Positions 1 to 64,000 of a DNA stretch of 64,000 nucleotides are shown here, piece after piece. A program made the position numbers and the translations under genes. Each line of letters opens with the position of its first letter. Within the stretch, counting starts at the first letter, position 1. Source of the DNA: a virus (lineage: Duplodnaviria > Caudoviricetes); IMG/VR virus record IMGVR_UViG_3300032216_000646, positions 31,751-95,750 of that record. The stretch is one strand, 5' to 3'. The notes beneath the pieces were generated by a model that did not search any database, was not told where the DNA came from, and was given only the letters and a program-made list of their open reading frames with translations.

Positions 1-585
1 CCCCTTAGCACCCTTAGTGCCAGCCTTGATAACGCCCTCCTCACGGATGGCTACATAGTCATAAAAATACTTAGGTGACTTAGTGAGAAGGAAGATGTAT
101 TCGTGAGATTTGGTTGGGCGGTCTTTCACAGCCTCTGGCATCACGTTTGGCTTGTTCCAGATGATGTCGCTACGCAGATACCAGCCATCATCTTGCAGGG
201 CTAGAGCCACACGCCATGGGATACCAATCAAGTCTTTGGACTTCAGTCCATCAACCTTGTTGTTCAGCGCAGTCTTCTGACCATTGCGACCATCAACATA
301 CTTAGGGTCTACTGCGTCTTTCTTGTGACCAGTCCCAACATAGGTGTCACCAAGGTTCAGCCACACTGTGCCGTCGTCTTTTAGGACTCGCTTGATGTCA
401 CGGAAGATTTCAACAAGGTTCTCTACGAACTCGTAGGGACTGTCCTCCTGACCTAGTTGCCCCAACGCTCCGTAATCACGGAGACCCCAGTAAGGAGGAG
501 AGGTAACTACTGTCTGGATGGATTGGTCTGGCAGTGAAGCCAGAGCGGTTCTTACATCGGCATTTAGGATACGTGCTTTAGACAT
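1..585 (-). CDS. DNA methyltransferase, N4-C/N6-A beta class (3' end runs off window)
   Basis: Manually translated from ATG at 585: MSKARILNADVRTALASLPDQSIQTVVTSPPYWGLRDYG; SPPY catalytic motif, then RVLKDDGTVWLNLGD. Confidence 0.9.
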   Translation of the reverse strand, partial: MSKARILNADVRTALASLPDQSIQTVVTSPPYWGLRDYGALGQLGQEDSPYEFVENLVEIFRDIKRVLKDDGTVWLNLGDTYVGTGHKKDAVDPKYVDGRNGQKTALNNKVDGLKSKDLIGIPWRVALALQDDGWYLRSDIIWNKPNVMPEAVKDRPTKSHEYIFLLTKSPKYFYDYVAIREEGVIKAGTKGAKG

Positions 586-610
586 GCTCAAAATGCTATC
601 ACAGAAAAAT

Positions 611-638
611 AAAAACCCCCCTACAGGAGGGGGGTTTT
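611..638. terminator. Bidirectional rho-independent terminator
   Basis: aaaacccccct-acagg-aggggggtttt GC stem with A/T tracts on both sides. Confidence 0.8.
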
Positions 639-813
639 AGTTTGAGTAGGTGGGTTGCGTTTTACCACCAATGCGTCGCCACCAGATTCTCTAGCGCTTA
701 CTCGCATACTTGCCGTTAGGTTATCAGCCCAGTTGATTAGACCCGACAATGCTTTCTCCCTGTTGGCACAGAGATTCAGCCATACTCCAGCCTCTCCGTC
801 GAGAGACTGTTTG

Positions 814-1103
814 TGGACTAGACGGGATTCGAACCCGTGTCCTAACATTTCTTCTAAATACTTCTACATGCTTAGGCTTTACCAGCCACGGTCAAACAAA
901 GGATAAAACAGATTATTGTTCTATTTATTTGAAACCTAACTGCCCACCTAGAACTAGTGCTTTGTTAGGGGCGCTCGCAGTTTTTAGGCTGCTAGTGCGT
1001 ATGCGTTTTGAGTTGCATTTATTTTTTTACTCGATTCAAGAGTCACGAGCGTCTCTGCATGCTTCTATTCAGTTGTCAATGCCAGTCGATACCAAACTAG
1101 CCC
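814..1103 (-). ncRNA. ssrA: tmRNA (about 290 nt), tag peptide (A)ATQNAYALAA
   Basis: 5' GGGCTAG..GGTATCGAC; 3' GGAC-ACGGG-TTCGAAT-CCCGT-CTAGTCC-A; acceptor stem with G3:U70 and A73; PK1 (agag/ctct, ctcg/cgag); AT-rich resume context then GCA..GCC TAA at 1016-984. Confidence 0.95.
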
Positions 1104-1214
1104 TAGGTTGCGGGACTTGCACCCGCCGTCCAAACCCCCTGTGATTGCTATTGTGGTTTTCACCGTATAAATCACAGCACTGATTTGGTCAGTAGATTAG
1201 GTTAGCACACCTTT

Positions 1215-1754
1215 TTAGGAAATGTCAATAACCTTTGGCTTTTTTTCTTCAGGAAGGTCTTTCTCGAAGGTAACAGTCAGCATACCATCTTTGACGGTTG
1301 CACCACTAATCTTCCAGAACTCTGCAACAGCCAGTTCCAACTTGAAGTCACGGGCAGCGATGCCTTGGTAGACAATCTCACCTTCAGCCTTGCCGACCTT
1401 CTTGCCTTCAATGGTGATTACAGAATCCTGTAGGACAACACTCAACTCTTCCTTGGAGAAGCCAGCCACTGCTACGTTGAGCAGGTTGACGTCATCCTTC
1501 AAAGCGACAATGTCGTATGGAGGATAGGAAGGCTTGTTGTTGGTAACTTCTCTGAGAGTTTCAAGAAGTGGAGACCAGCCAATGGATAGGCGGTCTAGGC
1601 GGGGGAACAAGTCAGCAATAGTTACTGGCTTTGGAGGGACAGGCTTTTGCCATTTGTCCTTCTTGTTGTCCCACGGGTCATGTGGGTTTGGCTCATACGG
1701 GTTTGGATAAGGTTTCTTCCAACGGTCGTATGGGTCTAGTGGGTTGTGGTTCAT
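1215..1754 (-). CDS. Hsp20/IbpA small heat-shock protein with Pro-rich N-terminal extension
   Basis: SYPPYDI..VAVAGF..YQGIAARDF..KDGMLTV alpha-crystallin motifs; AAGGAG RBS before ATG at 1754. Confidence 0.9.
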   Translation of the reverse strand: MNHNPLDPYDRWKKPYPNPYEPNPHDPWDNKKDKWQKPVPPKPVTIADLFPRLDRLSIGWSPLLETLREVTNNKPSYPPYDIVALKDDVNLLNVAVAGFSKEELSVVLQDSVITIEGKKVGKAEGEIVYQGIAARDFKLELAVAEFWKISGATVKDGMLTVTFEKDLPEEKKPKVIDIS

Positions 1755-1844
1755 TGTTGTCTCCTTAGACGACAACTGTGCCTTGGTACATAACTGCCCG
1801 TAGCACAGTATTTTTTATGACACCCGATTGGCGTGTCTAAGAAG

Positions 1845-1853
1845 ATTGTAGCA
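1845..1853 (-). promoter_or_regulatory. Extended -10 promoter for hsp20
   Basis: TG-C-TACAAT on the minus strand about 90 nt upstream of the start codon. Confidence 0.5.
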
Positions 1854-1855
1854 GA

Positions 1856-2134
1856 TTACTTGCGGAACTGGCGTCCTAGCGCACGGTGAATAGCGACACC
1901 ACCAACGATTGCGCCAATACCCGCACCAATCGCCATAGCAGTGTGGTTACCAGTTACATTCAAGGCTTCAACTGACTTCATCATGTTAGAGGTCGTGCCA
2001 TCAATGTTGTTGATGTGCCAAGACATGTCTGGGACGCTCTTGAAAGTAACAGGGCTTAGTTTGTCGCCAATGCCAGCACCGACTAAAGCGCCTATGCCAG
2101 ATGCTCCAGCAACGAGTTGTTTCTTAGTAGCCAT
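1856..2134 (-). CDS. Gly-zipper small protein with C-terminal LGRQF motif
   Basis: Two GxxxG hydrophobic segments; ends ALGRQFRK. Confidence 0.7.
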   Translation of the reverse strand: MATKKQLVAGASGIGALVGAGIGDKLSPVTFKSVPDMSWHINNIDGTTSNMMKSVEALNVTGNHTAMAIGAGIGAIVGGVAIHRALGRQFRK

Positions 2135-2180
2135 GATTACCTCACTTATTAGTCTCTATTTAGGATAAAGCAAAATGTCA

Positions 2181-2384
2181 CTAATCGAATAGTGAAACTT
2201 GCCCATTGTTGTGGCGTTCCTTGATGTGCAAGTTTAGGTTCTTGTCGTTCCAAAAGTTTGCAGGGCATGCAGGGCATGACAGGCTAGGGTAGATAGTTTT
2301 AGTGCCATACCCACTATCGTGCTGTTCTTCTTCAGGTAAATCGCCACCATGCTGGTCTTTACCAAACTGTTCTTTGCTAATCAT
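2181..2384 (-). CDS. C2H2 zinc-finger small protein with N-terminal QF motif
   Basis: MISKEQFG; CPAC-x12-HIKERH. Confidence 0.7.
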   Translation of the reverse strand: MISKEQFGKDQHGGDLPEEEQHDSGYGTKTIYPSLSCPACPANFWNDKNLNLHIKERHNNGQVSLFD

Positions 2385-2386
2385 GC

Positions 2387-2710
2387 CTACTTCTTTCCAA
2401 AGTCTTTAGGAAGACCTAATGTTCTTGCCCATTTGAAACCTTTGTTACCGTAAGACGATTTCATAAGGTCTGGCGCAGGGATGCCTAACTCGGTGGCTTT
2501 CTGCACTGCAGTGTGATACATACCTGTAGCCACACCTTTACGTTGGTGTTCTTCATTCACACCCACGTGTATAGCCCCCTCGTTATCCCAAATCAATGCG
2601 CCAATCGCCCCATCCTCATTTGGATGGATAGCGTGGATGTTGTGGTCACCTGCTGGGTCTACAAAGTATTTATAGGTAACCCCTTCAAAAGCGGCTTTAC
2701 TTCTAGTCAT
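2387..2710 (-). CDS. GNAT acetyltransferase
   Basis: VGVNEEHQRKGVATGMY acetyl-CoA-binding motif A. Confidence 0.75.
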   Translation of the reverse strand: MTRSKAAFEGVTYKYFVDPAGDHNIHAIHPNEDGAIGALIWDNEGAIHVGVNEEHQRKGVATGMYHTAVQKATELGIPAPDLMKSSYGNKGFKWARTLGLPKDFGKK

Positions 2711-3033
2711 TTAAACACCACAGGTATGTGGGTCATACCAAGTTCTCTAGCAGCCATAACTCGATGATGACCCTCAGTAAGTAGAGTTTCACCGCTATCA
2801 AGTTTCGTTGCCTCTATTGGGTTTTTCAACCCTTGTGCAGCAATGTTTGCTTTTAGGTTTTCTACATAGTCGTCATCGTGAGCATCAAAGTTGGCGCAAG
2901 ATTCGGCATCAACATGTTTCATGCGTATTGGGTTTGAGTGGTCGCCATCATCATAATCAGAAGGAATAAACTCATTGACTTCAGACATAGGGACATCTAC
3001 AGAGCCGTGGAAGTCTGCTTTATTTGCACCCAT
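2707..3033 (-). CDS. Stand-alone ParB/Srx N-terminal domain protein
   Basis: LKANIAAQGLKNPI..LTEGHHRVMAARELGMTHIPV. Confidence 0.85.
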   Translation of the reverse strand: MGANKADFHGSVDVPMSEVNEFIPSDYDDGDHSNPIRMKHVDAESCANFDAHDDDYVENLKANIAAQGLKNPIEATKLDSGETLLTEGHHRVMAARELGMTHIPVVFK

Positions 3034-3788
3034 TAGTAAAGACTGCTCACATGTTGTTGTAGACGCTCATGCTCATGCTCTAGTTCGCCATGAGTGATGT
3101 CGTTGACGTGTTCGCCCATCTCGTCGATAGCACCGTGTGCTTCACCCATGTGGTGAGTGTGCCAATGAGACCCTTCTTCTAGGTTGTCTGCTTCATCAAG
3201 ATTGTATTTGATTTTGTCGTGTAGACGCATAACGTGAGCAGTAACCTCATCGTCTAAACCCGCAGCATGTGCTTTAGCAATGAACTCGTTCACATGTTCT
3301 TTTAGTTTATGAATAGTAGGTGGAGCGATTGGGTCCCAACGAGCATGGCGGTATTTGTCATCTGAAATGATGTGGTCATCAAACTTTTCGTTGCCTTCCC
3401 ACTCACCGCCAACAGCCCTAGCCCACTTGTCCCCTGTTTTAGTGCGCATAGTTGAATGCACAGGTGCAGGTATAGAAGGGATGTCTTCATGAAGTTCACC
3501 AGCAAACTTGTATAACTTAGTGGCTAACCCTTGACGACGCATCTCAGGGTGAGTCTCGATGTGTTGGATGCGACCCTTTTCATCCAGACCCATAGTGCCA
3601 ACAAAGTTGTCGTCAGCATCGTGCATAGTAAAGTTGTGCGCAGAAGTTCCAAAACCCATACGACCGTGATGGTATTGGATAGAGTGCGTAGCCCCATTAT
3701 CGTCAGTGACCTTCCAAGCCATAAGCATCTTATGGTCAGGATGTTCACCCGCTTGAATCTTAGTAGGGTCGTTTTCTACAACAGCCAT
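3033..3788 (-). CDS. GNAT acetyltransferase with His-rich helical C-terminal domain
   Basis: IETHPEMRRQGLATKLY; PAPVHSTMRT..GDKWARAVGG. Confidence 0.8.
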   Translation of the reverse strand: MAVVENDPTKIQAGEHPDHKMLMAWKVTDDNGATHSIQYHHGRMGFGTSAHNFTMHDADDNFVGTMGLDEKGRIQHIETHPEMRRQGLATKLYKFAGELHEDIPSIPAPVHSTMRTKTGDKWARAVGGEWEGNEKFDDHIISDDKYRHARWDPIAPPTIHKLKEHVNEFIAKAHAAGLDDEVTAHVMRLHDKIKYNLDEADNLEEGSHWHTHHMGEAHGAIDEMGEHVNDITHGELEHEHERLQQHVSSLY

Positions 3789-4333
3789 TACCTTGCTCCT
3801 TCAAACTCTTGGAAGTTACCTGGGTGGACTATCGATGGATGGTAGTCGTAATCTTCTTCGTGAAGTCTAGTGTCCATGTGTAGAGGTGCGCCTACACCCT
3901 TTTGCTTATTAGACGCTTCACTTCCACGGGTATGCACCATCACTGGAATGTGAGTAACTCCTGCTTGCAGAGCCGCCGCAAGACGGTGGTTACCTTCAGT
4001 AAGAACACCCCAACGTAGATTGTGGTCATAGTTTAGATGAACAGGTTCTCTGAGTCCGTCTATACCGTGAGTAGATAAGTCGTTAGCGATGTTGTTGATG
4101 TTCTCTTTGCTGTTAGCGTAGCCTTGAGCGCCCGTACGGTCATACTCTTTATAGCGCATTAGTTGATGCACAGGGACGAGAGCAACATAACGATTCCACT
4201 TATACCCTGGCTCATCACCTTTTAGGCTGCCGTTATCTGCGATAGCGTGAGTTCGCCATCCGCCGTTTTCATGAGTAGCAAGACCTGGACCCGTATAGGT
4301 AGGAACAGATGCAAACTGTTTACCAATGTCCAT
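3788..4333 (-). CDS. ParB/Srx domain protein
   Basis: GLREPVHL..LTEGNHRLAAALQAGVTHIPV; leader MDIGKQF. Confidence 0.8.
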   Translation of the reverse strand: MDIGKQFASVPTYTGPGLATHENGGWRTHAIADNGSLKGDEPGYKWNRYVALVPVHQLMRYKEYDRTGAQGYANSKENINNIANDLSTHGIDGLREPVHLNYDHNLRWGVLTEGNHRLAAALQAGVTHIPVMVHTRGSEASNKQKGVGAPLHMDTRLHEEDYDYHPSIVHPGNFQEFEGAR

Positions 4334-4893
4334 TAGAACCTCTTATCTAGTTGAAGACCGATTGCACCAGCAGCACACTCGTCACATTGACCGTTATAGC
4401 CCTTTTGGTGTTCAGTCAAGTAAATACCATGCCTGTCCATCCAGTGACCATCACGGTAATGGCTTTGAGGAACATCTGCAACGATTTTGGTGACCCTAAA
4501 GCCATCAGTGCTACTTACTTCGTTTTCTGGACTTGGAAACTTTTCTGCTTTAGAAACAGGCTCTACTTGGTATGCGTAGGCTCGTTTTTCTTTTGTAGGT
4601 CGCACTTGCTCTGCTCGAACGGCATACGACATTGCATGCCTAGCATTTTCAGAAGATACGTATCCAGTGACTGGAACTACCCATGCTCTAGGTTGGTGCG
4701 CTCTAGGGTCATCTTTTGCATCGCCTAAACCGTAGACACCACCGTGGCTACCAGATTGAACCAAACTGTCGCCATTTGGTTTGATGAGGTCTCCAACATT
4801 TAGTCTTTGATTAGTGCCGTGTAGGTAGATAGTGTTGCCGTCACTAGGTTCGTGGTTTCTACCTGCAAAGAAGTCGGTAGTATTCCTAGTCAT
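4333..4893 (-). CDS. Arr-like ADP-ribosyltransferase
   Basis: YLHGTNQRLNVGDLIKP..AMSYA..YAYQVEP..SSTDGFRVTKIV resembles the Arr pattern HGT..L.VGDL..YxVEP. Confidence 0.7.
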   Translation of the reverse strand: MTRNTTDFFAGRNHEPSDGNTIYLHGTNQRLNVGDLIKPNGDSLVQSGSHGGVYGLGDAKDDPRAHQPRAWVVPVTGYVSSENARHAMSYAVRAEQVRPTKEKRAYAYQVEPVSKAEKFPSPENEVSSTDGFRVTKIVADVPQSHYRDGHWMDRHGIYLTEHQKGYNGQCDECAAGAIGLQLDKRF

Positions 4894-5359
4894 TTACTTC
4901 CCTAATCTGTCGGGTTTTAGGATGCTTCACAAAAACTTCGGCTTCATCAGGGCTACCAATAGCCACAATGTCAGACCTAGGCACTTCCCACTCATACGTC
5001 TTCTCAGGTGGGTTAGATTGGAATGCTTTCCAAGATTTCCAGTTTGGATGCAACGAAACATTAGTGACGCCCTTCTTAGGCATGCCAGTGCGTCTAACTG
5101 TCACTGTGTCGCCTAAGCCAGAGTGGTGAAGAATGTGCTGCACCATTTCGTGGTGTTCTTCTGCTGGCGGTGAATCTTTTTCCATTACATCTTTGATGTA
5201 TTCAATAGGATACCTGTGACTGCCGACGGTTGTGGAGTTACCGTAAACAAAATGCTCAAGTGCTGGTTCGCTGTCCATCATGCCAGCGTGATAGTCATAG
5301 TTCTCTTCAGAAAGATGTTTGAAGGCAGCAGCATCAAACTCTGATTTACGTCCAGCCAT
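4886..5359 (-). CDS. ADP-ribosyltransferase-like protein (R-S-E type)
   Basis: TVRRTG..NVSL..YEWEVPRSDIVAIG..DEAEVFV; start ATG 5359 overlaps the upstream TAA. Confidence 0.55.
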   Translation of the reverse strand: MAGRKSEFDAAAFKHLSEENYDYHAGMMDSEPALEHFVYGNSTTVGSHRYPIEYIKDVMEKDSPPAEEHHEMVQHILHHSGLGDTVTVRRTGMPKKGVTNVSLHPNWKSWKAFQSNPPEKTYEWEVPRSDIVAIGSPDEAEVFVKHPKTRQIREVND

Positions 5360-5910
5360 TAGATGACACCTGAACCTGAACATGTATGACACTTTTTGAC
5401 CTGAGACATAGTGAACTCTTCATCGTAGTTCTCTAGGCGATGCCAGTGACGGTCTAAGTCTTTATTGTCTACGCCATTACCGCCACACATTGGGCAGTGA
5501 CCTGCACGAGTGTCATACTTCTCAGGCAAACCATTGATGCCACCCTTCCATGGAATCTCCATGTTCGGGTCAATGTCGTGTGCGGCAGCGATACGGTGGT
5601 GTCCGCCCATAACCCATGCTTTGTCAGGGGTAGGGAATACAATCGCTACAGGCGCACGAACACCATGCTTTTTGATGCTGTCGTATAGGGAGTCGTTATC
5701 TTGACCGTAACCACCAAAACTGGTGCTTTTAGATGCGCCAAGTTTCTGAGGCATGATGTCTTTATCTTGGTCAACGTTGTCAGCAAACTCGACGTTAGGG
5801 TTACCCATAAGGTCACCTACACGGATAGTGCCTCTAGCGTTAGTCATTTGCTCTTGATACTTCTCAAAGTGTGGTTGGAACTGTCGTCCCATGTTCTCTG
5901 GGCTAGTCAT
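5359..5910 (-). CDS. ParB/Srx domain plus C-terminal CxxCxGxG zinc ribbon
   Basis: LYDSIKKHGVRAPV..GGHHRIAAA; CPMCGGNG..CHTCSGSG. Confidence 0.8.
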   Translation of the reverse strand: MTSPENMGRQFQPHFEKYQEQMTNARGTIRVGDLMGNPNVEFADNVDQDKDIMPQKLGASKSTSFGGYGQDNDSLYDSIKKHGVRAPVAIVFPTPDKAWVMGGHHRIAAAHDIDPNMEIPWKGGINGLPEKYDTRAGHCPMCGGNGVDNKDLDRHWHRLENYDEEFTMSQVKKCHTCSGSGVI

Positions 5911-6335
5911 TAGTTATCCTTCTGTAGAGGCAACATCATTTCCCACATAGCACCACGCATAGCGTAAGTGGAGTTTGAAACTTTGTGAGTTGGCGGCTGA
6001 ATCGTGCCGCCTTCAGATTTGACTACCGCTCTCGCCCAAGAGTTTCCAGATGGGGTGCGAGAACTAGCATGCTTAGGGGCAGGGATAGATGGGTCTTTTT
6101 CGCTGGCGGATTTAGCGTAGTTGTAAAGAGCGGTTGCGATTCCTTGGCGACGAACTTCTGGACGAGTTTCAACCTGCACGATAGTTCCATGCTCATTCAA
6201 GTTCAAATGACCTAAAAGGTTTCCACGCTGGTCTCTCATCTGAAAGGCGTGATGAGGGTTGCCATCTCTGTCTACGTGAGGTAGGTAAGTGATTGTGTGA
6301 GCAAACTGCTGACCAATGTTTTCTGGGCTAGTCAT
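5910..6335 (-). CDS. GNAT acetyltransferase
   Basis: VETRPEVRRQGIATALY..PAPKHASSRTPSGNSWARAV; paralog of 3033..3788. Confidence 0.8.
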   Translation of the reverse strand: MTSPENIGQQFAHTITYLPHVDRDGNPHHAFQMRDQRGNLLGHLNLNEHGTIVQVETRPEVRRQGIATALYNYAKSASEKDPSIPAPKHASSRTPSGNSWARAVVKSEGGTIQPPTHKVSNSTYAMRGAMWEMMLPLQKDN

Positions 6336-6751
6336 TATGCGTTCATTTCTTTAGGTGGGTGATACCAGTCTCGTTCTTCAGAAGTTACCTCACCAGTTTC
6401 TGGGTGAATACTGGTCTTGTGAACCTTGTATAGGTTGACTTTTGCTCCCGCTTTCAGGGTTACCTCAGACTCTGCGTCGTTGTGACCTTCATCGTAGACT
6501 TTCAACTTGCTAAGTCTGTCAGCGTCAGTCTCAACTTGGCTACCATCGATTTCTGCCTCAAGAACATGCCCAACTTCAGATGGGTATGCTCGATTAGCGC
6601 CTAGGCTAAACTTTTCAGCAACATCACGGTCAGTAGTCCAGTGAGCGCCTAATCCTTGATTAGATGGGCTATCTAGCCCCATGATGGCGTGACCGTTCAT
6701 TCCACGGTAAACCTTGATGAACTGCTGCCCTACTAGGTGTTCGTTAACCAT
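6335..6751 (-). CDS. ADP-ribosyltransferase (R-S/T-ExE type)
   Basis: KVYRGM..GAHWTTDRDVAEKF..VLEAEI..AESEVTL. Confidence 0.7.
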   Translation of the reverse strand: MVNEHLVGQQFIKVYRGMNGHAIMGLDSPSNQGLGAHWTTDRDVAEKFSLGANRAYPSEVGHVLEAEIDGSQVETDADRLSKLKVYDEGHNDAESEVTLKAGAKVNLYKVHKTSIHPETGEVTSEERDWYHPPKEMNA

Positions 6752-7235
6752 TGCACTTCCCACATTCGTATGAATACCCCTCGTGACTATCTACAGAGCC
6801 GTCAGGGTTTACTGCATTGTGCTTTACAGAGTAATGACTATAGATTAGGTCTTCAGGCTTCTCTTTTTCACCAGGTAAGGTTTTAGTTCCCATAAAATAC
6901 CGTTTGCTACCTTCGAAAGGCTCATCTGACCAAGTTTCTTCATTTTTCATAGGAGTGGACTTCACTACTGTAAAACCTTTTCCACTAGTAACTACTTGCC
7001 CTTTGGAAACGACAGAAAGAGTGTCATCGTTTTCAATCGGCTTTACTTCATGAACGTAACCATCTTCACCAGCGTAGCCACGTGCCACTTCTGGGTGGGG
7101 AGTAGCAAACGCTTCAGGTTCATCTCCTGAACCATGTAGTTGGTGTGGGTTGACTGTGCCTCCTAGTTTGATGAAGTTAGGAGAGCCGTGAAAAAGACGC
7201 TCAAACTGTTGCCCAATGTCTTCTGGTCTAGCCAT
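6744..7235 (-). CDS. Arr-like ADP-ribosyltransferase
   Basis: LFHGSP..AFATPHPEVARGYA..YVHEVKP..SGKGFTVV. Confidence 0.65.
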   Translation of the reverse strand: MARPEDIGQQFERLFHGSPNFIKLGGTVNPHQLHGSGDEPEAFATPHPEVARGYAGEDGYVHEVKPIENDDTLSVVSKGQVVTSGKGFTVVKSTPMKNEETWSDEPFEGSKRYFMGTKTLPGEKEKPEDLIYSHYSVKHNAVNPDGSVDSHEGYSYECGKCNG

Positions 7236-7614
7236 TTGGACAGTCCTCCTCTTTATGCCAATGTAACTCGCCCTCGGCAGGCACGTGACCTACACGGGTA
7301 ATAAGATGCGGTGGAACTCGTGTTTCAGAATAAGAAGCGTCATCTTCAAGCCATGGGTCTTCATACATGTGTTGAACGGGGATGTGAACTTGATAAATGT
7401 CATGGTTAGGGTAGCCCGTGCCTTTGCCCGTCACGTGGTTTACCGAGTCAACACCGTTGTAGACGTAAACACCACGAGGAACGTCGCCTTCTTCATGCAC
7501 ATAAGTGCCTTTAGGCGTAGGAAACAGCCCAGTTTTCTCAATAGAGTCTCTATGCTTCTTTGGGGCGAAGTGGAAGCCCTGACCGTTATAGAAGTCAACA
7601 TTATTTCTAGTCAA
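7228..7614 (-). CDS. ADP-ribosyltransferase-like protein (H-Y class, Tpt1/KptA-like fold)
   Basis: FHFAPKKHRDSIEKTGLFP..GVYVY..DIYQV..VPPHLITRV; TTG start at 7614 gives leader MTRNNVDFYNG. Confidence 0.6.
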   Translation of the reverse strand: MTRNNVDFYNGQGFHFAPKKHRDSIEKTGLFPTPKGTYVHEEGDVPRGVYVYNGVDSVNHVTGKGTGYPNHDIYQVHIPVQHMYEDPWLEDDASYSETRVPPHLITRVGHVPAEGELHWHKEEDCPNG

Positions 7615-8215
7615 TGTAGTTGATTCCAATCGGCATCTGGGGGAAATGCTTGCGGGCAATCGCCAAGGTAGTCAAACCACCAGTAACTACAGGGTTTCCG
7701 TCGTTCCAGCGGACGTCTATTTTTGGCTGTTCAACGCCCGACGTGTATTTTTCGATTAAATCTCGGCTGCGCTTAGTTACGTTGTTGCGGTAGTGGGTTT
7801 CGAGCATCGAGGCTACTTGGGGCGCACCTAACCGTTTGACGGCGTAACGGGAAGCGTCAGGGTTTGACGGGATGATGTGGGTAGAAATGATGTGTGTGTA
7901 AGGTAACTCTTGCGGACGATAGGCGTTATGTGGGGGTGTGGTCTCTTGACGGCTCTTACCAGTCACATCTTTAGTTATCGTGTGGACGTGTTTATCCATG
8001 TAAGTGTATTTAGACACTTGATTTACAGGATGCGGGTGGTATCCAGCGAACTCTTGGGTAGAACTACTGTTACGAGTCTTAGGACTCAAGTAACCGCAGG
8101 TAGGACATTCGAAATGGTAAGACACCTGTGTAGGTAAACCACGGTGATTGTATGGACACTGTGTAGGTGTGTCACGACGAGGGCGACCAACTTGTCCCAT
8201 AAAACCACCTGCCAT
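7607..8215 (-). CDS. Hypothetical protein; N-terminal Cys/His zinc motif, possible degenerate ParB-like C-terminus
   Basis: CPYNH..CPTC; PKIDV..VVTGGLTTLAIA. Confidence 0.55.
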   Translation of the reverse strand: MAGGFMGQVGRPRRDTPTQCPYNHRGLPTQVSYHFECPTCGYLSPKTRNSSSTQEFAGYHPHPVNQVSKYTYMDKHVHTITKDVTGKSRQETTPPHNAYRPQELPYTHIISTHIIPSNPDASRYAVKRLGAPQVASMLETHYRNNVTKRSRDLIEKYTSGVEQPKIDVRWNDGNPVVTGGLTTLAIARKHFPQMPIGINYID

Positions 8216-8321
8216 CTAACTATCTCGACCACTGTGACCGCACGCCGCCAGTCAAAAGGTTCAAATACTAGTGTGCCATTCGGTCGTTGGTTTTGTAGGC
8301 TAACCGCTGTAGGATTATTGT

Positions 8322-8855
8322 ATGCCTGAACCAGTCATCGTAACCATCCCAGAACTACTAATCCGTCAATGCGCCATGCTAGGTGTTGAACGTTGGCTAC
8401 AAAAGAAAAGCAGCGAAGACAAAGAGTCATACGCAGACGGACGCAAAAAAGGTTACCTCGAACATGACCTCCTCAACAGTGTGAGAGCCAACATCTCCGA
8501 ATGGGCTGTCGCCCAACACTACGGTCTCGCATGGAACGGTGGAATCACCTACACCAACGACCAACACGGTAAACGTCGCTACCTGCCCGACGTAGGAACG
8601 AACCTAGAGGTTCGGACACGTCGCACAGGTGGAGAGTTTGCTTTTTGGAAGTATGAAACCGAAAAGACAGGTTTCGCCGTGTTCACCGAAATAGTGGATG
8701 ACAACACCTTCGAAGAAGTGCGCATCCTCGGCTGGCTGCCAATCAGCGAATGTAGCCACCCCGACTATTGGGCTGCAGCCAACCGCCGCTACTATGTGCC
8801 TGCCTCTGCCCTAAATGACCCTCGTGACTTAGCGGCAGATGGTTTTCTAGGCTAA
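8322..8855 (+). CDS. Hypothetical phage protein, possible PD-(D/E)xK-like fold
   Basis: SEWAVA..PDVGTNLEVRTR; AGGA RBS. Confidence 0.55.
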   Translation: MPEPVIVTIPELLIRQCAMLGVERWLQKKSSEDKESYADGRKKGYLEHDLLNSVRANISEWAVAQHYGLAWNGGITYTNDQHGKRRYLPDVGTNLEVRTRRTGGEFAFWKYETEKTGFAVFTEIVDDNTFEEVRILGWLPISECSHPDYWAAANRRYYVPASALNDPRDLAADGFLG

Positions 8856-9751
8856 CCTCTCTCTCTCTCCCTCTCTCTAGCCAAAACGACCCTTTTGGCT
8901 CATTTGCCGCACCCTAACCCTTTGGCTACTGCCTCCAGTAGATACCCTCAACCATGTCTCCGCTCTGGGGGTGACCTGCGCACGGCTTCGACCGAAGGTG
9001 GGGGGGTCGGCGGATGGGCTGTCGGATGGCTGACGGACGATGGGCGAGTGCGAATCCTAGTGGTCGGCTGACCACCTGACAAGTAGTGAGGGGGGAATCG
9101 TTATACAACCGTGACTTTGGCTACTGCATCCGTCAGATTGGCGGTCGTGAAACCGCTTCCAAAGTATTAGCCACCACCCTCCACTGTTATCAGGTGTGAA
9201 CCCAGTGTTTACGAGGGTGTCAGGTGGCACGAGGCTCGTAGGCGGGCTTTCACCATGTAGGTGGTGTGATTGGACGTTTTAGGGGGGTCAGACCCTCCTA
9301 GGGGCATCCTGTGGCGTTTTAGAGGGGGTGGCTGGTCAGCCAGTTGGAGGCATGTATAACAATCGTATAACGATGCCATTTACCTATTGACAGGACAGCC
9401 AACTTATGGTAGCGACCCCAAAAGTCACAGTTTGATAACAATCTCTCCCTCTCTCTTGACTTATCTCTCTCTATGTGCATCTAACCCTCTACCTGAACTT
9501 GAATGTTCAGGGGGGGTGACCCCCCCTGTGACCCCCCTATAACGATTTGGTAACGCCTATTGTGCGACAGGCGGTTTTATGGTATTTCGCACGTGTGCGC
9601 ATGCGCCTGCGCTCGCACACCCAGATAAAACTGACCAAAACAATCGTTACCAAAACGTTACCATTTGCCTCTGTCGGAATGTCCTACGGATGTGCAAGAC
9701 TGGGGGGGTCGGCAACCCGCACCCACACGCACGTGGTCGGAGGCGCTGGCA

Positions 9752-9856
9752 GACCCCCCGTGCGGGCGGGTCGCAGGTGAGTGGATTCGCCTGCGATGCC
9801 ACCCCCGCACCTACCGCAAGGTGACCGCCTCCCCGCAAGGGCTAGGGTCGGGGGTC
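9752..9856 (+). ncRNA. Candidate structured RNA (multi-branch junction with two GCAA tetraloops)
   Basis: gaccccc/gggggtc closing stem; gtgcggg/cccgcac; tcgcaggtga/tcgcctgcga with G:U; acc-GCAA-ggt; ccc-GCAA-ggg. Confidence 0.45.
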
Positions 9857-10095
9857 GAGGCTCACGAACCGCCACTGACCGTGATAACTCCATAGTGACT
9901 ACGAAACACACATACAGGATTCCGACACCAGCCACGAAGTAGGCGCATCATGCGCCGATTCCAGTTGCAACAAGGTTCAGCCTCTCCATCGACAGGACGA
10001 TGGCGTGGCTGGTGTCGACCCTCCTGTCTCTGACCGCTTATCGGACACCAGCGCTCCCCCCGCTGGTGTCCGTTGAGTTGCCAGAGGCAACTCGA

Positions 10096-10111
10096 TGTTT
10101 CACGTGAAACA
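10096..10111. promoter_or_regulatory. parS centromere-like site (perfect consensus)
   Basis: TGTTTCACGTGAAACA, exact 16-bp palindrome matching the bacterial chromosomal parS consensus. Confidence 0.85.
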
Positions 10112-10157
10112 TTGCTCAACCTGCTCCATCAACCCAAGAACGTGAGTGTGATAACCC

Positions 10158-11504
10158 ATGACATACGCAACCATCATCAAGTCGGCACACAGTGCCTCAC
10201 TGCCACGAGAGACCGTGGTAATCGCAACGCCATCAGGCGTCCGTGCATTCACCCGCACCAACAACGGTGCGAGGGGTGCATCCAACAAGTGGTCGGTCGG
10301 CTCACCAGCCAACGCCGACCTCGAACTGGTCTACGGTCAGCCAGTGTCTCTGGCACTGACTGCCACTGACCTTGCCGAACTGGACTCTGCTCCATCGCAC
10401 ACTGGCTACCCTGCCAACATGCTCCAGCGTCTAGGTCGTGCCATCCGCACAGAGGTCGCACTGACCTCGACCAAACTGGTCGACCAGTTGGCAACCGTCT
10501 GGCATCTAGCCGAAACGGACGCCGACTCACTGGGTCAATACGTCAAGGGTCAGACAGTGGCATCCGTGCCGACCATGTCTGCTCCGACCGTGGTTGCCTC
10601 CGTGGTGACTGCTCCGAACGTGCCAGTTGCATCGGCATCCGTCAGCCAGTCCGTCAGCGGTTCAGCGCCAGTCGCATCGAACGCATTGCGCATCCCGCAA
10701 CTGACAGAGCCAGAACTTGCGGGCTACATTGACCGTGTGTTCGGCAACAAGAAACGCACTGGTGTCGAACTGCTCGACCACGCTCGCAAGGTCGGATTCA
10801 ACGTCCGCATCGAGGGTCACGCAGGCACTGGCAAGACCACGTTCACCCGCTACTATGCGGGCATGCGAGGTCTCATTCACGTTGCTATCCCATGCTCCCC
10901 GCAGACCGACTCACTGGACGTGCAGGGTGGCTGGGTGCGTGACTCGTTAGGTGGCTGGAGATTCCAACTCTCTCCATTCGCAGAGGCGATTCAGCAACCG
11001 TCAGTGATTCTGCTCAACGAGGCGAACCGCATGCCATCCAAGGGTCAAAACATGTTCTTGCAGGTTCTGCAGGAGCGCCGACTGACCTTGTCGACCTACG
11101 ACAACAGCGTCATTGAGGTTCACCCTGACTGCCTAATCATTGCCGACCTGAACGCTGGTCGGCAATACGTAAGCACGAACGCACTTGACCCTGCATTCGT
11201 TGACCGATTCAAGTTGCCAATCGTGTTCGGTTACGACCGTGACATCGAGGAGAAACTGGTCAAGTCCAAGACCCTGCTCGACTTCGCATGGAACGTGCGC
11301 AGTCAGCCACAGGTCTACAGAGACACCCCTGTCTCTGTCCGCATGTTGACTGCATTCGAGGCGAACGCCATCGGGTTGCAGGACATCAGCATCGCCATCG
11401 AGGTGTTCGCAAACGCATTCACCAACCCAATCGAGCGTGACAGCATCCGCACCGCTCTTGAGGCGGAGGCATTCCGCATTGAAACCGACCTAGGCATTGC
11501 CTAG
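10158..11504 (+). CDS. MoxR/CbbQ/CobS-like AAA+ ATPase
   Basis: GHAGTGKT Walker A; ILLNEANR variant Walker B; LDPAFVDRF arginine finger. Confidence 0.85.
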   Translation: MTYATIIKSAHSASLPRETVVIATPSGVRAFTRTNNGARGASNKWSVGSPANADLELVYGQPVSLALTATDLAELDSAPSHTGYPANMLQRLGRAIRTEVALTSTKLVDQLATVWHLAETDADSLGQYVKGQTVASVPTMSAPTVVASVVTAPNVPVASASVSQSVSGSAPVASNALRIPQLTEPELAGYIDRVFGNKKRTGVELLDHARKVGFNVRIEGHAGTGKTTFTRYYAGMRGLIHVAIPCSPQTDSLDVQGGWVRDSLGGWRFQLSPFAEAIQQPSVILLNEANRMPSKGQNMFLQVLQERRLTLSTYDNSVIEVHPDCLIIADLNAGRQYVSTNALDPAFVDRFKLPIVFGYDRDIEEKLVKSKTLLDFAWNVRSQPQVYRDTPVSVRMLTAFEANAIGLQDISIAIEVFANAFTNPIERDSIRTALEAEAFRIETDLGIA

Positions 11505-11526
11505 GTCACGAGGAGAAACGATAACC

Positions 11527-13566
11527 ATGAACGAACTAATCATCCGTGAGAGCGTCCGTGACGCTCAATCCGAATACGCACAGCGTTGGGCATCGGTCGT
11601 TGCGAAGTTCGCAACTGCACTGACTGGTCAGCGCATCGACTGCTCACTCTCTGCAGAGACCATCGCACCAGCGTGGTCAAGTGAGTCGAGCATCTGGCTA
11701 TCAGAGCCAACCTTGCCTGACCTCCAGACCACACACGGTGTGTTGGTTGCCAAGGGTCTGGCACTGCACGAACTGGGTCACATCCTGTTCACCCCTCGCA
11801 ACGCAACCCAGTGGAGACGCACCGTCAACGCAGAGGGTCTAGGCGAGGCGATGAACATCCTTGAGGACATGCGACTTGAGTCATTGCTGGTCGCACGTCA
11901 CCGTAGCAGTGTCTCACCATGGTTGTCGGCGCTTATCCTGCACTACCTGCTGGACGATGCCAAGACCATCCCGCTTGCATTCCCTTTGATTCATGGGCGC
12001 AAGTTCTTGCCACTGGCAGTCCGTCAGGACGTCCGTGACGCCTACGAACACCAGCACATCGTGCCTGACCTCGTGCGCATCATTGACGCCTACCGCAAGG
12101 TAGTTCTGCCTCGTGACACTGACCTGTCTCTCGACCTCATTCGTGAGTTCAAGCAGGTTCTTGACTCTGTCAAGCCGACTGGCTCTGGCACTGGCAACGG
12201 TGGCACTGGCGAGGGCGAGGGTTCAACCAGCCAGCCACCGCAGGGTGGATGCGGAGTGCCTAACCCGAACCACCCGACTGGTCGACCAGAGTCCTACGAC
12301 TCTGACCCTGACCACGCACCTCTGTCCAACAAGGAGCAGGAGCAGTTGACTGACCGCATGGACGAGACCACAGAGGGTGGCGAGACTGACGAGTCACCTG
12401 CCAAGGACAAGGACGAGTCCGCAACAAACAACCAGCCAGCCGATGCAGATGATGCTGACGCCGATGGTGACGATGCGGATTCTGACGGAGGCGATTCATC
12501 CGACAGTGACTCCGACAGTGACGCCGATGACGATTCTGATTCAGATTCAGATTCGACCGATGGCGGTTGCACACTAGGTGGCTCGACCGATGGTGACTCC
12601 GATGGCGATGCTGACGGTGACGCCGATGGCGATGCTGACGGTGACAACGGTCAGCCAACCGACCAGCCAACCGACAAGGGTGGCAAGGGTGCAGGTCAGG
12701 ACGATGGCTCACAGCCAGCGCCTACCAGCCTGCAGGACGCACTGGACGCCATTGCCTCGACCCTGTCTGACGCCATTAGTCAGGTGCAGGAGCAGGTAGG
12801 TCTGTCACCTGACCTCCAGTCAGTTGACAACGTGTTCGCACAGCCTGCCGACTACAACGAGGTCAAGATGGATGACCCGAAACTGGGTCACGCATCCATC
12901 ACCATGGCGGAGGAGTTGGAGCGCCTACGTGCCGAACACGAGCCTGCATGGGAGCGTGAGACCCGCACTGGACGCCTCAACGTTGGACGCCTAGTCAACA
13001 ACGAGGACACCGACCTACCATTCGACCGCTGGAACGATGGTCAGGACGATGTCACCGCAGTCGAGGCAGTTATCATCCTCGACAACAGCGGGTCGATGGC
13101 TGGCGAACGTGCCACCAACGCCTACCGTTCGATGTTCGCTCTCAAGAGTGCGCTCGACATGCTGGGCGATGCACGTTGCACCGTGTTGACATTCAACTAC
13201 CGTGCGCACCTGCTCTATGGTGCGGACGAGGTTGCAGGCTCAACCATCCGTGACGCAGGCGCATCAGGTGGCACGAACGCACACGATGCCATCGCCTATG
13301 CGACCAACGTCCTTGCCAAGTCAGAACAGCCAATCAAGTTGTTCTTTGCCATCACCGATGGTGACTGGTCGGACGCCAACCGTTCGGATGAACTAATCGG
13401 CAAGTTGCGAGACGCTGGTGTCCTCACCGCCATCGCACAGGTCGGTGGCGGTTCAACCAACGACCACGGATGCGAGGTCTACAGCGATGTCAACAACACC
13501 GCCGACCTCCTCGTCCTAGGTCGCAAACTGGTCAACCTCGCAGTTGACCGCAACCTCGCTCGCTAG
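11527..13566 (+). CDS. CobT-like protein: HExxH metallopeptidase-like domain, acidic linker, vWA domain
   Basis: HELGH..NILEDMRLE; D/S/G-rich linker; IILDNSGSM..GGT..ITDG MIDAS motif. Confidence 0.85.
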   Translation: MNELIIRESVRDAQSEYAQRWASVVAKFATALTGQRIDCSLSAETIAPAWSSESSIWLSEPTLPDLQTTHGVLVAKGLALHELGHILFTPRNATQWRRTVNAEGLGEAMNILEDMRLESLLVARHRSSVSPWLSALILHYLLDDAKTIPLAFPLIHGRKFLPLAVRQDVRDAYEHQHIVPDLVRIIDAYRKVVLPRDTDLSLDLIREFKQVLDSVKPTGSGTGNGGTGEGEGSTSQPPQGGCGVPNPNHPTGRPESYDSDPDHAPLSNKEQEQLTDRMDETTEGGETDESPAKDKDESATNNQPADADDADADGDDADSDGGDSSDSDSDSDADDDSDSDSDSTDGGCTLGGSTDGDSDGDADGDADGDADGDNGQPTDQPTDKGGKGAGQDDGSQPAPTSLQDALDAIASTLSDAISQVQEQVGLSPDLQSVDNVFAQPADYNEVKMDDPKLGHASITMAEELERLRAEHEPAWERETRTGRLNVGRLVNNEDTDLPFDRWNDGQDDVTAVEAVIILDNSGSMAGERATNAYRSMFALKSALDMLGDARCTVLTFNYRAHLLYGADEVAGSTIRDAGASGGTNAHDAIAYATNVLAKSEQPIKLFFAITDGDWSDANRSDELIGKLRDAGVLTAIAQVGGGSTNDHGCEVYSDVNNTADLLVLGRKLVNLAVDRNLAR

Positions 13567-13588
13567 TCGAGCGGGGTTGCTCCCAACG

Positions 13589-13632
13589 ACTGGCTGGCAT
13601 CGGGCTTATCACACTCACCGATGCCAGCCAGT
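13589..13632 (+). other. 15-bp intergenic stem-loop (possible processing site or terminator)
   Basis: actggctggcatcgg / ccgatgccagccagt perfect inverted repeat. Confidence 0.55.
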
Positions 13633-13747
13633 TCTCACATCCGTCACATCATCCGTTAGACCTGTCTCATCCTTCGTTCAGAACTTTCTCTGGCAAGGGC
13701 AACCCGCAACAAACAAATCCATCAACGCTAAAGGAGCGTGGTAACCC

Positions 13748-14428
13748 ATGACAATCAACCATCGACCAGCAGGCTCGCCTGCCTCTAACCAATACGGACA
13801 GTTCACCGTCCGCTACGCATCACCAGCGCAACAGCGATTCATCGCCAAACTGCTGGACGAACGTGACCACACGCTGGGCGCACTTGACCCAGCGACCGTG
13901 AACGTTCAGAACGCCTCCAGCATCATCGACCAGTTGCTGGCATTCCCTATCCGTGCCGACAAGGTGGTCTACGCCTCTGACAAACAGCGAGCGTTCATCA
14001 CCTCGCTCCGTGAGTCCAAGGTCAACGGTGGCATCATCGTGGACGAGGCGCTCGCCAAGTTCGGTGTGACCCTCGACCAGATAACCTCCACGCAGGCACG
14101 TAACCTCATTGACCGCCTGCTGGTGGCTCAATCCATCCCCAAGACCGTCAGGGTCGAGGTGGGCGCTTACATGCACAAGGGCGTGGTCTACAGCGTCCGC
14201 AGAGGCACACAGTCGGGCAACCTCAACGCATTCCAGTGGAATGGTGACGCATGGGTCTACGCTGGCGCAGTCAAATACGCCATCGAGCCATCGGAGCGCC
14301 TAAGCCTCATGGATGCGATGAACTTCGGAGCAGGCACAGGCGTCTGTGTCCACTGCGGTCGAACCCTGACCGACCCTGACAGCGTTCGATTCGGCATCGG
14401 CTCAACCTGTCGCAAGAAATACAACTAG
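13748..14428 (+). CDS. Phage protein with C-terminal DUF6011-like zinc finger
   Basis: CVHCGRTLTDPDSVRFGIGSTC; repeated AS..Q..FI..L units. Confidence 0.7.
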   Translation: MTINHRPAGSPASNQYGQFTVRYASPAQQRFIAKLLDERDHTLGALDPATVNVQNASSIIDQLLAFPIRADKVVYASDKQRAFITSLRESKVNGGIIVDEALAKFGVTLDQITSTQARNLIDRLLVAQSIPKTVRVEVGAYMHKGVVYSVRRGTQSGNLNAFQWNGDAWVYAGAVKYAIEPSERLSLMDAMNFGAGTGVCVHCGRTLTDPDSVRFGIGSTCRKKYN

Positions 14429-14556
14429 TCATACACGTGTCCGTCCGTAAGTCCATCCGCCAGTTTTTGGATACCCCGGTGAAAGCCAGGTCGTACCAAT
14501 CCCTGACGGATGGACTCGGACGTTCATCGTCCGTCAACCTATCCATTGGAGCAAAC

Positions 14557-14799
14557 ATGAACCGTGAAAAAAATCAAGTCTCTCGTCCGCCTTTTATCCT
14601 TAGAGCCATCCGTCAGCCAATCCGATTAGCACTCGTGGTCGGGTTCTGCTACCTCGTGGTTGGATTCATCAACATTGAAATCTGGCTCGTCAACCAAAGT
14701 CCGTTCATAAACGGTGGTGACCTACTTGCTTGCATTCTGGCAGTGGTCGCAGTTAGAGTATTAGTCCGCATCATCCCCGACACCAAGAAAGTGAAGTGA
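14557..14799 (+). CDS. Small membrane protein
   Basis: GGAG RBS; two hydrophobic segments. Confidence 0.6.
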   Translation: MNREKNQVSRPPFILRAIRQPIRLALVVGFCYLVVGFINIEIWLVNQSPFINGGDLLACILAVVAVRVLVRIIPDTKKVK

Positions 14800-14804
14800 T
14801 ACCC

Positions 14805-15503
14805 ATGCAAAGCAAGGACATTACATCCAAGCCACTCGACACAGAGTGGGCAATCATCAAGTGGAATGCCACCGTCCGCAAAGACGTCAAAGCCTCTGGT
14901 CTCGTTCACTGGGAGTCTTTGGAAAAGGTCACACTGGTCAGCACCGACCGCTACGAGGTCGACAAGACCAAGCGCTCCTATGACCCAGACGATGCTCTGT
15001 TCGTCCGTAAAGCAGACCCAGTCAAGGGTTCATTCGGCTACCTAATCAAGGGCGAGGGTGACCCTGACAGTAATGACCCGACCAAGCCTGTCTATCGAGT
15101 CGTGCCTGCCAGTGACTTCATCAGTCCGTGGGCAGACCAAGCCACCCACGTGGAGGAGCAACGCAACGAGCAACAGCGCATCATCAAAGAGCAGGCAGAG
15201 GCACGTGTTCGTCAGCAAATCATCAGCGAGGAGAATGACCGCAGGCAAAGGATAGCCAGAGAGGTTGCTCTCGACCGTGCAGTCAAAGCCAACGAGACTG
15301 CCAAAGCATTCATGCTCAAGCACATCCCTGCAGACATGGTGGAGGACATGGTGGACTTCAACTTCTACTCCGATGTCACTTACAAACCGTCAGTCGATGG
15401 CATTCACCTCGATTACACGCCAAACATCAACGGTGTAATCAACATGCGAGCAGAGGTCTGGCAGACGTTCATGCAAGTGTTCATGGACTTGCAGAATGAC
15501 TAG
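14805..15503 (+). CDS. Hypothetical protein
   Basis: Long ORF following the GTGATACCCATG start motif. Confidence 0.75.
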   Translation: MQSKDITSKPLDTEWAIIKWNATVRKDVKASGLVHWESLEKVTLVSTDRYEVDKTKRSYDPDDALFVRKADPVKGSFGYLIKGEGDPDSNDPTKPVYRVVPASDFISPWADQATHVEEQRNEQQRIIKEQAEARVRQQIISEENDRRQRIAREVALDRAVKANETAKAFMLKHIPADMVEDMVDFNFYSDVTYKPSVDGIHLDYTPNINGVINMRAEVWQTFMQVFMDLQND

Positions 15504-15647
15504 CCTCAAAGAATACGGACGTCACGGATACGTGGCGTCCGTGTTCGTCTTATCCGTAACAACATCCGTAACAGCGTCCAAACATCCAAACAGCGTTGTA
15601 GCCGTTTCGGTGTTTGGCAATCCAACAAGAAAGAAAAGGTGATACCC

Positions 15648-15779
15648 ATGCGATTAGAAGTAACCGCTAAAGAAAGATTCTGGTTCATGATGCGATACAT
15701 CATGCCAAAACGTGCCATGTCAGAACTAAGCAAGCCGAACGGTGTGTTCGAGCGTTTCATGAACGGAGAGTGTCAGTAA
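15648..15779 (+). CDS. Small hypothetical protein (43 aa, not in ORF track)
   Basis: AAGAAAGAAAAGGTGATACCC-ATG; MRLEVTAKERFWF..ECQ*; TAATG coupling to the next gene. Confidence 0.7.
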   Translation: MRLEVTAKERFWFMMRYIMPKRAMSELSKPNGVFERFMNGECQ

Positions 15780-16009
15780 TGACCATTCACATTGACCTCT
15801 CCAATCTTGGAGACCCAGACGAACCATTCAACGATGAAGTCATGCAAGCGTTAGGCAAGAGCCTCACCCTATGGGTGAACGGTCATGCACACTTGCTCGC
15901 ATCCATCAACCCATCCGTCACCGTGTCCGTTGACGAACCCGAAGATGTCCCCACGGGAAACGCCGTTGGGTCAGAACAACAAGAAAGAAAAGGTGATACC
16001 CATGAGTGA
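15779..16009 (+). CDS. Hypothetical protein
   Basis: Coupled ORF MTIHIDLS. Confidence 0.6.
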   Translation: MTIHIDLSNLGDPDEPFNDEVMQALGKSLTLWVNGHAHLLASINPSVTVSVDEPEDVPTGNAVGSEQQERKGDTHE

Positions 16010-16157
16010 AAACTGGAAATCAAACTGTGACAACTGTGGCGAACGTCCGCACACTCACGGAGCAAATGGAGTCGATGGCACTCAAGTCATGCTCTGCGAT
16101 GCCTGTGTTGCAACTCTGCAAGACAAAGGTGAACTGCCAAACGTGGAGGTGGAGTGA
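16002..16157 (+). CDS. Small CxxC zinc-binding protein
   Basis: Start motif; CDNC..CDAC. Confidence 0.65.
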   Translation: MSENWKSNCDNCGERPHTHGANGVDGTQVMLCDACVATLQDKGELPNVEVE

Positions 16158-16465
16158 TGAACGATTCACCACTAAAGAAATGTCCAGTCTGCATCCGTGC
16201 CTACCGTGGCATGGGCGCACTGTCACGGAGAGACAACCAGACCGAGGTCTGCTCTGACTGTGGTCAGCGTGAGGCGCTGGAGGCATTCGTAGGACTGTCC
16301 GCAACAAACAATCCTGCCGACCCTGCCACCACCACCTGCAAGCACTGCGGTGAGACCGTCCGTCACGATGGCATCGGCGCATGGGTTGACGAGACCGATG
16401 GTGATGGATGCCTGCAAATCACCAAGTTCAATCAGGTTCACGAACCAGTATTGGCAGGTGCATGA
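16154..16465 (+). CDS. Cys-rich zinc-binding protein
   Basis: CPVC..ALSRRDNQTEVCSDCG..CKHCG. Confidence 0.7.
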   Translation: MMNDSPLKKCPVCIRAYRGMGALSRRDNQTEVCSDCGQREALEAFVGLSATNNPADPATTTCKHCGETVRHDGIGAWVDETDGDGCLQITKFNQVHEPVLAGA

Positions 16466-16749
16466 TGCAAGTTCGTTTCAGTTACTCACCAAAGCACGTC
16501 AAGTTCGTCTATGACGCTGACACCGCTCGTGTCCGTGCCACGTTCATCCACGACAGCGCAGAAGTCAACTCAAAGTGGCTTACCGCTGACGAGGAGGCGA
16601 GCATAGGCGAGGTCTACGAGGACATCTACACCTACAAGGAGTATTCCATCAACCTCAAAGAGTTGCTAGAGACCGACTTCATGTTCGACTCGTGCGACAG
16701 TGAACCCTGCAACTTTGAAATCATGCTAGACGAACTATCCGCTAGGTAG
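16462..16749 (+). CDS. Hypothetical protein
   Basis: ATGA overlap with the previous gene. Confidence 0.65.
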   Translation: MMQVRFSYSPKHVKFVYDADTARVRATFIHDSAEVNSKWLTADEEASIGEVYEDIYTYKEYSINLKELLETDFMFDSCDSEPCNFEIMLDELSAR

Positions 16750-16862
16750 TCCGTTAGGGCTTATGGACGCCTTCATCCGTGGGGGCGTCCGTAACCCTCA
16801 ACCTTCAACCCTGAGTTGAAAGATTCAAACTCAACGACATCAAGAAAGAAAAGGTGATACCC

Positions 16863-17327
16863 ATGTCGATTACTCAACTAGACCTCAAAGGGCTGACCAT
16901 GGAACAGGTGCAGAAAGCCATCGACCAAGCAGTCCTACAAGAAAACAGTCGGCAGTTCATGGTCAAATACCGTGCCGAACAAAAAGAAAAGAACAAAGCC
17001 AAAGCGCAAGAGCGTGGCAGACGCACACGCATCATCAACACCATGGTCAAACTAGGTGTGCCAGTAAACCCCATCAAAACGAACTGGAACGACTCCAAGC
17101 GTGGTGAAAAGATGAACCTGTCTACCCAGCCATCCGCCAAAGAGGAAAGCAAGGGCAGTTACCAACTGTCTATGGATGTCAAACACGCCATAGAGTTTCA
17201 CAAATACCTAGACATCCTGCGCAACACCCTCGTGTTCAAAATCACAGAGGTGCAGGTCGGCAACTACATGGGCGGTTCAGAAAACCCCATCTACACCTAC
17301 TACATCCGATTCATGGGAGACAAATAA
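16863..17327 (+). CDS. Hypothetical protein
   Basis: Start motif; 154 aa ORF. Confidence 0.7.
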   Translation: MSITQLDLKGLTMEQVQKAIDQAVLQENSRQFMVKYRAEQKEKNKAKAQERGRRTRIINTMVKLGVPVNPIKTNWNDSKRGEKMNLSTQPSAKEESKGSYQLSMDVKHAIEFHKYLDILRNTLVFKITEVQVGNYMGGSENPIYTYYIRFMGDK

Positions 17328-17626
17328 TGATTAGTCAAAGCATCGACGTGCCACTCACACAAAGAGAACTCAAAAGCCTCACCGTGTTGACCTCCTCATT
17401 CATCGAGGACGTCACTGGCATCATCAAGAACGTCAAACAAAACGGTGGTGAGGTTGACATTGACTTCATCAAAGCCTCCATCGACATGGCAGTTCTACTT
17501 GCAAAGTTGAACGGTTACCGTGAGGGCGCAATCGGGCTAGAAATAGCAGAACTGGATGCCATGTTCAGAATGCCATCCGTCAACCCATCCGTAGGCTCGT
17601 CCGAAGATGACGACGAAGGGCGCTGA
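17327..17626 (+). CDS. Hypothetical protein
   Basis: TAATG coupling; GGAG RBS. Confidence 0.65.
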   Translation: MISQSIDVPLTQRELKSLTVLTSSFIEDVTGIIKNVKQNGGEVDIDFIKASIDMAVLLAKLNGYREGAIGLEIAELDAMFRMPSVNPSVGSSEDDDEGR

Positions 17627-17627
17627 G

Positions 17628-17915
17628 ATGACGATTCAAACTCAACGCATGTGTTACAAATGTGAACTCGATGTTGCAATCAACCGACTCGATACAGAAC
17701 ACCCATCTTGCAAAGGGTGTTTCGATGGGTCACACGTATTCGGTTGCGACTTCTGCGAAAACGGTCTAGCCACAGAGCAGGTCGATTACTCCACTGGGCA
17801 ACGTGAGTGGTGGTGTTCGACTTGTGTGGTAGAACATGGTATAAATGACATCCAGTCAAAAATGCGCTACGTAAATGCGGGCGCATGGTTCATCGAAAAC
17901 CTAGGAGGGCGATAA
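17628..17915 (+). CDS. Cys-rich hypothetical protein
   Basis: Four CxxC pairs. Confidence 0.65.
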   Translation: MTIQTQRMCYKCELDVAINRLDTEHPSCKGCFDGSHVFGCDFCENGLATEQVDYSTGQREWWCSTCVVEHGINDIQSKMRYVNAGAWFIENLGGR

Positions 17916-17917
17916 AC

Positions 17918-18088
17918 ATGGAAAAGCAATACGAAATCAAATGGACACTAGAAAAGTGGTTCAAGGTCACCATCACCGCTGAAAGCGAGGAGCAGGCACG
18001 TGAGATGTTCTGGGCTGGCGAACACGGTGAACCAACTCAATACGGCGCAGAAATCCAAGAGGGTGTAGACGTAGAGGAGGTCAAATAA
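17918..18088 (+). CDS. Small phage protein
   Basis: AGGAGG RBS; VTITAESEEQARE motif common in small phage proteins. Confidence 0.65.
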   Translation: MEKQYEIKWTLEKWFKVTITAESEEQAREMFWAGEHGEPTQYGAEIQEGVDVEEVK

Positions 18089-18423
18089 TGGCTAAGGTCA
18101 GAGACGTGCGCAAAGCACTCAAAGCATCAGACCCAGACTCTCACATTGCAATCTGGTTCGTCACCAAGCGTGAGATGGAGCGTGAGATGGAAGTCAGCAT
18201 GACTGACGAAGTCTGGCGTCTAGCCACCACCAAGTGGCTCAAAGCCAACTACGCCACGCTCACGGAGAGCATCAAACAAATGACATGGGATGCCGAATAC
18301 GACACGGAGGGCGAGGAAGTCCACGCTGTGTCCGTAGACGCATCCGTAGACCCATCCGAAGATGAGAAAAACGGCGCTTCAGCCGTGTCCCCAAAGATTC
18401 AAAAACCAAAGAAAGTGAAGTGA
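18088..18423 (+). CDS. Hypothetical protein
   Basis: GGAGG RBS; TAATG coupling. Confidence 0.65.
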   Translation: MAKVRDVRKALKASDPDSHIAIWFVTKREMEREMEVSMTDEVWRLATTKWLKANYATLTESIKQMTWDAEYDTEGEEVHAVSVDASVDPSEDEKNGASAVSPKIQKPKKVK

Positions 18424-18428
18424 TAACC

Positions 18429-18758
18429 ATGCCAACAGTTACAACTCCTTACAACAAAACCGCCGAAGTCGAGATAGGCACACCAGCCACCATCGGCATC
18501 GGCAGTGACTCATACCCTGCAACCATTGTCAGTTTCTTACTGTTCAAGTCAGGGGCAAAGCAAGGACAAGTCCGTAGCATCCTCGTTCAGTGGGACAACC
18601 ACAAGTTCAACCCAGAGACGAGAGAGGACGAGTATTCACGCAACCCCGATGGCAAAATCATGGTGTTCACACAGAACAAGCGTGGACGCTGGCACAGCAA
18701 CAACTCCTACGGTCTGGGCATCGGTCACAGACGTTACTACCAAGACCCATCGTTCTAG
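18429..18758 (+). CDS. Hypothetical phage protein
   Basis: GTPATIGIGSDSYPATI..IGHRRYYQDPSF; start motif. Confidence 0.7.
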   Translation: MPTVTTPYNKTAEVEIGTPATIGIGSDSYPATIVSFLLFKSGAKQGQVRSILVQWDNHKFNPETREDEYSRNPDGKIMVFTQNKRGRWHSNNSYGLGIGHRRYYQDPSF

Positions 18759-18842
18759 TCCGTAAGGATGTCCGTTGGTGGTAACCCGCCGCCAAAAAAA
18801 TAAAAATCGGCACGCAAGCCGAGAAAGAAAAAGGTGATAACC

Positions 18843-19064
18843 ATGACACGCATCAAACTCATTCGTGTTCAAGACGCACACACCCGCCTAAAAGCAGGTG
18901 ACACTGGAACTATCGTTGGAGAGTCGTTCGACCAAATCGGTTACGAACGTCTCGTCCGTCTCGATGTCCAATGGGATAGCGGGTCAACTCTCGCTATCTA
19001 CCCACACCTTGACGAGTTCGAGGTAATCACAGAACCATCCGTCGGCTCGTCCGTAAGCCAATAA
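18843..19064 (+). CDS. DUF4314-like SH3-fold protein
   Basis: GDTGTI..VQWDSGSTLAI..DEFEVI. Confidence 0.65.
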   Translation: MTRIKLIRVQDAHTRLKAGDTGTIVGESFDQIGYERLVRLDVQWDSGSTLAIYPHLDEFEVITEPSVGSSVSQ

Positions 19065-19099
19065 CCCGTGAAAGCGCTTTCACAGATTTCAGGAGCATC

Positions 19100-19330
19100 A
19101 TGAGCATCAAAAAAAGATTCAAAGAACTAGGCGCAGTCGTAGAGATTCCAGACTTACATGTCTGGGTCTCTGACGATGGCATGTGGGGAGTAGGTGAACT
19201 TGTAGTTGTAAACGCCACGCAGTGGTCTATCCAACAGTTTGAGAAGTTCTCTGACTTGCATCCCACAGAACGCTGGAACACAGCCATAGAATGGGCATCC
19301 GCAACAAACAAGGAGGGCGATAAGCCATGA
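19100..19330 (+). CDS. Hypothetical protein
   Basis: AGGAG RBS. Confidence 0.65.
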   Translation: MSIKKRFKELGAVVEIPDLHVWVSDDGMWGVGELVVVNATQWSIQQFEKFSDLHPTERWNTAIEWASATNKEGDKP

Positions 19331-19518
19331 CACAAGAACAAAAAAGAATGCTTGACTTTCTCATTTACGAGAACGAGGATGGAACATGGACAGGTGAAGT
19401 AAAGAACATCCTGCTATCTCCGTTCGCACCATCGCTATTCGTAGCAACAGCATCAACCAAACTAGAAGTCACCGAACAGGTGGCACGATTCGCATTGGAG
19501 GGCGATACCCATGAGTAA
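19327..19518 (+). CDS. Hypothetical protein
   Basis: AGGAGG RBS; overlap with previous gene. Confidence 0.6.
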   Translation: MTQEQKRMLDFLIYENEDGTWTGEVKNILLSPFAPSLFVATASTKLEVTEQVARFALEGDTHE

Positions 19519-19876
19519 CATCGAACAGGTCATACATGACCGCAAACTAACAGAGCAAGGACGTCACGAGGGCATGCAGTGGATGCGTGACCACTTGATT
19601 GACAAACTGAACCACGACTTGGAGAGCAACGAGTGCGACTGCCAGTGCGATGCACTCAAAGACGTAGTGGATTACCTGACAGGCGAGTTGCCTGAATCAA
19701 CTCACCAGCATGTCTGGCAAACTGACAACCTATCGGACACCTACGAAACCATCTGTGGTGTCTGCCAAGCAGTAAAGGAGGATGCGCTACCCCTATCGAA
19801 CGATGTTGACGACCAGTGGTGTGACACCTGCGGGTCAGAACTGACTCACCCATGTGGATGCGAGGCGAACGACTAA
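19511..19876 (+). CDS. Cys-rich hypothetical protein
   Basis: GGAGG..GATACCCATG start. Confidence 0.65.
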   Translation: MSNIEQVIHDRKLTEQGRHEGMQWMRDHLIDKLNHDLESNECDCQCDALKDVVDYLTGELPESTHQHVWQTDNLSDTYETICGVCQAVKEDALPLSNDVDDQWCDTCGSELTHPCGCEAND

Positions 19877-20052
19877 TGGGTTATGGCATCTCATTCCTAA
19901 GTCGCACACAGTTGCGCCAAATAATCGACACCACCACTAACCCAGTAGTCAAAGCCTACGCAGAGGCAACTCTGACTGTCTATGACCTACACCTTGACCT
20001 TGAAAAGAGTCTCGTAGAGGCTATTGGCGAGGCTCACGAGGCTCAAGAATGA
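19876..20052 (+). CDS. Hypothetical protein
   Basis: TAATG coupling. Confidence 0.55.
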   Translation: MGYGISFLSRTQLRQIIDTTTNPVVKAYAEATLTVYDLHLDLEKSLVEAIGEAHEAQE

Positions 20053-20258
20053 CGGGCGCACAGCAAGCGTTCAAGGCGGGCGTCCGTGAGGGCGTCCGTC
20101 AAGAGCGTGAACGCATTTTCAAATCAAATCTCTGGAACATCTTGCGTGAGCAAGGTTGGTCAGAGTTCTCAATGTCACAACTATGTGCTGAACTAGAGTT
20201 ACTCAAAGAAGTAGAGGAGAACGAGGATGCAGACATTCTTACCACTAGCAACGAGTAA
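20049..20258 (+). CDS. Hypothetical protein
   Basis: ATGA overlap; AFKAGVREGVRQERERI. Confidence 0.6.
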   Translation: MTGAQQAFKAGVREGVRQERERIFKSNLWNILREQGWSEFSMSQLCAELELLKEVEENEDADILTTSNE

Positions 20259-20715
20259 CTTCGTTGACATCGCAAAGACGCTTGACAACAAGCGTCTCAA
20301 TAAGCAGGCTCTGGAGGGTTGGCAAATCATGCTGACCCTCCTAGAACTTGACCCAGAGGGTAACCATCGCACACCAAAAGGCTGGGTAAACCATCCAGCA
20401 GTCAAGATGTGGCGTGGCTCTGAGACCCTGCTTATGGGTTACGTAGTCGCTATGACCCAAGAATGGGTGAACCGTGGCTATAAAACCACGATTGGTGTCA
20501 AAGCCATGAAAACACTCATTCGTGGCATCGAACTCAAACGAGCCTCTACAAAGCCATCAGAGCCTCTCTGGATGGCTGACAAAGACAAGTTTGAGCAGAT
20601 TGCCTCAAGCCACCGCAAGGCTCTCCTAGCCAAAGATTACGACTGGTATAGCCAGTTTGGTTGGGCAGAGGACACTGGCACAGCACCAACCACCTACGAA
20701 TACATCTGGGAGTAA
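20227..20715 (+). CDS. Pyrimidine-dimer DNA glycosylase/endonuclease V-like protein (MSMEG_6728 family)
   Basis: MQTFLP..LDNKRLNKQALEGWQI..GWVNHPAVKMWRG..SHRKALL. Confidence 0.85.
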   Translation: MQTFLPLATSNFVDIAKTLDNKRLNKQALEGWQIMLTLLELDPEGNHRTPKGWVNHPAVKMWRGSETLLMGYVVAMTQEWVNRGYKTTIGVKAMKTLIRGIELKRASTKPSEPLWMADKDKFEQIASSHRKALLAKDYDWYSQFGWAEDTGTAPTTYEYIWE

Positions 20716-20717
20716 AG

Positions 20718-20954
20718 ATGAAACTAAAACATGCAGTAGGAGACACCATTCGCAGTCTCCGTCAAGAAAGAAACATGACCCTGCGCATTCTGTCCAGCAG
20801 GTCTCATGTAGCACTAGGTCACATCTCTGACGTTGAACGAGGCAACAAAGGGGCAAGCCACGAACTGCTAGAGGCTCTTGCTTTAGGGCTAGACATCTCC
20901 ACCACCGACCTCATTGGAGAAATCTACGAGTATCTAAAGGAGAACAATGGCTAA
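20718..20954 (+). CDS. ClgR-like XRE HTH regulator
   Basis: VGDTIRSLRQERNMTLR..VALGHISDVERGNKGASHELLEAL. Confidence 0.75.
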   Translation: MKLKHAVGDTIRSLRQERNMTLRILSSRSHVALGHISDVERGNKGASHELLEALALGLDISTTDLIGEIYEYLKENNG

Positions 20955-21123
20955 GAGCAAAGCACGTCACCGTGCAGAATGGCGTCCGTTGGACTATCCA
21001 TTACAGTCATACATCCGCATGTATCAAAATCGCTGGTGGCATTTCCAAAAGCCAGCACTCAAAAGAAAGGTCAGTCTGTGTCTAAAGCACGTATCGGAAC
21101 TGATAAAGAAACTAAGCAAATAA
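20947..21123 (+). CDS. Small basic hypothetical protein (58 aa, not in ORF track)
   Basis: AAGGAG RBS; MAKSKARHRAEWRP. Confidence 0.5.
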   Translation: MAKSKARHRAEWRPLDYPLQSYIRMYQNRWWHFQKPALKRKVSLCLKHVSELIKKLSK

Positions 21124-21314
21124 TCAAAGAGGCTAAAAGCCAAGGTTGGCAAATCGTCATGACCAATGGCAACCACCTCAAATGGATAGCACCCAACGGT
21201 AAAGTAGTGTTCTCCGCTTTGACAGGGTCAGACCGCCGAGGTATTCTAAACCTCAAGAGCCAACTGCGCATCGCTGGGTTTATCGAAATCAAAAAGCAAG
21301 GTAAAAGCAAATGA
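21078..21314 (+). CDS. HicA-like RNase fold protein
   Basis: IIKEAKSQGW..NGNHLKWIAPNG..TGSDRR..NLKSQLR; GTG start after AGAAAGG. Confidence 0.7.
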   Translation: MSKARIGTDKETKQIIKEAKSQGWQIVMTNGNHLKWIAPNGKVVFSALTGSDRRGILNLKSQLRIAGFIEIKKQGKSK

Positions 21315-21595
21315 ATGAATCGTGGGTAGGGGCAATCTGCTCCGAAACTGACCCTGAACTTTTCTTCCCAGAGAAGTTGAGCAACACTACACAAATCAGG
21401 CAAGCAAAGCGCCTCTGCGCCACGTGTCCACTCACCGCCCAATGCCTAGAGGTGGCTATGAAAAAGCCATACGAGGGCATCTGGGGGGGAACTCTACCCA
21501 GTGAGAGAGCAAGCATGAAAAGACATCCTGAACTAATCCAAAAACACCTAAAAGAACTGAGGGCAAATGCTAGAACTATTGAGCAGGCTGACTAA
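21311..21595 (+). CDS. whiB: WhiB family transcription factor
   Basis: C-x-x-x-DPELFFP..CATCP..C..GIWGGT. Confidence 0.9.
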   Translation: MNESWVGAICSETDPELFFPEKLSNTTQIRQAKRLCATCPLTAQCLEVAMKKPYEGIWGGTLPSERASMKRHPELIQKHLKELRANARTIEQAD

Positions 21596-21798
21596 TGGAA
21601 CAGCCAGATTTATTGAACAAAGACGACGTGGCAAAACTCGCAGGGTTCAAGTCACGCACGACCGTGAGGCTTTATCAAAAGCGAGGCATCCTTCCCAAGC
21701 CAGACGTTTACGTCAAGAGCAAGCCGATGTGGAACAGGTCAACTATCGAAAGATGGAACTGTGACCGCAACAGCATCGAACTGGTAGAGATTCCGTAA
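21595..21798 (+). CDS. MerR/Xis-like winged HTH protein
   Basis: LLNKDDVAKLAG..TVRLYQKRGILPKPD..PMW. Confidence 0.7.
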   Translation: MEQPDLLNKDDVAKLAGFKSRTTVRLYQKRGILPKPDVYVKSKPMWNRSTIERWNCDRNSIELVEIP

Positions 21799-21867
21799 GA
21801 CTATCCGTAAGCCCACTTCGCTGCCAAAAAAATGTCAGTGGGGTGTGCTAAGAAATCGAGGGCAATA

Positions 21868-22998
21868 ATGATTCAGCAAAAACTAAATGATTACATTCAA
21901 AGTTGGCTACCAAAAGCCGACCTACTACCCATCACCAAAAAGAACTACGAGTCTGTCCTACGCATCCACGTCCTGCCACGCATGGGCGAGAGAGTCATAG
22001 CAGACATCCGTAGAGCCGATGTCCGTCAACTGCTGGACGAACTACGTGACGTAGGCATCTCCAGTTCTATCCGCTCCCAAGCCAAAGCCTCCCTAGGCTC
22101 TGCACTGCAGGCACTGGTAGACCGTGACGAACTAGAGTCCAACCCGACGCACAAGATTCGCATCAAGAAGTTAGACAGCCAAGACCTACGCAACGTCCTA
22201 GACCCAGAGGACTTCAAGACCATCCGTCAGAACCTCCGTAATGACGTCGCCGCACTTTTTGCAGACTTCCTTGTTCTTTCGGGTTGCCGATTCGGAGAGG
22301 CATCCGAACTAAGACTCAAAGATGCCAACTTCAAAACCAACGAAATCTACATTCAAAGACGAGTCAGTGACCTAGGTGGAAACCATAACAATGGTTCAAG
22401 ATTCAGGGTTATCGAGGCTACAAAGTCAGGTCGTAGCCGTGCTGTCGTAGTCACAAAGCCACTTATGGACGCAATCAAAGCCCATTCACAAGCCCACGGA
22501 CTAGCACAAAACGACCTATTGTTCCCTGTGAACTTGTTTGCTAAAGACGATACCGTGGAAAGCATGTCACGAGACACGGACACCGCAAAGACATTCGTCA
22601 AGAACAAAAGGTTATACACCCACGGAACGCAATACGCTTACGTGCATGGTCTTTGCAGGTGTGAGCAATGCCGAGATGCGATGCGAAAGTATCGAGCATC
22701 ACAACGCCTACCAAAAGTCAACCAGCGTCCTGCCACCAACACGACAGGACACTTACCTCGTGACACATGGAGACTAATCTGGCTAGAGGCAATCGGTAAG
22801 TCCAATGTGGAATGGAGTCCACGCACCCACGACCTTCGTCATGCCAACGCTACGCTGTTACTAAAAAATGGCGTGGATGTGAACGAAGTCAAGGAGCGTC
22901 TAGGACACTCATCCATCAAGACGACAGAACGATACCTACATCGTCTGCGTCACCAACGGTCAAAAGCAGCGGAAGCAGTGGCTGACTTTTTGGAGTGA
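21868..22998 (+). CDS. Tyrosine recombinase with inserted zinc motif
   Basis: SGCRFGE, TKSG, HDLRH, LGHSS, TERY catalytic set. Confidence 0.9.
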   Translation: MIQQKLNDYIQSWLPKADLLPITKKNYESVLRIHVLPRMGERVIADIRRADVRQLLDELRDVGISSSIRSQAKASLGSALQALVDRDELESNPTHKIRIKKLDSQDLRNVLDPEDFKTIRQNLRNDVAALFADFLVLSGCRFGEASELRLKDANFKTNEIYIQRRVSDLGGNHNNGSRFRVIEATKSGRSRAVVVTKPLMDAIKAHSQAHGLAQNDLLFPVNLFAKDDTVESMSRDTDTAKTFVKNKRLYTHGTQYAYVHGLCRCEQCRDAMRKYRASQRLPKVNQRPATNTTGHLPRDTWRLIWLEAIGKSNVEWSPRTHDLRHANATLLLKNGVDVNEVKERLGHSSIKTTERYLHRLRHQRSKAAEAVADFLE

Positions 22999-23003
22999 TA
23001 CAA

Positions 23004-23537
23004 ATGAATACAAAGATAACCAAACTGATAAGCACCAGCATCTTGACACTAATCCTGTCAGGATGTGTCACCCCGCAAGAGGTGACTCCAGTAATAAAAG
23101 CCGAACCAGCAGTTTACTCAAAGCCCACTAGCATCAACCCAATAATGGTTCATGCTCAAGCAATGAAAGTAAAAGCCATTCGGAAGCAAATCGTGAAGCA
23201 AGCCATCTCAGGATTGGGTGTTCCCTATGTCTATAGTGGAATGTCTAGGTCTGGGTGGGACTGCTCAGGATTTACTGCTTATGTGTATGGTAAGTTCGGG
23301 ATACAACTAGAGCATTCAGCAACAAAGCAAGCGCATTCTGCAAAGCCCAACCGCAAGCCACAGGCTGGCGACTTGGTAGCATTCAGCAGAGGCGATGGCT
23401 ATTGGTATTACCACGTAGGTATCTACATAGGTAATGGCAAAGTTGTCAATGCAAACAGTTACTACGGACGAACAGTTGTAGAACCCATCACCAACTACAA
23501 AGGTGACAAGATTACATACATCAACGTAATCAAGTAG
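23004..23537 (+). CDS. NlpC/P60 peptidase, predicted lipoprotein
   Basis: LSGC lipobox; GVPYVYSG..DCSGF..HVGIY. Confidence 0.9.
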   Translation: MNTKITKLISTSILTLILSGCVTPQEVTPVIKAEPAVYSKPTSINPIMVHAQAMKVKAIRKQIVKQAISGLGVPYVYSGMSRSGWDCSGFTAYVYGKFGIQLEHSATKQAHSAKPNRKPQAGDLVAFSRGDGYWYYHVGIYIGNGKVVNANSYYGRTVVEPITNYKGDKITYINVIK

Positions 23538-23543
23538 AACAAG

Positions 23544-23581
23544 AAAAGCCCCTCACTACTTAGGTAGTGGGGGGTTTTTTT
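23544..23581 (+). terminator. Rho-independent terminator
   Basis: gcccctcactac-ttag-gtagtggggggt plus T tract. Confidence 0.85.
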
Positions 23582-23701
23582 ATACCCAAATCCGTAAGCC
23601 CATCCGCAAGAATCTCCGCCGCAGCGAAGACCTGGCTGTCGTCTTCGCAGTACTGGACAACCTGACGGACAAATCCATCCGTAAGGGTATCCGTCAATCC
23701 A

Positions 23702-23728
23702 CTTTTCGATAACGGGGTTATCGAAAAG
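23702..23728. repeat. Perfect 12-bp inverted repeat between convergent terminators
   Basis: CTTTTCGATAAC-GGG-GTTATCGAAAAG. Confidence 0.8.
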
Positions 23729-23776
23729 CGACTTTTTACGAGAAGCCGCTCCGTAAGAAACGGATAGCCTAACGGA

Positions 23777-23809
23777 TAAAAGAAAACCCCCACCGAAGTG
23801 AGGGTTCTC
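23777..23809 (-). terminator. Rho-independent terminator
   Basis: Minus strand gaaccctcac-TTCG-gtgggggttttctttt, cUUCGg loop. Confidence 0.85.
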
Positions 23810-23821
23810 ATTTGAGTTGAA

Positions 23822-24043
23822 CTACTGAGTTAGCGCATGCAACTTAGTGATACGGAAGCCTGACCACGAGTCATTGTCCGTAACCACCACAGGAGCAGAG
23901 GTGTAGCCCTTCTCCTCAATCAAAGGCATAATCTCTGGACTGTCAGCAATCATCTTCGCAACAAACTCTACGTTGTGGAGCGTCAGGAAGCGCTTAGTCT
24001 GCTCACACTGAACACAGTTAGGGTTTGAGTAAACAGTAACCAT
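23822..24043 (-). CDS. nrdH: NrdH-like glutaredoxin
   Basis: CVQC; APVV..WSGFR. Confidence 0.9.
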   Translation of the reverse strand: MVTVYSNPNCVQCEQTKRFLTLHNVEFVAKMIADSPEIMPLIEEKGYTSAPVVVTDNDSWSGFRITKLHALTQ

Positions 24044-26079
24044 TACGAGTTCTCCTTGATTAGTTTGATTTCACAAGCGTCAGTGGTGCAGTATGCCTCA
24101 CCGATGGCGTCAATGCCCAAGCCCTGATAGACCCCAGCAAAGTCGATAGGGAACAACTTAGCCTCTTGCTCAAGGTATTCCTCCTCGGTGATTTGCGTGT
24201 AAGGCATCTGAGGATAGGTGTCATTACCCATTGGCAAGAAAGAGACCGTCTTTAGTTGTCCGTCATACATTCGCAAACACGTTCCAACATCCTTAGCCTC
24301 ATCCGTAGCATCGAAAGTTACCGTAACGCTCACTGAGTTATCACTCCAATAGCGCTGTGCAGTAGCAGCCAAAGCCATCTTTTCAAAGACAGAGACATCC
24401 TTTTCACTGCGCTTGGCGTCAGTTTTGATAGGGAAAAACACAACTGAGGTAGTGTCTGGTGACTCTGATGCAGGCTCAACACGGTAGTTAGCCATCTTGA
24501 ATAGTTCAAGCATTGGGTCACTGTTACCAAAACGGATAGCACGGTTGAAGAACTTACCGCCAGAAGTCCAGTGGACACCTGGAGATTCACCAGCCAAGAT
24601 AGACACAGTGCCAGAAGGCTTTACAGTAGTCATCTTGATGCTCTCACGGATGCCCAGCCACTCACTGTAAGTCTGGTCATAGCCCTTTACTGTCTTGTAA
24701 CCTTCATCCATCCACTCACGCAAAGTCTGCATGCCCTTGTTGTCTGCAAAGTTTGCAACACCAGAAACCGAAGTTCCAATGCGACGGTTACGTTGCATGA
24801 TTGCGTTGGTTTCCTCCCAGTGGGTAGGAAGCAAGGTTACAGTCTTGGCGTAAAGGTAAGCAAACTTTAGAGTGCGCTTGAAGTCCTCAAGAGAGTCGTG
24901 ACGGTTCAGGTAAGTCTCAACCAAAGTACACATTTCAAATGATTCAAGTGATTGTTCGGCGCAAGGGTTGTAGCCCATGATTCGCCAGTCCTTGTTGTTT
25001 GGAGCATCAACTAAGCGACCATACTTCTTAGAAGTGTCCATCCAAATAACACCTGGCTCACCATTGCGAACGATTCCATCGACGATAGGCTCAAAATCTG
25101 TGCCTACGGATACCTCTACGGAGTTGTTTGACATCCAAGCCCAACCTGGCTTTTCAGGGTCATAAGAGTTACGCTCAGGGAACACGTCAGAGTTCTTCAA
25201 GTTCAAGAAGTCTTGGTCGTCAATACGCCCGATTAGTAGTTCAGCGGAGCGACGCACGTTGCCCGAAACTACACAGACACCAATCATGTTGCCAATGTCA
25301 GCGATGTCCTTACGGGTAAGTGCTTCGCCTTTGCGACCCAAGAACATCCCACGGATGTGGTTATGGAGTTTCAACAGAGGCTCATGTCCAGCAGCAGTGC
25401 CACCAAACGTTTTGATAGGCGCTCCGTAAGGGCGAATCTGGTCATAGTTGAAGTCCCAGTTAGGCTGGTCAGGCTTCAAGAAAGAGTTGATAAGCGCAGA
25501 AGTAGACTCTTGCCATCCTTCACGAGTGTCAGGGATGTCGTAATCCTGTGGGGTGTTTGGCTCATAGATTTCAAAACCTTTGTCTGCACCCTTGTCATCA
25601 AAGCCAACACCAACGCCCAACATAGACGCCTCCATAAGAAAAGCGAAAGGCTTGGCAGGGTTGTTCTTAGTCATTTCATTGGTGGAAACAAATGCACAGT
25701 TCTGCAGAGCCGCTGAGTTCTTTTGCTTGTTTACAATGTCAGTTCCCATGACCCAAAGTCCACGACCTGGTGGTGTCCACTTCAAGTTGAACAGACGGTC
25801 AAACGCCTCCTTAGCCGAGGCTGCTGCCTTAGCGTCAGACCATGGCAAGCGTGATGACTTAGCGTGGTCTTTCTGAAGTGAATACATACCGTTGATTACA
25901 CGCTCACATACTTCGACCCAAGTTTCCTTAGTGCCATCGTCTTTCTTGCGGGAGTATGTGCGGAGGAATGTAATCTCGCCTACGGAGTTTCCTGCTACAT
26001 CTTTGTAACCAAACGGTGCTTTCTTATCCTTGTAAGTTGATACAAAATCTTCCGCTAAACGGAAAGAGAACATGCTCAT
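24043..26079 (-). CDS. nrdJ: Class II (B12-dependent) ribonucleotide reductase
   Basis: PPGRGLW, NCAF, GNVRRSAE, NPCAEQ, TVKPSGT, C-terminal CTTDAC. Confidence 0.92.
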   Translation of the reverse strand: MSMFSFRLAEDFVSTYKDKKAPFGYKDVAGNSVGEITFLRTYSRKKDDGTKETWVEVCERVINGMYSLQKDHAKSSRLPWSDAKAAASAKEAFDRLFNLKWTPPGRGLWVMGTDIVNKQKNSAALQNCAFVSTNEMTKNNPAKPFAFLMEASMLGVGVGFDDKGADKGFEIYEPNTPQDYDIPDTREGWQESTSALINSFLKPDQPNWDFNYDQIRPYGAPIKTFGGTAAGHEPLLKLHNHIRGMFLGRKGEALTRKDIADIGNMIGVCVVSGNVRRSAELLIGRIDDQDFLNLKNSDVFPERNSYDPEKPGWAWMSNNSVEVSVGTDFEPIVDGIVRNGEPGVIWMDTSKKYGRLVDAPNNKDWRIMGYNPCAEQSLESFEMCTLVETYLNRHDSLEDFKRTLKFAYLYAKTVTLLPTHWEETNAIMQRNRRIGTSVSGVANFADNKGMQTLREWMDEGYKTVKGYDQTYSEWLGIRESIKMTTVKPSGTVSILAGESPGVHWTSGGKFFNRAIRFGNSDPMLELFKMANYRVEPASESPDTTSVVFFPIKTDAKRSEKDVSVFEKMALAATAQRYWSDNSVSVTVTFDATDEAKDVGTCLRMYDGQLKTVSFLPMGNDTYPQMPYTQITEEEYLEQEAKLFPIDFAGVYQGLGIDAIGEAYCTTDACEIKLIKENS

Positions 26080-26231
26080 AAAGCCACCATTTCTTGTTTT
26101 AGTTAAATACCCCCAGATTGGGGAACTTCTATTGTCGCTTGACTGAGCATAATCTACTTCTGATAACTCTGTCAAAATGAGACGATTTTTGCGTCCGACA
26201 GGTATCCGTCAGACAGCACCACTGTTATCAG

Positions 26232-27746
26232 TTACTTATCTTCGATAGCATTCTTGATAATGTAAGTGGTTTGCTCTTCCGTCATACCCTGTTGCTGACG
26301 TTCTTGCTCCTTGATTGCCTGCACTCTGTCACCAAAGATTGCGCTCAAAACACCCTGACCAGCATTGCGTTGTGCAGTGATTTGAATGAACTCTTTATTC
26401 TCATCAAGAGCCTTGATTTTCTCCAACATCTTGAAGTATCTGTCCATCTCTTGAGACAAGTTAGGGTCAGCATAACCACCGTTCAACTCCTCTGAGAACC
26501 GCATGAATGCTACTCTCTGGGCTTGCATCTCAAGCAACGTAGTGTTCAACGCACGTAGTTGAGCAGGGGTCTCGACCTTGACTGGCAGGTTGAATGCACA
26601 AGTGTTTGCAGGCTTGAATGCAGGGCAGTTAGCAGCAATAAAACAGGTGTCACACTGCCTCAAAGAGGTGGTGTTGGACTGCACCATAGGCACTTGCTTT
26701 AGAACATCACGACCATCTTGATTCTCTACAACAGTGGTCATCTCGTAACCAAAAACAGGCATAGAAATGACCTCAGAAGGGTCTCTTTGAACTACTTCTT
26801 GTCTTTCGACTTTCCGCATTTCAGAACCGTTGTTATCAGAAGAACCTATACCTGTTTCCATCAAACCAGTGTATAAAGTATCGTCACTGTTGTCAGATAG
26901 TTCTGACTGGGTTGGCTTCCATGGATGGTTGTTATTGCTGGGTGTGTCTTTACTCACATTTGCCTCTAACTGTAAATACGACCAGATTGCCAGCCGTGTT
27001 GCTTCCAAAGTATCATCCGCAACAAACTTCGCAAAGTCCAAGTCTGCACGTTCAACAATGTTCTTGTAGCGGGGTCTAGCCTGCTCTTTCATCCGTTTTG
27101 GGTAACGAACTAACTTGCCACCATCCCACACAATGGTTTCTCCTCGACGCATCGGTGATAGCCAAGAAAGAGTAGATGTAGTAGCAAAAGGAATCTGTCT
27201 TAGATTGTCGGGTTTTGCACAAGCCAGAGCGTGGAAGCGTACTGGGTGCTGACGGATAAGGTTACGGACAACGCCAGCCAAGGATGTAACAGACTCAATA
27301 GCCTCATAAGGGATGGCAATGTTCTGGAACTGAGTTGCCCACTTCTGCAATACAAGAGTGTTGTATGACTCATGCCAAACAATCCACATCTTTGGGTCGT
27401 TCTCGAAAGAGGCACGGTTTGCCACAATCTTAGGCAACCCCCAAACTTGTGAGTCAAACTCTACCCAACCTTCGATGCGGTCATAGTTTTCAGCAATGAA
27501 CTCCTCATACTCGGCTGCGTAATCTTCTAACTCGGATGGACTTAGGTTAGCCTTATCTGCTTGAGTTGCGCCAGAATCAACAAAAACCTTCATTTGGGGA
27601 AGAAAATGCTCCGCAATCAGGTATTTCTTAGTAGTAGGTAACCCACGCTTACGGAGACCCCAATAGTTGAGCATTACGTGACGGACACCCTCACGCTCCA
27701 ACAGGGTTCTATTGGACGGAATCTCTACTCCACCAAAGATAATCAT
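26232..27746 (-). CDS. TGT/DpdA-like TIM barrel fused to a Cys-rich C-terminal domain
   Basis: VFVDSGA, EFD, VWH, RFHALA, STLSW..RRGE; CDTC..CPAF..C. Confidence 0.55.
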   Translation of the reverse strand: MIIFGGVEIPSNRTLLEREGVRHVMLNYWGLRKRGLPTTKKYLIAEHFLPQMKVFVDSGATQADKANLSPSELEDYAAEYEEFIAENYDRIEGWVEFDSQVWGLPKIVANRASFENDPKMWIVWHESYNTLVLQKWATQFQNIAIPYEAIESVTSLAGVVRNLIRQHPVRFHALACAKPDNLRQIPFATTSTLSWLSPMRRGETIVWDGGKLVRYPKRMKEQARPRYKNIVERADLDFAKFVADDTLEATRLAIWSYLQLEANVSKDTPSNNNHPWKPTQSELSDNSDDTLYTGLMETGIGSSDNNGSEMRKVERQEVVQRDPSEVISMPVFGYEMTTVVENQDGRDVLKQVPMVQSNTTSLRQCDTCFIAANCPAFKPANTCAFNLPVKVETPAQLRALNTTLLEMQAQRVAFMRFSEELNGGYADPNLSQEMDRYFKMLEKIKALDENKEFIQITAQRNAGQGVLSAIFGDRVQAIKEQERQQQGMTEEQTTYIIKNAIEDK

Positions 27747-28228
27747 TCGAAGTTCAACCCCTCAGTGCGGGTCAAACGAGCATCTTGTGTTTTTAGTTCA
27801 TTCTGCTTACGGATGGCTTCTTCAATGTCAGTCCATGCCCTTACACGCTTAGGAGCGTCAGGACGGAACTCTGGACGGGTGTATGAGGGAACACCAAACA
27901 TCAAAGGCACAATGCCTTGGTCAAACGCATACGCCCACATGGTTGGGTTGTTAGTTAGGAATAGGTCAATACGACCTCTGGCTCTAGCCACGTTGATTTG
28001 ACGTTCTGCAAGGTTTTCGTCAACTAACGCTACGGACTTGTCAATCAAGTTGTCGTAATCAACGATTTTATTGACATCAATCCACTGCTGTGCCTCAAGA
28101 GCAGACATGTCAGTCATAAACGAAATCTGGTTATAGGCGGCTAACTGAGCCACCAAAATGATGCCCTGAGAGATTGGCTCATCATTACGCCCCCGTAATA
28201 CGCCTTCTAGTTCTACAAGTATGTGCAT
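27743..28228 (-). CDS. HAD-like protein with degenerate motif I
   Basis: ILVELEGVL in place of DxDGVL. Confidence 0.5.
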   Translation of the reverse strand: MHILVELEGVLRGRNDEPISQGIILVAQLAAYNQISFMTDMSALEAQQWIDVNKIVDYDNLIDKSVALVDENLAERQINVARARGRIDLFLTNNPTMWAYAFDQGIVPLMFGVPSYTRPEFRPDAPKRVRAWTDIEEAIRKQNELKTQDARLTRTEGLNFE

Positions 28229-28325
28229 AGTTTCCTAGTCGTTTTCGTCGCCACTACAGTGGCATCGACATTTTTCTTCCATGCAGACATTCCCGTAAAG
28301 TTCATGCCCGCATAATCTACAGTAG

Positions 28326-29219
28326 TCAGTTATTGAGATGAGTGTTCCTATAGGTTGCTGCTCGACGAATCAGTGTTCTAGCATCTGGGAGTTCTGCGGC
28401 TGCAGAAGGCTGACGGAGGTTCTCACGGATACTACGGAGCAACCCAATAGTTCCCAATCTTTTGCCCGCCTGCCATCTGTAGTTATGGAAATCAGCATAA
28501 CCAGTTCCTGTGGAAGAAAAGGCTAAACCTCTATTACTGTGAATCTCGTCATAAAGGGCTGAGGCTTGTTGACCAACAATAGATAGTCGGCTTTGCGCAT
28601 TACGCCTCAAAGCGTCGTTATGAGACGTCTGGACGTCATTTAGAGCCTGTGTGTAACGAGTGTGAGCCTGTGACGCTAACTGGGCGTCAGATGCCACTAC
28701 AGAGTCCCATGCGGGCTGTGCAGGGGCTTTCTGGTTTGGGTCTGGGTGGACAGTCCATTCGTCGTATTTGAGGTCGTATGCGGCGTATGGCTTGATAGCA
28801 CGAATGTCAGTAGCACCAGCGTTTACGTAAAAAGTTAGTTCGTAACCATTCCAGTCAGCGGTCTGTGGTTGCAGTTCTTCTCTAAACTCTTCGTTTAGTT
28901 GTTCGCTAATCTCAGTATCCGACAGACCAGCAAACTCTGGGTTGGCTTTACGGAACTGTAGATAATCCACACCTATAAGACAATCAAGGTCAGCAGGTTG
29001 TCTATTGGCTGACCATTGGTATGACACTCCAGACCCTGCAAGCCATGGACGTGACCATAGTTCTGGATGGCGGTAACGAACGCCTAAGAAGTCATTGAGC
29101 GTGGCGACTATACCCGTACGCACCCAAGACTGCAAAACCCTACCCTGAAATAGGGTAGGGTCAAGCATCTTTTCAGGTTCGCTGAAGTAAGAAGTAGGGT
29201 TGACGCCTGCAGTAGTCAT
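28326..29219 (-). CDS. Pol-beta superfamily nucleotidyltransferase
   Basis: LAGSGVSYQWS..DLDCL..ELTFY. Confidence 0.7.
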   Translation of the reverse strand: MTTAGVNPTSYFSEPEKMLDPTLFQGRVLQSWVRTGIVATLNDFLGVRYRHPELWSRPWLAGSGVSYQWSANRQPADLDCLIGVDYLQFRKANPEFAGLSDTEISEQLNEEFREELQPQTADWNGYELTFYVNAGATDIRAIKPYAAYDLKYDEWTVHPDPNQKAPAQPAWDSVVASDAQLASQAHTRYTQALNDVQTSHNDALRRNAQSRLSIVGQQASALYDEIHSNRGLAFSSTGTGYADFHNYRWQAGKRLGTIGLLRSIRENLRQPSAAAELPDARTLIRRAATYRNTHLNN

Positions 29220-29228
29220 ACGACTAGT

Positions 29229-29432
29229 TTAGTCGTTATCTGGCGTTTTCGGCGTCTGTATTACCCTGTGATTACGGACGTTTTCAGCATTGAAGGTTGG
29301 CTCAATAAAGCCGCAATCAACATGGGCTTCAGCAAACCTATTGGCAAAGTCGATTACTACCGAATCCATCTCATCGGCAGCGTCCATTGTGAACGAACTG
29401 TCACAACTTCCACACTTCAACTCAACCATCAT
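29229..29432 (-). CDS. Small zinc-binding protein
   Basis: CGSC..HVDC. Confidence 0.6.
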   Translation of the reverse strand: MMVELKCGSCDSSFTMDAADEMDSVVIDFANRFAEAHVDCGFIEPTFNAENVRNHRVIQTPKTPDND

Positions 29433-29435
29433 GGC

Positions 29436-29726
29436 TTATTCTCCTTCGGGAGTAACTCCACGCTTTGCCAGCGCTTCCTTTACCTTATCAGAAACCGACT
29501 CAGGAGTTGGGTTCAAAATAGGCATAAGGGTGGCGACAATACGGTCAACCAGAAGGGCGTTGTCCACTTCTTGGACTACCTGACGGGCAATCTGGTAGAT
29601 GTCAAAGTTAGTGGCGGGGCGCTTGGTAACCAACTCATCGGTGATTGGGTCTGGGCTGGTGGCAAACGTTCCATCAGCGTAAATGACTACGGAGAAGGAG
29701 GTTTCGATTTCTTTGTTTTCGGACAT
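29436..29726 (-). CDS. Hypothetical protein
   Basis: AAGGA RBS; MSENKEIE. Confidence 0.65.
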   Translation of the reverse strand: MSENKEIETSFSVVIYADGTFATSPDPITDELVTKRPATNFDIYQIARQVVQEVDNALLVDRIVATLMPILNPTPESVSDKVKEALAKRGVTPEGE

Positions 29727-29733
29727 GTTTTCC

Positions 29734-30294
29734 TTAGTTGTTGTAGAGACCCATAATCTGACGGCGACGTTGAACAACCTCACCGTGATAAGGGCAGAAG
29801 TTACAGGTGTAAACTTTAGGACCGTCAAGGTGTTCAGGCAATGGTAACCCTAGTTCCCCACGTTCCTTGGCAGTGTTTGGAAGAAGGCGCTTAGATGGGC
29901 TTTGGTAGTCTTCACAATCAAACTTAGGCTGATTGTGACGCTGCCAACATTCCATAGCATCTTCCGCAAACTGCATTTTGGTTTCATAAAATGACTTGTC
30001 AGGGTCAATCTCATTTAGACCAGCAGAACCACCCTTTTTGAACTGCTCAAGGATGACTTTTTTCTGCTCAGGATTTGCCCATGCAGTTACAGGCAACTTG
30101 AACAACTTACCCTTATGAGGTTCTCCAGAGTCAAACACATGTTTTTCCAGAGAAATCTCTAGTAGATAATCACGGTCGCTCGGACCCTCATAGTCAGGCA
30201 GTTCTTCAAGAGTTTCACAAACTAGGCACATCAACAAACGGATGAGCGGACCTTCGATTGGTTTTGAACCAATAACGGGTTTGAAATCAGACAT
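29734..30294 (-). CDS. Cys-rich hypothetical protein
   Basis: CLVC, CNFCP; AGGAG RBS. Confidence 0.7.
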   Translation of the reverse strand: MSDFKPVIGSKPIEGPLIRLLMCLVCETLEELPDYEGPSDRDYLLEISLEKHVFDSGEPHKGKLFKLPVTAWANPEQKKVILEQFKKGGSAGLNEIDPDKSFYETKMQFAEDAMECWQRHNQPKFDCEDYQSPSKRLLPNTAKERGELGLPLPEHLDGPKVYTCNFCPYHGEVVQRRRQIMGLYNN

Positions 30295-30340
30295 GTAATG
30301 CTCCTAGTTAGAAAACTATCTAACTACATACTAGTGGGTT

Positions 30341-30736
30341 TTAGAACTTTTGGCGAGGGTTGAATGTAGGTTTTGGTTCGTGCAGAATACGCATGTTCTG
30401 GTCACGTTCGTTAGGGTGAGGTTTGGTGGAGTGCATGATGCCTCCACTAATCTGTAGCCCTGGACTGGTTGGGTGGTCTTCTGCGTGAACAGTATAGCCA
30501 AAACGTCCAGCAACACCTACATTGCTAACAGACTCATGAATACGTTTGATTCCCTCTGCCATCGTGTTGGCGTGAAAGTGATTTACACCACCATCTGGGC
30601 TATACACTTGGAACTTCTTTAGACCTGCAAAGTTCTTATCAGTGTCCATGTTCATGGTGTCCTGATGAGCATGCTCATACAGGTTTGAACGGTTAGGGTG
30701 ATTGCCACGGTCTTCGGGCATAGCGGCTGTGTACAT
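30341..30736 (-). CDS. His-rich hypothetical protein
   Basis: ATG at 30736 overlapping the upstream TAA. Confidence 0.6.
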   Translation of the reverse strand: MYTAAMPEDRGNHPNRSNLYEHAHQDTMNMDTDKNFAGLKKFQVYSPDGGVNHFHANTMAEGIKRIHESVSNVGVAGRFGYTVHAEDHPTSPGLQISGGIMHSTKPHPNERDQNMRILHEPKPTFNPRQKF

Positions 30737-31158
30737 TAGACTTCCTGAACTGGACGACCAGAGGCGGCTGCGCCACGACGTAGTGTCCCTTGGTGGATAC
30801 TTGTGGTCATACTGTGCTTGTCCTTTGGAATGACCCAACCCTGTGACTCGCTGTGAACACCAATAGGAGTTCCATAAGACTTCACAATGTAGTTGATGTC
30901 AGCCAATGACTTGATAGCCTGCAGACCTGCGCCTGAATACAAACGACCAAAAGAAATGTCAGTTCCAGCGGTTGGAGAAATCCTCTGACCGCTAAATGAA
31001 CCAGAAGTAGCAAAACTCTTCAACTGAGAGATTGGAGCATCTGCAGTTGAACGAGTGGCTCTCTCATTCTTTTCACGACGAGTAGGCACAGCCTTTGATT
31101 CGTGGTAGTGAACACCAAGTTGTGGCTCGCCACATGTAGGGCAAAAATCTGCACCCAT
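30736..31158 (-). CDS. Hypothetical actinophage protein
   Basis: YIVKSYGTPIG..SMTTSIHQG motif. Confidence 0.65.
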   Translation of the reverse strand: MGADFCPTCGEPQLGVHYHESKAVPTRREKNERATRSTADAPISQLKSFATSGSFSGQRISPTAGTDISFGRLYSGAGLQAIKSLADINYIVKSYGTPIGVHSESQGWVIPKDKHSMTTSIHQGTLRRGAAASGRPVQEV

Positions 31159-31160
31159 AG

Positions 31161-31379
31161 TTAAAACTTCCAATCGTGTTCGGCAGGTTTTTGCTTCTTC
31201 CAAGACTCAATCATGTTACCGCTTCCATCTCCAACTGGAACAAAATCAGGATTTGATTTTTTGTTCCATGTCGCTTCTGCTTGTTTCCAAGCATCAGTGT
31301 GGGCGTCTGTGTGCGGGTTTAGTTCGGTAACATCACCGACGGCTTTTCCTGCCTTACTACGTTTTCTAAATAGAGGCAT
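31161..31379 (-). CDS. Hypothetical protein
   Basis: ORF in a tightly packed operon. Confidence 0.6.
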   Translation of the reverse strand: MPLFRKRSKAGKAVGDVTELNPHTDAHTDAWKQAEATWNKKSNPDFVPVGDGSGNMIESWKKQKPAEHDWKF

Positions 31380-31381
31380 GA

Positions 31382-31588
31382 TTACTTCCCTGGGTTTACC
31401 TTGGCTGGGTATTCAGAAGTCTTGAAACCGTAACCATAAAATGGGTGAAGTGACTGTAGGTTGTCTACAGTCTTCTCGTGACCTAGAACATCTAGGACTT
31501 CGGTGTCTGGGCGAGCCTTGCGGTACTTGCCATCAGTTGTGCCTTCTTCAAGGCTCTTGCTCATTGAGCGGCTGGTGTTTACTGCCAT
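31382..31588 (-). CDS. Hypothetical protein
   Basis: ORF in a tightly packed operon. Confidence 0.65.
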   Translation of the reverse strand: MAVNTSRSMSKSLEEGTTDGKYRKARPDTEVLDVLGHEKTVDNLQSLHPFYGYGFKTSEYPAKVNPGK

Positions 31589-31599
31589 TTTCTTCTTTC

Positions 31600-31905
31600 C
31601 TAACTTAGGTATGCGTACTTGTAAGAGTTTACGATGCCCTCAGCGATGTCTTTAGGAGTCATTGACTGACCATAACGGGCATCTCTGCCTTCAGCAACTC
31701 CAAGAGACGCTGCAGTGCCTAAGTGTTCAGCGGCAATCTGCAACTGGTTGTGTGCTTCTCTAAAGTTGTTGCTGTCGTGATGTTCGGCAGAACGGTGAAA
31801 TGCTTTGACAGCCCTGTCTAATGTTGAGTGAACTGCGTCGCTTGTCCCATTGTAGTAACCTACACGGTTGATAAGTTCTGCCATGTCGTCATGTTCAGGT
31901 GTCAT
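31600..31905 (-). CDS. His/Ala-rich helical protein (paralog A)
   Basis: Aligns by eye with 31912..32223. Confidence 0.65.
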   Translation of the reverse strand: MTPEHDDMAELINRVGYYNGTSDAVHSTLDRAVKAFHRSAEHHDSNNFREAHNQLQIAAEHLGTAASLGVAEGRDARYGQSMTPKDIAEGIVNSYKYAYLS

Positions 31906-31911
31906 GATTTC

Positions 31912-32223
31912 CTAACCTAGGTACTGTCTGCGGTATGCGGATGCAATCGAGTCAGCAATAGGACGAACCTGTCCATTGCTTAGTAGGCGACCGATTGAAC
32001 CAATGTGAGATGCTGCGCTTGATAGTGCAGAATGTGCGGCACGATACGATTTCTTGCCGTGAAGAACCATTGCTTGGTGGAGCATGTCATCTGCTCTGTC
32101 AGCCAAAGTGTCTACTTGGTTACTAGATGCGTCATCTAGACCACGCAACTGTTGAGCATGGGCGTTTCGTCCCTGAGCCAGAAGGCTGTACATTTGATTG
32201 ATGTGGTGGCTGTCTGGATTCAT
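31912..32223 (-). CDS. His/Ala-rich helical protein (paralog B)
   Basis: ATG 32223 in TAATG overlap; aligns with 31600..31905. Confidence 0.65.
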   Translation of the reverse strand: MNPDSHHINQMYSLLAQGRNAHAQQLRGLDDASSNQVDTLADRADDMLHQAMVLHGKKSYRAAHSALSSAASHIGSIGRLLSNGQVRPIADSIASAYRRQYLG

Positions 32224-32423
32224 TACGAAATCATCCCTTTCACTCTGTGTGCCGAACGGGTGTTCAAACAAGGTAGGCACAACCCCTTGTTATACATAAA
32301 CTCAACAGGGTTTACGATTACGCCGCATTGCGGGCAAGGCGCAGACCCTCTATAAAGAGTAGCATTTTCGGCTATTTTTGCAGCCTGAAGTTCTAGCGTA
32401 AATCCGCCGTCGCCATTATCCAT
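32223..32423 (-). CDS. Small zinc-finger protein
   Basis: CPQCG..CLPC. Confidence 0.65.
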   Translation of the reverse strand: MDNGDGGFTLELQAAKIAENATLYRGSAPCPQCGVIVNPVEFMYNKGLCLPCLNTRSAHRVKGMIS

Positions 32424-32425
32424 GA

Positions 32426-32833
32426 TTAGTCACTTCCTAAACTGTTTCTACTGCTTCCTGCATACCCTGCTGGGCTGCCTGAATACCACGACACACGTGG
32501 TTCTGTGTAAACACGGTCAATACTGACGACATCGTCAATACCAGGCTGTGTTCTTTCTCCCCAACCAAACCTTGGCGGGAACAACTGAATCTGAGGGATT
32601 GGTGGGCGAACCATTTGCTGCAACTGCGCACCTGGAATGGTAGCAACCATGAGTGCTTGTTGGGTTAGTCGTTCTTCATTTGATGCAAACGGACCCGAAT
32701 ACGCCCAGCGTGCGGGAATCCTGTCGGAGGGTCTAGCGGATACGCCAGCGTTCTGCCAAGGTTTTGTGTGGTCATACTGTCCGTCAGTCTCATTGACTCC
32801 GTGACTAAAACCTAGTTTTGCAATCTCAGCCAT
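32426..32833 (-). CDS. Hypothetical protein (possibly virion-associated)
   Basis: ORF in a coupled operon. Confidence 0.65.
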   Translation of the reverse strand: MAEIAKLGFSHGVNETDGQYDHTKPWQNAGVSARPSDRIPARWAYSGPFASNEERLTQQALMVATIPGAQLQQMVRPPIPQIQLFPPRFGWGERTQPGIDDVVSIDRVYTEPRVSWYSGSPAGYAGSSRNSLGSD

Positions 32834-33738
32834 TACCGCTCCTGTGCTGGTAGTGGTGGAAGACCGTGGTTAGTCGGGTCCCAATGTGGGTTTTCTTCTA
32901 TCCATCTACGAACCTTATTGGCTTCACCTGTAGCAGAGGCTTGTGAACGCACGTTTGAAGTTGTTTTATTGCGCTTTTGGTAAGACCAGTGCATTGCTTG
33001 GTAACCACCAAACGTTGTGTCTGGGTGGATTAGACCGTTAGAGATTGAATGGGCGTATGCGTGTTGATAAGCGTTTTGCACAAAGTCATAAACGTGTGCT
33101 TTTTTCATGTGGTCGTTAGCAACGTCGGCATTCAAGTCAAGTCTGTCCATGCCTGCATCGTAAGCGTGGAAATCAACAGGGAAACGAGTTGACTTTCCTG
33201 CAGTTGCTAAGGCGTGCGCAAAGTCTGGTGTTTTACGGTAAATACGAACAGTAGGTTTACCTTCGCTTGCAAAAACATCTGGACCTACAGGGTCGCTAAT
33301 CTCGTTGTCACGGATACGAAGTGCTTTACTGATTACACCATTAGTTGTGCTTTCTAACGGAGTGCCAGAGATACCCACGTTACGGCGCATTTCTGACAAA
33401 ACATCTTTGTCAGCGCCTTCTTTACCCATTTCTACCATTTTGTGGATTTGACGAGTTTGAACATCATCGAAGTCAAGAGTTTGAAAACTACCCAAAACGT
33501 TTTGTGACCAAGAGTTTTTAGGGGATAGGACGCTAAGTTGACCAGCACCTGCGAATGCGGGATTGGCAGCGCTAAACTGTTGCCCAATGTGAGTGGCGTA
33601 TTGATGCCCTTTTGGATACCACGAGTTACCTGTTTGCACATCAACAGGCTCAAACTTTGCAGTTCTAGCCAACAAGTTGCCCACTAAAGCGTGGTGGTTT
33701 TCTTCATTTAGTTCGAAGTTTCCAGGTGTCAGTGCCAT
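32833..33738 (-). CDS. DUF7178-like protein (possible HhH glycosylase-like fold)
   Basis: SWY..LSPKNSWSQN..PVDFHAYD..YQAMHW. Confidence 0.5.
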   Translation of the reverse strand: MALTPGNFELNEENHHALVGNLLARTAKFEPVDVQTGNSWYPKGHQYATHIGQQFSAANPAFAGAGQLSVLSPKNSWSQNVLGSFQTLDFDDVQTRQIHKMVEMGKEGADKDVLSEMRRNVGISGTPLESTTNGVISKALRIRDNEISDPVGPDVFASEGKPTVRIYRKTPDFAHALATAGKSTRFPVDFHAYDAGMDRLDLNADVANDHMKKAHVYDFVQNAYQHAYAHSISNGLIHPDTTFGGYQAMHWSYQKRNKTTSNVRSQASATGEANKVRRWIEENPHWDPTNHGLPPLPAQER

Positions 33739-34271
33739 TAGTGACTCCAAGCAGGCTTGAGGTACGCAAGGGCATTTGCACGTTGCACGTTGATAGTTGT
33801 TGCACTACCAGTAGTGTTGGCTTTGCCGTCGTTTACAAGATGTGGAGCAGGGATTAGACGAATGTCTGGTGCGGCTTTAGGTGTCTTCCAAACATAAACG
33901 CCATTGTCAAGTACTTGCTTGGCTTTGCCTTGACGTTTCAAACCCATTTCAGCGTTGAAATCAGGAGACCAGTAATACATAGATGGTTCAATACGCTCGC
34001 CCTTATGGACACCACGCTGGTAGGACTTCTGTCCTAAACGGTTTTTGATTGAATCAAGTAGGCGGTCATCACGACGGCTACGAATAGTGCCTAGGTATCC
34101 GTCAGGATACTCGGCTGAAGGAACTCTTCCAGTTCCAATACGAATGGCGTCAAGTTCACCACGTGCGACAGGCATTCCCTGTCCGCCCATGTTGTTATAG
34201 CCCTGCAGACCGTTGCCACCAAGTGACTGCCAGTTCTGCGACGGGCTAAAGTTATTGACAGAGCCAGTCAT
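33738..34271 (-). CDS. Hypothetical actinophage protein
   Basis: PSAEYPDGYLGTIRSRRDDRLL..SYQRGVHKGERI. Confidence 0.7.
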   Translation of the reverse strand: MTGSVNNFSPSQNWQSLGGNGLQGYNNMGGQGMPVARGELDAIRIGTGRVPSAEYPDGYLGTIRSRRDDRLLDSIKNRLGQKSYQRGVHKGERIEPSMYYWSPDFNAEMGLKRQGKAKQVLDNGVYVWKTPKAAPDIRLIPAPHLVNDGKANTTGSATTINVQRANALAYLKPAWSH

Positions 34272-34282
34272 AACCTATCCTT

Positions 34283-34486
34283 TTAGTTTGCCCCAGTTAG
34301 GGATGCGATACCGTTTTCGCCTGCTTCATACACAAGCACACAGTCATCTGGAAACTCGGTAGCAGTTTCTACTTCGAGGACTAGGTGACCTTCATGGCTA
34401 GTTGCCGAAAGGATAGTTGTATCCGTCGGTAGGTCGAGCATGAACTCAGCGCTGTTGAAATCAATACGTAGGGTTTTCTGTGCCAT
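34283..34486 (-). CDS. Hypothetical protein
   Basis: AAGGA RBS; acidic 67 aa ORF. Confidence 0.6.
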   Translation of the reverse strand: MAQKTLRIDFNSAEFMLDLPTDTTILSATSHEGHLVLEVETATEFPDDCVLVYEAGENGIASLTGAN

Positions 34487-34489
34487 TTG

Positions 34490-35305
34490 TTATTCCTTTA
34501 TCCATGATGCGTTCGGGTGTGGTTGACCTGGTGTTCCAAAAGAACGTGCGTGTTCTTCCATTGCTTTTTGCTGTGCGGCTGCTTGTTCTCCCATTCCAGT
34601 GAGCATCTCAGTGCGACGACCACCTGGGATTACAAGTTGTCTTGGTGCAGGCAAGATTAGTCTAGTCGAAGGAATCAGTGCAATCTTGTTAGGCGCAAAC
34701 TCACCCTTAGCCAAACCACCAAAGTTGTTAGTGCTGTTTTGACCACGAGTCTCTGTTGCCATAGCACCTTGTGCTTCAGGGCTAAACATGTTGTAGTGGC
34801 TACGGAAAGCAGCCTCTTCGCCAGCAGCGTTGAAGTTACGTCCAGAACCAGCGTGTCCAAACACGTCATGAACAGCACGGAACATGTCGTTTTCGTCGTC
34901 ACTAAATACTGGGTGTGAACCTGTGGTAGCGGTAGCCAAAGTGCGGATGCGACCTCCAGCAACATCGTTCATCATGGCACGAGAAGAACTGTAAGGGTCA
35001 TCTTTCACAACTTCGTGAACCATACCCATACCCCCATGCGCACGAGGCTTAGTCATAAACTCATACTGACGCTTAGTTTCTTCTGCCATGGCACGGAAAC
35101 TAGGAACAGCGGCAGGGTCGAACTCTGGGGCTGCTTGGAAATCTTTAGCAATGCCACGAGCCTGACCAATGTTGGCAAGCACGTTATTGAATGACGAAGG
35201 TCTTGGAGAATAGTTGCCCTCTTTGCGGTTGTATTCGCCTGCGCCCCATTGAACTTCAGGAACAGAGGCTTCAATACCAACATTGAACTCTGGCAATCTA
35301 GGCAT
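34490..35305 (-). CDS. HDxxGH (zincin-like) domain protein
   Basis: NDMFRAVHDVFGH..GEEAAF..H..AMATETRGQNS. Confidence 0.6.
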   Translation of the reverse strand: MPRLPEFNVGIEASVPEVQWGAGEYNRKEGNYSPRPSSFNNVLANIGQARGIAKDFQAAPEFDPAAVPSFRAMAEETKRQYEFMTKPRAHGGMGMVHEVVKDDPYSSSRAMMNDVAGGRIRTLATATTGSHPVFSDDENDMFRAVHDVFGHAGSGRNFNAAGEEAAFRSHYNMFSPEAQGAMATETRGQNSTNNFGGLAKGEFAPNKIALIPSTRLILPAPRQLVIPGGRRTEMLTGMGEQAAAQQKAMEEHARSFGTPGQPHPNASWIKE

Positions 35306-35595
35306 TAGTCTTTTCCAAACGCTCTAGGCATAGTTGGAGGTGCAGAGTCAGCAGCAAAAACATTACCTCTACCTACAGATGCGGCATTAGGAGTAGAGCC
35401 TGCGCCACGGCGAACACGCCATGAAGTGGCTTTGTCCATTGAACTTCCATAAAAAACCTGAGAAGTATCAACATCTGGGTTTTGATTACCTATAGACGCC
35501 CCTGAATCTGAACGAGGAGTTTGCGTGGTAGCAAACTGCATCGAGTGAATCGAATCAGCGGCTGGACTTGTTGAAGGTGTGCCGTAGTTGAACAT
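35305..35595 (-). CDS. Hypothetical low-complexity protein
   Basis: GAGG RBS; TAATG coupling. Confidence 0.6.
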   Translation of the reverse strand: MFNYGTPSTSPAADSIHSMQFATTQTPRSDSGASIGNQNPDVDTSQVFYGSSMDKATSWRVRRGAGSTPNAASVGRGNVFAADSAPPTMPRAFGKD

Positions 35596-35605
35596 GGCTA
35601 CCTCT

Positions 35606-36040
35606 TTATAGGTAAGACGACTGTTCGCCCATTTGGAAGTTCGGGTTCTGACGACCCGCTACCGAAGGGACGATACGAGCATTAGCCATGGTTGCGCCAG
35701 CGGCTGGGTCGATAGTTGGCGAGAACATTGCCTTCACTGTGTATGAAGCACCTTGGCGCTCGTCATACGAAATGTTGACACGGTTCTGCTTGCTACCCAT
35801 ACCAGTAGGGTCACCAGCCTGAACACTCTTCTTAGGGATTAGAGCGCCAGCAAGAACTGGGGCTGGAGTAACTGCATACGGGTCCATCGCAACACGTGCG
35901 TTGTTTGAACCGTTGGCTGCGATGTGTTCGCCTGGGGTTGGGTTGCTTCGAGCCATGCTCTTACCTGCCGTTTCTAGGGGATTTGATGGGATGCCTTTAC
36001 GACGACGCATTGCGTGTCCGACACTGTAACTAGTTGCCAC
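35606..36040 (-). CDS. Hypothetical protein
   Basis: AAGGAG RBS before GTG. Confidence 0.65.
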   Translation of the reverse strand: MATSYSVGHAMRRRKGIPSNPLETAGKSMARSNPTPGEHIAANGSNNARVAMDPYAVTPAPVLAGALIPKKSVQAGDPTGMGSKQNRVNISYDERQGASYTVKAMFSPTIDPAAGATMANARIVPSVAGRQNPNFQMGEQSSYL

Positions 36041-36076
36041 TGGGACTCCTTCGCTTATTACAAGAATAAGACTTTT

Positions 36077-36370
36077 CTAACTGGCAGAAATGGCAAACAC
36101 GATTGCCGAAATCTCGCCGTCTCTGCTTTCGATGGTTGTGAAACCTGGTTTGCAAGTAAGGTCTAAACCACGAGGGGCTACGTAGCCACGGGCGATTGCA
36201 AGAGCCTTTACTGCTTGATTTACCGCACCAGCACCAACAGCACGCAGTTTTACCTGACGGTTGTCATAGATGGCGTGGGCTATAGCGGATGCTACGGATT
36301 GTGGATTTGAGCCTGCTGATACACGAAGGAAGGGTTCTTCCGTAGATGGAGCGACGATTTCGTCTGACAT
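36077..36370 (-). CDS. spoVS: SpoVS family (Alba-like) protein
   Basis: LRVSAGSNPQSVASAIA..AVGAGAVNQAVKALAIARGYVAP. Confidence 0.9.
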   Translation of the reverse strand: MSDEIVAPSTEEPFLRVSAGSNPQSVASAIAHAIYDNRQVKLRAVGAGAVNQAVKALAIARGYVAPRGLDLTCKPGFTTIESRDGEISAIVFAISAS

Positions 36371-36427
36371 TTGTAGTCCTTATTGTCGAGTTGTGCGCCA
36401 TCCTCAACATCAAGGATTGCACAAAAT

Positions 36428-37018
36428 CTACAAGGAATCTCGGTATTTGATGTCTTTTATTTGTTCTACTATTTGAGATTCAATGGTGTCAATCGAGACC
36501 CCAGCAGCCAACCTAGCAAGGGCATACGAGTCTGCGGCATTATCGTTATTGAACTCAACACCCCAACGTTTGTAGATTTGAAGGAGCATTTCCTGCTTTT
36601 TGGCGTTGCCTTTACCAGCGGCATACTTCTTGAGGGTCATAGGCGGAATCTGTAAAGGAACTCGCAGATGCTCTTGATGGTCATAATCAGCAAAATAGTC
36701 CCAAAGGGTTAGTTTGACTAGGGCGGCTAGTTCCCCAAGGACTAGGGCAGAATGGCTGGCAAGAACCGTGCCTTCCATGGCTATGTCTTGAATAAAGTTG
36801 TCTTGATTGTTTAGGAACTCAATCTTGTCCACAATCCAACCACCAATGTCAGACAAACGTTTCACCCCTGAGTGTGGGGATTTATAGACCCATGTTTTGT
36901 AGCAGTCAGGTTTATTTACGTTTAGGGCAGTAATGGCAAACCCAGTCAATGACTGGTCAATACCAACGGCTATTGGTTTATTAGGCAGTAACCCGCCATC
37001 AAAGGTCTTTTCGGTCAC
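36428..37018 (-). CDS. RuvC-like Holliday junction resolvase
   Basis: GIDQSLTG, MEG, LKKYAAGKGNAKK, NAADSYAL; start uncertain (37018 or 37033). Confidence 0.85.
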   Translation of the reverse strand: MTEKTFDGGLLPNKPIAVGIDQSLTGFAITALNVNKPDCYKTWVYKSPHSGVKRLSDIGGWIVDKIEFLNNQDNFIQDIAMEGTVLASHSALVLGELAALVKLTLWDYFADYDHQEHLRVPLQIPPMTLKKYAAGKGNAKKQEMLLQIYKRWGVEFNNDNAADSYALARLAAGVSIDTIESQIVEQIKDIKYRDSL

Positions 37019-37142
37019 GCTTATTCTTCTCATCCGTCAGTCTGACGATGGTTGCTATAGCCCAAATCAAACCCCACGCTAATGAAGTAATGATAAAAGT
37101 GGTAAACCCTGCGGTAAAAGCGGCATCTGCTGCGTTAGTCAT
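36999..37142 (-). CDS. Small single-pass membrane protein (47 aa, not in ORF track)
   Basis: MTNAADAAFTAGFTTFIITSLAWGLIWAIATIVR..; GGAG RBS. Confidence 0.5.
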   Translation of the reverse strand: MTNAADAAFTAGFTTFIITSLAWGLIWAIATIVRLTDEKNKRDRKDL

Positions 37143-37344
37143 TGTTCTCCAAAGTTACTTTGATGATTTCTTGCTCGATTTGTTCTACGATGAGTTTTTC
37201 AGTAATCGTCTTACGGACGTTCTGACGGAGAATAGCCACGACACGGTCGTTCTCGTCCATAGTGGCAATAATCCTCGTTGCTTTTAGCATTAGGTTGACA
37301 TCAAACAGTTGGTTGGCTAACCACCAACGGAATCCACTAAGCAT
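37135..37344 (-). CDS. Hypothetical protein
   Basis: Coupled ORF. Confidence 0.55.
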   Translation of the reverse strand: MLSGFRWWLANQLFDVNLMLKATRIIATMDENDRVVAILRQNVRKTITEKLIVEQIEQEIIKVTLENND

Positions 37345-37702
37345 TCTTGCCCCACTCTCCATCGATAACCATCAAAGCGATTACTGAATAGTTGGCTAAG
37401 TCAATGAACGAATCACGTAGGCTTTCGTTCTCAGGGGTAGCACCAGTGTCAATCAAGTGGTTGATACGTGCTAACTTGTCGTGCATACGAACACGCAGAC
37501 CATTGAGCGGTCCGCCTGGACTATCGCTAATGTTTTTCGGTCCGTAGTCACGGTGTTTCTTTTCTAACAAGATTTGTGCCTCATTGAAGACTCTACCCAA
37601 AGCACGACTAAACTCCAGCCAGTCACCAAACTCTTCAAGCGCTTGCTTCTCTTCGTCCGACAGTTCCATACCTTGTGCGTGTAACTCTGACATTTTTCCC
37701 AT
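37337..37702 (-). CDS. Nucleotide-modification-associated domain 1 (DUF1599-like)
   Basis: KKHRDYGPKNI..RMHDKLARI..ESLRDSFIDLANY. Confidence 0.8.
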   Translation of the reverse strand: MGKMSELHAQGMELSDEEKQALEEFGDWLEFSRALGRVFNEAQILLEKKHRDYGPKNISDSPGGPLNGLRVRMHDKLARINHLIDTGATPENESLRDSFIDLANYSVIALMVIDGEWGKNA

Positions 37703-37704
37703 GT

Positions 37705-38166
37705 TTATACTCCATAATCCTTGCGGAATGCCCGTTGGTCGGATGCTCTTCTGGTAATCTCACGGCTAACTAAGGACAAATCTCTTTCGTGGTTAGAGAG
37801 GAGCATCTCGACCAACTTACGATAAGCGTACTTCTCTTCGTAGTTTTCCGTGAGGTCAACTATCTTTGGGTCGATAGAAATCTCTGCTTTTACCATGGTG
37901 ATTCGCTCGCCTTTTACTGCCGCACCCATACGGCGGACAAGCATGGTGTTCTCAGCAAAGTCTAAGGCTCGTTGGGCTGCACGCTCTTCAATGATGGCAA
38001 TAGCGTGCTGAGAGGCTACATAATCCGCCCAAGCAGTCAACTTAGTAAACGTTTCAGCCAACTGTTCACTAGACAGGTCAGTGATGTCAGCAGGCAAAAC
38101 CACCTGCTCCTCTGACGGTTTAGAGAATGATACTCCCCAATCTCTGAACTTATCTACAGATGTCAT
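37705..38166 (-). CDS. Helical protein, possible UvsY-like recombination mediator
   Basis: Coiled coil ending LVSREITRR; sits in the recombination module. Confidence 0.5.
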   Translation of the reverse strand: MTSVDKFRDWGVSFSKPSEEQVVLPADITDLSSEQLAETFTKLTAWADYVASQHAIAIIEERAAQRALDFAENTMLVRRMGAAVKGERITMVKAEISIDPKIVDLTENYEEKYAYRKLVEMLLSNHERDLSLVSREITRRASDQRAFRKDYGV

Positions 38167-38336
38167 TCGTGAACCTCACAATGTTCAATAGCCTCTTGCT
38201 CTGTTGAGTAGTTATCCCAACAGTTATTTGTTTGACCCGCACCAGCAAAAAAGAACCCATAAATCAAAGAACCCAACATAAGAACAACAATAGCCCCAAA
38301 GACTAAAAGTTCTTTTTTGGTTACAGCCTCATTCAT
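38163..38336 (-). CDS. Small membrane protein
   Basis: One hydrophobic helix. Confidence 0.6.
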   Translation of the reverse strand: MNEAVTKKELLVFGAIVVLMLGSLIYGFFFAGAGQTNNCWDNYSTEQEAIEHCEVHE

Positions 38337-38340
38337 TGAC

Positions 38341-39189
38341 TTACTCGTCCTTGTAAGGGTCGCATTGCTTGCAAGTGCCTCCTGCGTTGTTACTGCAACG
38401 TGGTGCAACCTTGTCTTCTACGGACTCTACAACAAACTTTGCGCCCTCGAACACGTGGCGAACCAACTCGTAGTCACGCTTGATGGTGAACTCCTTGTAA
38501 GACTGGTCAGCCTTGAGTTCATACAAGAACACAATCTCGTTTACGTCGTGACCCATGCGCTGCATAAGTTCTAGGTAAACCTGACCCTGCTTGATGTGGC
38601 TCGGAAACGGACGACGGATGTTGCTCCACGCTTTCATGAAGTCTCCGTCAGCCTCTGACATAAGACTAGGGTTTTCTGCACGGATAGTTCCTGGACCTAC
38701 GGACTTGATTTCAATCAAACAATCGTCACCAATGCCTTTTATCCAACCATCGGTGTGACCAGCAATACGTAGTTTGTCGTCTACCAAGGTAACCTCACGG
38801 TATTCCATGGTGTCTTTCTCACACTGTGGGCAAGTAACCATACCAATGTCAAAGATAGAAAATAGGCATGAAGTACAGGTAAAACGACCATACAGGACGC
38901 CCATCTCCTGAAACCAACGCTGCCACTTGGCGTGAATAGCGTGACCCTCGTCAAAGATTGACTGCAGGCGCAACCCTGGCTTGTCAGAAATCTTAGTGTG
39001 TCCGCTCAACAAGAAATACGATGCACGCTTGCACCAGTCATTCTTGATGATTTCGGATGGGTGCAGCACAACAGTGCTACGGTCGCCCACAGGACGAGCC
39101 ATGAGGTGACGCTCAATGTCACCGAGCAAACGACTTGGCTTTGCCTTAGCGTCCAAGAATCGCTTTAGTTCTGTCTTACTTACTGCCAT
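38341..39189 (-). CDS. Cas4-like PD-(D/E)xK exonuclease
   Basis: HPSE..C, GHAIH, GHTDG..IEIKS, QxxxY, C-terminal Cys cluster. Confidence 0.85.
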   Translation of the reverse strand: MAVSKTELKRFLDAKAKPSRLLGDIERHLMARPVGDRSTVVLHPSEIIKNDWCKRASYFLLSGHTKISDKPGLRLQSIFDEGHAIHAKWQRWFQEMGVLYGRFTCTSCLFSIFDIGMVTCPQCEKDTMEYREVTLVDDKLRIAGHTDGWIKGIGDDCLIEIKSVGPGTIRAENPSLMSEADGDFMKAWSNIRRPFPSHIKQGQVYLELMQRMGHDVNEIVFLYELKADQSYKEFTIKRDYELVRHVFEGAKFVVESVEDKVAPRCSNNAGGTCKQCDPYKDE

Positions 39190-39517
39190 ACAGGTTTTCC
39201 CTCTCATCTAACTGCAAGATGTATTCTTGCAGAGTCATCTGCTTTTTGTAAAGTCTTTGCCACTTACGGACAACGGCGTTACGTTCACGGTGGGATAACC
39301 CACCCCAGATTCCATGTTGCTCATCTGACTCTACAGCAAACCACAGACATTCTGTACGCACAGGACACGGTGTTTTACCAGTCTGACCAAAGCAGAACTT
39401 CTTGGCTTCATTAGCCACGTTCTTATAGGTCTCTTTGTCTCTTTGAGGATAAAACAGTTCAACATCTGCTCCGTTACATTTAGCCTCATCAAGCCAAGAC
39501 ATGTCTCTACTAGGCAT
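39176..39517 (-). CDS. whiB: WhiB family transcription factor
   Basis: AKC..FC..CPVRTECL..GIWGGLS. Confidence 0.9.
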   Translation of the reverse strand: MPSRDMSWLDEAKCNGADVELFYPQRDKETYKNVANEAKKFCFGQTGKTPCPVRTECLWFAVESDEQHGIWGGLSHRERNAVVRKWQRLYKKQMTLQEYILQLDERENLYGSK

Positions 39518-39824
39518 CTAACTTGTTTACCATTTCCATAAAGTCATGTTCAAGAAGGATGACATAGTCTTCTCCGTCTAGATGAATACCAAAGATTGGT
39601 GTACGACCATCCATAATGGCTTCGTTGGTTATCTTTTTGAGTTCAGCAGACGAAATGGTTTTGGTTTTCTTCCCTGTCCATTTGTGTTCAACGAGAAGGG
39701 TGTCGTTCCTAACATCTCCTTTTCGACTCCAGAACGCACCGCTGGCGGCTGTGGTTTGTCCGCCGATTGCTTTGGCGATTCTTTTTTCATGCTTTTGGCT
39801 CTGCTTCTGACCCTCACTCTTCAT
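39510..39824 (-). CDS. PD-(D/E)xK resolvase-like nuclease
   Basis: HEKRIAK..ASGA..KGDVR..VEHKWT. Confidence 0.75.
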   Translation of the reverse strand: MKSEGQKQSQKHEKRIAKAIGGQTTAASGAFWSRKGDVRNDTLLVEHKWTGKKTKTISSAELKKITNEAIMDGRTPIFGIHLDGEDYVILLEHDFMEMVNKLDA

Positions 39825-40068
39825 TGAGGGTAATCTTTCCCTCTTTGTAGGCTTGGATAATCTTTGGAACTAGGAAGAATAACTGCTCACGTGTGTAGCA
39901 GGTAGAGCAACCACAGAAGGGTTCTTTTGACAAAGTAACGAAGTTATCTGGTTCTTCTCCGTCAATCGCTGACTCACAGTTCCACATGTAGTCTTCATAC
40001 TTGGTTTCAAGGTCTTTAGCCCAGCCTTCATCTTCAACGTAAAATGAGGGTTTTTGTGGTTCAGTCAT
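39814..40068 (-). CDS. Hypothetical protein
   Basis: FCGCSTC motif; AGGAG RBS. Confidence 0.65.
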   Translation of the reverse strand: MTEPQKPSFYVEDEGWAKDLETKYEDYMWNCESAIDGEEPDNFVTLSKEPFCGCSTCYTREQLFFLVPKIIQAYKEGKITLNEE

Positions 40069-41119
40069 TTTCTTCTCCTACTGTTAGGGCTGACGGATGT
40101 GACGGAGCGGTCAAGACCTGCTGACGGAGGTCTTCGTATAAGTCTACATCTTCACGGACAGAACCTACAAACGCCTCCTGACCATTCCACTTGTTTTCTT
40201 TGTAATAAATCCAACCACCCTTGCGGTCGACTACTTGCTTGACGATTGCCAATGCAGCAACTTCTTTAGCGAAGTCAAAATCACCAGCCGAATAGATGCT
40301 GTGGTCTTGAAAATAAAAATCTACGTAGGCTACCTGCTGTGGTGGAGCAGTCTTGTTCTTGATGACACGAATCTTGTTACGCTGACCTACACGAACCTTG
40401 TTAGTGCCAGAACCAGTTTCAATCCATTCATCACGACGAATCTCTGAACGAGTAAAGAACGCATAGTTCTTGCCCTCACCACCTGGGGTCGTACGAGGGT
40501 CTCCGTGCATCACACCAATCTTCATACGATACTGGTTGATGATTAGCCCCAAGATAGGACGCTCGTCTTCAACTAAAGAACGTTTCATTGCCGCACCTAC
40601 GACACGAAAGAACTTGTTGGTAAGCAGAGCGCCCTTACCGACAGTAAGTTCATTCATGTCCTTTTCCATTTCTGGGGCAGGGCTTAGAGCGGGCAACGAG
40701 TCAATCACAATAGCATCTACAGCCTTAGAATCAGCAAACTCAATGACGGCTTGGTATGCCTCTTCCATAATGTTGGTTTCAATCACAATCACACGGCTAG
40801 TGTCTACCCCACACATCTCTGCGTATTCTGGTACCCACTGCTCTGCAGCAACCCACACAGTCAAATGCTCAGGGTTCAATGCTTGGTTAGCAGCGATACA
40901 CTTCAGCGCAGTAGCAGTCTTACCGTGGCTAGGTTCGCCAATCAGTTCGTTCCATTGGTTGGCAGGAAACCCGCCACCAAGGACATAATCGAAAGTTGTT
41001 GAGCCTGTGGTGATTCTCCCAAGGAGACCCTCACGGATGTCAGCCCCAATAACAACAACGTTCTCTCCGTAACGTTTGTTGATGGATGCCATAATCTTTT
41101 TTACTTCTGCGGTAATCAC
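40061..41119 (-). CDS. recA: RecA-like recombinase
   Basis: GEPSHGKT, VIDSL, INQYRMKIGVMHGDPRTTPGG, KNKTAPP. Confidence 0.92.
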   Translation of the reverse strand: MITAEVKKIMASINKRYGENVVVIGADIREGLLGRITTGSTTFDYVLGGGFPANQWNELIGEPSHGKTATALKCIAANQALNPEHLTVWVAAEQWVPEYAEMCGVDTSRVIVIETNIMEEAYQAVIEFADSKAVDAIVIDSLPALSPAPEMEKDMNELTVGKGALLTNKFFRVVGAAMKRSLVEDERPILGLIINQYRMKIGVMHGDPRTTPGGEGKNYAFFTRSEIRRDEWIETGSGTNKVRVGQRNKIRVIKNKTAPPQQVAYVDFYFQDHSIYSAGDFDFAKEVAALAIVKQVVDRKGGWIYYKENKWNGQEAFVGSVREDVDLYEDLRQQVLTAPSHPSALTVGEEND

Positions 41120-41146
41120 TGTGTTCTCCTGATAGTTGATGAGTTG

Positions 41147-41539
41147 TTAGCCGTCAATACGACCGATAATGCCTTGTGGATTCCAGTTGCTGGTTGCGTC
41201 ATTACCAATAGATTGTTTGGCTGCACCTTCTACGTGAGCGCCTGTCAGCGTTCCGTATCTGCTTCCCGACTGCGAGATAGGATACCCGCAGTCATAACAT
41301 CTTGCCGCCGCATTTTGAACTGCCATGTAGTTAGCCGACCCGCACTCAGGACACGAAGCAGTCTGTTTAGATGACTGCGCACGCTCCGACGACGGGTTCT
41401 GCGTCTGTTGAAAGGTGGGCATCACCTGCATTGGCTGTTGGCTAGGTGGCATCCTAGGCGTAGGGTCAGGTCTGTTAGATTGCTGTTGTTGGGGCTGTTG
41501 ATTGTTTAGTTTTTTAGCCCACCAATCGGCGTTACTCAT
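41147..41539 (-). CDS. Zinc-ribbon protein with Q/P-rich N-terminus
   Basis: CPECGS..CYDCGY. Confidence 0.7.
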   Translation of the reverse strand: MSNADWWAKKLNNQQPQQQQSNRPDPTPRMPPSQQPMQVMPTFQQTQNPSSERAQSSKQTASCPECGSANYMAVQNAAARCYDCGYPISQSGSRYGTLTGAHVEGAAKQSIGNDATSNWNPQGIIGRIDG

Positions 41540-41943
41540 TAGCGCTTCTTTCTTGGGACTTCTAACAATCCCATGTCAACTAGTTGTGAAATAGACCCCA
41601 TCAAAGTAGACATGGTGACCTGTTCAATCAACATTCTACTATGTTTCCAAGTTTCTTCTGAAATAGGTTCAGCGGTAATCATTGTGCGCTGTAACGCTAC
41701 CGACGCTTCAGCCATAGCGTGAGCCTGTGCGTAAATCATTGGGATGAGGTAAGAAATACGGTCAGTTCTCTTATCGCTTTCCTGCTCTTCTTTTTCTTGA
41801 ACTTCATTACTCAAAGGAGTGCATCCAAGATAGACAGCGAGTTCGTGAGCGTTTTGCAGTTGAGAGTCCAACATGAAACCCCGAAGACGTTCGGCTACTT
41901 CGTTCATGGTAATAGGTTTACTTTTTTTTCGCCAGATGCGCAT
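41539..41943 (-). CDS. Hypothetical protein
   Basis: AAGGAG RBS. Confidence 0.65.
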   Translation of the reverse strand: MRIWRKKSKPITMNEVAERLRGFMLDSQLQNAHELAVYLGCTPLSNEVQEKEEQESDKRTDRISYLIPMIYAQAHAMAEASVALQRTMITAEPISEETWKHSRMLIEQVTMSTLMGSISQLVDMGLLEVPRKKR

Positions 41944-42100
41944 CAATCTGCTCCTTACTGGCATACTCGCCCATTTCATTTAGCCAAACAAACTCTCTAG
42001 GTTTTTCACAGTCCCAGCATTCTTTAGCATCTTTAGCCACTTCATGACCACAAGCATGGCAGCCCCAATAGATTTCGTCATAAGACATCGTCATCGCCAT
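41918..42100 (-). CDS. Small zinc-ribbon protein
   Basis: CHACG..CWDC. Confidence 0.6.
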   Translation of the reverse strand: MAMTMSYDEIYWGCHACGHEVAKDAKECWDCEKPREFVWLNEMGEYASKEQIDAHLAKKK

Positions 42101-42157
42101 CCTTCAGATACCATGCAGATACTAGGATTACCAAAATAGTTCCTAAAATAAAACCTA

Positions 42158-42694
42158 TCACTTGTTCTCTCCTTTTACCTCATGCCCATACTGTTTTAAA
42201 AACTTTTTAGCCCAACTTATTTTGTCTGAAACTCTTTGACCAGCAGGTTGTTGAGTAGACCACAGTTCTAGATTTTCAAGACGGTTATCGTCTCTAAAAC
42301 CATTTTTGTGATGAACATTTTCACCAGAAAACAGTTCTCTACCCAAATGCACTTCCATCACTGCTCGATGCTCTGTAACAGCGGTGGCATACTTTGGATT
42401 AGTAGGGTCTGGATGATGCACCCACACATACCCAGTAAGGTCTACCCGCCTATAAGAAGGGTTATACACTCTTTCTTTAGGAGTTGGACTCCCTAGTGGG
42501 TCACCAAACTTTCTAAACTTTTTTCGATGCTCTTTGCAGTAGGTGTCGTCTACTAACCATGTAGGAACAGTACCATCGCAGTCTTCTACCGTGCAAGCAG
42601 TTCTTACCCTAGGAACATACACTTGGCTCGGAGGAGTAGAGTATCCAGTGTTCAAATAAACACCGACAACTTCTACCTCTTCTAAAAGACTCAT
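42158..42694 (-). CDS. HNH homing endonuclease-like protein
   Basis: [24 protein letters not shown]. Confidence 0.85.
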
Positions 42695-42697
42695 TTT

Positions 42698-44692
42698 TTA
42701 CTTGGCTTCGCCCCACTTGTCGACAACGTAAACTTCTGCTTTCAATGGAATAGTAATCTCTTTTAGACGAATACCCTCCATCGACTCACGGATAGCCTCA
42801 GCAACTTCCTCAGCCTTACCCTCTGGAGCAATAGTTACCAGTTCGTCATGCACAGTCAAAATCAAGTTCACATCAGGCTCGTTGATGAAACACGAATGCG
42901 CACGCACCAAAGCCAACTTCATAATGTCAGCGGCTGACCCCTGAATCATAGTGTTGAACGCCTGACGTTCTGCACGAGCCAACAACCCCTGCTCACGGCT
43001 CAACAAGTCAGGAATGTAACGGCGACGTCCGAACAAAGTTTCGACAAACGGAATCTGCCCAGCCTGTTTAGCCATACGAATAACCTTGCCCTTGTATTTC
43101 GTAATGTCCGAGAATCTTGCTTCGAAGTCAGAAAGAAGTTTTTTTGCTTCCGTGACGGAGATGCCTACGGACGAAGCAATCTTGTCAGGTCCGACACCAT
43201 ACGAAATAGCGAGAACCAAAACCTTACCCGCCTTACGGTCAACGCCCAACGTGTCACCAATAGTCGTATAAATGTCCCCACCAACCATGTAGTTTTCAAC
43301 CAGAATCGGGTCTCTCGACAACGAAGCAATAACACGAGGTTCAATCTGAGAATAATCAGCAACAACCAACTTGTAACCTGGAGGAGCAACGAACAAGTTA
43401 CGAACCAACTTGCCATACTCACCCGACGACGGGATGTTCTGCAGATTAGGCTCAGACGACGAAAAACGCCCCGTCTCAGCCCCGTGAGCCTTGAAGTTGG
43501 TGTGAACCCGTCCGTTGATTAGAAGGCTCTTACGGTCGGTTACAGTCTCTTTTCCATTAGTAACACGCTTCACCTCACCACCCGTGTAAGGGGTTACATA
43601 AGTAGTCATCAACTTGTTCAAGTCCTGATACTCCAGCAAAGCATCCACAAGGGAATCCTTGCCACGGTAATACTCAAGCGCATCTGCAGAAACCGAATAC
43701 TGAGACTCAGTCAAATCACCCCTAAGCATCGAACGACCCTTAGTAGTCAAAGTGTTCTTCATCTTCAAGTTAGGGACAATACGAGGCTTCTTACCATCCT
43801 CAGCAGTAAACAACAACTTCTGCTTTGCAGGGACAGAGTTGATAGCAAAAGGCTTACCAGCAATACGATACGCCTTAGCCTCAGCCGCAATCTTATCCTC
43901 ACTAATCTGTTTAGCAAGAACACCCAAAGCCTCTTGGTCAATGTAAGCACCAGCCAACTCCATGTCACACAAAGCCGCAGTAACATCCATCTCCAACTTC
44001 CAAACCTTACGGAGATTACCCGTAATCTTTGGAGCAAGCGCCTTATACAAACGCCAAGTCAACTCAGCATCAATACCCGAATAGTTTGCAACATCCTCAA
44101 ACGAATGCAACGCAACATTCTCACCAATACCCTTAGCCATGTCTACGCCCAGTTCACGCTGAACACACGCCTTCAAGTTCAAACCATTCTTATTCAAGTT
44201 ATTCACAACAAACGCAGCCATCAACGTATCAAAATACGGTTTTACAGGCACACGCCCACGGTAATACTTAGCAATCGACTTCAAATCAAACTTAGCGTTA
44301 TGCGCAACCTTCAACTGGCTACCAAACATGAGTGGCTCAATCGCATCAAAAACTTGCCTCGGCGTAAGTTGCTTTGGCGCTTCAGCAAACTTGGCTGTCC
44401 ACTTGCGTTCATCTTTTGAAAAATGTGACTCAAGAATCTCTTTGCCAGCAGCGAGGCGACGTTGTCCCTCAAGCAACAATGGCTTATCCCAACCCTCAAA
44501 TGAACCATTAGGGTGACCCATAGGAATGACGTCAGTGCGACCCTCAGTCGCAAAAGAAATCCAGCACACGTCATTGATGACTGGATACAGGCGGTTCTCG
44601 CCAATAGTCTCAACGTCAAACGCAAAAGCGTCAACGGAGGAGTAAAACTTTACGAACTCTTTTAGTTGTTCAACAGTGGTAATAATGTTCAT
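42698..44692 (-). CDS. polA: DNA polymerase family A with 3'-5' exonuclease
   Basis: FDVET, HNAKFD, TGRFSSSEPNLQN, ADYSQIE, NTMIQGSAAD, VHDE. Confidence 0.95.
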   Translation of the reverse strand: MNIITTVEQLKEFVKFYSSVDAFAFDVETIGENRLYPVINDVCWISFATEGRTDVIPMGHPNGSFEGWDKPLLLEGQRRLAAGKEILESHFSKDERKWTAKFAEAPKQLTPRQVFDAIEPLMFGSQLKVAHNAKFDLKSIAKYYRGRVPVKPYFDTLMAAFVVNNLNKNGLNLKACVQRELGVDMAKGIGENVALHSFEDVANYSGIDAELTWRLYKALAPKITGNLRKVWKLEMDVTAALCDMELAGAYIDQEALGVLAKQISEDKIAAEAKAYRIAGKPFAINSVPAKQKLLFTAEDGKKPRIVPNLKMKNTLTTKGRSMLRGDLTESQYSVSADALEYYRGKDSLVDALLEYQDLNKLMTTYVTPYTGGEVKRVTNGKETVTDRKSLLINGRVHTNFKAHGAETGRFSSSEPNLQNIPSSGEYGKLVRNLFVAPPGYKLVVADYSQIEPRVIASLSRDPILVENYMVGGDIYTTIGDTLGVDRKAGKVLVLAISYGVGPDKIASSVGISVTEAKKLLSDFEARFSDITKYKGKVIRMAKQAGQIPFVETLFGRRRYIPDLLSREQGLLARAERQAFNTMIQGSAADIMKLALVRAHSCFINEPDVNLILTVHDELVTIAPEGKAEEVAEAIRESMEGIRLKEITIPLKAEVYVVDKWGEAK

Positions 44693-44711
44693 GATTCCCT
44701 CGAAGATGATG

Positions 44712-44757
44712 ATGGGGGACTGAGACTCAAGAAAGATAGAAAGTCTCAGCCCCCCAT
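44712..44757 (-). other. 16-bp intergenic stem-loop between ssb and polA
   Basis: atggggggctgagact / agtctcagtcccccat with one G:U pair. Confidence 0.55.
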
Positions 44758-44770
44758 TGGGTGGAGTGGA

Positions 44771-45424
44771 TTAGCCGACGATAGAACGAGCGATAGTCAA
44801 CAGTTCAGCACGAGGGGTTACGTAAACTGCTTCTGCATCGTACTTGACTGACGAAGTCGCAATCTCTGTGATTTCGTCAGGGTCGAGTTCCCACTCTTCG
44901 GCAAGGTCAGATGCACGGACACGGTCGAGGGTGTACGTAGTCTGCGGACCAGAACCTTGGCGAGAGATAGACCAGTAGAACTTAGTGAGCGGACCACGAC
45001 GTTCGTCGTCATTCGCTGCACGCAACTGGCGGGCTAGGGTTGGGGGAGCAGTTAGAATCTGCACGTTCGGGGACTCATCGCTGAGAACCAGAATGTTGAA
45101 GGCAAACTTCGGACGTGGCTTGTCACCAGTGATGGTGCAAAGTGGGCAGTCATCGCCTAGGCAAACGAAGGACTTTTTGCCCTCACGCTCAATCCAGTGC
45201 GACTCGTAAACCATGAACGGAGCGTTGTCTAGGAAACGAACCAACTGAGTCTGCTCAGAGAAACGGAAGTCAGTTGGGTAATCCCCTGACGCCTGCTTCG
45301 GCTTGAGCATCTTGTCGGCGGCATCCCAGCCAGCCTGCACGGTAGTGCCGTGCTTTGGTGCGGTGTCTTCGCTGTCCTCGTCTAGGTAGGAATCAGCGTC
45401 GATAGTAGGCTTGTCAATAGCCAT
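44771..45424 (-). CDS. Single-stranded DNA-binding protein (gp32-like)
   Basis: VRFLD..HW..C..CPLC..SRQGSGPQTTY. Confidence 0.7.
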   Translation of the reverse strand: MAIDKPTIDADSYLDEDSEDTAPKHGTTVQAGWDAADKMLKPKQASGDYPTDFRFSEQTQLVRFLDNAPFMVYESHWIEREGKKSFVCLGDDCPLCTITGDKPRPKFAFNILVLSDESPNVQILTAPPTLARQLRAANDDERRGPLTKFYWSISRQGSGPQTTYTLDRVRASDLAEEWELDPDEITEIATSSVKYDAEAVYVTPRAELLTIARSIVG

Positions 45425-45479
45425 GGGTATCACTTACTTTCGGTTATGAGGTCTTTCGACTCTCGATGGTTTTGAGGGC

Positions 45480-45965
45480 TTACGCCTCTCGTGGTTGCAC
45501 TACTTCTCTCCATCGGCGGACTATTGCCTCTGTCAAGTCATTGTGCTGACTCCACTCTACACGAGCAGAGCCTAGAAGATTGCGTTTTGAAAACTCTTCA
45601 ATAGCAATCTCAATAAGTTGTTTCGTGTAAACACGATTACCACTTACTTTTTTACCATTCAGGCTCTTCGAGCGCAAACGGTATGGTGCAGCAGGAATGT
45701 ATCCCTTGCGTTCCCATAAACGGATAGTGACGATTTGCTTTTCAAGTGCCTGTGCAAGCGCACTGATAGTGAATACGTCCGTCTCCACTCCCTGCAGATA
45801 CTTCTTGATAGGATTTTCATCCCACCCGTTAGACTCTCCAAGAATCCTAGCACGCCTTTGCTGAGACACCGCTGTTGGGTCTCGGCGTGGCTGTTTAGAG
45901 CCTGGCGCTTTATCGAGACCCTCAAAGGCTTTGAGAATCTCTGCGTCTGAACGAAGTCCAGCCAT
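45480..45965 (-). CDS. MerR-like HTH DNA-binding protein
   Basis: FTISALAQALEKQIVTIRLWERKGYIP..RVYT. Confidence 0.7.
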   Translation of the reverse strand: MAGLRSDAEILKAFEGLDKAPGSKQPRRDPTAVSQQRRARILGESNGWDENPIKKYLQGVETDVFTISALAQALEKQIVTIRLWERKGYIPAAPYRLRSKSLNGKKVSGNRVYTKQLIEIAIEEFSKRNLLGSARVEWSQHNDLTEAIVRRWREVVQPREA

Positions 45966-45968
45966 GAC

Positions 45969-46412
45969 CTACTTCTTTTTGGTCATCAATGCCCACACCG
46001 TGCGAGGTGGGAACATAGCGTCGAGTTCGGCTTCAGAAATCTTGTCCTGATAGAAAGCAGCCATCAGTTCGTCTTCGTCAACAACACGGACAGTCTTGTA
46101 AACGGTTTCGGTAAGGTCGTTGGCTTTTAGAATCTGTTCAGCCATCTCCTCGTCAATCTTACGAGTTACACGACGTTGCTTTTCAAGGCGAGTAACGCCA
46201 TCGATGTCCGCATCAAGTTCCAACTGGATGTTACCCTTGTCATCTGGTAATCCTTCGTTGTCAATCTTGGCAAACAACTTCTCACGAAGTTCTTTCTGAC
46301 GAGCCTCCAACTGCTCCATGCTCTTTTTTACCATAAGGTATTCACGAACTTGAGTGTTGATGTCGTCTGGGTCTGCAAACTCTCGCTTGCCCTCATCAAT
46401 AACATTTACCAT
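45969..46412 (-). CDS. Hypothetical coiled-coil protein of the replication module
   Basis: AGGAGG RBS; 147 aa ORF. Confidence 0.65.
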   Translation of the reverse strand: MVNVIDEGKREFADPDDINTQVREYLMVKKSMEQLEARQKELREKLFAKIDNEGLPDDKGNIQLELDADIDGVTRLEKQRRVTRKIDEEMAEQILKANDLTETVYKTVRVVDEDELMAAFYQDKISEAELDAMFPPRTVWALMTKKK

Positions 46413-46425
46413 GTGTATCGCCCTC

Positions 46426-47994
46426 CTAAATAAGCGTTTCTGTTAGAAAGTTTATTAGACTTCCTACTGTTAGGTCAACCCCACCTTTGGAGTTTATACC
46501 AGAACCATCCAAGATTGCACCTGCCACGTTACTTTTTTGTTTCAGCGTGTCGTGCTGTCTCTGTTCAATAGAATCCTTGACCAGAATGTCTTGAATAGTA
46601 ATGCTATGCCATTCCGATGACGTTCTGTTGATTCTACCGTTTCTTTGCACAGCGAGTCCAGAACTCCATGGCTGGTCGTAGTTCAAGAGAAGATTACCTT
46701 GAGGCAAATCCACACCATAGCCGCCAGCGTCACTAGATACCAAAACACGAACGTTCCGCTCGGTCTGAAAGGATACTTTGGCTGATTCTTTTTCTTTGGC
46801 ATTCATCTCTCCTGTGTATGCTACCGCTTTGAACCCAGCCTCGTCAAGAGCCTTTACTAAGTCGCTAACTGAAACTAGATAAGAACTAAATACTACCGCT
46901 TTGTAGGATGGGTCAATCTCAAGGTGGTCTTTTAGATAAGAAATCGCTGCATCACGTTTAGGATGTTTAGCCAACCCATCTAGTTTGTCAGCCAGCGAGT
47001 AAATGTAAGCACTGCCAGAACCCTGCTGTTGTTCAAATGACACTGCAGAGTGTGCTAACAATGTCGGACCTGAACATAGCATCCGTAAGGCGGAGATACG
47101 AGACATGATTTGCCCACGCATAGTGTTGGCTGGGTCATCAGGGGTATACGTCTGTCCGTAATGTGAAGCCAGATTGAATGAACTACCAAACGTTTCACGG
47201 GCTTCAACTAGAAGGGAGTAAAGGTCTTTTGCAATGTAGTCATACACTTCACGTGCTTTTTTATCTAAAGAAACCAAGATTGGTTCACGATAAATGGCAT
47301 CTGGAAGATACGGTTTTACGTCTTCGTCTTTTTGAGATTTCCTAACGGATGCCTTACGGAGAGTCTCATGGAGGACGGGTAGATTACGGTAACGGTCAAC
47401 GCCACCAAAATGGTTACGGACAATAAACGTTTTATCAAAGATGTCAAACCTACCAAGGATGGTGGAGTCTACAAACTGCATAATCGAATAGATTTCTTCT
47501 GGTCGACCATTCTCAATAGGAGTTCCAGTCAACGCATAACGGATAGGAATCTTCTTGGCTAGTTCTTTTACTTTTTTGGCTCGCTTGGCTCGGAAACCTT
47601 TGATAGCGGTTGCTTCGTCGCAAATGACAGCATCAAATACAAAACTTTTGACAACATCCCAGTCGTTCACCACCTGTTCGTAGTTCATGATTACATAATC
47701 GTGTTTTTTGGCTTCAACGTATTGTGCGTAACGTTGCTTAGGTGTTCCGTCAACCACAATCGCAGTTGCATCACTAAACTTCTCTATTTCTTTTTTCCAC
47801 TGGTATTTGAGGCTGGCAAGACACAGCACCAAAGTTAGATTGGAAACTTCGTTAGAATCACGCAGCGACTCAATGGCTGCAATCGTCATCGGCGTTTTGC
47901 CTAGACCCATCTCGTAAGCGACCAGAATCTTTTTAGATTCGACCATCTTAGTGACGGCTTCAACCTGATACGGTTTCAGCGTCCCTTTGAACAT
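46426..47994 (-). CDS. SNF2/SF2 helicase
   Basis: MGLGKT, DEAT, LTGTP, GGYGVDL, QRNGRINR. Confidence 0.9.
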   Translation of the reverse strand: MFKGTLKPYQVEAVTKMVESKKILVAYEMGLGKTPMTIAAIESLRDSNEVSNLTLVLCLASLKYQWKKEIEKFSDATAIVVDGTPKQRYAQYVEAKKHDYVIMNYEQVVNDWDVVKSFVFDAVICDEATAIKGFRAKRAKKVKELAKKIPIRYALTGTPIENGRPEEIYSIMQFVDSTILGRFDIFDKTFIVRNHFGGVDRYRNLPVLHETLRKASVRKSQKDEDVKPYLPDAIYREPILVSLDKKAREVYDYIAKDLYSLLVEARETFGSSFNLASHYGQTYTPDDPANTMRGQIMSRISALRMLCSGPTLLAHSAVSFEQQQGSGSAYIYSLADKLDGLAKHPKRDAAISYLKDHLEIDPSYKAVVFSSYLVSVSDLVKALDEAGFKAVAYTGEMNAKEKESAKVSFQTERNVRVLVSSDAGGYGVDLPQGNLLLNYDQPWSSGLAVQRNGRINRTSSEWHSITIQDILVKDSIEQRQHDTLKQKSNVAGAILDGSGINSKGGVDLTVGSLINFLTETLI

Positions 47995-48967
47995 AGGCTG
48001 ATTCTCCATAAATAGCGGACTTAGCGTTACCAACACCCCAAACGAGTTCTTCGTCAGTCATGTCGCCTGGGTCTTTCTTACTACTCTCACCGTAGTTGAA
48101 AAAGAACACATTCATACCGTATTTGCGACTCCAAACACGCATTTCATCACAAGCCTTCTTGCCTGCTTTGTCAATGTTTGGGTTATCAAATGCGATAACA
48201 ACCTTCTCTGAATACCTGAGAAGTTTTACTTGAGCCTCGCTTACGGATGACCCGCAGACTGCAACAGCACCGTCAATACCAGCGGAGGCAAAACGAACGC
48301 AGTCAAGCGGAGACTCAACGACAATGACCACGTCTTCGTTCTGGTTTTCGATACCAAATAAAGTCGAGGACTTAGTTAGCCCTGCAGGACGGTTCTTGAA
48401 AGTTCTGTCTACAGTTCCCTTTTCCTGCCAACCAAGTAACTGGCGGAAGTGTGGGTCACGGAGCGGCAAAATCCATGTCTTCTTACTATTGTCCCACATA
48501 ACGCCATACTTCTGGGCGGCTTCTAGGGTTATGCTACGGCTGTCTAGAGCCTCTTGTGGAGGGTCAACGAACACTGCCAAGCGTGCCTCAGACATCTCTA
48601 ACGGCTTTGGGTCAGGTGGCAGGTATGACGGTAATGACTTTAGAATCTCCAGCATGCGTTCTGGGCTGACTTGAGCGACTGTTGCCAGCCATTCCCTGCC
48701 TGATTTGTAGTCATACTCTTCTTCGTATTGACCCCATGATTTTTGGTAAAACTCTTTGACATCGCAAACTAACTGGACAACGTTACCTTTGTAACCACAT
48801 GAGAAACAAATGTGCTGACCAGACTCAAGGTTTATGAACCATGACGGATTGTGGTCTTCTTTGCCTGTGCGTTTTTGGTGCATCGGACAAATGGCTGACG
48901 CCTCATGCCCAAGCAATCCAAAGTCAATGCCTAAAGCAACTAGAACACTTTCAATGTCAACTGTCAC
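47960..48967 (-). CDS. DNA primase (zinc finger plus Toprim)
   Basis: CPMH..CFSC; VVESPLD; FDN..D. Confidence 0.88.
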   Translation of the reverse strand: MTVDIESVLVALGIDFGLLGHEASAICPMHQKRTGKEDHNPSWFINLESGQHICFSCGYKGNVVQLVCDVKEFYQKSWGQYEEEYDYKSGREWLATVAQVSPERMLEILKSLPSYLPPDPKPLEMSEARLAVFVDPPQEALDSRSITLEAAQKYGVMWDNSKKTWILPLRDPHFRQLLGWQEKGTVDRTFKNRPAGLTKSSTLFGIENQNEDVVIVVESPLDCVRFASAGIDGAVAVCGSSVSEAQVKLLRYSEKVVIAFDNPNIDKAGKKACDEMRVWSRKYGMNVFFFNYGESSKKDPGDMTDEELVWGVGNAKSAIYGESAYVQRDAETVSG

Positions 48968-50214
48968 GGAGTTACCCACGGAGTGCAAAACTTGCAGGTA
49001 TTCTGGGCTGATTCGTCATGGAAACACCCAGTGTCCCAGTTCCAAGTAATGCTGGTTTCTGACGGAGGACAGTTACGAGACTGGACAATCTTTAGCAAGC
49101 GAATCTGGTCGTCTCCCTCAACTGGTTCAAGACCAAGGATTACGTCAGAGTCTTGGAAGAATGATGATGAGTAACCAATGGAGTCAGCAGAGACTTTTCC
49201 GCCCTTCATTTTCCAAAGGAGAGTCTGTGTGGTGATTACAACTGGGATGTCTAGTCGTTGAGCCATACGCTTGAGCGCACGTGTGATGTTGGTAAGCGCT
49301 TGTGGAGTGTTTGAGTCGCCAGTAACTTGGTCAAGCATCAGGTAGACACCGTCAACAAATAAGATTTCTGGCTTCAACTGCTCTGCTTTAGCCAATAGTG
49401 CATCAACAGTCAATCCGTTTACTGCGTCTACAAGGTGAAACGGCTTCTTGATTTTTAAGTCGTCAAGCATGTCAAGGTAACGGGTTTCTTCAGAAGACTG
49501 AAGTTTTCCACGACGTAGACGTGCTGAGGAAATGTTGGCACGCATAGCATCATGGCGTTGAGACTGTTCACGGTTGTTCATCTCAAACGATTGGAACATT
49601 GGGATGTGACCAGCCTCATGGGTGTTCACCGCTACTCGCAAAGCAATCTGGGACTTACCAGTCTTTGGTGGAGCAATAATAGTTACCAACTGACCTCCTT
49701 GAAGACCAGCGGTTGCTTCGTCAATCTTTAGGAAACCCGTAGGGATACCAAGCATCACAGAGTTCTGCACGTCTTCGTATTGCTTGAAGCGAGCGTCAGG
49801 GTCAGTAGTTAGGTCAACGTGTGTTGTGCCTTTGATGCCCTGCTCGTTGACAATGGCAACGGTCTTTTCCATCTCGACCAAAGCCGAGTTGTGGTCATTA
49901 GCAGAAACTTTTTCTAGAACTAGTTCAACACCAGCACGAGTAAGTGTGCGGCGACGGAACTCGACCATTTGGTCAATCAGATACTCAATGGTGTCTGCTA
50001 CGTCAAAGATTTTGTGGTTAGGGAAGTTATCTTTCACTACTACGCCAGTAGGAACTTCTCCGTAGGTTGAGTAGTGTTCTCGAACAAACTTCCAGACACG
50101 ACGGAGGTCATCATCTACAAACCAATCATCTTTGATTCCTCGTTCAAGAACGGGGATGATGTTACGGTCACGGATGACCTTACTTACGAGCCGATGCTCA
50201 TTATCTGCTGCCAT
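48964..50214 (-). CDS. dnaB: DnaB-like replicative helicase
   Basis: APPKTGKS, SFEM, FVDGVYLM, FQDSD. Confidence 0.9.
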   Translation of the reverse strand: MAADNEHRLVSKVIRDRNIIPVLERGIKDDWFVDDDLRRVWKFVREHYSTYGEVPTGVVVKDNFPNHKIFDVADTIEYLIDQMVEFRRRTLTRAGVELVLEKVSANDHNSALVEMEKTVAIVNEQGIKGTTHVDLTTDPDARFKQYEDVQNSVMLGIPTGFLKIDEATAGLQGGQLVTIIAPPKTGKSQIALRVAVNTHEAGHIPMFQSFEMNNREQSQRHDAMRANISSARLRRGKLQSSEETRYLDMLDDLKIKKPFHLVDAVNGLTVDALLAKAEQLKPEILFVDGVYLMLDQVTGDSNTPQALTNITRALKRMAQRLDIPVVITTQTLLWKMKGGKVSADSIGYSSSFFQDSDVILGLEPVEGDDQIRLLKIVQSRNCPPSETSITWNWDTGCFHDESAQNTCKFCTPWVTP

Positions 50215-50232
50215 AATGCCCTCTTCTACTTC

Positions 50233-50649
50233 TTACAGGTTATCTAGTTCTAGTCCCCATGAACCATACCTAGCAACTCTCTCACGCAAATCTATCACGC
50301 CTCTGAGGTTATTGCGATACGGCAACTCACCAATAAAATCATCAATGTCTGAGTATAACTCAGCATAGTTGAATGGGTTACCGCCACGACTGTCTAAGCG
50401 ATTCATCAAAGCGTCTAAGTGTTCTTGCTTCCAATGCTGGTCACTAAATGCGGCTAACTCTACTGAAAGACCGTATTTGAAAGACTTGTTCCACAGTAAT
50501 GACAATGCGGCGTTATTCAACCCAACTACTTTGCGGTCAAAAGAAGACGAAAACAGTTTTTTAGTTTCTTCAACATCTGATTTCACAACAGCGTCAATAA
50601 CCACAATGATTCGTGGTCCTGAGTCGTTGGCGATGTCGCCACCCTGCAT
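50233..50649 (-). CDS. Hypothetical protein, possible degenerate HAD fold
   Basis: MQGGDI..RIIVVID. Confidence 0.55.
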   Translation of the reverse strand: MQGGDIANDSGPRIIVVIDAVVKSDVEETKKLFSSSFDRKVVGLNNAALSLLWNKSFKYGLSVELAAFSDQHWKQEHLDALMNRLDSRGGNPFNYAELYSDIDDFIGELPYRNNLRGVIDLRERVARYGSWGLELDNL

Positions 50650-50939
50650 TACAAAACCTCGACACGAGCGTGACGGATGATGAACTTACGGAACGCATCA
50701 GAGTCGTCCATAGCCGCAAGTGCTTCTTCCTCAGATACTTCCTCTGGGATAAGAATCGCATAATGACCGTCATTGGCAGCCATAGCATTTTTTACATAAC
50801 GAGAATGCTTGCACCTTGCGCTATTTTGAAACGCAGGGCATGTGCAACGAACCTTAGAATGGTTGTCAGAATCAACCTGAACTTCACACACATACTCGTC
50901 GTTCAAAAACATTTGGACTGTACGCCAATCGATGTCCAC
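50649..50939 (-). CDS. SWIM zinc-finger protein
   Basis: CTCP..CKH. Confidence 0.75.
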   Translation of the reverse strand: MDIDWRTVQMFLNDEYVCEVQVDSDNHSKVRCTCPAFQNSARCKHSRYVKNAMAANDGHYAILIPEEVSEEEALAAMDDSDAFRKFIIRHARVEVL

Positions 50940-50950
50940 GTATCGTCCTT

Positions 50951-51661
50951 TCATCGTGATTTTCTCAAATCTTTGTTCTGAATACGAACACGATGAAAAG
51001 CCTCAAAAGCAAAACTTCCCATGGCTTCGGAATACTGTAAAGCCCAGTTTTCCCGCATCACGTTCGTTGTTACTATTGTAGGCAATCCTTTGTCATAACG
51101 TGAGCGAAGTAACTCATCAAAAGATGCGTCATTGTAGGCAGTATTGGATTCCTTGCCAAGGTCATCAATGACCAGTAGGCGGACGTTCAGCCAGTCTTCT
51201 TTAGCACGTCCATGAAAGCCTTCCATGACACGGTTTAGTTCACGGCGCTCATCTGGTTCGGCGTCAAACGCCTGCTTTTTGATAGCCAGAAACTCAGGGA
51301 ACGTCAAGAAGTGAATAGCCTTGAACTGGCGACCAAAGTCCTTGTTACTGACGTGGAAAAGGGCTTTTATTGCCTCCTCGTCGTCTGGTAGACGATGAAT
51401 GAACTCTAGGGCTGCTACAGCAGCGTGCGTGGTCTTACCCTCGCCAGGTCCTCCGTCAAACATCATTCCGACACCGCAACTACCTAGACCGCCAGCGTTC
51501 TGGATAATCTCTCCAGCGAGCGCTTGGTCTAGCCAGTCTTCAATCTGTTCTGGAAACTTGCCAGTGTCTTGAACGATTTTGGCTTTGTTCCAACCCTCAT
51601 AACGGATAGGCATGTTGGAGTTCTTTATCCAAGCACGTTTTAGTAAATCTATTTCCGACAT
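50951..51661 (-). CDS. DnaC/IstB-like helicase loader ATPase
   Basis: GGPGEGKT, LVIDDLGKE, RSRY..PTIVTTN. Confidence 0.85.
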   Translation of the reverse strand: MSEIDLLKRAWIKNSNMPIRYEGWNKAKIVQDTGKFPEQIEDWLDQALAGEIIQNAGGLGSCGVGMMFDGGPGEGKTTHAAVAALEFIHRLPDDEEAIKALFHVSNKDFGRQFKAIHFLTFPEFLAIKKQAFDAEPDERRELNRVMEGFHGRAKEDWLNVRLLVIDDLGKESNTAYNDASFDELLRSRYDKGLPTIVTTNVMRENWALQYSEAMGSFAFEAFHRVRIQNKDLRKSR

Positions 51662-51680
51662 TTCGCCCCTAACCTGCGGG

Positions 51681-51812
51681 TTACTTCTTGGTTACTAAAC
51701 GGCGCTTGATTGCGTCAAAAATCTTTGGGCGCTTTTTAGAAGCCTTACCGTTATTGCGTTCGCTGTCGTTACCCTTTTTAGCGGGTGCTGGAGAGCCTTT
51801 TCCTTTAGCCAT
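51681..51812 (-). CDS. Small Lys-rich protein (43 aa, not in ORF track)
   Basis: MAKGKGSPAPAKKG..KRRLVTKK*; overlaps the upstream stop. Confidence 0.6.
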   Translation of the reverse strand: MAKGKGSPAPAKKGNDSERNNGKASKKRPKIFDAIKRRLVTKK

Positions 51813-52803
51813 TAGTTACCTTTAGTTTCTCTTCGTATCGTTCTAGAGCCTTGCGCCCCGTAATCGAGTTATCAAACTCTCTACCATCTGAAGCATACAC
51901 GAACTCTGCGTTCTCTTCGACAGACACGTCCTCGTATAGTTCTTTTCGGCTTGGCAAACCAAGATTTACGTGAGCCTTGTTCATGTCATCGGTAAAGAAC
52001 ATCTTTAGGTAGCGCTTGTAAAGCATCTCTGGCTGCTTTTCAGCGTCATGGTGGTTACGACTATCGCCCATGAACATGCGTAGTAGTTCTAGTTCGATGA
52101 TTGCCGTAAACCCATACTTGTTTCGGTTTCCAGCCAATGCTCCACGGAGAGGGCTGGTCTTGAAAGTCCCTGGCAAATACGGATACTTGCGGGTAAGCAG
52201 ATACGAAAACTCCACAGCAACATCTGCTGGTGTCCACTCATGTTCTGGACGGCGACCACGAGTCTTTGGGTCTCGCTTGTCTACTGACAACTTGTGCTTG
52301 ACTACCGCAGGCTTCTCGTCCTCAAATAGTCCGACACCGCCCACTTCATCATCGCCTGCAACATCCTCGCCACGAGGACGCCATTTTTCATTAGCCACGG
52401 TAACCTCCCGATACTTCTTCACTTGGCTATCTAAGTCATACATGTACGTACTTGTACCTGTATAACTATCATTACTACTTGTACCAGTTGTTGATGTCTC
52501 ATTTTTGATACATGGCTCACTACTCAATGTCTCAGATTTGATACATGGTAGTAACTGGTATTTGTTATAGGACAGTTTGCCAAGATTACGCTTAGACCTC
52601 ACAACTTCAAGAAGTCCAACGTCTTTCAAGGCAGACACAGCCCTAGACAAAGTTGGTCGACTGTAACCAGTCAAAATGCCAAGGTCATCCATAGATGCGT
52701 TGACAGACCCATCCTCTAAGGACAGGTGGCGCAAAGCCAGCAGTGTCCGTAAAGCATTAGCGTCAAGAGTTAGCAAAACTAACTCTTCAAAGTTTTTTGT
52801 CAT
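51805..52803 (-). CDS. Replication initiator-like protein (N-terminal winged HTH)
   Basis: LGILTGYSRPTLSRAVSALKDVGLL..NKY; upstream of the DnaC-like and DnaB genes; internal repeats. Confidence 0.7.
   Translation of the reverse strand: MTKNFEELVLLTLDANALRTLLALRHLSLEDGSVNASMDDLGILTGYSRPTLSRAVSALKDVGLLEVVRSKRNLGKLSYNKYQLLPCIKSETLSSEPCIKNETSTTGTSSNDSYTGTSTYMYDLDSQVKKYREVTVANEKWRPRGEDVAGDDEVGGVGLFEDEKPAVVKHKLSVDKRDPKTRGRRPEHEWTPADVAVEFSYLLTRKYPYLPGTFKTSPLRGALAGNRNKYGFTAIIELELLRMFMGDSRNHHDAEKQPEMLYKRYLKMFFTDDMNKAHVNLGLPSRKELYEDVSVEENAEFVYASDGREFDNSITGRKALERYEEKLKVTNG
52494..52548. repeat. Two 22-bp quasi-palindromic direct repeats (candidate iterons)
   Basis: ATGTCTCAtttttGATACATGG and ATGTCTCAgatttGATACATGG, 33 bp apart. 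Confidence 0.7.
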
Positions 52804-53060
52804 TACCGACGATTATAGTTGTTTACAACTACAGGTCGGTTCACTAGCATCGATAACACGCCTGATACAAATGCGGCAGAAAAACCACAGACAACTAACT
52901 GGAAACCAATGATGTCAAACAACCAACAACCAAAGTAACATAATGGAAGAGTAGTCACTAACCGTATGATTTTTGGGTTGAATGAGTCGACTAAAGCAAG
53001 CAACTCCACTAAGTAAGAGGCTGCTGCTCCCACTAAAATAACGTAAATAAAAATGTCCAT
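52803..53060 (-). CDS. Small membrane protein (holin-like topology)
   Basis: About three hydrophobic helices in 85 aa. Confidence 0.55.
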   Translation of the reverse strand: MDIFIYVILVGAAASYLVELLALVDSFNPKIIRLVTTLPLCYFGCWLFDIIGFQLVVCGFSAAFVSGVLSMLVNRPVVVNNYNRR

Positions 53061-53072
53061 ACGGACATCCTA

Positions 53073-55352
53073 TTACGAAATGCCAGACGATTCTACTCCA
53101 GCAGCAGAACGAAGCACCCATGGCGTGTCATGAGGCAAGATTCTTTCGATTTCCATAACTGTTCTAGTTAGTTTCAAAACTTTATTTGGGTAATAGTAAG
53201 TTGTGGAAGCATGTGCAGTCCCAGACCATACAGCCCCATAATCTACTGGTAATGAGCCATCGTAGTAATCATTTACAGAGATTGACTGTTCAAACATTGC
53301 ACCATCAAAATACACGTGCTTACCCGCATCTCCAGCAATAAAAGCAGTGGCGCTGTAAGTGTATGGTCTTGCGTATTTAGCACCAACAGGTGCAACTGCG
53401 GTTACGGTTACACGAGTCCAACTTCCAGTAGTCACTGTAGTAGTATTTCCCGACACGCCACTTCCAGTAATAAAAGTTGGGGTTGAGTCATAGAAATCAA
53501 TGGATGATTTGTATTGCTTTGCGGTATCAACATCTTTTACGTAAATCGAATAAGTGTAGGTTTGACCTGCAGTTACTGGGGGCATGTACGCTGTGGTTGG
53601 AGAAACAGAAATACCAGAAGTAGTAGCACTTCCAGCAATAGTTAGGTAAGCAGATTTACTTCCGTATAACGCTTGAGAAGAGGAAGTAGCCGCTGAAACG
53701 TTTCTAGTTGTCCAACCCGTAACGTTTGTTTCAAAAGAAGGGTTAGTAATGTAGTTGATTTTGGCTGGGTTTAGGTAAATGTCTACTCCACGAGCCTCAC
53801 GGAAAGAATCCTGAGCGCCTAAAGAAAACTGCATCATGTCCAAGTAGTAAGTTCCAGTATTACCAAACAACAACTTGACGCTTGCAAAATACGCTTTTGA
53901 AGTGTTTTTACGGATAGTGGCGTTTGTGAAAGCAAGATTATCTAGGTCAGCATTTATTACGGAGTACGTTACGGACGTAGAAGTAGTGCCAGTTAGAGTA
54001 AACGTTCCAGCGTAAGGAGCGCCAGCAGTAGCACTTACTACCACACTGTCACCAGTAGTAAATGTATGACCTGTTGCAACAGTTATGGTGACCACGTTAG
54101 ACACTAACTTCCCAGAAATCGCTGTAGTTTCAAAGCCAGGTGCTTCAGCACTAAAAGTTTTTCTAGCCCATGAAGTAGAAGTGCTGAGTGCGCTACCAGT
54201 AGAAGGAGACCCTATTAGCGCACCTTTAGAGTCATACCAACTAATGGAAGGAGTGACGTTACGAGTTCCAGTAGTACCGTCAGCAGTCCTGATGTAATAC
54301 GAAAACTCGTAAACTCCACCAGCAGAAACTGGGATTCCACGAGTCAACGGAAAGTCTGCTCCGTTAGAAATAAAAGCGTTAGCAGTAGTGACAACTACTT
54401 GACCAACTGAAGCCTTCTCAATGGCGTAAGCCTCAGTCGTAGGGGGAATGATTGTTTTTACAACCGATAAAGCGCAGTTACCAAAAGGCAACCAAAAACC
54501 AACATTTGACTCAAAACTACTGTCATTCAAAGACAGCATCAAGTTGGTTGAAGTAGTGATTTTTGGGTCAAAACCACACACAGCCTCAACACCAGTAGAC
54601 AACGCACTCATCGTCCCCTTACGTTGATACGTATACATTGCCTCCCGCAACAAACGTTTCTGGTTTTTCATTGGAACAGCAGCCGCTTGGTCAATACCTA
54701 ACGCATCAAACTGAGTAGATAAAGTTTCTGGGTTAGTACTTTGACCAGTAAAGTCTGGGATGAGCAAATCAGCGTAAGTGGTCAACTCGTCTTGAGTAAA
54801 CGCAAATGGAGTCAAAAACTGGAATAAATCAGACTCTTGGTCTACTTCGTCAATGTAAGACTGGCTTTTTGAAGTAAACACTCGTGGAAGCAAATCCATC
54901 ATCTTATTTTGAGTATTTATTAGAGTAGTTTTGTCTGGCTTTAGAGTTGCGTGCTGCCTAGGAATAAGAGCATAAGTTTCACCAGCAACCGCCCATGCGC
55001 CGCCTGCATTTTGAATCCACATTCGGTAATACACGTAACCACCACTTTTTAGAGCAATGTTGTTAGTAGTGTCGGAGTCAGTAAAGTTGTCGACACCATC
55101 AATAAAATCCGCAAGAGGGGTAGAGTCAGAAACTACTTGCCAAAGAATCACACCATCTTCTTGTGTTTCTGGGTATCCGTAAGAGTTACGAACAAGCCTA
55201 AGTGCGGTGTAAGTACCAGTGGCTGGCGACCAAGTCAAACTTACTTTGTCATAGTCAATAGCCTCAGCCGTCAATGGCTCAACGGATAGGGTAGTTCTAG
55301 CAACTTCACCGTAGTTGATGTTGCTGTAATACGATTGACCGTATTTAGCCAT
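53073..55352 (-). CDS. Baseplate wedge/tail protein with carbohydrate-binding modules
   Basis: LLPRVF..YQRKGT wedge motif; NPSFE/SSFE CBM-like repeats. Confidence 0.75.
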   Translation of the reverse strand: MAKYGQSYYSNINYGEVARTTLSVEPLTAEAIDYDKVSLTWSPATGTYTALRLVRNSYGYPETQEDGVILWQVVSDSTPLADFIDGVDNFTDSDTTNNIALKSGGYVYYRMWIQNAGGAWAVAGETYALIPRQHATLKPDKTTLINTQNKMMDLLPRVFTSKSQSYIDEVDQESDLFQFLTPFAFTQDELTTYADLLIPDFTGQSTNPETLSTQFDALGIDQAAAVPMKNQKRLLREAMYTYQRKGTMSALSTGVEAVCGFDPKITTSTNLMLSLNDSSFESNVGFWLPFGNCALSVVKTIIPPTTEAYAIEKASVGQVVVTTANAFISNGADFPLTRGIPVSAGGVYEFSYYIRTADGTTGTRNVTPSISWYDSKGALIGSPSTGSALSTSTSWARKTFSAEAPGFETTAISGKLVSNVVTITVATGHTFTTGDSVVVSATAGAPYAGTFTLTGTTSTSVTYSVINADLDNLAFTNATIRKNTSKAYFASVKLLFGNTGTYYLDMMQFSLGAQDSFREARGVDIYLNPAKINYITNPSFETNVTGWTTRNVSAATSSSQALYGSKSAYLTIAGSATTSGISVSPTTAYMPPVTAGQTYTYSIYVKDVDTAKQYKSSIDFYDSTPTFITGSGVSGNTTTVTTGSWTRVTVTAVAPVGAKYARPYTYSATAFIAGDAGKHVYFDGAMFEQSISVNDYYDGSLPVDYGAVWSGTAHASTTYYYPNKVLKLTRTVMEIERILPHDTPWVLRSAAGVESSGIS

Positions 55353-55367
55353 TAGTTATACTCCTGA

Positions 55368-55811
55368 TTAGGCGCTTCCACCGTCGATGGTAACTGCAAA
55401 CAAAGTTCCAGAAGTATCAACAGTTACAAGGTTAGAACTACCTGCCGCATTTTTGATTTCAAAAATGTTGACTGATTGGCTGGCAATAGGTTTGATTACT
55501 AGACCAACAACACCAGTCGCAGATGAAGTAATGGTTGAACCACCAAAAGTGCTTACACGGTTAGTAAAAGACTGGTAAGTTCCAACCTCAATGTTGCTAA
55601 GACGCTCACCAAGGTCAGTCCAAACTTTTGGAGCAGTAAAATCTGGGGTAGAAGTAGCAGTCCATGACGCAACTCTAGATGGGGTTGTTCCCAAAATAAT
55701 CTGCATTTGTTCAACTTCGTCATACACAGAGTTGACGTCGTTAGCAACCACAAGGCTGGTAAGGTCTACTTTTCTTGAAAAAGTCACTTTTGAGGATGGG
55801 TAATAAGCCAT
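55368..55811 (-). CDS. Tail-associated protein
   Basis: Position in the tail module; VANDVN..EV. Confidence 0.6.
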   Translation of the reverse strand: MAYYPSSKVTFSRKVDLTSLVVANDVNSVYDEVEQMQIILGTTPSRVASWTATSTPDFTAPKVWTDLGERLSNIEVGTYQSFTNRVSTFGGSTITSSATGVVGLVIKPIASQSVNIFEIKNAAGSSNLVTVDTSGTLFAVTIDGGSA

Positions 55812-55865
55812 AATCTCTCCTAATCTCTTATCTAGTTTGGCGGATAACCCGCCGATTTACAGTGC

Positions 55866-56600
55866 TTACTTGACTTCAGTAACAGTCACAATCATTCCAG
55901 GTGTTTCAGGAACTGTTGGAGATGATTGAGTTGGCACAGATAGAATCTGTACAGTAGAAGTAGAAGTCCAGTAAAACTCTATGTAATCTCCAGCGTTTAC
56001 TTGCTGAAGGTAGTTCCATGCAGGTAGTACATAGTGCATCTGATTAGATAGGTCTACTGTGCCTGTGCTTTGAGGTACATCTACCCCATTTTGCCTAATC
56101 CAAATGTCTATGCTTGGGCTACCATTTGATGATTGATGAATCTGCGCCGAAAACTGGATGTTGTAAAGACCAGCATTTGCAAAGGTAATACGAGTTGGGT
56201 TACCTGAACCATTATTAGTAATCGAAACATTAGATGCATCGATTGTGGTGTTTAGCATAATGGGTTGTGCAGAAGTTGTGCTAGTTTGTTGCGTGCCTGT
56301 TCGGTAGTCAATAAATGAGCCATAGTTTACTGGTGTCAAAACAGTAGCAAATGTACCTATCCATAATGGGAAAGATAAATCTCCACCTTCAAACATTACA
56401 AAAACGCCTTCACCAACGTCTGGGGTGGACGTAATCACCCCTGATTGATTAACCCCCCAAGCCCAACTAGTTGGAACATCCGCAAAGATTTGTGGAACTT
56501 GAAGTTTTACACGACCCTGACCGATAGGGTCATTATTGTCATACACAACCCCACGGTAGACCCCGTAAAACTTTCGGTTACCGTATTTATCCTCAATCAC
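55866..56600 (-). CDS. Gp5/Vgr-like OB-fold baseplate spike protein
   Basis: YRGVVYDNNDP..GRVKLQVP..WA..P.VGEGVFVMFEGGD..PLW. Confidence 0.85.
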   Translation of the reverse strand: MIEDKYGNRKFYGVYRGVVYDNNDPIGQGRVKLQVPQIFADVPTSWAWGVNQSGVITSTPDVGEGVFVMFEGGDLSFPLWIGTFATVLTPVNYGSFIDYRTGTQQTSTTSAQPIMLNTTIDASNVSITNNGSGNPTRITFANAGLYNIQFSAQIHQSSNGSPSIDIWIRQNGVDVPQSTGTVDLSNQMHYVLPAWNYLQQVNAGDYIEFYWTSTSTVQILSVPTQSSPTVPETPGMIVTVTEVK

Positions 56601-56602
56601 TA

Positions 56603-58678
56603 TTAGACCTTTGTGACTGTAATAGTGTAAGTGTTGGTGTTTACGCTGTTAGCCGCTACAACAACAATGCTGACTGTAGTGGTGGTAGTTGGAAGTGCTA
56701 CTGCAGTTGCGCTACCTGAAGTTACTGCTGTGCCGTTGACAGTAATCGACGCACCAGACAAAGTAGGGGTAACGTTCATAGTTGTTGTTCCAGTAGCCAC
56801 AGTCAAGTTGTAGTTGTAGAACGAAGAACTAAACGTTGGGCTTAGAGTTCCAGTGCTAAAGGTCAAACCAGAAAGCGAAGATACAGTTGACTTTTCAGTG
56901 ACAGTTAGTCTGCTTGCTGCAAAAACAAAAATGTCACTTGGTTTTCCAACAAGAACAGTTTTAGCAGCAGAATCTCCAGTTTTGTAAAGCAAATCAACAG
57001 TCAAGTTTTGAACTCCTTCTACACGACGAAGACCAGCCTCAAGTTCTTGTGGGCTAATAGTGTCACCAAAAAGCATGTAGAAGTAGTTGAAGTTGTCTAG
57101 CAATGCGTTTTGGATAGCCTGCTCAATCTGGTTAGATGAATAGCCATCAAACTTAGTGTAAGAAACTGAGAGAGTTACATTCACATAAGTTGGTGGAAGA
57201 ACAGTTACTGTAGTTCCAATCTGAGTTCTGTCAGCCAAATAACTAACAACATCGCTTTCAAGGCTAATCTGCTCTTGTTGTTTAGTGACGTTGCTGCTGT
57301 CAAAACCAGGGTAAACGTCAGTGTCATCAGCGTTTCGTTGAGGACTTACATACAGAGTTACTGCGCTACGGCTTTCAGCGGTTGCTTTTGCTTTACCAAC
57401 ACCCGTTACAGTCACTGCAAGGTCTTGGTAGTCTTGCAAAGTAACTGCTCGGTTCAAAGTGCGCAAAGCCAATGGAGCATTGATGCGGATACTATCGTTG
57501 CTTTCAGGGTCACTACCACCAATACCAAAAGTTGTATTTGTAGTATTTACTGATTGGTTCAAAGCATAAGTTTGACTACTCGTAAGATTAGGAATCGCTC
57601 GAAGAGTAGTTATTGCTCCTAAACCAACATTTCCTATAGTTCCTCCACCAATAGTGTATTTTGAGCGAATGATTGCACCGATAGTTGGGATAGCCCCAGA
57701 AACTCCATCACCAAACTGAACACTCACATAGTCGCTGTCGTCTATAGACAACGTAAACACGGTATCTTTTGGTCCGTAGTCAGCCAAATGAGCCACGTAA
57801 GTCCAAGCAGTGTATGTCGAACCGCTATCCGTAGATACATAAACTTTTACTGAGCCATCAACTACTTGGTTTTCCAGCAACGTAAACTTTTGGTCTGGGA
57901 GTTGAGTTGACTCACCGATTTTTTCTCCATAGGTAGCATTATTTCCGCTAACCATAGTTGAAGAACTACCGTGACGAGCCGACACTGTGCCAATGTGCGA
58001 GTTGCTACCAGCAGCCACACCAGTAATAGTTACGTTTGAAGTAGTAGTAAATACTACTGTTTGGATAGAGTCACCAATGGTAACTTGACCTGAAACTTCA
58101 GTTCCAGCAGGAATAGTCAGGTTGTTTCCGACAATAGAAGAGCCTGTACAGGTAGTTCCAGTTGCTGTGCTACTGATTTGAAAACTAGTATCGTTGCGAG
58201 CAATGATTGCCGCACCATTAGGAACATTGTAGGCAGTTGTAGAGCAACCGTTTACAATAACCACTTGACCAACACTGTAAGTATTTGCCGCAGTGTAAGT
58301 AACAATAGCCCCGTCACCACTTACTGCAGTAATAGGTGCAGTCAAAGTAGGTAACTTGTTAGCAAACTTTATTGTTGTATAAGCAGAGCGGTAACCAGCA
58401 GGAGAATACCCGTAGTTGTTTGCAATAGCCAAAATACTTTTACGTTGAGTAGCGGTGTTTAGCAAACCTTCGTTAGCAATACGGTCAATGTAATAACTAG
58501 ATACGTCTCCCATGTAAGAAAACGCCTCTACAAGTGCAACACCAAAATCGGCTGGGTCGTCACCCTTCCATTCAGGAATACGTTCTTGTAGCCGCAATAG
58601 AAGAGCATTGCGCAAAGAATAATAGTCTCGACTAGTGTAGTCAATAGATACAGGGATTTTACTTGCTGGTACGGTCAT
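56603..58678 (-). CDS. Baseplate J-like protein with C-terminal beta-sandwich
   Basis: DYTSRDY, FGDGVSG, GGSDPES..RAVTLQDY. Confidence 0.9.
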   Translation of the reverse strand: MTVPASKIPVSIDYTSRDYYSLRNALLLRLQERIPEWKGDDPADFGVALVEAFSYMGDVSSYYIDRIANEGLLNTATQRKSILAIANNYGYSPAGYRSAYTTIKFANKLPTLTAPITAVSGDGAIVTYTAANTYSVGQVVIVNGCSTTAYNVPNGAAIIARNDTSFQISSTATGTTCTGSSIVGNNLTIPAGTEVSGQVTIGDSIQTVVFTTTSNVTITGVAAGSNSHIGTVSARHGSSSTMVSGNNATYGEKIGESTQLPDQKFTLLENQVVDGSVKVYVSTDSGSTYTAWTYVAHLADYGPKDTVFTLSIDDSDYVSVQFGDGVSGAIPTIGAIIRSKYTIGGGTIGNVGLGAITTLRAIPNLTSSQTYALNQSVNTTNTTFGIGGSDPESNDSIRINAPLALRTLNRAVTLQDYQDLAVTVTGVGKAKATAESRSAVTLYVSPQRNADDTDVYPGFDSSNVTKQQEQISLESDVVSYLADRTQIGTTVTVLPPTYVNVTLSVSYTKFDGYSSNQIEQAIQNALLDNFNYFYMLFGDTISPQELEAGLRRVEGVQNLTVDLLYKTGDSAAKTVLVGKPSDIFVFAASRLTVTEKSTVSSLSGLTFSTGTLSPTFSSSFYNYNLTVATGTTTMNVTPTLSGASITVNGTAVTSGSATAVALPTTTTTVSIVVVAANSVNTNTYTITVTKV

Positions 58679-59100
58679 AGTCTTTCCTCAGTTGAGATTA
58701 GGTTTTCAGAAATAGCAATCACACCAACAACAGAAGCAATGCCTTTTCCGTCTGGCAAACTGTAAACAACTTCAACTTTTACTTCGTTGTTGTAATCATC
58801 AAAAACAACGTCTATAGAATCTAAATCTAACGTTGGAAGCCAAGTTACAAATGCTGACTTTACTTCTTTTTGAATCGCTTCAGTTGCCGCAGTAACAGTA
58901 GAAAACAACGAAGCAGAAGTTGAAGTCCCAAAAGACGGTCTAAAAATGCGTTCACCAACGTGCGTCCCAATAACAGACAGGACACGGTCAGCCCAAATCT
59001 TTTTAGGGTCGTTGGTTTTATCGATTACCCCGTATTGGTTTATTTTGAAGGGTAAGGCGATAGCAAGTTCTAGATTCTTACCTTTAGGTGCGTAAATCAT
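58675..59100 (-). CDS. gp25/GPW-like baseplate wedge protein
   Basis: TxxGERIFRPSFGT. Confidence 0.85.
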   Translation of the reverse strand: MIYAPKGKNLELAIALPFKINQYGVIDKTNDPKKIWADRVLSVIGTHVGERIFRPSFGTSTSASLFSTVTAATEAIQKEVKSAFVTWLPTLDLDSIDVVFDDYNNEVKVEVVYSLPDGKGIASVVGVIAISENLISTEERL

Positions 59101-60392
59101 AGGTTACCTCGCTTCCATTTGGTTGCTTTGTGCCATTTTGATGGGGTCAATGCAGCCCCCCTGTCGCTTTGTTTTACAGGAATACTTGGCGTTATTAGTC
59201 TAACTGATGACTCATTCATAGCGCTGGCGTTACCGTTAGCAGTTGCCAGCACTTGCTCTACATTTACGTGACCTTGTCTACCAAATCTGTTTTCTTTGAA
59301 AATGTCATGGTGAACTTCTCCACGACCGTCTGTAACTATCAGGGCTTCAATCTGGTAGTCACCAATAAGCGCAAACTTGTGGGTAACTTCTTTTACCATC
59401 CAATAACCGTCAGTATTTACACCAGTCCCACCAATGTATACAGGAGCAAACGGACGAATCCTAGAATCTCCTTGGCATTTGATTCGGGCAGGGTTACTAA
59501 ACCTAGCAAGTTCTGCTAAACCATGCGAAGCAGTTGCAGCCGCAGTAGCAGTGTTCACGACACTATCAGTTCTGTATTCGTCAAATAGTGTCGGAGCAAC
59601 AACCTGTCTCAAAGACGTAGGGACATCCGTAGGGTTATCCGTCGCAGTATAGATTTTTGCAGTCAACGGGTCGACTCCACCAACATGTTTTACACTTCGA
59701 CGTTCAACGTCATCTTCAAGTGCATCAGCATTAGTTACTCGGAAATAATCCAAAGTGCGTTCCATCCAACGGGTATTAGTTGGAAAATCAGTTCCTTCAA
59801 ACGCTAAGATTGGGACATTGTTGCCTACTTGGTCAATCAACTGGTCAATAGGTCTAAATAATAAATCCATACCGTCTATCACTAACCCATAACCAATACG
59901 TTTGGCATAACTGATTAGCCATTCCCAATACGACTCACCTGCAATAACTAACTGGTCAAACCGTCTAGGGTGGTTTTCTCCAATAAACCTAAAACCGTGT
60001 TCTCTGGCAATCTCAGCAGCAACTTCAGGAATAGTCACATTTGAATAAACTCTAGTCACCTGTTGTTTCAAAGGAAACGAAGAACCTATACAAACTACAT
60101 CCATCTTTTGTTCACGCTGGGCAGCCGTTTCTACGACCACCATGTAAACATAGCCGTACCAAACATGTTTAGATTTGTCGTTTTCCCACGAAAACTTCAC
60201 AGGTTCACCTGTTTGAAGCAAAGTTTGCCATACATCGCTTTTCATCAAATAATGCAACTTTAGAATGTCGTGCATGTATTGCTTTTGAGTAATGTCCGCT
60301 TGAATAGGTAGTTTTACAAACGATGGAATGTTTGGAAACTCTAAAGAATACCTTGTGCTTTTACGGTTTTGAACTTGAGGGGAACTAGCCAC
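59097..60392 (-). CDS. Baseplate hub (gpD/gp27-like)
   Basis: IAREHG..ESYWEWL..IGY; GYWMVKEVTH. Confidence 0.75.
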   Translation of the reverse strand: MASSPQVQNRKSTRYSLEFPNIPSFVKLPIQADITQKQYMHDILKLHYLMKSDVWQTLLQTGEPVKFSWENDKSKHVWYGYVYMVVVETAAQREQKMDVVCIGSSFPLKQQVTRVYSNVTIPEVAAEIAREHGFRFIGENHPRRFDQLVIAGESYWEWLISYAKRIGYGLVIDGMDLLFRPIDQLIDQVGNNVPILAFEGTDFPTNTRWMERTLDYFRVTNADALEDDVERRSVKHVGGVDPLTAKIYTATDNPTDVPTSLRQVVAPTLFDEYRTDSVVNTATAAATASHGLAELARFSNPARIKCQGDSRIRPFAPVYIGGTGVNTDGYWMVKEVTHKFALIGDYQIEALIVTDGRGEVHHDIFKENRFGRQGHVNVEQVLATANGNASAMNESSVRLITPSIPVKQSDRGAALTPSKWHKATKWKRGNL

Positions 60393-60660
60393 GTGGAATC
60401 CTTATGGTTGTTCCAATCGGAATGTTGAAAGGGTCAATGATTTCTGGATTGTAATCCATAATCTTCCACCACATTTCTGAGTTACCAATGGTTCGTGCAG
60501 CCACATTTTCTGGACGGTCACGTTCTTGCCACACATACGTGTAAAACACAGCCACATCTTTTGGATAGTTGCGCAAAACGGTAGTAACCCATTGGTTTTT
60601 TCTGGCGTCCCATGCTTTGAACAAAGTGCCAGTGGCGTAACGACTGCTTGTGTAAATCAT
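60385..60660 (-). CDS. LysM/tail X-like baseplate protein
   Basis: DRPENVA..WWKIMDYNP..GTTIRIP. Confidence 0.8.
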   Translation of the reverse strand: MIYTSSRYATGTLFKAWDARKNQWVTTVLRNYPKDVAVFYTYVWQERDRPENVAARTIGNSEMWWKIMDYNPEIIDPFNIPIGTTIRIPRG

Positions 60661-60668
60661 GCTATCTC

Positions 60669-62150
60669 CTAAGCAAAATCTGGAATACGGTTGAACTGGA
60701 CACGTAAAGTACTAAATAGTGGGACCATGCGCTCATTGAACACGACGTGGCGAACACTCAAAGAGTTTACGATTCCTAAGTAACGAAGGTTTTGACCTAA
60801 ATGAAGTTCTACGGGCATTGCACCTAAGTAACCAATGTCCGCAGTTCCAACATCAGAAATACCTGTTCCACCAAAACGCAGCGTGGTAGGACCTTTGTAT
60901 CCCAACAAAGTTCTAAGTAAATAGTCAACATCGTACATAGTTCCACGACGATAGATTAGTTGCTGCTCCGCATACGTCGGGGTTCTACCAGGGTAAATCT
61001 GTTTTGGGTTGGTGCTAAATGGCGCTTTTAGGCGTTCTGTCTTTAAATCGTAATACTTCATGTCAAACATGCGGTTCAAAACCAAGTCAAAACTAATAGT
61101 GCTTTGAGTCATACCAATACCACCAATAAGGCTGAACTGGTCAGAACCAGAAATCTCATAACCAACGTCAACGTCTGGAGTTCCCATAAACGTCATGTCT
61201 ACCGTTCCAGGGTTATACAAAAACTGGAAAGCGTATTTTTTACCAGCATCAAGGTCAAACTGCCAATCGTAAGAGGTGTATTGACTATTAGTAACTGTAG
61301 TTTGTCCATCTTTAGTTTCTCTTGATGTTGATGATGGAACGATTGGGTCATTAGGTCCGAAAGCGGAATCTGGGTTATTGTTTTGAAATAACTTTTTATA
61401 GTCAATCGAAGCAATCATGCCTTTATGAGCGTTTGAATCCGACCACAAATCTCCAGCAGATTTTACAATCGACGGAGCGTTGCCACCCATAACCTGATAC
61501 TTGTTATTTTTTAACTCGTAAGTAAACGTTTCAGTGCTTTTGAAATAGTTTTCGGTAACACCACTGACGTTGTATACAAAGGATTGACTTGCAGAGTCAA
61601 TAATCTTAGTAAGTTTTCCATCTTTACCTTTGACCACGTCAGCAAAGATAGTAGCACCAAGGCTTTTACCCGTGTAAACGATTTGGTCAAGGGCTGCTTG
61701 GTAAACAGATAGCAAGTTATTTTGTTTAAGGATTTCCGCATCATCGGCTTTGATTGTTGCTTTGAAAGCGTTTACTACTGCATTAGTTCTCGCAACAAAC
61801 TTGTTCCACTCTCCTCCACCAATGCCACTGTATTCTGAAGGAAACGTAGCACTTCCATTATTTAGGTAATAACTGTGTAACTCTTTTTCAACGTAGTCAC
61901 TGCCAACAAAAGTAGTCACATAATCAGTGTCCTTTGGAGGAGTGCTAATCTTCCCTAAAAATGTGGTGATGCCTGTGTCAGCCTCATCCCTATGATTTTC
62001 GTAATAAGTTATAGAACCCGACGCACTTTTTATTTGTGCTTCAAGCCATTGTTTTTGCGCAGCAATGCGGTCTTTTTCTTTAGCCTTAGCGTTGCTACCT
62101 GTTGTTCTCCAAGAGTTTAGTAGGTAGTCCCAAGAATCGTGTGAAGGCAT
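60669..62150 (-). CDS. Tail tube initiator-like protein
   Basis: FQFLYNP..ISFDLVLNR..FNERMVP; follows the tape measure gene. Confidence 0.6.
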   Translation of the reverse strand: MPSHDSWDYLLNSWRTTGSNAKAKEKDRIAAQKQWLEAQIKSASGSITYYENHRDEADTGITTFLGKISTPPKDTDYVTTFVGSDYVEKELHSYYLNNGSATFPSEYSGIGGGEWNKFVARTNAVVNAFKATIKADDAEILKQNNLLSVYQAALDQIVYTGKSLGATIFADVVKGKDGKLTKIIDSASQSFVYNVSGVTENYFKSTETFTYELKNNKYQVMGGNAPSIVKSAGDLWSDSNAHKGMIASIDYKKLFQNNNPDSAFGPNDPIVPSSTSRETKDGQTTVTNSQYTSYDWQFDLDAGKKYAFQFLYNPGTVDMTFMGTPDVDVGYEISGSDQFSLIGGIGMTQSTISFDLVLNRMFDMKYYDLKTERLKAPFSTNPKQIYPGRTPTYAEQQLIYRRGTMYDVDYLLRTLLGYKGPTTLRFGGTGISDVGTADIGYLGAMPVELHLGQNLRYLGIVNSLSVRHVVFNERMVPLFSTLRVQFNRIPDFA

Positions 62151-64000
62151 TACATCCGTCCCATACTAGTCATCAAAGAGTCATCATCAAGATAACCCTT
62201 TACCATTTGCGCCAAACGCCTTGCTTCAGCCTCTGAAGCCTGCTGTACGGTCACGTTGATAGTTACCCCACCCCTAGAGTTGTTTTTAGACAACATTTGA
62301 TTCTGACGCCACTCACGGGCTTGGTCAACATCAAGAATCGCTTCACCCTTGTGGACGTTTATAGGCTGGTCACCCTCAACATAGTTGATACCTTGGCTTG
62401 CGCTTACTTTACCAGTCAAAAACTTTTTGTACGCACCAGTCTTATAGGCGTCAAACGCTGACCAGTCAGTTCCTTGCTTGGAAATGTCCCAAGCCATCAA
62501 TGCGTTCTTTCTAGGGTCTAACGCACCTTCTCCACCAGGACCCAAACCATAAGTTGTAACCAACTTGTTAGCACCAGCCCCAGACATGTCAAACTGGAAT
62601 AAACCTAAGCGCTTGCCAACTTTTTTGTTAGCCTTACCTTGAGATGCAGCCATTGCAACAGCATACGCAGTAGTCAGAGCATCGCCCTTGAACCCTGCTG
62701 CTTTCAAAGCGGCAGTAACACTCATTGTGCCAGCACCAGTTGTATCAGTCACAGCGTCAGAGCCGCCAACTAAGTTAGAAGTTGTGCTTGCGGAAAGACT
62801 TGCAAACGATGTCTGACGACGGAATGAGACAGCAGAGGCTACTACTCCTGAAACATTGCTTGCGTCTGTAGTAACTACGTGTACGCCAGAACCAGTACTA
62901 GTTGAAGTCTCTGAGCCAGATACTTGAGTAGTTCCTGCACCGCTCTTCCAAGTTCTAGGGAATCCGCCAACAAGATAAGGAGCAGGGTCAACAGCAGCAC
63001 CAGTGTCACCATCGCCACCTTTACAAAGAGCAAGGTGAAGGTGCGCACCAACTGGGTTACCTGAAGCAGTCTTTCCAGTATTTCCGCTTAGAGCAATAGG
63101 TTTGCCTTGTTTGACGTTACCAGAAGCGGTAACGCTTGAAAGGTGACAGTAAACAGTTGACCAACCATTTTGATGGTCTACTACAACATACTTTCCAAGT
63201 GAGTCGCTGTAAGCCTCTTTGACGACTTTACCGTCGGCAGAAGCCCTCACTTCAGTTCCGCTTGAAACTTGGAAGTCCAAACCACCATGCCCTCTATCGT
63301 TAGACCAGTATCGTTTATCTTGCGCACCAAAGTAAGCACCAGCAGTGTAGTTGGAAACAGGGGCAATCAGCCATTTACCAGAAGCGGCTGGACCTTGAAC
63401 GTTTGAAGCATCGTTACCACCAACAGCATCAAAGTTTGAACCAATGGCTTCACCAGCCATACCACCAAGCCAGCCACCGACCATACCACCGATAACTGCA
63501 CCGACAATAGGGATAGGAATAAGAGCCTGACCAATAGCAGCGCCAGCCACACCACCGACAGCACTACCGACAGAACTACCCCAAGCGCTGCCTCCGTAAC
63601 CTTCATTAGTGGCTTCAATGTTGCCAGGCATGTCCATAAGAAGACCGAGTGCAGCCATAGCACCACCAACTTTTAGACCACCTTTTAGACCATTCTTTAG
63701 ACCACCGCCACCCTTCCAGCCGCTAACTGGCTTACCAGTTTTAGCATTGACCCACTGACCGCCGCCGCCCTTACCGCCAGCCTTCCAAACTGCGCCCTTT
63801 GGTTTTACAGATGCACCAGCACCGCCTCCACCCTTTGGGTTACCCTTAGTGCCACCACGACCGCCCATCATTATGCCGCCGCCGCCGCCACCGCCCTTGC
63901 CGCCCATAGCCTTCATCATGTAGGCAGTACCAGCCATGTTTGCTACGGTACCCGCCATACCGCCAAGACCACCCAAAAGCCCGCCACCTGCAGGGCTGCC
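62150..64000 (-). CDS. Tape measure protein C-terminus with M23 peptidase and lysozyme-like domain (5' end outside window)
   Basis: Frame is open to the window edge; Gly-rich; HGGLD..YCHL..HLH; AAGF..AVAMAAS..GLFQ. Confidence 0.85.
   Translation of the reverse strand, partial: GSPAGGGLLGGLGGMAGTVANMAGTAYMMKAMGGKGGGGGGGIMMGGRGGTKGNPKGGGGAGASVKPKGAVWKAGGKGGGGQWVNAKTGKPVSGWKGGGGLKNGLKGGLKVGGAMAALGLLMDMPGNIEATNEGYGGSAWGSSVGSAVGGVAGAAIGQALIPIPIVGAVIGGMVGGWLGGMAGEAIGSNFDAVGGNDASNVQGPAASGKWLIAPVSNYTAGAYFGAQDKRYWSNDRGHGGLDFQVSSGTEVRASADGKVVKEAYSDSLGKYVVVDHQNGWSTVYCHLSSVTASGNVKQGKPIALSGNTGKTASGNPVGAHLHLALCKGGDGDTGAAVDPAPYLVGGFPRTWKSGAGTTQVSGSETSTSTGSGVHVVTTDASNVSGVVASAVSFRRQTSFASLSASTTSNLVGGSDAVTDTTGAGTMSVTAALKAAGFKGDALTTAYAVAMAASQGKANKKVGKRLGLFQFDMSGAGANKLVTTYGLGPGGEGALDPRKNALMAWDISKQGTDWSAFDAYKTGAYKKFLTGKVSASQGINYVEGDQPINVHKGEAILDVDQAREWRQNQMLSKNNSRGGVTINVTVQQASEAEARRLAQMVKGYLDDDSLMTSMGRM

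Follow-up and report, generated by a model that had tools for sequence, protein, structure and literature searches.

The array was found in a complete phage record of 95.7 kb from an uncultured freshwater phage. In the window, that is the whole stretch of 64,000 nucleotides that was analysed, positions 1856-8215 of the minus strand are filled by 14 tightly coupled small ORFs. Ten of the genes, with unrelated folds, begin with one of two peptide tags of 7-11 residues, class A reading M-T/G-R-N-N-x-D-F and class B reading x-E-N-I-G-Q-Q-F. The features are given below in map order; L006 is a relative whose shared proteins are about 85% (71-93%) identical.

612..638, minus strand: strong terminator-like hairpin, 3' of the tmRNA
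1215..1775, minus strand: HSP20 small heat-shock protein (Pfam HSP20 4e-14), conserved downstream neighbour of the array
1856..2134, minus strand: glycine-zipper membrane protein, 92 aa (Pfam Gly-zipper)
2181..2384, minus strand: C2H2-like zinc-finger protein, 67 aa; weak class B-like start; 93% conserved in L006
2387..2710, minus strand: mini-GNAT, 107 aa; class A tag; Acetyltransf_1 23.2 bits (cut-off 20.7); 83% identical in L006
2707..3033, minus strand: short ParB/Srx domain, 108 aa; class A tag; PHROG ParB-like 2e-10
3033..3788, minus strand: GNAT, 251 aa; untagged; His-rich helical C-terminal extension; Acetyltransf_10 24.2 bits (cut-off 23.6); homologue in L006 71% identical
3788..4333, minus strand: ParB/Srx domain protein, 181 aa; short class B tag; phrog_3147 4e-9; GNHR motif
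4333..4893, minus strand: Arr-like ART, 186 aa; class A tag; C-terminal CxxC
4886..5359, minus strand: probable R-S-ExE ART, 157 aa; class A-like tag; N-terminal helical extension
5359..5910, minus strand: ParB/Srx domain with C-terminal double CxxCxGxG zinc finger, 183 aa; class B tag; GHHR motif
5910..6335, minus strand: mini-GNAT, 141 aa; class B tag; Acetyltransf_1 23.7 bits (cut-off 20.7)
6335..6751, minus strand: minimal R-S-ExE ART, 138 aa; class B tag
6744..7235, minus strand: Arr-like ART (H-G-S/T type), 163 aa; class B tag; C-terminal CxxC
7228..7614, minus strand: H-Y clade ART-fold protein (Tpt1/DarT/PARP-like), 128 aa; TTG start; class A tag
7607..8215, minus strand: first array gene, 202 aa; untagged; N-terminal CxxxxxH...CxxC zinc-ribbon-like stretch; 88% conserved in L006

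The starts of 4886..5359, 6335..6751 and 7228..7614 (TTG) were taken on the basis of homologue lengths and tags, and the start of 7607..8215 is probably the second Met. With the chosen starts, overlaps of 1, 4 or 8 nt were obtained at ten junctions, while the last three junctions are short gaps. The result is in accordance with the earlier note, which had described about 14 small same-strand genes, mostly overlapping by 1-8 nt. The minus strand inside the array carries no terminator-like site except a weak one at 2723-2739, and the hairpin at 612..638 is likely the end of the leftward transcription unit that contains the array. The terminase gene is located ~10 kb downstream of the array, the tmRNA, the strong terminator and other genes lying in between. 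At its other end, where it starts, the array diverges from a non-structural gene block (MoxR-type ATPase, VWA protein). The HSP20 gene adjoins arrays in at least 11 other loci.

Folds of the array enzymes

Five ADP-ribosyltransferases (ARTs), of Arr-like, R-S-E and H-Y types, had been claimed for the array. Four ART folds are supported (4333, 6744, 6335 and 7228), and all three types were recovered among them, namely Arr-like for 4333 and 6744, R-S-ExE for 6335 and, less firmly, Tpt1/DarT/PARP-type for 7228; the fifth, 4886, is graded lower as only probable. Genes 4333 and 6744 belong to one family with an invariant H, the profile of which (A5) matched Arr (2hw2/9iaf) with E 2.3e-5 and ARR-2 with E 3.5e-4. 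Arr-ms matches were obtained for 5 of 7 members of the 4333 family, the best PDB match being Arr, and the Atlas structure leads of 6744 were Arr-ms, DUF3990 and Tse2; the single-sequence Pfam Arr-ms scores of the family lie below the gathering cut-off. Both genes and about 20 relatives have the y-H-G-T...GD..P and Y.VEP motifs in common with Arr (PDB 2hw2, 9iaf, 9iba). Unlike Arr, many of the array-type members are only 74-120 aa long, tagged and located in phage arrays.

For 6335, the residues R5, W27-T/S and E83xE85 are invariant and in the right order in 11 sequences. Its AF2 model (pLDDT 79) gave ART folds in 23 of the 24 first Foldseek matches listed, with probabilities up to 0.99, and in VIA the model scored Z 8.0 (rmsd 3.9, 111 aligned) and 7.3, ART folds being nearly all of the 50 matches listed, thereby supporting the proposed fold at the structural level. 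The profile of 7228 (A3) matched Tpt1, DarT1 or PARP1 in 33 of 33 PDB matches, although the best E was only 0.009; H7 is invariant in the family, which carries an SIExxGL motif, and the Atlas leads were PARP and Tox-ART-HYD1. In 4886 the segments VTVRRTG, TNVSL and ExEVFV (RR, S, ExE) are invariant in 7 homologues, and its AF2 model is weak (pLDDT 68, Foldseek E at least 0.2, VIA Z at most 3.9), with matches that are nearly all C3/iota/VIP2-type ARTs. This protein is probably an R-S-ExE ART, judged from the motifs and the model.

The claim of three GNAT acetyltransferases (2387, 3033 and 5910) was upheld by Pfam scores at or above the gathering cut-offs, by mutual paralogy (5e-27 to 2e-6, with 5e-27 for 3033 against 5910) and by the PDB matches of the family profile, 26 of 26 being GNATs with a best E of 1e-5. 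The acetyl-CoA loops (Q/R-x-x-G-x-G/A) are readable in the three proteins as QRKGVA, RRQGLA and RRQGIA, respectively. The GNAT Pfam profiles were matched in their central part only, and the members of 107 and 141 aa compare with ~150 aa or more for the complete fold.

Where three to four ParB/Srx genes had been counted, three (2707, 3788 and 5359) are supported by PHROG matches, that of 5359 being ParB-like at 4e-4, and by the G(H/N)HR motif, which reads GHHR, GNHR and GHHR. Their Pfam ParB_N scores lie below the cut-off. The fourth candidate, the C-terminus of 7607, reached an hhalign probability of 5% and was dropped as unsupported. Identity with partition ParB was rejected as well; the proteins are 108-183 aa long and match the N-terminal domain of long ParB profiles only, and the Pfam search of the three returned no HTH family match. 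The appended zinc ribbons reported for some of the genes narrowed to one clear case, the double CxxCxGxG of 5359, for which the Pfam match (DnaJ_CXXCXGXG) is weak with E 0.03.

These folds also bear on the question of substrate. The enzymes may target small molecules and form a detoxification set against antiphage metabolites of actinobacterial communities. Rifampin is the known substrate of the Arr family, and among the PDB matches of the GNAT profile are mycothiol synthase and the acetyltransferases of aminoglycosides, streptothricin and nourseothricin. The ParB profile matched only two PDB chains, both of SbnI (E 0.012), a ParB/Srx-fold kinase acting on a small molecule. However, the similarity is limited to the cofactor-binding cores, the proteins are far smaller than resistance enzymes, and ARTs of the R-S-ExE and Tpt1/DarT types usually modify proteins or nucleic acids, so that a detoxification role is considered very unlikely.

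Peptide tags and gene junctions

Neither of the two tags is mentioned in the earlier note. A six-frame translation of the complete 95.7-kb genome contains seven copies of the class B motif, where 0.2 would be expected, and six of the seven are located in the array. For class A, four of ten loose matches fall in the array and all four are at gene starts. The class B motif is found at C-termini also and, in a few proteins, internally; the glycine-zipper protein 1856..2134 carries it at the C-terminus (LGRQF, 1865-1879; motif scan), as do its homologues in L006 and L039.

The overlapping junctions are of standard types, either TAATG or ATGNNTAG/ATGNNTAA with the upstream stop inside the first tag codons. 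It was considered whether the tags are functionless as peptides and only a by-product of this junction DNA (overlapping stop and start, A-rich unstructured initiation region), which would serve translational coupling and supply homology for cassette swaps. The standardised TAATG and ATGNNTAG junctions agree with this, as do the biased synonymous sites (GCA 87% against a background of 27%; AAT 80% at the first Asn), the ~20 nt common to the starts of 5359 and 5910, and one natural deletion that breaks within tag-coding DNA. However, the Arg residue is kept while its codon alternates between the AGA and CGT families (50% AGA and 33% CGT in 50 non-redundant class A tags), and the Gly, Gln, Phe and Asp codons differ among the tag copies. 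The terminal Phe is invariant across the two tag classes, the DNA of which differs, and the occurrence of the class B motif at C-termini also speaks against a junction by-product. The class B tags of the window vary at synonymous sites. Since Arg is retained across AGA and CGT and the class B tags differ synonymously, the tags are under selection as peptides, and an origin as mere junction DNA is improbable.

The complete genome was searched for the prohead protease families S77, S78, ClpP, S49 and Prp with working controls and none was found, the only S77 signal being sub-threshold at 12.7 bits; a clip-off step of the T4 type is therefore unlikely, although the phage may have a novel protease. 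In several mini-ARTs the catalytic HG(T/S) strand follows the tag immediately, leaving no spacer, which argues against removal of the tag.

Cassette turnover and related systems

The comparison of relatives revealed that the array content is not invariant. L006 holds a different gene set at the same site, with 7 array genes in common and the remainder different. In contigs from metagenomes of ponds and lakes, the genes 2707 and 4886 and the block 5910-6744 are replaced or deleted; two of these contigs (X2 and X5) carry 634 other letters in place of 2707 with the joint 2711->3031. The breakpoints lie at gene boundaries, and the one natural deletion mentioned above breaks inside tag-coding DNA. 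Whole genes are thus swapped, added and deleted, in agreement with the description of the array as shuffleable. The array is absent from the closest cultured phages, the BRock-like Streptomyces phages (MCP 61% identical).

The link to polyvalent proteins drawn in the earlier note proved real. In cluster C mycobacteriophages (Bxz1 gp83 / IkeLoa gp77 family, 575 aa) a 6335-like ART is fused to a 3788-like ParB, 6335 resembling residues 108-182 and 3788 matching residues 223-315 of IkeLoa gp77; the fused gene lies ~5 kb upstream of the portal gene. A search for longer fused forms found none. In the array the domains are separate ORFs, each with its own stop and start, and the fused forms occur only in other phages. 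The direction of change could be either, by splitting of a polyvalent protein, as in the earlier note, or by fusion of separate genes. Like the array, polyvalent proteins (Iyer, Burroughs, Anand, de Souza, Aravind 2017; PMC5512222) combine ART, ParB/Srx-type, acetyltransferase-type and zinc-ribbon modules and bring together unrelated biochemical activities that serve the opening phase of infection, and those with ART and ParB domains have been predicted to be packaged and injected (PMC5512222). Unlike them, the array consists of single genes of 107-251 codons with their own start, stop and tag, has no MuF, portal or peptidase fusion, and is modular at the gene level, exchange between close relatives being demonstrated.

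The second comparison is with the IPI/IPII/IPIII/Alt loci of T-even phages, where likewise a short N-terminal peptide is found on unrelated proteins and the locus varies from one relative to the next. The internal proteins of T-even phages counter defences and are diverse, with only the capsid-targeting sequence in common, and an ART (Alt) as well as defence inhibitors are among the cargo (PMC3012670). Unlike in T4, the array tags fall into two classes unrelated to the T4 sequence, often abut the catalytic core and recur as a C-terminal motif, and no prohead protease of the T4 type or of the other families searched was found; by relationship the phage stands with BRock-like Streptomyces phages rather than with T4. 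The array is a variant of both the polyvalent proteins and the T-even tagged internal-protein loci.

Proposed role of the array

Judged from the sequence, the array looks like an exchangeable host-takeover or anti-defence toolkit. The favoured reading, held tentatively and falling just short of probable, is an exchangeable set of effectors using NAD+, acetyl-CoA and NTP, with a common docking tag, most likely for virion loading. In this reading the array is one co-oriented, translationally coupled operon of single-domain mini-enzymes, which would modify host, and possibly phage, macromolecules covalently, with NAD+ as the substrate of the five ART-fold proteins, acetyl-CoA as that of the three GNATs and an NTP as that of the three ParB/Srx domains. 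The genes behave as exchangeable cassettes, relatives keeping the flanks and some members while others are swapped, added or deleted at the standardised junctions. The tag would be a docking peptide giving the unrelated cargo one common handling step, which may well be loading into the virion followed by co-injection with the DNA. Loading is favoured because of the capsid-targeting precedent of T4 and the same proposal for polyvalent proteins. Against this reading count the negative search for prohead protease families, the direct contact of tag and catalytic strand in several mini-ARTs, the class B motif at C-terminal and internal positions, the ~10 kb and intervening elements between the array and the terminase gene, and the absence of the array from the closest cultured phages.

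The gene map fits early expression without packaging equally well, since the array has a divergent start beside the non-structural block. On a rival reading the same exchangeable enzymes would be synthesised early and work in the cytoplasm, with the tag docking to a non-virion partner such as a chaperone (e.g. HSP20), a host hub protein or a factor for degradation or regulation by which their activity is timed. The terminator that the array has after it, the recurrence of HSP20 beside arrays, the occurrence of the motif at N-terminal, internal and C-terminal positions in the manner of a short linear binding motif, and the failure to find prohead protease families in the complete genome are all consistent with this. 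However, the partner is only a candidate and HSP20 may be a mere conserved neighbour, and a purely cytoplasmic role is regarded as rather unlikely.

Loading of the virion, taken to its fullest form, would make the tags a portable address code by which a phage with no prohead protease loads or handles any tagged small enzyme. The junction would then act as a recombination handle, and in freshwater actinophage-like viruses the locus would exchange the cassettes of an injected ART/GNAT/ParB effector arsenal without an integrase; this fuller proposal is possible, though doubtful. If true, it would describe a natural plug-in system in which a tag of 8-11 residues and a standard junction make any small enzyme exchangeable phage cargo, extending the T4 capsid-targeting principle and the polyvalent-protein idea to unrelated phages in which a prohead protease is not detected. 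Such arrays would also yield minimal ART, GNAT and ParB/Srx enzymes by the dozen, some of them below 100 residues, whose targets would probably mark nodes of host defence or takeover. The tags would further offer a simple sequence handle for mining such effectors in metagenomes. The coding pattern of MGRNNADF was found in 26 IMG/VR contigs, in 23 of which it is at the start of an ORF of at least 50 aa, and often several are found in a row. One locus (L011) has class B tags on six consecutive genes, and another (L014) has class A tags on five genes.

Gene organisation and enzyme folds of the array

The array consists of 14 minus-strand ORFs filling positions 1856-8215 of the window, each named by its lower coordinate. 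Corrected starts were assigned from homologue lengths and tags (4886..5359, 6335..6751 and 7228..7614, the last with TTG), and given these starts overlaps of 1, 4 or 8 nt were found at ten junctions. The overlap junctions read TAATG, or ATGNNTAG/ATGNNTAA with the upstream stop within the first codons of the tag, a short peptide shared by gene starts. No convincing terminator was found inside the array; a strong one lies at 612-638, after a tmRNA that is itself downstream of the HSP20 gene. At its start, a divergent junction of 106 bp separates the array from plus-strand genes for a MoxR-type ATPase and a VWA protein. Its far end, with the two smallest-numbered members, is as follows.

813-1103, minus strand: phage-encoded tmRNA lying between HSP20, which it follows directly, and the terminator; its tag peptide is ATQNAYALAA
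1215-1775, minus strand: HSP20 gene, the neighbour of the array, constant beside variable arrays, also in at least 11 other loci
1856, minus strand: glycine-zipper membrane protein
2181, minus strand: small zinc-finger-like protein

The nearest cultured-phage relatives of the HSP20 protein belong to pelagiphages and cyanophages rather than to actinophages.

The earlier note had proposed five ADP-ribosyltransferases (ARTs), of which four were supported. Genes 4333 and 6744 both belong to a single family, some 20 proteins in size, whose profile matched Arr at E 2.3e-5. The R, W-T/S and ExE residues of 6335 are invariant, and the leading matches of its AF2 model (pLDDT 79, pTM 0.76) were nearly all ART folds, with a Foldseek probability up to 0.99 (E 4e-3) and VIA Z values of 8.0 (rmsd 3.9, 111 aligned) and 7.3, ART folds making up nearly all of the 50 rows listed. 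Nothing useful came from PDB searches with 6335 or 4333 as single sequences. The family profile of 7228 matched Tpt1, DarT1 and PARP1 in 33 of 33 PDB matches (best E 0.009). Predicted catalytic residues are E83 and E85 in 6335 and H7 in 7228, both numbered without the tag, and the His of HG(T/S) in 4333 and 6744. The fifth, 4886, is only a probable ART, judged from RR, S and ExE residues invariant across seven homologues and from a mediocre model whose weak matches were nearly all C3/iota/VIP2-type ARTs; profile comparison of 4886 with 6335 revealed no relation.

The three acetyltransferases (GNATs) named before, 2387, 3033 and 5910, were upheld. All three reached the curated Pfam cut-offs, are mutually paralogous and carry the acetyl-CoA loop Q/R-x-x-G-x-A, and the family profile matched GNATs in all 26 of its PDB matches (best E 1e-5). 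For the ParB/Srx fold, where three to four members had been expected, 2707, 3788 and 5359 were retained on their PHROG-type matches to phage ParB-like families (2e-10, 4e-9 and 4e-4) and their G(H/N)HR motifs, and 7607 was rejected as the fourth, the profile comparison giving no support. The sole PDB matches of the ParB/Srx profile were two SbnI chains (E 0.012). With their G(H/N)HR motifs and with no HTH found in them, 2707, 3788 and 5359 are read as ParB/Srx domains of enzymatic type and not as partition proteins. The sole PADLOC match was of a ParB domain to a methyltransferase model.

Exchange of genes among related phages

The content of the array was compared with that of related phages, a check put forward in the earlier note, and was found not to be invariant, whole genes being swapped or dropped. 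The close relative L006, a 94.9-kb viral contig, has array flanks identical in kind: the MoxR and VWA genes border one end and HSP20 the other. Seven array members are common to both phages; six of them are 71-93% identical, and for the glycine-zipper protein the identity is 36%. L006 is without 7228, 6744, 6335, 5910, 5359, 4886 and 2707, and its array contains eight other genes, including two mini-ARTs (95 and 98 aa) and the following protein, whose motif suggests that it may be a metallopeptidase of the kind present in polyvalent proteins.

L006:9079-9663: protein of 194 aa, HExxH-type motif H-E-T-A-H, absent from the window

Another of the eight, a GNAT, bears the tag found on 2707 in the window, and in a further viral contig (L003) a 77%-identical homologue of 6335 stands between two unrelated genes. 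Metagenome contigs of four runs (pond, lake and freshwater) were aligned to the window. They revealed 2707 exchanged for 634 other letters (joint 2711->3031), 4886 deleted (joint 4872->5356, the 17 intervening letters reading as another tag variant), the block 5910-6744 exchanged for 1210 letters (joint 5912->7241), and a joint 5361->7607 matching L006. Local family models, whose E-values are circular for training members, found HSP20 accompanied by differing mixes of GNAT, ParB and the three ART clades at 11 or more loci. No related locus was found when 3033 alone was used as seed, and the 4333 family gave one weak locus. Megablast of the array DNA against the phage collection and tblastn of a mini-ART against cultured phages returned no match.

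The link to polyvalent proteins made in the earlier note held. The family phrog_3147 matches both 6335 and 3788, and is that of the 575-aa Bxz1 gp83 / IkeLoa gp77, a fused protein of cluster C mycobacteriophages with a YRG/HWTTD ART domain (residues 108-182) and a ParB domain (223-315), encoded ~5 kb upstream of the portal gene. Through this fusion the array is connected to the polyvalent-protein theme (PMC5512222). Several domains per polypeptide, the defining feature of that class, are not a property of the array proteins. Longer fused forms of 6335 were searched for and none was found, which is weak evidence. The tag as an inter-domain spacer is unsupported for the gp83/gp77 family since IkeLoa gp77 is without the tag motif.

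Start peptides and their possible roles

One or other of two peptides stands at the start of ten array genes of different folds. Class A, M-(T/G)-(R/A)-(N/S)-(N/K/T)-x-(D/A)-F, is found on 2387, 2707, 4333 and 7228, and 4886 has a variant of it. Class B, x-(E/D)-(N/D)-(I/M/V)-G-(Q/R/K)-Q-F, is found on 5359, 5910, 6335 and 6744, and 3788 has it in a short form. Either class can be found on one fold family. When the whole genome was scanned in six frames, the class B core was found 7 times against 0.2 expected, six of these copies being within the array; loose class A matches numbered ten, of which four fall within the array, each at a gene start. The only class B motif outside the array is the following.

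33574-33588, minus strand: IGQQF, ~55 residues into the 305-aa protein of ORF 32833-33750

A codon-neutral DNA pattern for MGRNNADF was found in 26 IMG/VR contigs, against one or two expected by a rough chance estimate, and starts an ORF of at least 50 aa in 23 of them, often several consecutively. One viral contig (L011) carries class B tags on six consecutive genes and another (L014) class A tags on five genes followed by HSP20. The tag string had no match in a full-text literature search.

Tag copies within the window differ at synonymous sites, and in a non-redundant set of 50 class A tags drawn from many contigs the Arg codon is AGA in 50% and CGT in 33%; some nucleotide bias is also seen (GCA 87%, AAT 80%). 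The conservation is, on these sequences, judged to be at the peptide level. The reading in which the tag is a mere by-product of junction DNA was considered improbable as a whole.

The array would be a set of exchangeable effectors that use NAD+, acetyl-CoA or NTP and have a docking tag in common. This tag may serve virion loading, by likeness to the T-even internal proteins, in which the capsid-targeting sequence is the only shared part (PMC3012670), and the whole reading was given somewhat less than an even chance. Loading is countered by the failure to find a prohead protease in the phage genome, by the abutting of tags on catalytic strands, by motif copies at C-termini, and by a terminator between the array and the head genes. 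The C-terminal copies of class B occur in glycine-zipper proteins and a few others. Docking of the tag to a non-virion partner was rated, as a whole reading, rather unlikely, and action of the enzymes on small molecules very improbable.

The tag may resemble a Prp/L27-type cleavage site; this reading was set aside, no Prp gene having been found in the phage. Several small proteins in three contigs (L020:3532-6503, L032:2581-3348 and L034:3588-5769), which also carry MGRNNADF-tagged genes, start with M-P-x-D-R-A-N-D or M-A-P-R-R-R-E-N-D, and these peptides may form a third tag class in the phage group.

Genome setting and host

The record, rated complete, is a tailed phage of 95,750 bp with direct terminal repeats, of which the window covers bases 31751-95750. 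Baseplate and tail genes, DNA polymerase, helicase and ribonucleotide reductase lie within the window, and the major capsid protein, portal and terminase genes just beyond it. The host is probably an actinobacterium, because the major capsid protein is 59-61% identical to those of Streptomyces phages LuckySocke, Alone3, BRock and GiJojo and the relatives of the array proteins are from actinophages only. The tag pattern gave 13 matches in bacterial genomes, scattered over many phyla and about as many as estimated by chance, so the host is not inferable from them. Sequencing runs with parts of the stretch are labelled aquatic, pond, lake and freshwater, and no RNA runs are among those listed. 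In LuckySocke, a BRock-like phage that belongs to the nearest relatives in culture, the region upstream of the head genes contains tRNA genes instead of such an array. Two further genes of the window may bear on lifestyle and DNA modification.

21832-22998, plus strand: integrase-like gene (phrog_1, E 5e-48)
26232-27746, minus strand: queuine tRNA-ribosyltransferase-like protein, 504 aa (phrog_887, E 5e-59)

The former, in a record with terminal repeats, makes a temperate lifestyle possible, and the latter could be a sign that the phage DNA carries 7-deazaguanine modification.

Follow-up and report, generated by a model that had tools for sequence, protein, structure and literature searches.

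Cluster A mycobacteriophages are an established case of repressor sites that are both polar and dispersed (PMC9283540). BldC, D29 Gp36 and Apl bind two to four direct repeats, about one helical turn apart, in a head-to-tail manner and regulate transcription, and the BldC/Xis/Gp36 group has known roles in both recombination and transcription control (PMC5859096, PMC12266134, PMC7498355).

Here we describe tandem direct repeats in the genome of a complete, uncultured freshwater actinobacterial phage of 95,750 bp (~96 kb). The window is the 64,000-nucleotide stretch that was analysed, positions 31,751 to 95,750 of the record. Apl, Cox and D29 Gp36 are dual-purpose RDF regulators, and the repeats described below are found beside a recombinase gene as well as across the genome.

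Repeat unit and enrichment

The sequence-only reading had noted dispersed TCCG(T) direct repeats with a 12-bp period, and all 39 plus-strand TCCG starts that it listed are present. Pairs of TCCG at exactly 12 bp number 39 across the 95,750-bp genome (27 on the plus strand, 12 on the minus strand) and group into 36 arrays. Within the window, TCCG recurs at this distance 24 times on the plus strand and 11 times on the minus strand, and no other distance from 1 to 40 is prominent there, with zero to four recurrences each. The recurring unit is longer than had been stated, with C or T at -2 and A or G at -1 ahead of TCCG and with T, A/C, A/G and G following it. This consensus, (C)(A)TCCGT(M)(R)(G) or CATCCGTMAG-like, occurs in two or three copies head-to-tail, 12 bp apart, and there is no sequence conservation or information content outside the two units.

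Single units show no enrichment (outside the block there are 90 TCCGT words on the plus strand and 115 on the minus strand, near expectation), and only tandem pairs and triples are in excess. A weight-matrix scan recovered 46 loci at a spacing of 11 or 12, compared with one or two in a reversed-sequence control. Since paired units are barely more alike than units taken from different pairs, each fitting the consensus alone, the pairs are not recent duplications.

The excess was assessed by codon-preserving shuffles, in which every protein was kept and synonymous codons and intergenic bases were shuffled. This check, suggested by the sequence-only reading, gave a clear result at distance 12, with about four pairs in the shuffled genomes and 39 in the real one. 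Within the plus block, 23 plus-strand pairs were observed for 1.99 expected, and 2 minus-strand pairs for 0.39. Across the rest of the genome the minus strand, with transcription, carries 10 pairs for 0.26 expected, and the plus strand, against transcription, carries 4 for 1.10 (P = 0.03).

In-gene sites, about half of the total, are confined to reading frames 0 and 1, and 15 of the 36 arrays are wholly or partly intergenic. The use of two frames and of intergenic positions, and a count far above that of the shuffles, indicate selection at the nucleotide level, as had been proposed. An origin by chance, or as a side effect of codon usage and repeated peptides, would account for some in-gene sites that fall on conserved peptides (SVEVSV in RNR, VRQxVR in CobT, an SD repeat) and for the sharing of the RNR pair by one relative, L182. 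As a general explanation it is refuted by the shuffles, by the arrays that touch intergenic DNA and by the enrichment of 12-bp spacing only, and it retains practically no probability.

Orientation and distribution

An orientation with transcription had been claimed, apart from some exceptions, and this bias holds in the early block and at 23.7-54 kb but fails in the late genes. The early plus-strand block holds 22 loci with transcription and none against it, mostly at gene junctions, and two additional arrays in opposed orientation lie in the noncoding DNA there. The replication module (23.7-54 kb) holds 12 loci with transcription and 2 against, one every 1-6 kb. Late genes carry eight loci, of which six run against transcription and two with it.

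Minus-strand pairs in the replication module are found in the RNR gene at 25103-25122, on the conserved SVEVSV peptide and made by codon choice, and at 25348-25367 (degenerate), in the TGT/DpdA-like gene (27249-27268), near the 3' end of a gene (28410-28429), inside two genes (32721-32740 and 37210-37229), in the UvsX-like gene (41018-41037, degenerate), in the DNA polymerase gene (43152-43171), where the DnaB-like helicase and primase genes meet (48963-48982) and in a tail gene (53956-53975). The helicase gene contains a minus-strand array of three units with spacings of 12 and 11, the first unit degenerate (47342-47372). Plus-strand sites that run against transcription include a degenerate pair in the RNR gene (24290-24309), a good pair with 11-bp spacing between the RNR and TGT-like genes (26194-26212) and a good 12-bp pair in a structural gene (59626-59645). 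The latter two had been flagged as exceptions to the orientation rule, which they are.

Early gene block

The two arrays of opposed orientation occupy the noncoding region 8855-10158. They are a minus-strand array of three units at 9007-9037 (spacings 11 and 12) and a minus-strand pair at 9671-9690, 3 nt past a hairpin of -19.5 kcal. All sites that follow in the block are on the plus strand. Pairs are located within the CobS/MoxR-like gene in frame 0 (10638-10657), within the CobT/VWA-like gene in frame 1 (11543-11562) and within the CobT-like gene on the conserved VRQxVR peptide (12020-12039), and a weak pair, two copies of TCCGACAG on an Asp/Ser coding repeat, is possibly due to chance (12499-12518).

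Past the CobT stop, a plus-strand hairpin with a 14-bp stem (13590-13631, -29.3 kcal) ends 8 nt before an intergenic pair (13640-13659). Next come a pair 16 nt past a stop codon (14444-14463), a degenerate pair with TCCA as its second core (14530-14549) and an array of three units, the first degenerate (14597-14628). A second plus-strand hairpin (15511-15546, -29.6 kcal), past the stop at 15503, ends 6 nt before an intergenic pair (15553-15572), from which the ATG at 15648 is 76 nt on. Another array of three units with a degenerate first unit (15902-15933) has the ATG at 16002 69 nt on and is followed by a degenerate pair (16286-16305), a pair overlapping a stop codon (16738-16757) and an intergenic pair (16776-16795) with the ATG at 16863 68 nt on. 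Arrays of three units lie at the 3' end of a small gene (17576-17607) and at 18331-18362, 67 nt from the ATG at 18429. The pair at 18759-18778 begins 1 nt past a stop codon and has the ATG at 18843 65 nt on, and further pairs are found at the 3' end of the DUF4314 gene (19038-19057), within a small gene in frame 1 (20083-20102) and at 20985-21004 (degenerate).

Five arrays of this block end 65-76 nt 5' of an ATG, each ATG having the same 24-nt ribosome-binding box ahead of it. Sites also tend to stand after hairpins, with three to five of the 36 arrays beyond the 1% tail of the background. The sites could in principle be activator-binding or unconventional promoter elements that restart each small early gene, as part of a mobile cassette with a hairpin and a start box, comparable to the promoter-stem-loop (PeSL) units found in hyperplastic regions of T4-type phages. 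Besides the boxed starts and the arrays that follow terminator hairpins, this would suit the densest stretch (14.4-20.3 kb), which consists of small genes without a homologue in relatives, and BldC-type proteins activate as well as repress (PMC5859096). The sites lack, however, the second, -10 element at a fixed distance and the upstream intergenic placement of promoters, with no -10-like hexamer at a fixed distance, no TANNNT within 40-50 nt of intergenic sites and no excess of sigma-70-type promoter matches. The in-gene position of about half of the sites, the arrays that face a 200-bp gene-free region and the lack of a phage RNA polymerase or sigma factor among the ~80 proteins scanned, less than the full gene set, also make this explanation unlikely, although it is the least unlikely of the alternatives.

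At the gene junctions, the sites have one hairpin upstream and another, with the ribosome-binding box, downstream, as would a processing site, and polarity is strictly sense-strand in early and middle genes. Both features would fit an element that works in RNA, UCCGUNAG-N4-UCCGUNAG, bound or cut by a dimeric RNA-binding protein or nuclease, and its core CGU resembles the CNU contained in mycobacterial RNase E sites. Two identical words set in exact 12-nt register are nevertheless typical of DNA-binding oligomers and rare in RNA recognition, and good antisense-strand sites exist in late genes and at 26194. Arrays also stand past both terminators near 23.7 kb, in a gene-free region, no conserved secondary structure was found at the sites, and the scanned proteins offered no RNA-binding candidate save a weak HicA-like match. 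We regard an RNA element as rather improbable, and the effect it might have, processing between 3' and 5' hairpins or stability control of a polycistronic early RNA, as equally so.

Recombinase neighborhood

The early block includes a tyrosine recombinase gene (21832-22998, plus strand), in which the catalytic residues are present and no arm-binding domain is found. A plus-strand pair (21792-21811) overlaps the stop codon of the upstream winged helix-turn-helix (wHTH) gene and ends 21 nt before the integrase ATG, and a further plus-strand pair (22223-22242) inside the integrase gene was created by two changes to Arg (CGT) that are unseen in any relative. An intrinsic terminator with a T-run (23542-23581, plus strand, -28.1 kcal) closes the plus block, and 9 nt past it stands a plus-strand array of three units (23591-23622). 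A plus-strand pair (23678-23697) comes immediately before a perfect palindrome (23702-23728), which has 10-bp arms around 7 bp, or a 12-bp stem, and is a candidate recombination site or terminator. A minus-strand pair (23757-23776) stands directly past the minus-strand intrinsic terminator (23778-23813) that closes the minus-strand operon. The palindrome is situated between convergent terminators, by a tyrosine recombinase, and is ringed by five arrays (23591-23776). As regards an attachment region, these arrays surround the palindrome and the wHTH gene adjoins the integrase gene; attP and attB were not identified.

Two opposed groups of arrays that converge on a lox/dif-like palindrome could alternatively be polar replication or DNA-translocation sites that work as KOPS, Chi or Ter do, a reading to which we give a low probability. 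Polarity in two arms fits 40 of the 46 loci and polarity with transcription 36 of 46; the arms converge at 23.7 kb, toward which locus density climbs from both sides, and switch between 53975 and 59626, next to an O-like/DnaD-like initiator gene (51805-52803). Late sites are six plus and two minus, though the late genes are on the minus strand, and a host-type parS at 10096, the recombinase without an arm-binding domain and the 10-7-10 palindrome between insulating terminators would also fit. The sites would then be polar arrest or guide sites for DNA traffic in a genome arranged as a chromosome in miniature, with ori, parS, polar words and ter/dif, which is just as doubtful; if true, this layout perhaps serves life as a plasmid prophage. 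The two models differ, however, in eight loci only, and six of eight is not significant against no polarity, with about two plus-oriented late sites expected by chance. The arms would differ greatly in length (about 30 and 66 kb), the minus-oriented arrays at 9007-9690 misfit, known KOPS and Chi elements each consist of one short word, whereas the enrichment here is confined to tandem pairs, and the motif is unenriched in every sampled Actinomycetota genome.

Candidate binding proteins

Two wHTH proteins had been put forward as binders. The best candidate is a stand-alone MerR/BldC/Xis-like winged helix of 67 aa (21595-21798, plus strand), whose gene ends 34 bp before the integrase gene and carries a site over its stop codon. 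It matches the profiles phrog_597 (7e-13) and phrog_66 (3e-5), and its AlphaFold model (pLDDT 86) has the layout H-T-H, wing, helix. Foldseek matched this model to MerR N-domains, RacA and BldC (6ama_B) with a target-normalised TM of 0.62-0.66, and also to gpNu1. The protein is a MerR-type wHTH without a dimerisation helix, coiled-coil or effector domain, and its recognition helix differs from those of 23 relatives, with a one-residue insertion. The early block encodes many further lineage-specific small proteins, which are possible binders too.

The second protein, a MerR-like wHTH of 161 aa (45480-45965, minus strand), has 65-74% identity and a near-invariant HTH in complete relatives. These relatives lack the motif, and the protein is therefore a poor candidate and unlikely to be the binder. 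No gp71-type repressor (HTH plus stoperator domain) was recognised among the proteins scanned, which were fewer than all ORFs. For WhiB, we know of no sequence-specific role of such a kind.

The motif is absent from four complete relatives and ~170 related loci, despite common gene order. The order of wHTH and integrase genes is kept in ~50 relatives without such a regulon, and therefore a genome-wide role would be a lineage-specific gain. Binding by a host factor, such as a host BldC-like protein or a response regulator, might let the phage sense the state of its host, and direct repeats do typify two kinds of protein common in Actinomycetota, response regulators and BldC-type proteins (PMC5859096); a host-type parS is also present in the phage. 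The strict pattern occurs, however, at most three times per genome in 401 Actinomycetota genomes (28 matches in total vs 17 in the control), a sample outside which the host may fall, and relatives that presumably infect similar hosts lack the motif, so that we think a host factor very unlikely.

Proposed mechanism

We interpret the tandem words as dispersed operator arrays for one head-to-tail-binding phage regulator, with a probability of about 0.5. The likeness to Xis-type arrays suggested earlier is borne out, as two or three units head-to-tail are what MerR/Xis/BldC-type winged helices bind (PMC5859096, PMC12266134, PMC7498355). The regulator would oligomerise head-to-tail on double-stranded DNA, with one protomer per 12-bp unit and two or three per site, and the sites would have polarity because a head-to-tail array is directional. 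In the early block it would occupy sites at nearly every small-cassette junction, often past a terminator-type hairpin and at the 65-76-nt spacing ahead of the ribosome-binding box. Bound protein may gate early and middle gene transcription, by repression or as a roadblock that reinforces weak terminators, and at the recombinase-proximal cluster it may double as an architectural or directionality factor, like Apl, Cox and D29 Gp36. In favor of the regulator model, the pair inside the integrase gene arose through two changes to Arg absent from relatives, and other in-gene sites through synonymous codon choice on conserved peptides. Counting against the regulator model are a 12-bp period in excess of the 10-11 bp known for the MerR/Xis/BldC-type family, the late-region sites, mostly against transcription (6 to 2), and an effector array at 0-8.2 kb that contains no sites.

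Comparison with known systems

KOPS/FtsK, Chi, Tus-Ter and RTP-Ter share one trait with the arrays, namely two opposed polar groups that converge by a tyrosine recombinase and a palindrome. Those systems, however, use single words or a small number of large sites, which the host machinery sets and the host chromosome also carries, and nothing of this is seen here; no single word skewed by replichore was found, nor any enrichment in the 401 sampled genomes. T4-type PeSL junctions and the start-associated sequences of cluster K (PMC3203893) likewise flank small, lineage-specific genes of a plastic early region with repeated modules of hairpin, signal and conserved start, whereas here there is no sigma-70-type promoter and the tandem word also occurs in large conserved genes.

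Cluster A stoperators (L5 gp71, the TipsytheTRex repressor) likewise comprise dozens of copies of an asymmetric site across an actinobacteriophage genome, located at gene junctions and promoters (PMC9283540, PMC6550527). Their orientation correlates with transcription, as that of the present loci mostly does up to 54 kb. With 39 pairs and 46 loci, the phage described here lies above the >20 copies of one asymmetric dispersed site that mark stoperators. The cluster A site, however, is a single 13-14-bp word bound by a gp71-type monomer with an HTH plus a second domain, whereas the functional unit here is a tandem pair or triple at 12 bp, half of the sites are in genes and late-gene polarity is lost or reversed. 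An elongation block of the cluster A type by these arrays is something that we infer only.

The candidate protein shares size, fold class, integrase adjacency and, for its presumed sites, direct repeats with BldC, Xis RDFs and D29 Gp36 (PMC5859096, PMC12266134, PMC7498355). It is, like them, a small stand-alone MerR-type winged helix, and the sites have two or three direct repeats about one helical turn apart (12 bp, a few 11). Known cases have a handful of sites or a host regulon, with words that are rich in AT or GC and recur every 10-11 bp, in contrast to ~46 sites in one phage, a 12-bp period, CATCCGTMAG and strong polarity. Most likely, the arrays are a variant of the stoperator and BldC/Xis themes, that is, known phage wiring in a new form.

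A tandem word with a 12-bp period

The sequence-only reading described dispersed TCCG repeats with a 12-bp period, and every coordinate that it listed was confirmed in the sequence. Within the window, 24 pairs of TCCG at exactly 12 bp lie on the plus strand and 11 on the minus strand; in the whole genome the figures are 27 and 12, respectively (39 pairs), and at every other distance the count is 0-5. The minus strand holds almost all genes of the phage, the exception being one 15-kb plus-strand block (the plus or early block, 8322-23537). Spacing was compared with codon-preserving shuffles, which keep each protein sequence and permute synonymous codons and intergenic bases, and the excess was found. 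The plus block has 23 pairs on the plus strand (expected 1.99) and two on the minus strand (expected 0.39), and the mostly minus-strand remainder has ten on the minus strand, with transcription (expected 0.26), and four on the plus strand, against it (expected 1.10).

Alignment of the 39 pairs gives a 10-nt unit (C/T, A/G, T, C, C, G, T, A/C, A/G, G) repeated with a period of 12 bp, with no information outside the two units. Of the arrays, three consist of three exact units, and a degenerate third unit extends several others. With a two-unit weight matrix, spacing 12 gives 49 sites, spacings 9-15 give 0-9, and a reversed-sequence control gives one or two. Merging neighbouring weight-matrix sites at 11 or 12 bp results in 46 loci. 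Single TCCGT words outside the plus block are near expectation and unbiased, which indicates that the functional entity is the tandem array. Units within one pair resemble each other only slightly more than units of different pairs do, so that pairs are maintained unit by unit and are not recent, and tandem duplication as their origin was rejected on this ground.

Selection on the DNA sequence

The in-gene sites fall in reading frames 0 and 1, and the sites as a whole far exceed the codon-preserving shuffles. On this sequence evidence selection acts on the DNA of the sites, as had been proposed. Comparison with homologous genes of relatives reveals two routes to in-gene sites. In the genes for ribonucleotide reductase (RNR) and the CobT-like protein the word lies on conserved peptides (SVEVSV and VRQxVR) and results from codon choice. 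Two positions of the recombinase, four codons apart, that are Ile/Leu and Pro in all relatives are now Arg (CGT), and these two changes created both cores of the pair. Some in-gene sites may be chance. One relative (L182) shares the RNR pair, and the pair at 12499 sits in an Asp/Ser repeat.

Gene layout and placement of the arrays

The phage genome is one contig of 95,750 bp whose ends overlap; its G+C is 47.6%, and IMG/VR classes it as complete with terminal repeats. The phage is of the myovirus type and has its own replication genes (DNA polymerase, helicases, primase, UvsX-like recombinase and SSB), together with genes for class II RNR, CobS/CobT-like ATPase and VWA proteins, a tyrosine recombinase, an NlpC/P60 peptidase and WhiB. 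A nucleotide search against known phages gave no match, the closest named phages by protein identity being Streptomyces (37%) and Gordonia (31%) phages. An Rfam search returned tmRNA only, and ten further replication-module proteins had no Pfam matches.

Restriction-site avoidance is extreme across the whole genome (G000:C1:1-95750), with eight 4-bp palindromes absent or nearly so: AATT, AGCT, ATAT, CGCG and GATC do not occur, and CCGG occurs once, GGCC twice and TTAA 21 times, where 150-370 of each are expected. A TGT/DpdA-like protein of 504 aa (26232-27746, minus strand; phrog_887, queuine tRNA-ribosyltransferase, 5e-59) suggests that the phage DNA carries a 7-deazaguanine modification; among the neighbours of its gene, none for preQ0 synthesis was recognised.

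The plus block contains 20 exact arrays in the interval 10638-23697, a density of about 1.5 per kb, and about half of them are intergenic or overlap stop codons. A junction module recurs. It begins with a stop codon, in some cases followed by a strong hairpin; next come the array, some 45 nt that include a small hairpin, and a 24-nt start box. The start box (AAGAAAG, A/T, R, AAGGTGATA, M, CCATG) is conserved at the translation start, its ATG lying 65-76 nt from the array end in five arrays, and resembles start-associated sequences of cluster K mycobacteriophages (PMC3203893). It is found upstream of six early-block genes on the plus strand (14781-14807, 15624-15650, 15978-16004, 16839-16865, 18405-18431 and 18819-18845) and upstream of the SSB gene on the minus strand (about 45422-45450).

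Hairpins end 3-9 nt before the arrays at 13640 (-29.3 kcal), 15553 (-29.6 kcal), 23591 (-28.1 kcal), 23776 (-19.5 kcal) and 9690 (-19.5 kcal), the background having a mean of -8.5 and a 1% tail at -19.9. Action of the element at the RNA level remains an alternative, as does the reading of the arrays as activator sites at cassette junctions. A canonical promoter role was rejected, as there is no second element and no excess of promoter-like matches, and half of the sites fall within genes. On the favoured reading of the arrays as operators for a DNA-binding regulator, bound arrays would help hairpins without U-tracts to terminate.

Site density is highest at 14.4-20.3 kb, among small genes without a homologue in any of 171 related loci. 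The lineage-specific cassette region (14437-20258, plus strand) comprises about a dozen small genes, several of them encoding zinc-ribbon proteins. Further downstream, a pair runs across the stop codon of the gene at 21595-21798, its end 21 nt upstream of the recombinase ATG. The plus block ends in convergent terminators facing the RNR operon, and the 200-bp gene-free stretch that separates them holds a triple, a pair, a perfect palindrome (23702-23728), a single unit and an opposed pair. Minus-strand arrays follow at 23776, 25122, 25367, 27268, 28429, 32740, 37229, 41037, 43171, 47360, 48982 and 53975. The effector-gene array at 0-8.2 kb has no tandem arrays.

Orientation of the arrays

The arrays had been thought to be oriented with transcription. 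This holds in the early block, where each of the 22 loci within or between plus-strand genes has plus orientation, and at 23.7-54 kb, where 12 loci are co-oriented and two are opposed (24290, which is weak, and 26194, which is good with 11-bp spacing). It fails in the late/structural region (from 59.6 kb over the contig join to window position 0), where genes are on the minus strand and loci are six plus and two minus, so that co-orientation fits 36 of the 46 loci.

A two-arm model based on map position fits 40 of the 46, with convergence at 23.7 kb and a switch between 53975 and 59626, beside the gene for a replication initiator-like protein (51805-52803, minus strand; lambda O-like/DnaD-like N-terminus). 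An origin may lie in or near this gene. The gap between the two models rests on only eight loci, about two being expected by chance. A role of the arrays in DNA traffic is an unlikely alternative to transcriptional control, for which the late-gene polarity, mostly against transcription, leaves room.

Two good minus arrays lie in the noncoding stretch 8855-10158. This 1.3-kb stretch also has CT-runs, at least seven G7/C7 runs and recurring TATAACGAT-like words; just upstream of the CobS-like gene, at 10096-10111, it contains a perfect parS of the host type (TGTTTCACGTGAAACA). The stretch is possibly an origin or packaging region.

Candidate binders

The 67-aa product of the gene at 21595-21798 matches phage DNA-binding and excisionase families. 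In its structure model, a confident one (pLDDT 86), a helix-turn-helix is joined by a two-strand wing and a C-terminal helix; the protein lacks a dimerisation helix and has MerR N-terminal domains, RacA, BldC and lambda gpNu1 as fold neighbours. BldC, Xis-type factors, Apl and D29 Gp36 are regulators of transcription or recombination that bind head to tail to two to four direct repeats spaced by about one turn (PMC5859096, PMC12266134, PMC7498355). The recognition-helix segment of the 67-aa protein differs from that of 23 orthologues (27-42% identity) and has a one-residue insertion. We regard this protein tentatively as the binder of the arrays, an assignment that is rather doubtful.

The 161-aa protein at 45480, also put forward as a binder, is MerR-like by sequence and proved a poor candidate. 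It is 65-74% identical in complete relatives without the motif, and its nearly invariant helix-turn-helix there makes it an unlikely reader of a lineage-specific word. The XRE-type HTH protein (20661-20954), WhiB and a dozen lineage-specific small plus-block proteins may also be binders. The XRE-type HTH_3 protein is followed by one with a weak HicA-toxin match (20661-21314, plus strand), possibly a toxin-antitoxin or Cro-like pair.

The tyrosine recombinase retains R, HxxR, H and Y and has a CxCxxC insertion between its two domains (22570-22640, plus strand); no separate N-terminal arm-binding domain was detected in it.

Relatives and host

The closest homologues of the CobT-like protein, P0001 (92% identity) and P0002 (72%), are on 95-99-kb contigs known from ENA/Logan only; single-protein searches of IMG/VR and JGI metagenomes found no close relatives of the CobT-like protein. 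Profile searches gave the 171 related loci (25-48% identity), about 50 of which share the gene order CobT, WhiB, denV, winged-helix protein (wHTH) and integrase, then convergent RNR. The related contigs come from freshwater metagenomes. Neither the tandem word nor any other dispersed k-mer pair (distances 7-24) was found in the 171 loci, and four complete relatives have one to three pairs each, the chance level, against 39 in the phage. Scanning IMG/VR for the exact pattern recovered scattered single chance matches and coding repeats only.

Binding of the sites by a host factor remains an alternative, but in a sample of 401 genomes of the phylum to which an Actinomycetota MAG belongs the strict pattern occurs at most three times per genome (28 in total against 17 in the control), and the host regulon test was negative. 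Two of the 401, G020 and G050, are unpublished, and none of the conclusions depends on them. Absence in relatives and lack of enrichment in these genomes imply a lineage-specific regulon rather than a visible host motif. Because relatives of the same gene order lack the motif, the tandem-array system looks like a recent, lineage-specific gain.

Possible analogues in relatives were considered. AAGCAA 12-nt repeats 3' of the integrase gene proved to be Lys/Ala-rich coding tails, and the enrichment of AGTTAG and GTTACT was for the most part coding or came from inverted operators upstream of the integrase gene rather than from tandem pairs. Two relatives (L148 and L147) carry a direct repeat of 12 bp at the wHTH gene's 3' end, which is suggestive, not significant. 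Three inverted-type GTTACT-N4-AGTA(AC) sites lie between the wHTH-gene terminator and the integrase gene at L148:8740-8840 and L218:13845-13945; the phage has at the equivalent place a 34-bp gap only, with one tandem pair. The sites of the relatives are a different, local operator or attachment arrangement.

Interpretation and comparison with known systems

Phasing, unit-by-unit conservation, arrays of two to three units, junction placement and a suitable head-to-tail-binding protein argue for dispersed double-stranded DNA operator arrays for a phage regulator, a reading to which we give a probability of about one half. By analogy with D29 Gp36 and stoperators (PMC9283540), the regulator on the arrays would repress early and middle transcription or act on it as a polar roadblock, and it could have an architectural role at the recombinase-proximal cluster.

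If so, one 67-aa protein and a 24-36-bp tandem word would put about one-third of a large phage genome under a single switch, and two themes so far treated separately would meet, genome-wide polar repressor sites and head-to-tail MerR/Xis-like oligomers on direct repeats. The lineage-specific gain would offer a natural example in which to study the expansion of a local Xis-type interaction into a regulon, and word and protein would be a compact, orthogonal and directional regulatory part for actinobacteria.

The analogy to stoperators or Xis-type arrays drawn from the sequence stands in part. The phage arrays would work like stoperators, but they do not show the defining stoperator feature, a single site with a monomeric repressor. 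They fit the site grammar of BldC, Xis and Gp36, from which the phage differs in an unprecedented copy number, the 12-bp period and polarity.

Follow-up and report, generated by a model that had tools for sequence, protein, structure and literature searches.

A solitary chromosomal-type parS site on a phage genome without partition genes as a candidate loading site for host ParB

Why does a phage genome that encodes no partition system of its own carry a perfect chromosomal-type parS site? We address this question for a phage whose IMG/VR record comprises 95,750 bp, with a CheckV completeness of 100%. The terminal repeat of the record is only 123 bp long and may thus be no more than overlapping ends left by the assembly of a circular or permuted genome. 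The analysed stretch of DNA, here called the window, comprises 64 kb (bases 31751-95750 of the record), and positions refer to it unless stated otherwise. The parS site is a 16-bp palindrome, not assigned to a strand, at 10096..10111; it matches TGTTTCACGTGAAACA exactly, and the sequence around it reads ggcaactcgATGTTTCACGTGAAACATtgctcaacc. It is identical to the chromosomal consensus palindrome tGTTtCAcGTGaAACa at 16 of 16 positions, and with the A at 10095 and the T at 10112 included the palindrome spans 18 bp (10095-10112), beyond which positions 10094 and 10113 are unpaired. The site is intergenic and lies ahead of an operon for a MoxR-type ATPase and its VWA-domain partner, 46 bp from the start of the MoxR ORF at 10158. 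The coordinates, the sequence, the palindrome and the distance to MoxR, all given in a first-pass annotation of the window, were reproduced. Its description of MoxR as the first plus-strand gene does not strictly hold, as a coding-looking ORF on the plus strand (8322-8855), which has a coding-like codon-position GC and a PHROG match, precedes MoxR.

The count of parS in the complete genome, which had been proposed as a check, is one copy in 95,750 bp. No second site was found in the 64-kb window even with up to three mismatches, and none in the whole genome with at most one mismatch. By chance, the 16-mer is expected about 2e-5 times in 96 kb, and the exact word was present in 0 of 100 dinucleotide-preserving shuffles. 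The site is no chance match.

A partition system encoded by the phage itself was not detected. We performed six-frame HMM searches over the complete 95,750-bp genome for ParA (AAA_31), the HTH domain of ParB (HTH_ParB) and ParB_N, and neither ParA nor the HTH domain was found; a tblastn search for a canonical ParB with two actinobacterial ParB proteins against the genome returned only noise. The ParB_N profile had two matches in the genome, both below the Pfam cut-off and both in small single-domain proteins on the minus strand that have only the ParB/Srx fold and no HTH: one of 108 aa (2707..3033) with the motif EGHHR, and one of 181 aa (3788..4333) with the motif EGNHR. With their sub-threshold matches, their lack of an HTH and their nuclease/Srx-type motifs, both were rejected as a cognate ParB. 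Single-domain ParB-fold proteins are frequent in phages (PMC12704722). The lack of ParA and of an HTH-bearing ParB, which the first-pass annotation had reported for the window, is thus true of the complete genome as well, and the search of the rest of the genome for parA and parB revealed no cognate phage ParB that would speak against a use of the host protein.

The phage is myovirus-like, with baseplate wedge and tail proteins, a family A DNA polymerase, a helicase and a ribonucleotide reductase (RNR). Its host is probably an actinobacterium, an assignment at the phylum level only, because the genome carries two WhiB genes and because the nearest cultured homologues of its MoxR are those of Brevibacterium phage Cantare and of Gordonia Bendigovirus phages (31-34% identity). 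WhiB occurs in Actinobacteria and their phages and thus marks an actinobacterial host; both WhiB-like regulators (21311..21595 on the plus strand, and a second copy at 39176-39517 on the minus strand) score above the Pfam cut-off, and among 14 control genomes Corynebacterium was the sole match of the WhiB profile. A scan of GTDB genomes with the RNR yielded no match as a host clue, and neither did BLAST of the phage tmRNA against 301 sampled Actinomycetota genomes at an E-value of 1e-6 or better. The tmRNA gene itself is located at 811-1103 on the minus strand (Rfam, 121 bits) and encodes the tag ATQNAYALAA. Furthermore, the genome contains a tyrosine integrase (21832..22998, plus strand; PF00589), preceded by a small ORF (21595-21798) that is excisionase-like by eye only and has no Pfam match. 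As the integrase is missing from five complete related genomes, the lifestyle of the phage may differ from that of these relatives. On the minus strand, 26232-27746 encodes a 504-aa protein that matches PHROG 887 (queuine tRNA-ribosyltransferase; 5e-59) and no Pfam family. If this protein is DpdA-like, 7-deazaguanine might be present in the phage DNA and could alter the binding of ParB.

The first-pass annotation had identified the word as the chromosomal parS that is also used in Actinobacteria, and this was borne out by a survey of the phylum. The exact 16-mer is present in 83 of 201 sampled Actinomycetota genomes, usually in 1-12 clustered copies, whereas the control word, which is the same word read backwards, is present in none of them. 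All four genomes reached via WhiB have the parS word, either exactly or with one outer mismatch. In a Mycobacterium genome, two copies flank rsmG beside parA and parB, and these read cATGTTTCACGTGAAACATc, an 18-bp palindrome identical to that of the phage. At the host loci L257 and L258, the word adjoins rsmG, parA and parB, and L257 has the identical 18-bp form. Thus, the probable host lineage uses the identical word as its parS, here established at the level of the phylum only, and the sequence identity suggests that a ParB of Actinomycetota should recognise the phage site. At these host loci (L257 4611 and 5358, L258 4881) the word overlaps the start of rsmG and is read as ATG TTT CAC GTG AAA CAT, which is translated into MFHVKH; a small ORF that harbours a parS-like site in one relative of the phage (G002, described below) reads MFHVEH.

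The same word is also found on other viral genomes. We detected the exact parS word in at least 118 IMG/VR viral contigs, compared to two contigs for the word read backwards, which is a palindrome of equal composition; this amounts to an at least 59-fold excess. Among the 118 loci that were fetched (L004-L121, 1.05 Mb in total), 92 contain a single copy, and in none of the 118 was a canonical ParB found by tblastn. These loci are thus not fragments of chromosomal origins, and chromosomal contamination was rejected as the source of the viral matches. For instance, an unrelated phage with a 59.7-kb record that is rated 100% complete (G463, locus L057) carries parS twice without a mismatch (3643-3658 and 3799-3814 of L057), both copies within a single intergenic gap ahead of a 249-aa gene, and has no ParB_N domain anywhere in its genome. 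Its DNA methylase has about 75% amino-acid identity to that of the phage studied here. For annotation, this means that a parS site on a viral contig is by itself no sign of contamination by a plasmid or chromosome.

In the relatives of the phage, the picture is mixed. Searching with the DNA polymerase revealed hundreds of related IMG/VR records with 69-81% identity, and the scan for parS comprised 58 records of relatives, about 2.4 Mb. Sites with at most two mismatches were found in only two of these genomes, G002 and G004. A look-alike in G006 was discounted; it has AG instead of CG at its centre and coincides with a Shine-Dalgarno sequence and a GTG start codon. The G002 site, TGTTTCACGTGGAACA, matches at 15 of 16 positions, where about 0.03 sites within one mismatch are expected in 2.4 Mb, and the G004 site, AGTTTCACGTGAAACT, contains the exact 14-bp core GTTTCACGTGAAAC, for which the expectation is about 0.01. 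Both are located upstream of MoxR, in the same sector as the site studied here, and nowhere else in those genomes: the G004 site in a divergent intergenic gap about 40 bp ahead of a gene start, and the G002 site within a small ORF 3 kb ahead of MoxR. As the sector around MoxR is highly mosaic among the relatives, the two sites are not orthologous to the parS of our phage. Of the nine relatives in which the MoxR region is present, seven lack parS at the same threshold of two mismatches, as do four of the six complete relatives; five distant cultured phages that carry MoxR have no parS either. The positional conservation that the first-pass annotation had suggested to check is thus partial and weak: near-perfect sites do occur in the same sector in two of nine relatives, whereas these are not orthologous and the other seven relatives have none. 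The absence from most relatives and the non-orthologous positions imply that the site is dispensable for the group. From these sequence comparisons, we conclude that parS-like sites recur in the MoxR sector above chance, yet are dispensable.

Closer relatives of the locus were sought in several ways. There was no match in a megablast of 9000-12000 against cultured phages, in scans of IMG/VR with the MoxR and VWA proteins or in two JGI metagenome scans, and a MoxR profile scan retrieved distant AAA+ genes only. A protein database contains three homologues of MoxR (P0001-P0003) with 97, 94 and 81% identity, the last of which is encoded on a 98.7-kb contig. The module thus has nearer counterparts elsewhere than in the relatives examined above.

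The surroundings of the site within the genome are GC-rich and structured. MoxR (10158..11504, plus strand; Pfam AAA_5, 1.8e-13; phrog_249) is the first gene downstream of parS and is followed by the gene of its VWA-domain partner (11497..13566, plus strand; Pfam VWA/VWA_2). It is also the first gene past a 1.3-kb non-coding gap (8856..10157, not assigned to a strand) that has a GC content of 57% and carries parS at its 3' end. The GC1/GC2/GC3 pattern seen in the adjacent genes is missing from every ORF within 8856-10157, and the gap is rich in G-run inverted repeats. Directly upstream of parS, folding and stem analyses revealed a strongly structured stretch on the plus strand (9923..10093). 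It includes a perfect 14-bp long-range stem, in which 9923-9936 pairs with 10004-10017, and a long hairpin at 10025-10089 that has a perfect 11-bp core at 10043-10071 and lies directly ahead of parS. The 246 nt from 9915 to 10160 fold at -107 kcal/mol (z -7.2), and 0 of 200 shuffles were as stable. This stretch could be a terminator, a non-coding RNA or an origin element. Among such candidates, a known non-coding RNA was rejected, as no Rfam family matched the gap at an E-value below 0.5, and an intrinsic terminator was rejected, as no terminator-like site was detected; a sigma-70-like promoter was not found near parS. The MoxR gene and a downstream DUF6011 gene share the start context GTG(A/G)TAACCC-ATG (10143-10157 and 13733-13747), and a third copy of TGAccGTGATAAC at 9876-9888 is not followed by an ORF.

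Together with the MoxR, VWA and DUF6011 genes, the gap forms a GC island (about 8400-16600) with a GC content of 55-61%, compared to 47% for the genome. The MoxR protein is 35-40% identical to the copy of the relatives, compared to 69-81% for the DNA polymerase, and the relatives have no such gap ahead of MoxR, a normal GC content and no parS there. Because of the GC island, the low identity of MoxR compared to the DNA polymerase and the missing gap in the relatives, the whole module was apparently swapped in from a source of higher GC content, and parS may have come along with it. Among 401 sampled Actinomycetota genomes, no close homologue of MoxR was found, and a chromosomal donor is thus not evident.

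What, then, could the site be used for? Taken together, the identity with the parS of the host phylum and the missing phage par genes suggest that the phage probably borrows the ParB of its host. We consider it likely, albeit clearly short of certain, that host ParB binds to the site; this binding in vivo, and all that would follow from it, we infer from the sequence. Our preferred reading, in which we have an even measure of belief and doubt, is that we are dealing with a true parS of the host type, at which host ParB would be loaded for partition or positioning in a similar way as in phi29. In an actinobacterial cell, a dimer of host ParB would recognise the palindrome on the phage DNA, bind CTP, close as a clamp and slide onto the flanking phage DNA, such that a partition complex would form on a genome without ParA and ParB of its own. 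Host ParA and the polar machinery could then move or tether the ParB-coated phage genome like a chromosome origin, and SMC might be loaded on it as well. As a consequence, a phage genome that is neither integrated nor lytic (in a carrier state, in pseudolysogeny or before integration) would be passed on to the daughter cells. Several observations stand against this reading: there is one parS copy here compared to five in phi29; an integrase is present, such that partition may be unneeded; parS is absent from most relatives and from the five distant cultured phages; the site lies in the GC-rich module with its divergent MoxR and may have arrived there as a passenger; and modified guanines, if the PHROG match to queuine tRNA-ribosyltransferase reflects their presence, could alter ParB binding. 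Although we rank partition or positioning first, we are much less certain of it than of binding, and silencing, titration and a neutral passenger have to be weighed as its rivals.

A neutral passenger would have entered together with the GC-rich MoxR/VWA module by horizontal transfer from another actinophage or a host chromosome, and ParB may bind to it without any selected benefit. This would fit the GC island at about 8.4-16.6 kb, the divergence of MoxR (35-40% identity to relatives, against 69-81% for the DNA polymerase), the relatives that lack both the gap and a parS ahead of MoxR, the absence of parS from most relatives and its single copy. However, selection would be needed to keep an 18-bp palindrome perfect for long in non-coding DNA, and near-perfect sites are found in the same sector in two other members of the group, compared to expectations of about 0.03 and 0.01. 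The at least 59-fold over-representation of the word relative to the control word in viral contigs and the lack of a close MoxR homologue in all 401 Actinomycetota genomes also argue against a passenger, which we regard as possible but rather unlikely. A function in gene regulation would make use of the position of the site instead. Spreading proteins of the ParB family, such as P1 ParB and KorB, can repress transcription; ParB that is loaded 46 bp ahead of MoxR and spreads from there could silence or roadblock the MoxR/VWA operon and its neighbours, or the palindrome could be the operator of another regulator. The site indeed lies directly upstream of the operon, where a long non-coding leader ends, and in G004 a gene starts about 40 bp downstream of the site, which is located in a divergent promoter gap there, whereas the G002 site lies in a small ORF 3 kb from MoxR. 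Yet no sigma-70-like promoter was found near parS, and the operator of an unrelated regulator would not have to share all 16 positions with the host parS. In addition, operator sets of phages usually include further copies or enriched half-sites, neither of which is present here, and we rejected the operator set of a phage repressor on these grounds. Regulation is thus an unlikely main function in our assessment.

The remaining two explanations appear less probable. If the parS of the replicated phage were present in many copies, it might sequester ParB-CTP and thereby impair chromosome segregation, the loading of SMC or cell division in the host, to the benefit of the phage. A host-type site without own par genes would suit such sabotage, as would the nearby set of host-modifying enzymes, which includes an ADP-ribosyltransferase-like protein (one weak Arr-ms match), a GNAT protein and the ParB/Srx proteins. 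One site per genome, however, makes a weak sponge, most relatives lack parS, and many actinobacteria can do without ParB, which leaves the gain from titration unclear; we deem this explanation quite improbable. Lastly, the palindrome might be only one stem-loop in a run of hairpins, with a role as a terminator, a processing site or an origin structure, and its identity with parS would then be coincidental. It does follow directly after two strong hairpins in the 246-nt stretch with a z of -7.2, but a hairpin does not need the exact parS word, chance would yield the 16-mer about 2e-5 times in 96 kb, no shuffle contained the word, and there is no U-tract after parS and no terminator-like site. 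A mere hairpin is thus the explanation to which we give the least credence.

The first-pass annotation had also considered a plasmid-like maintenance of the phage, based on a recombinase, an initiator and iterons. The recombinase proved to be a tyrosine integrase of an ordinary kind, with an NlpC/P60 gene after it, and this integrase argues for integration and not for plasmid-like carriage. Furthermore, no replication initiator was found among the seven ORFs of at least 120 aa that were screened in the plus-strand block, and plasmid-like maintenance is therefore not supported. A more speculative version would be that parS and the structured 1.3-kb gap together form a minimal maintenance module, in which an RNA-primed or structure-based origin is combined with a centromere served by host ParA and ParB. 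The phage would then be a low-copy episome in slow-growing freshwater actinobacteria that needs no partition or initiator gene of its own, and the ParB/Srx-fold mini-proteins might modulate the clamp of host ParB. In non-RepA mycobacteriophages, the par locus adjoins a non-coding region from which an RNA is expressed that these phages require to replicate (PMC7157519), and this region resembles the structured gap beside the phage parS. This RNA-based origin beside the parABS locus of cluster A phages keeps the idea of a maintenance module alive, but its probability is low.

Loading of host ParB, our preferred reading, can be compared to three known systems. The chromosomal parS and ParB-CTP system of Actinomycetota, as in Corynebacterium glutamicum (PMC7083940), has the identical 16-bp word, and the 18-bp palindrome is that of Mycobacterium. 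In these chromosomes, however, parS sites are clustered near oriC beside parA, parB and rsmG, whereas the phage site is solitary, lies beside MoxR and VWA on a genome without parA and parB, and lacks this origin-proximal setting. The parABS systems of extrachromosomal prophages, such as P1 and the cluster A mycobacteriophages (e.g. RedRock, PMC7157519), likewise involve a centromere-like site, in cluster A on an actinobacterial phage. Yet in these systems the phage itself supplies ParA and ParB, and parS consists of arrays of 8-bp direct repeats that are specific to the phage ParB. Here, we found neither the adjacent par genes nor the array of cognate repeats that mark the partition cassettes of P1, N15 and the cluster A mycobacteriophages, but a single palindrome of the host type. 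Furthermore, those extrachromosomal prophages have no integrase, whereas one is present here.

The closest likeness is with the virulent Bacillus phage phi29, the only proven precedent, which has five host parS sites and for which the host ParB, Spo0J, has been implicated in moving the genome into the prespore (Meijer et al. 2005, summarised in PMC2731898). Both phages carry the parS word of the host chromosome and have no ParA or ParB of their own. They differ in that phi29 has five sites, compared to a single site here that is not repeated across the genome, and in that the phi29 mechanism is tied to sporulation and Spo0A boxes, whereas the probable host of our phage belongs to the actinobacteria, which mostly form no endospores. 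Moreover, phi29 is a 19-kb protein-primed podovirus, whereas the phage described here is myovirus-like and has a genome of 96 kb with an integrase. To our knowledge, a use of host ParB via a host-type parS is known experimentally only for phi29 and its relatives, where it serves the entrapment of the genome in the spore. With its single copy and poor conservation in relatives, this one site adds modestly to that example. An orphan perfect parS on an actinobacterial phage, together with the at least 59-fold excess in IMG/VR, nevertheless suggests a wider practice. Such borrowing of the centromere system of the host may be common across phages, where it might contribute to inheritance in a carrier state, positioning at the cell pole, silencing or interference with host segregation. 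The principle of a host-type parS on a phage without ParB is already established for phi29, and we interpret the phage described here as a further example of it.
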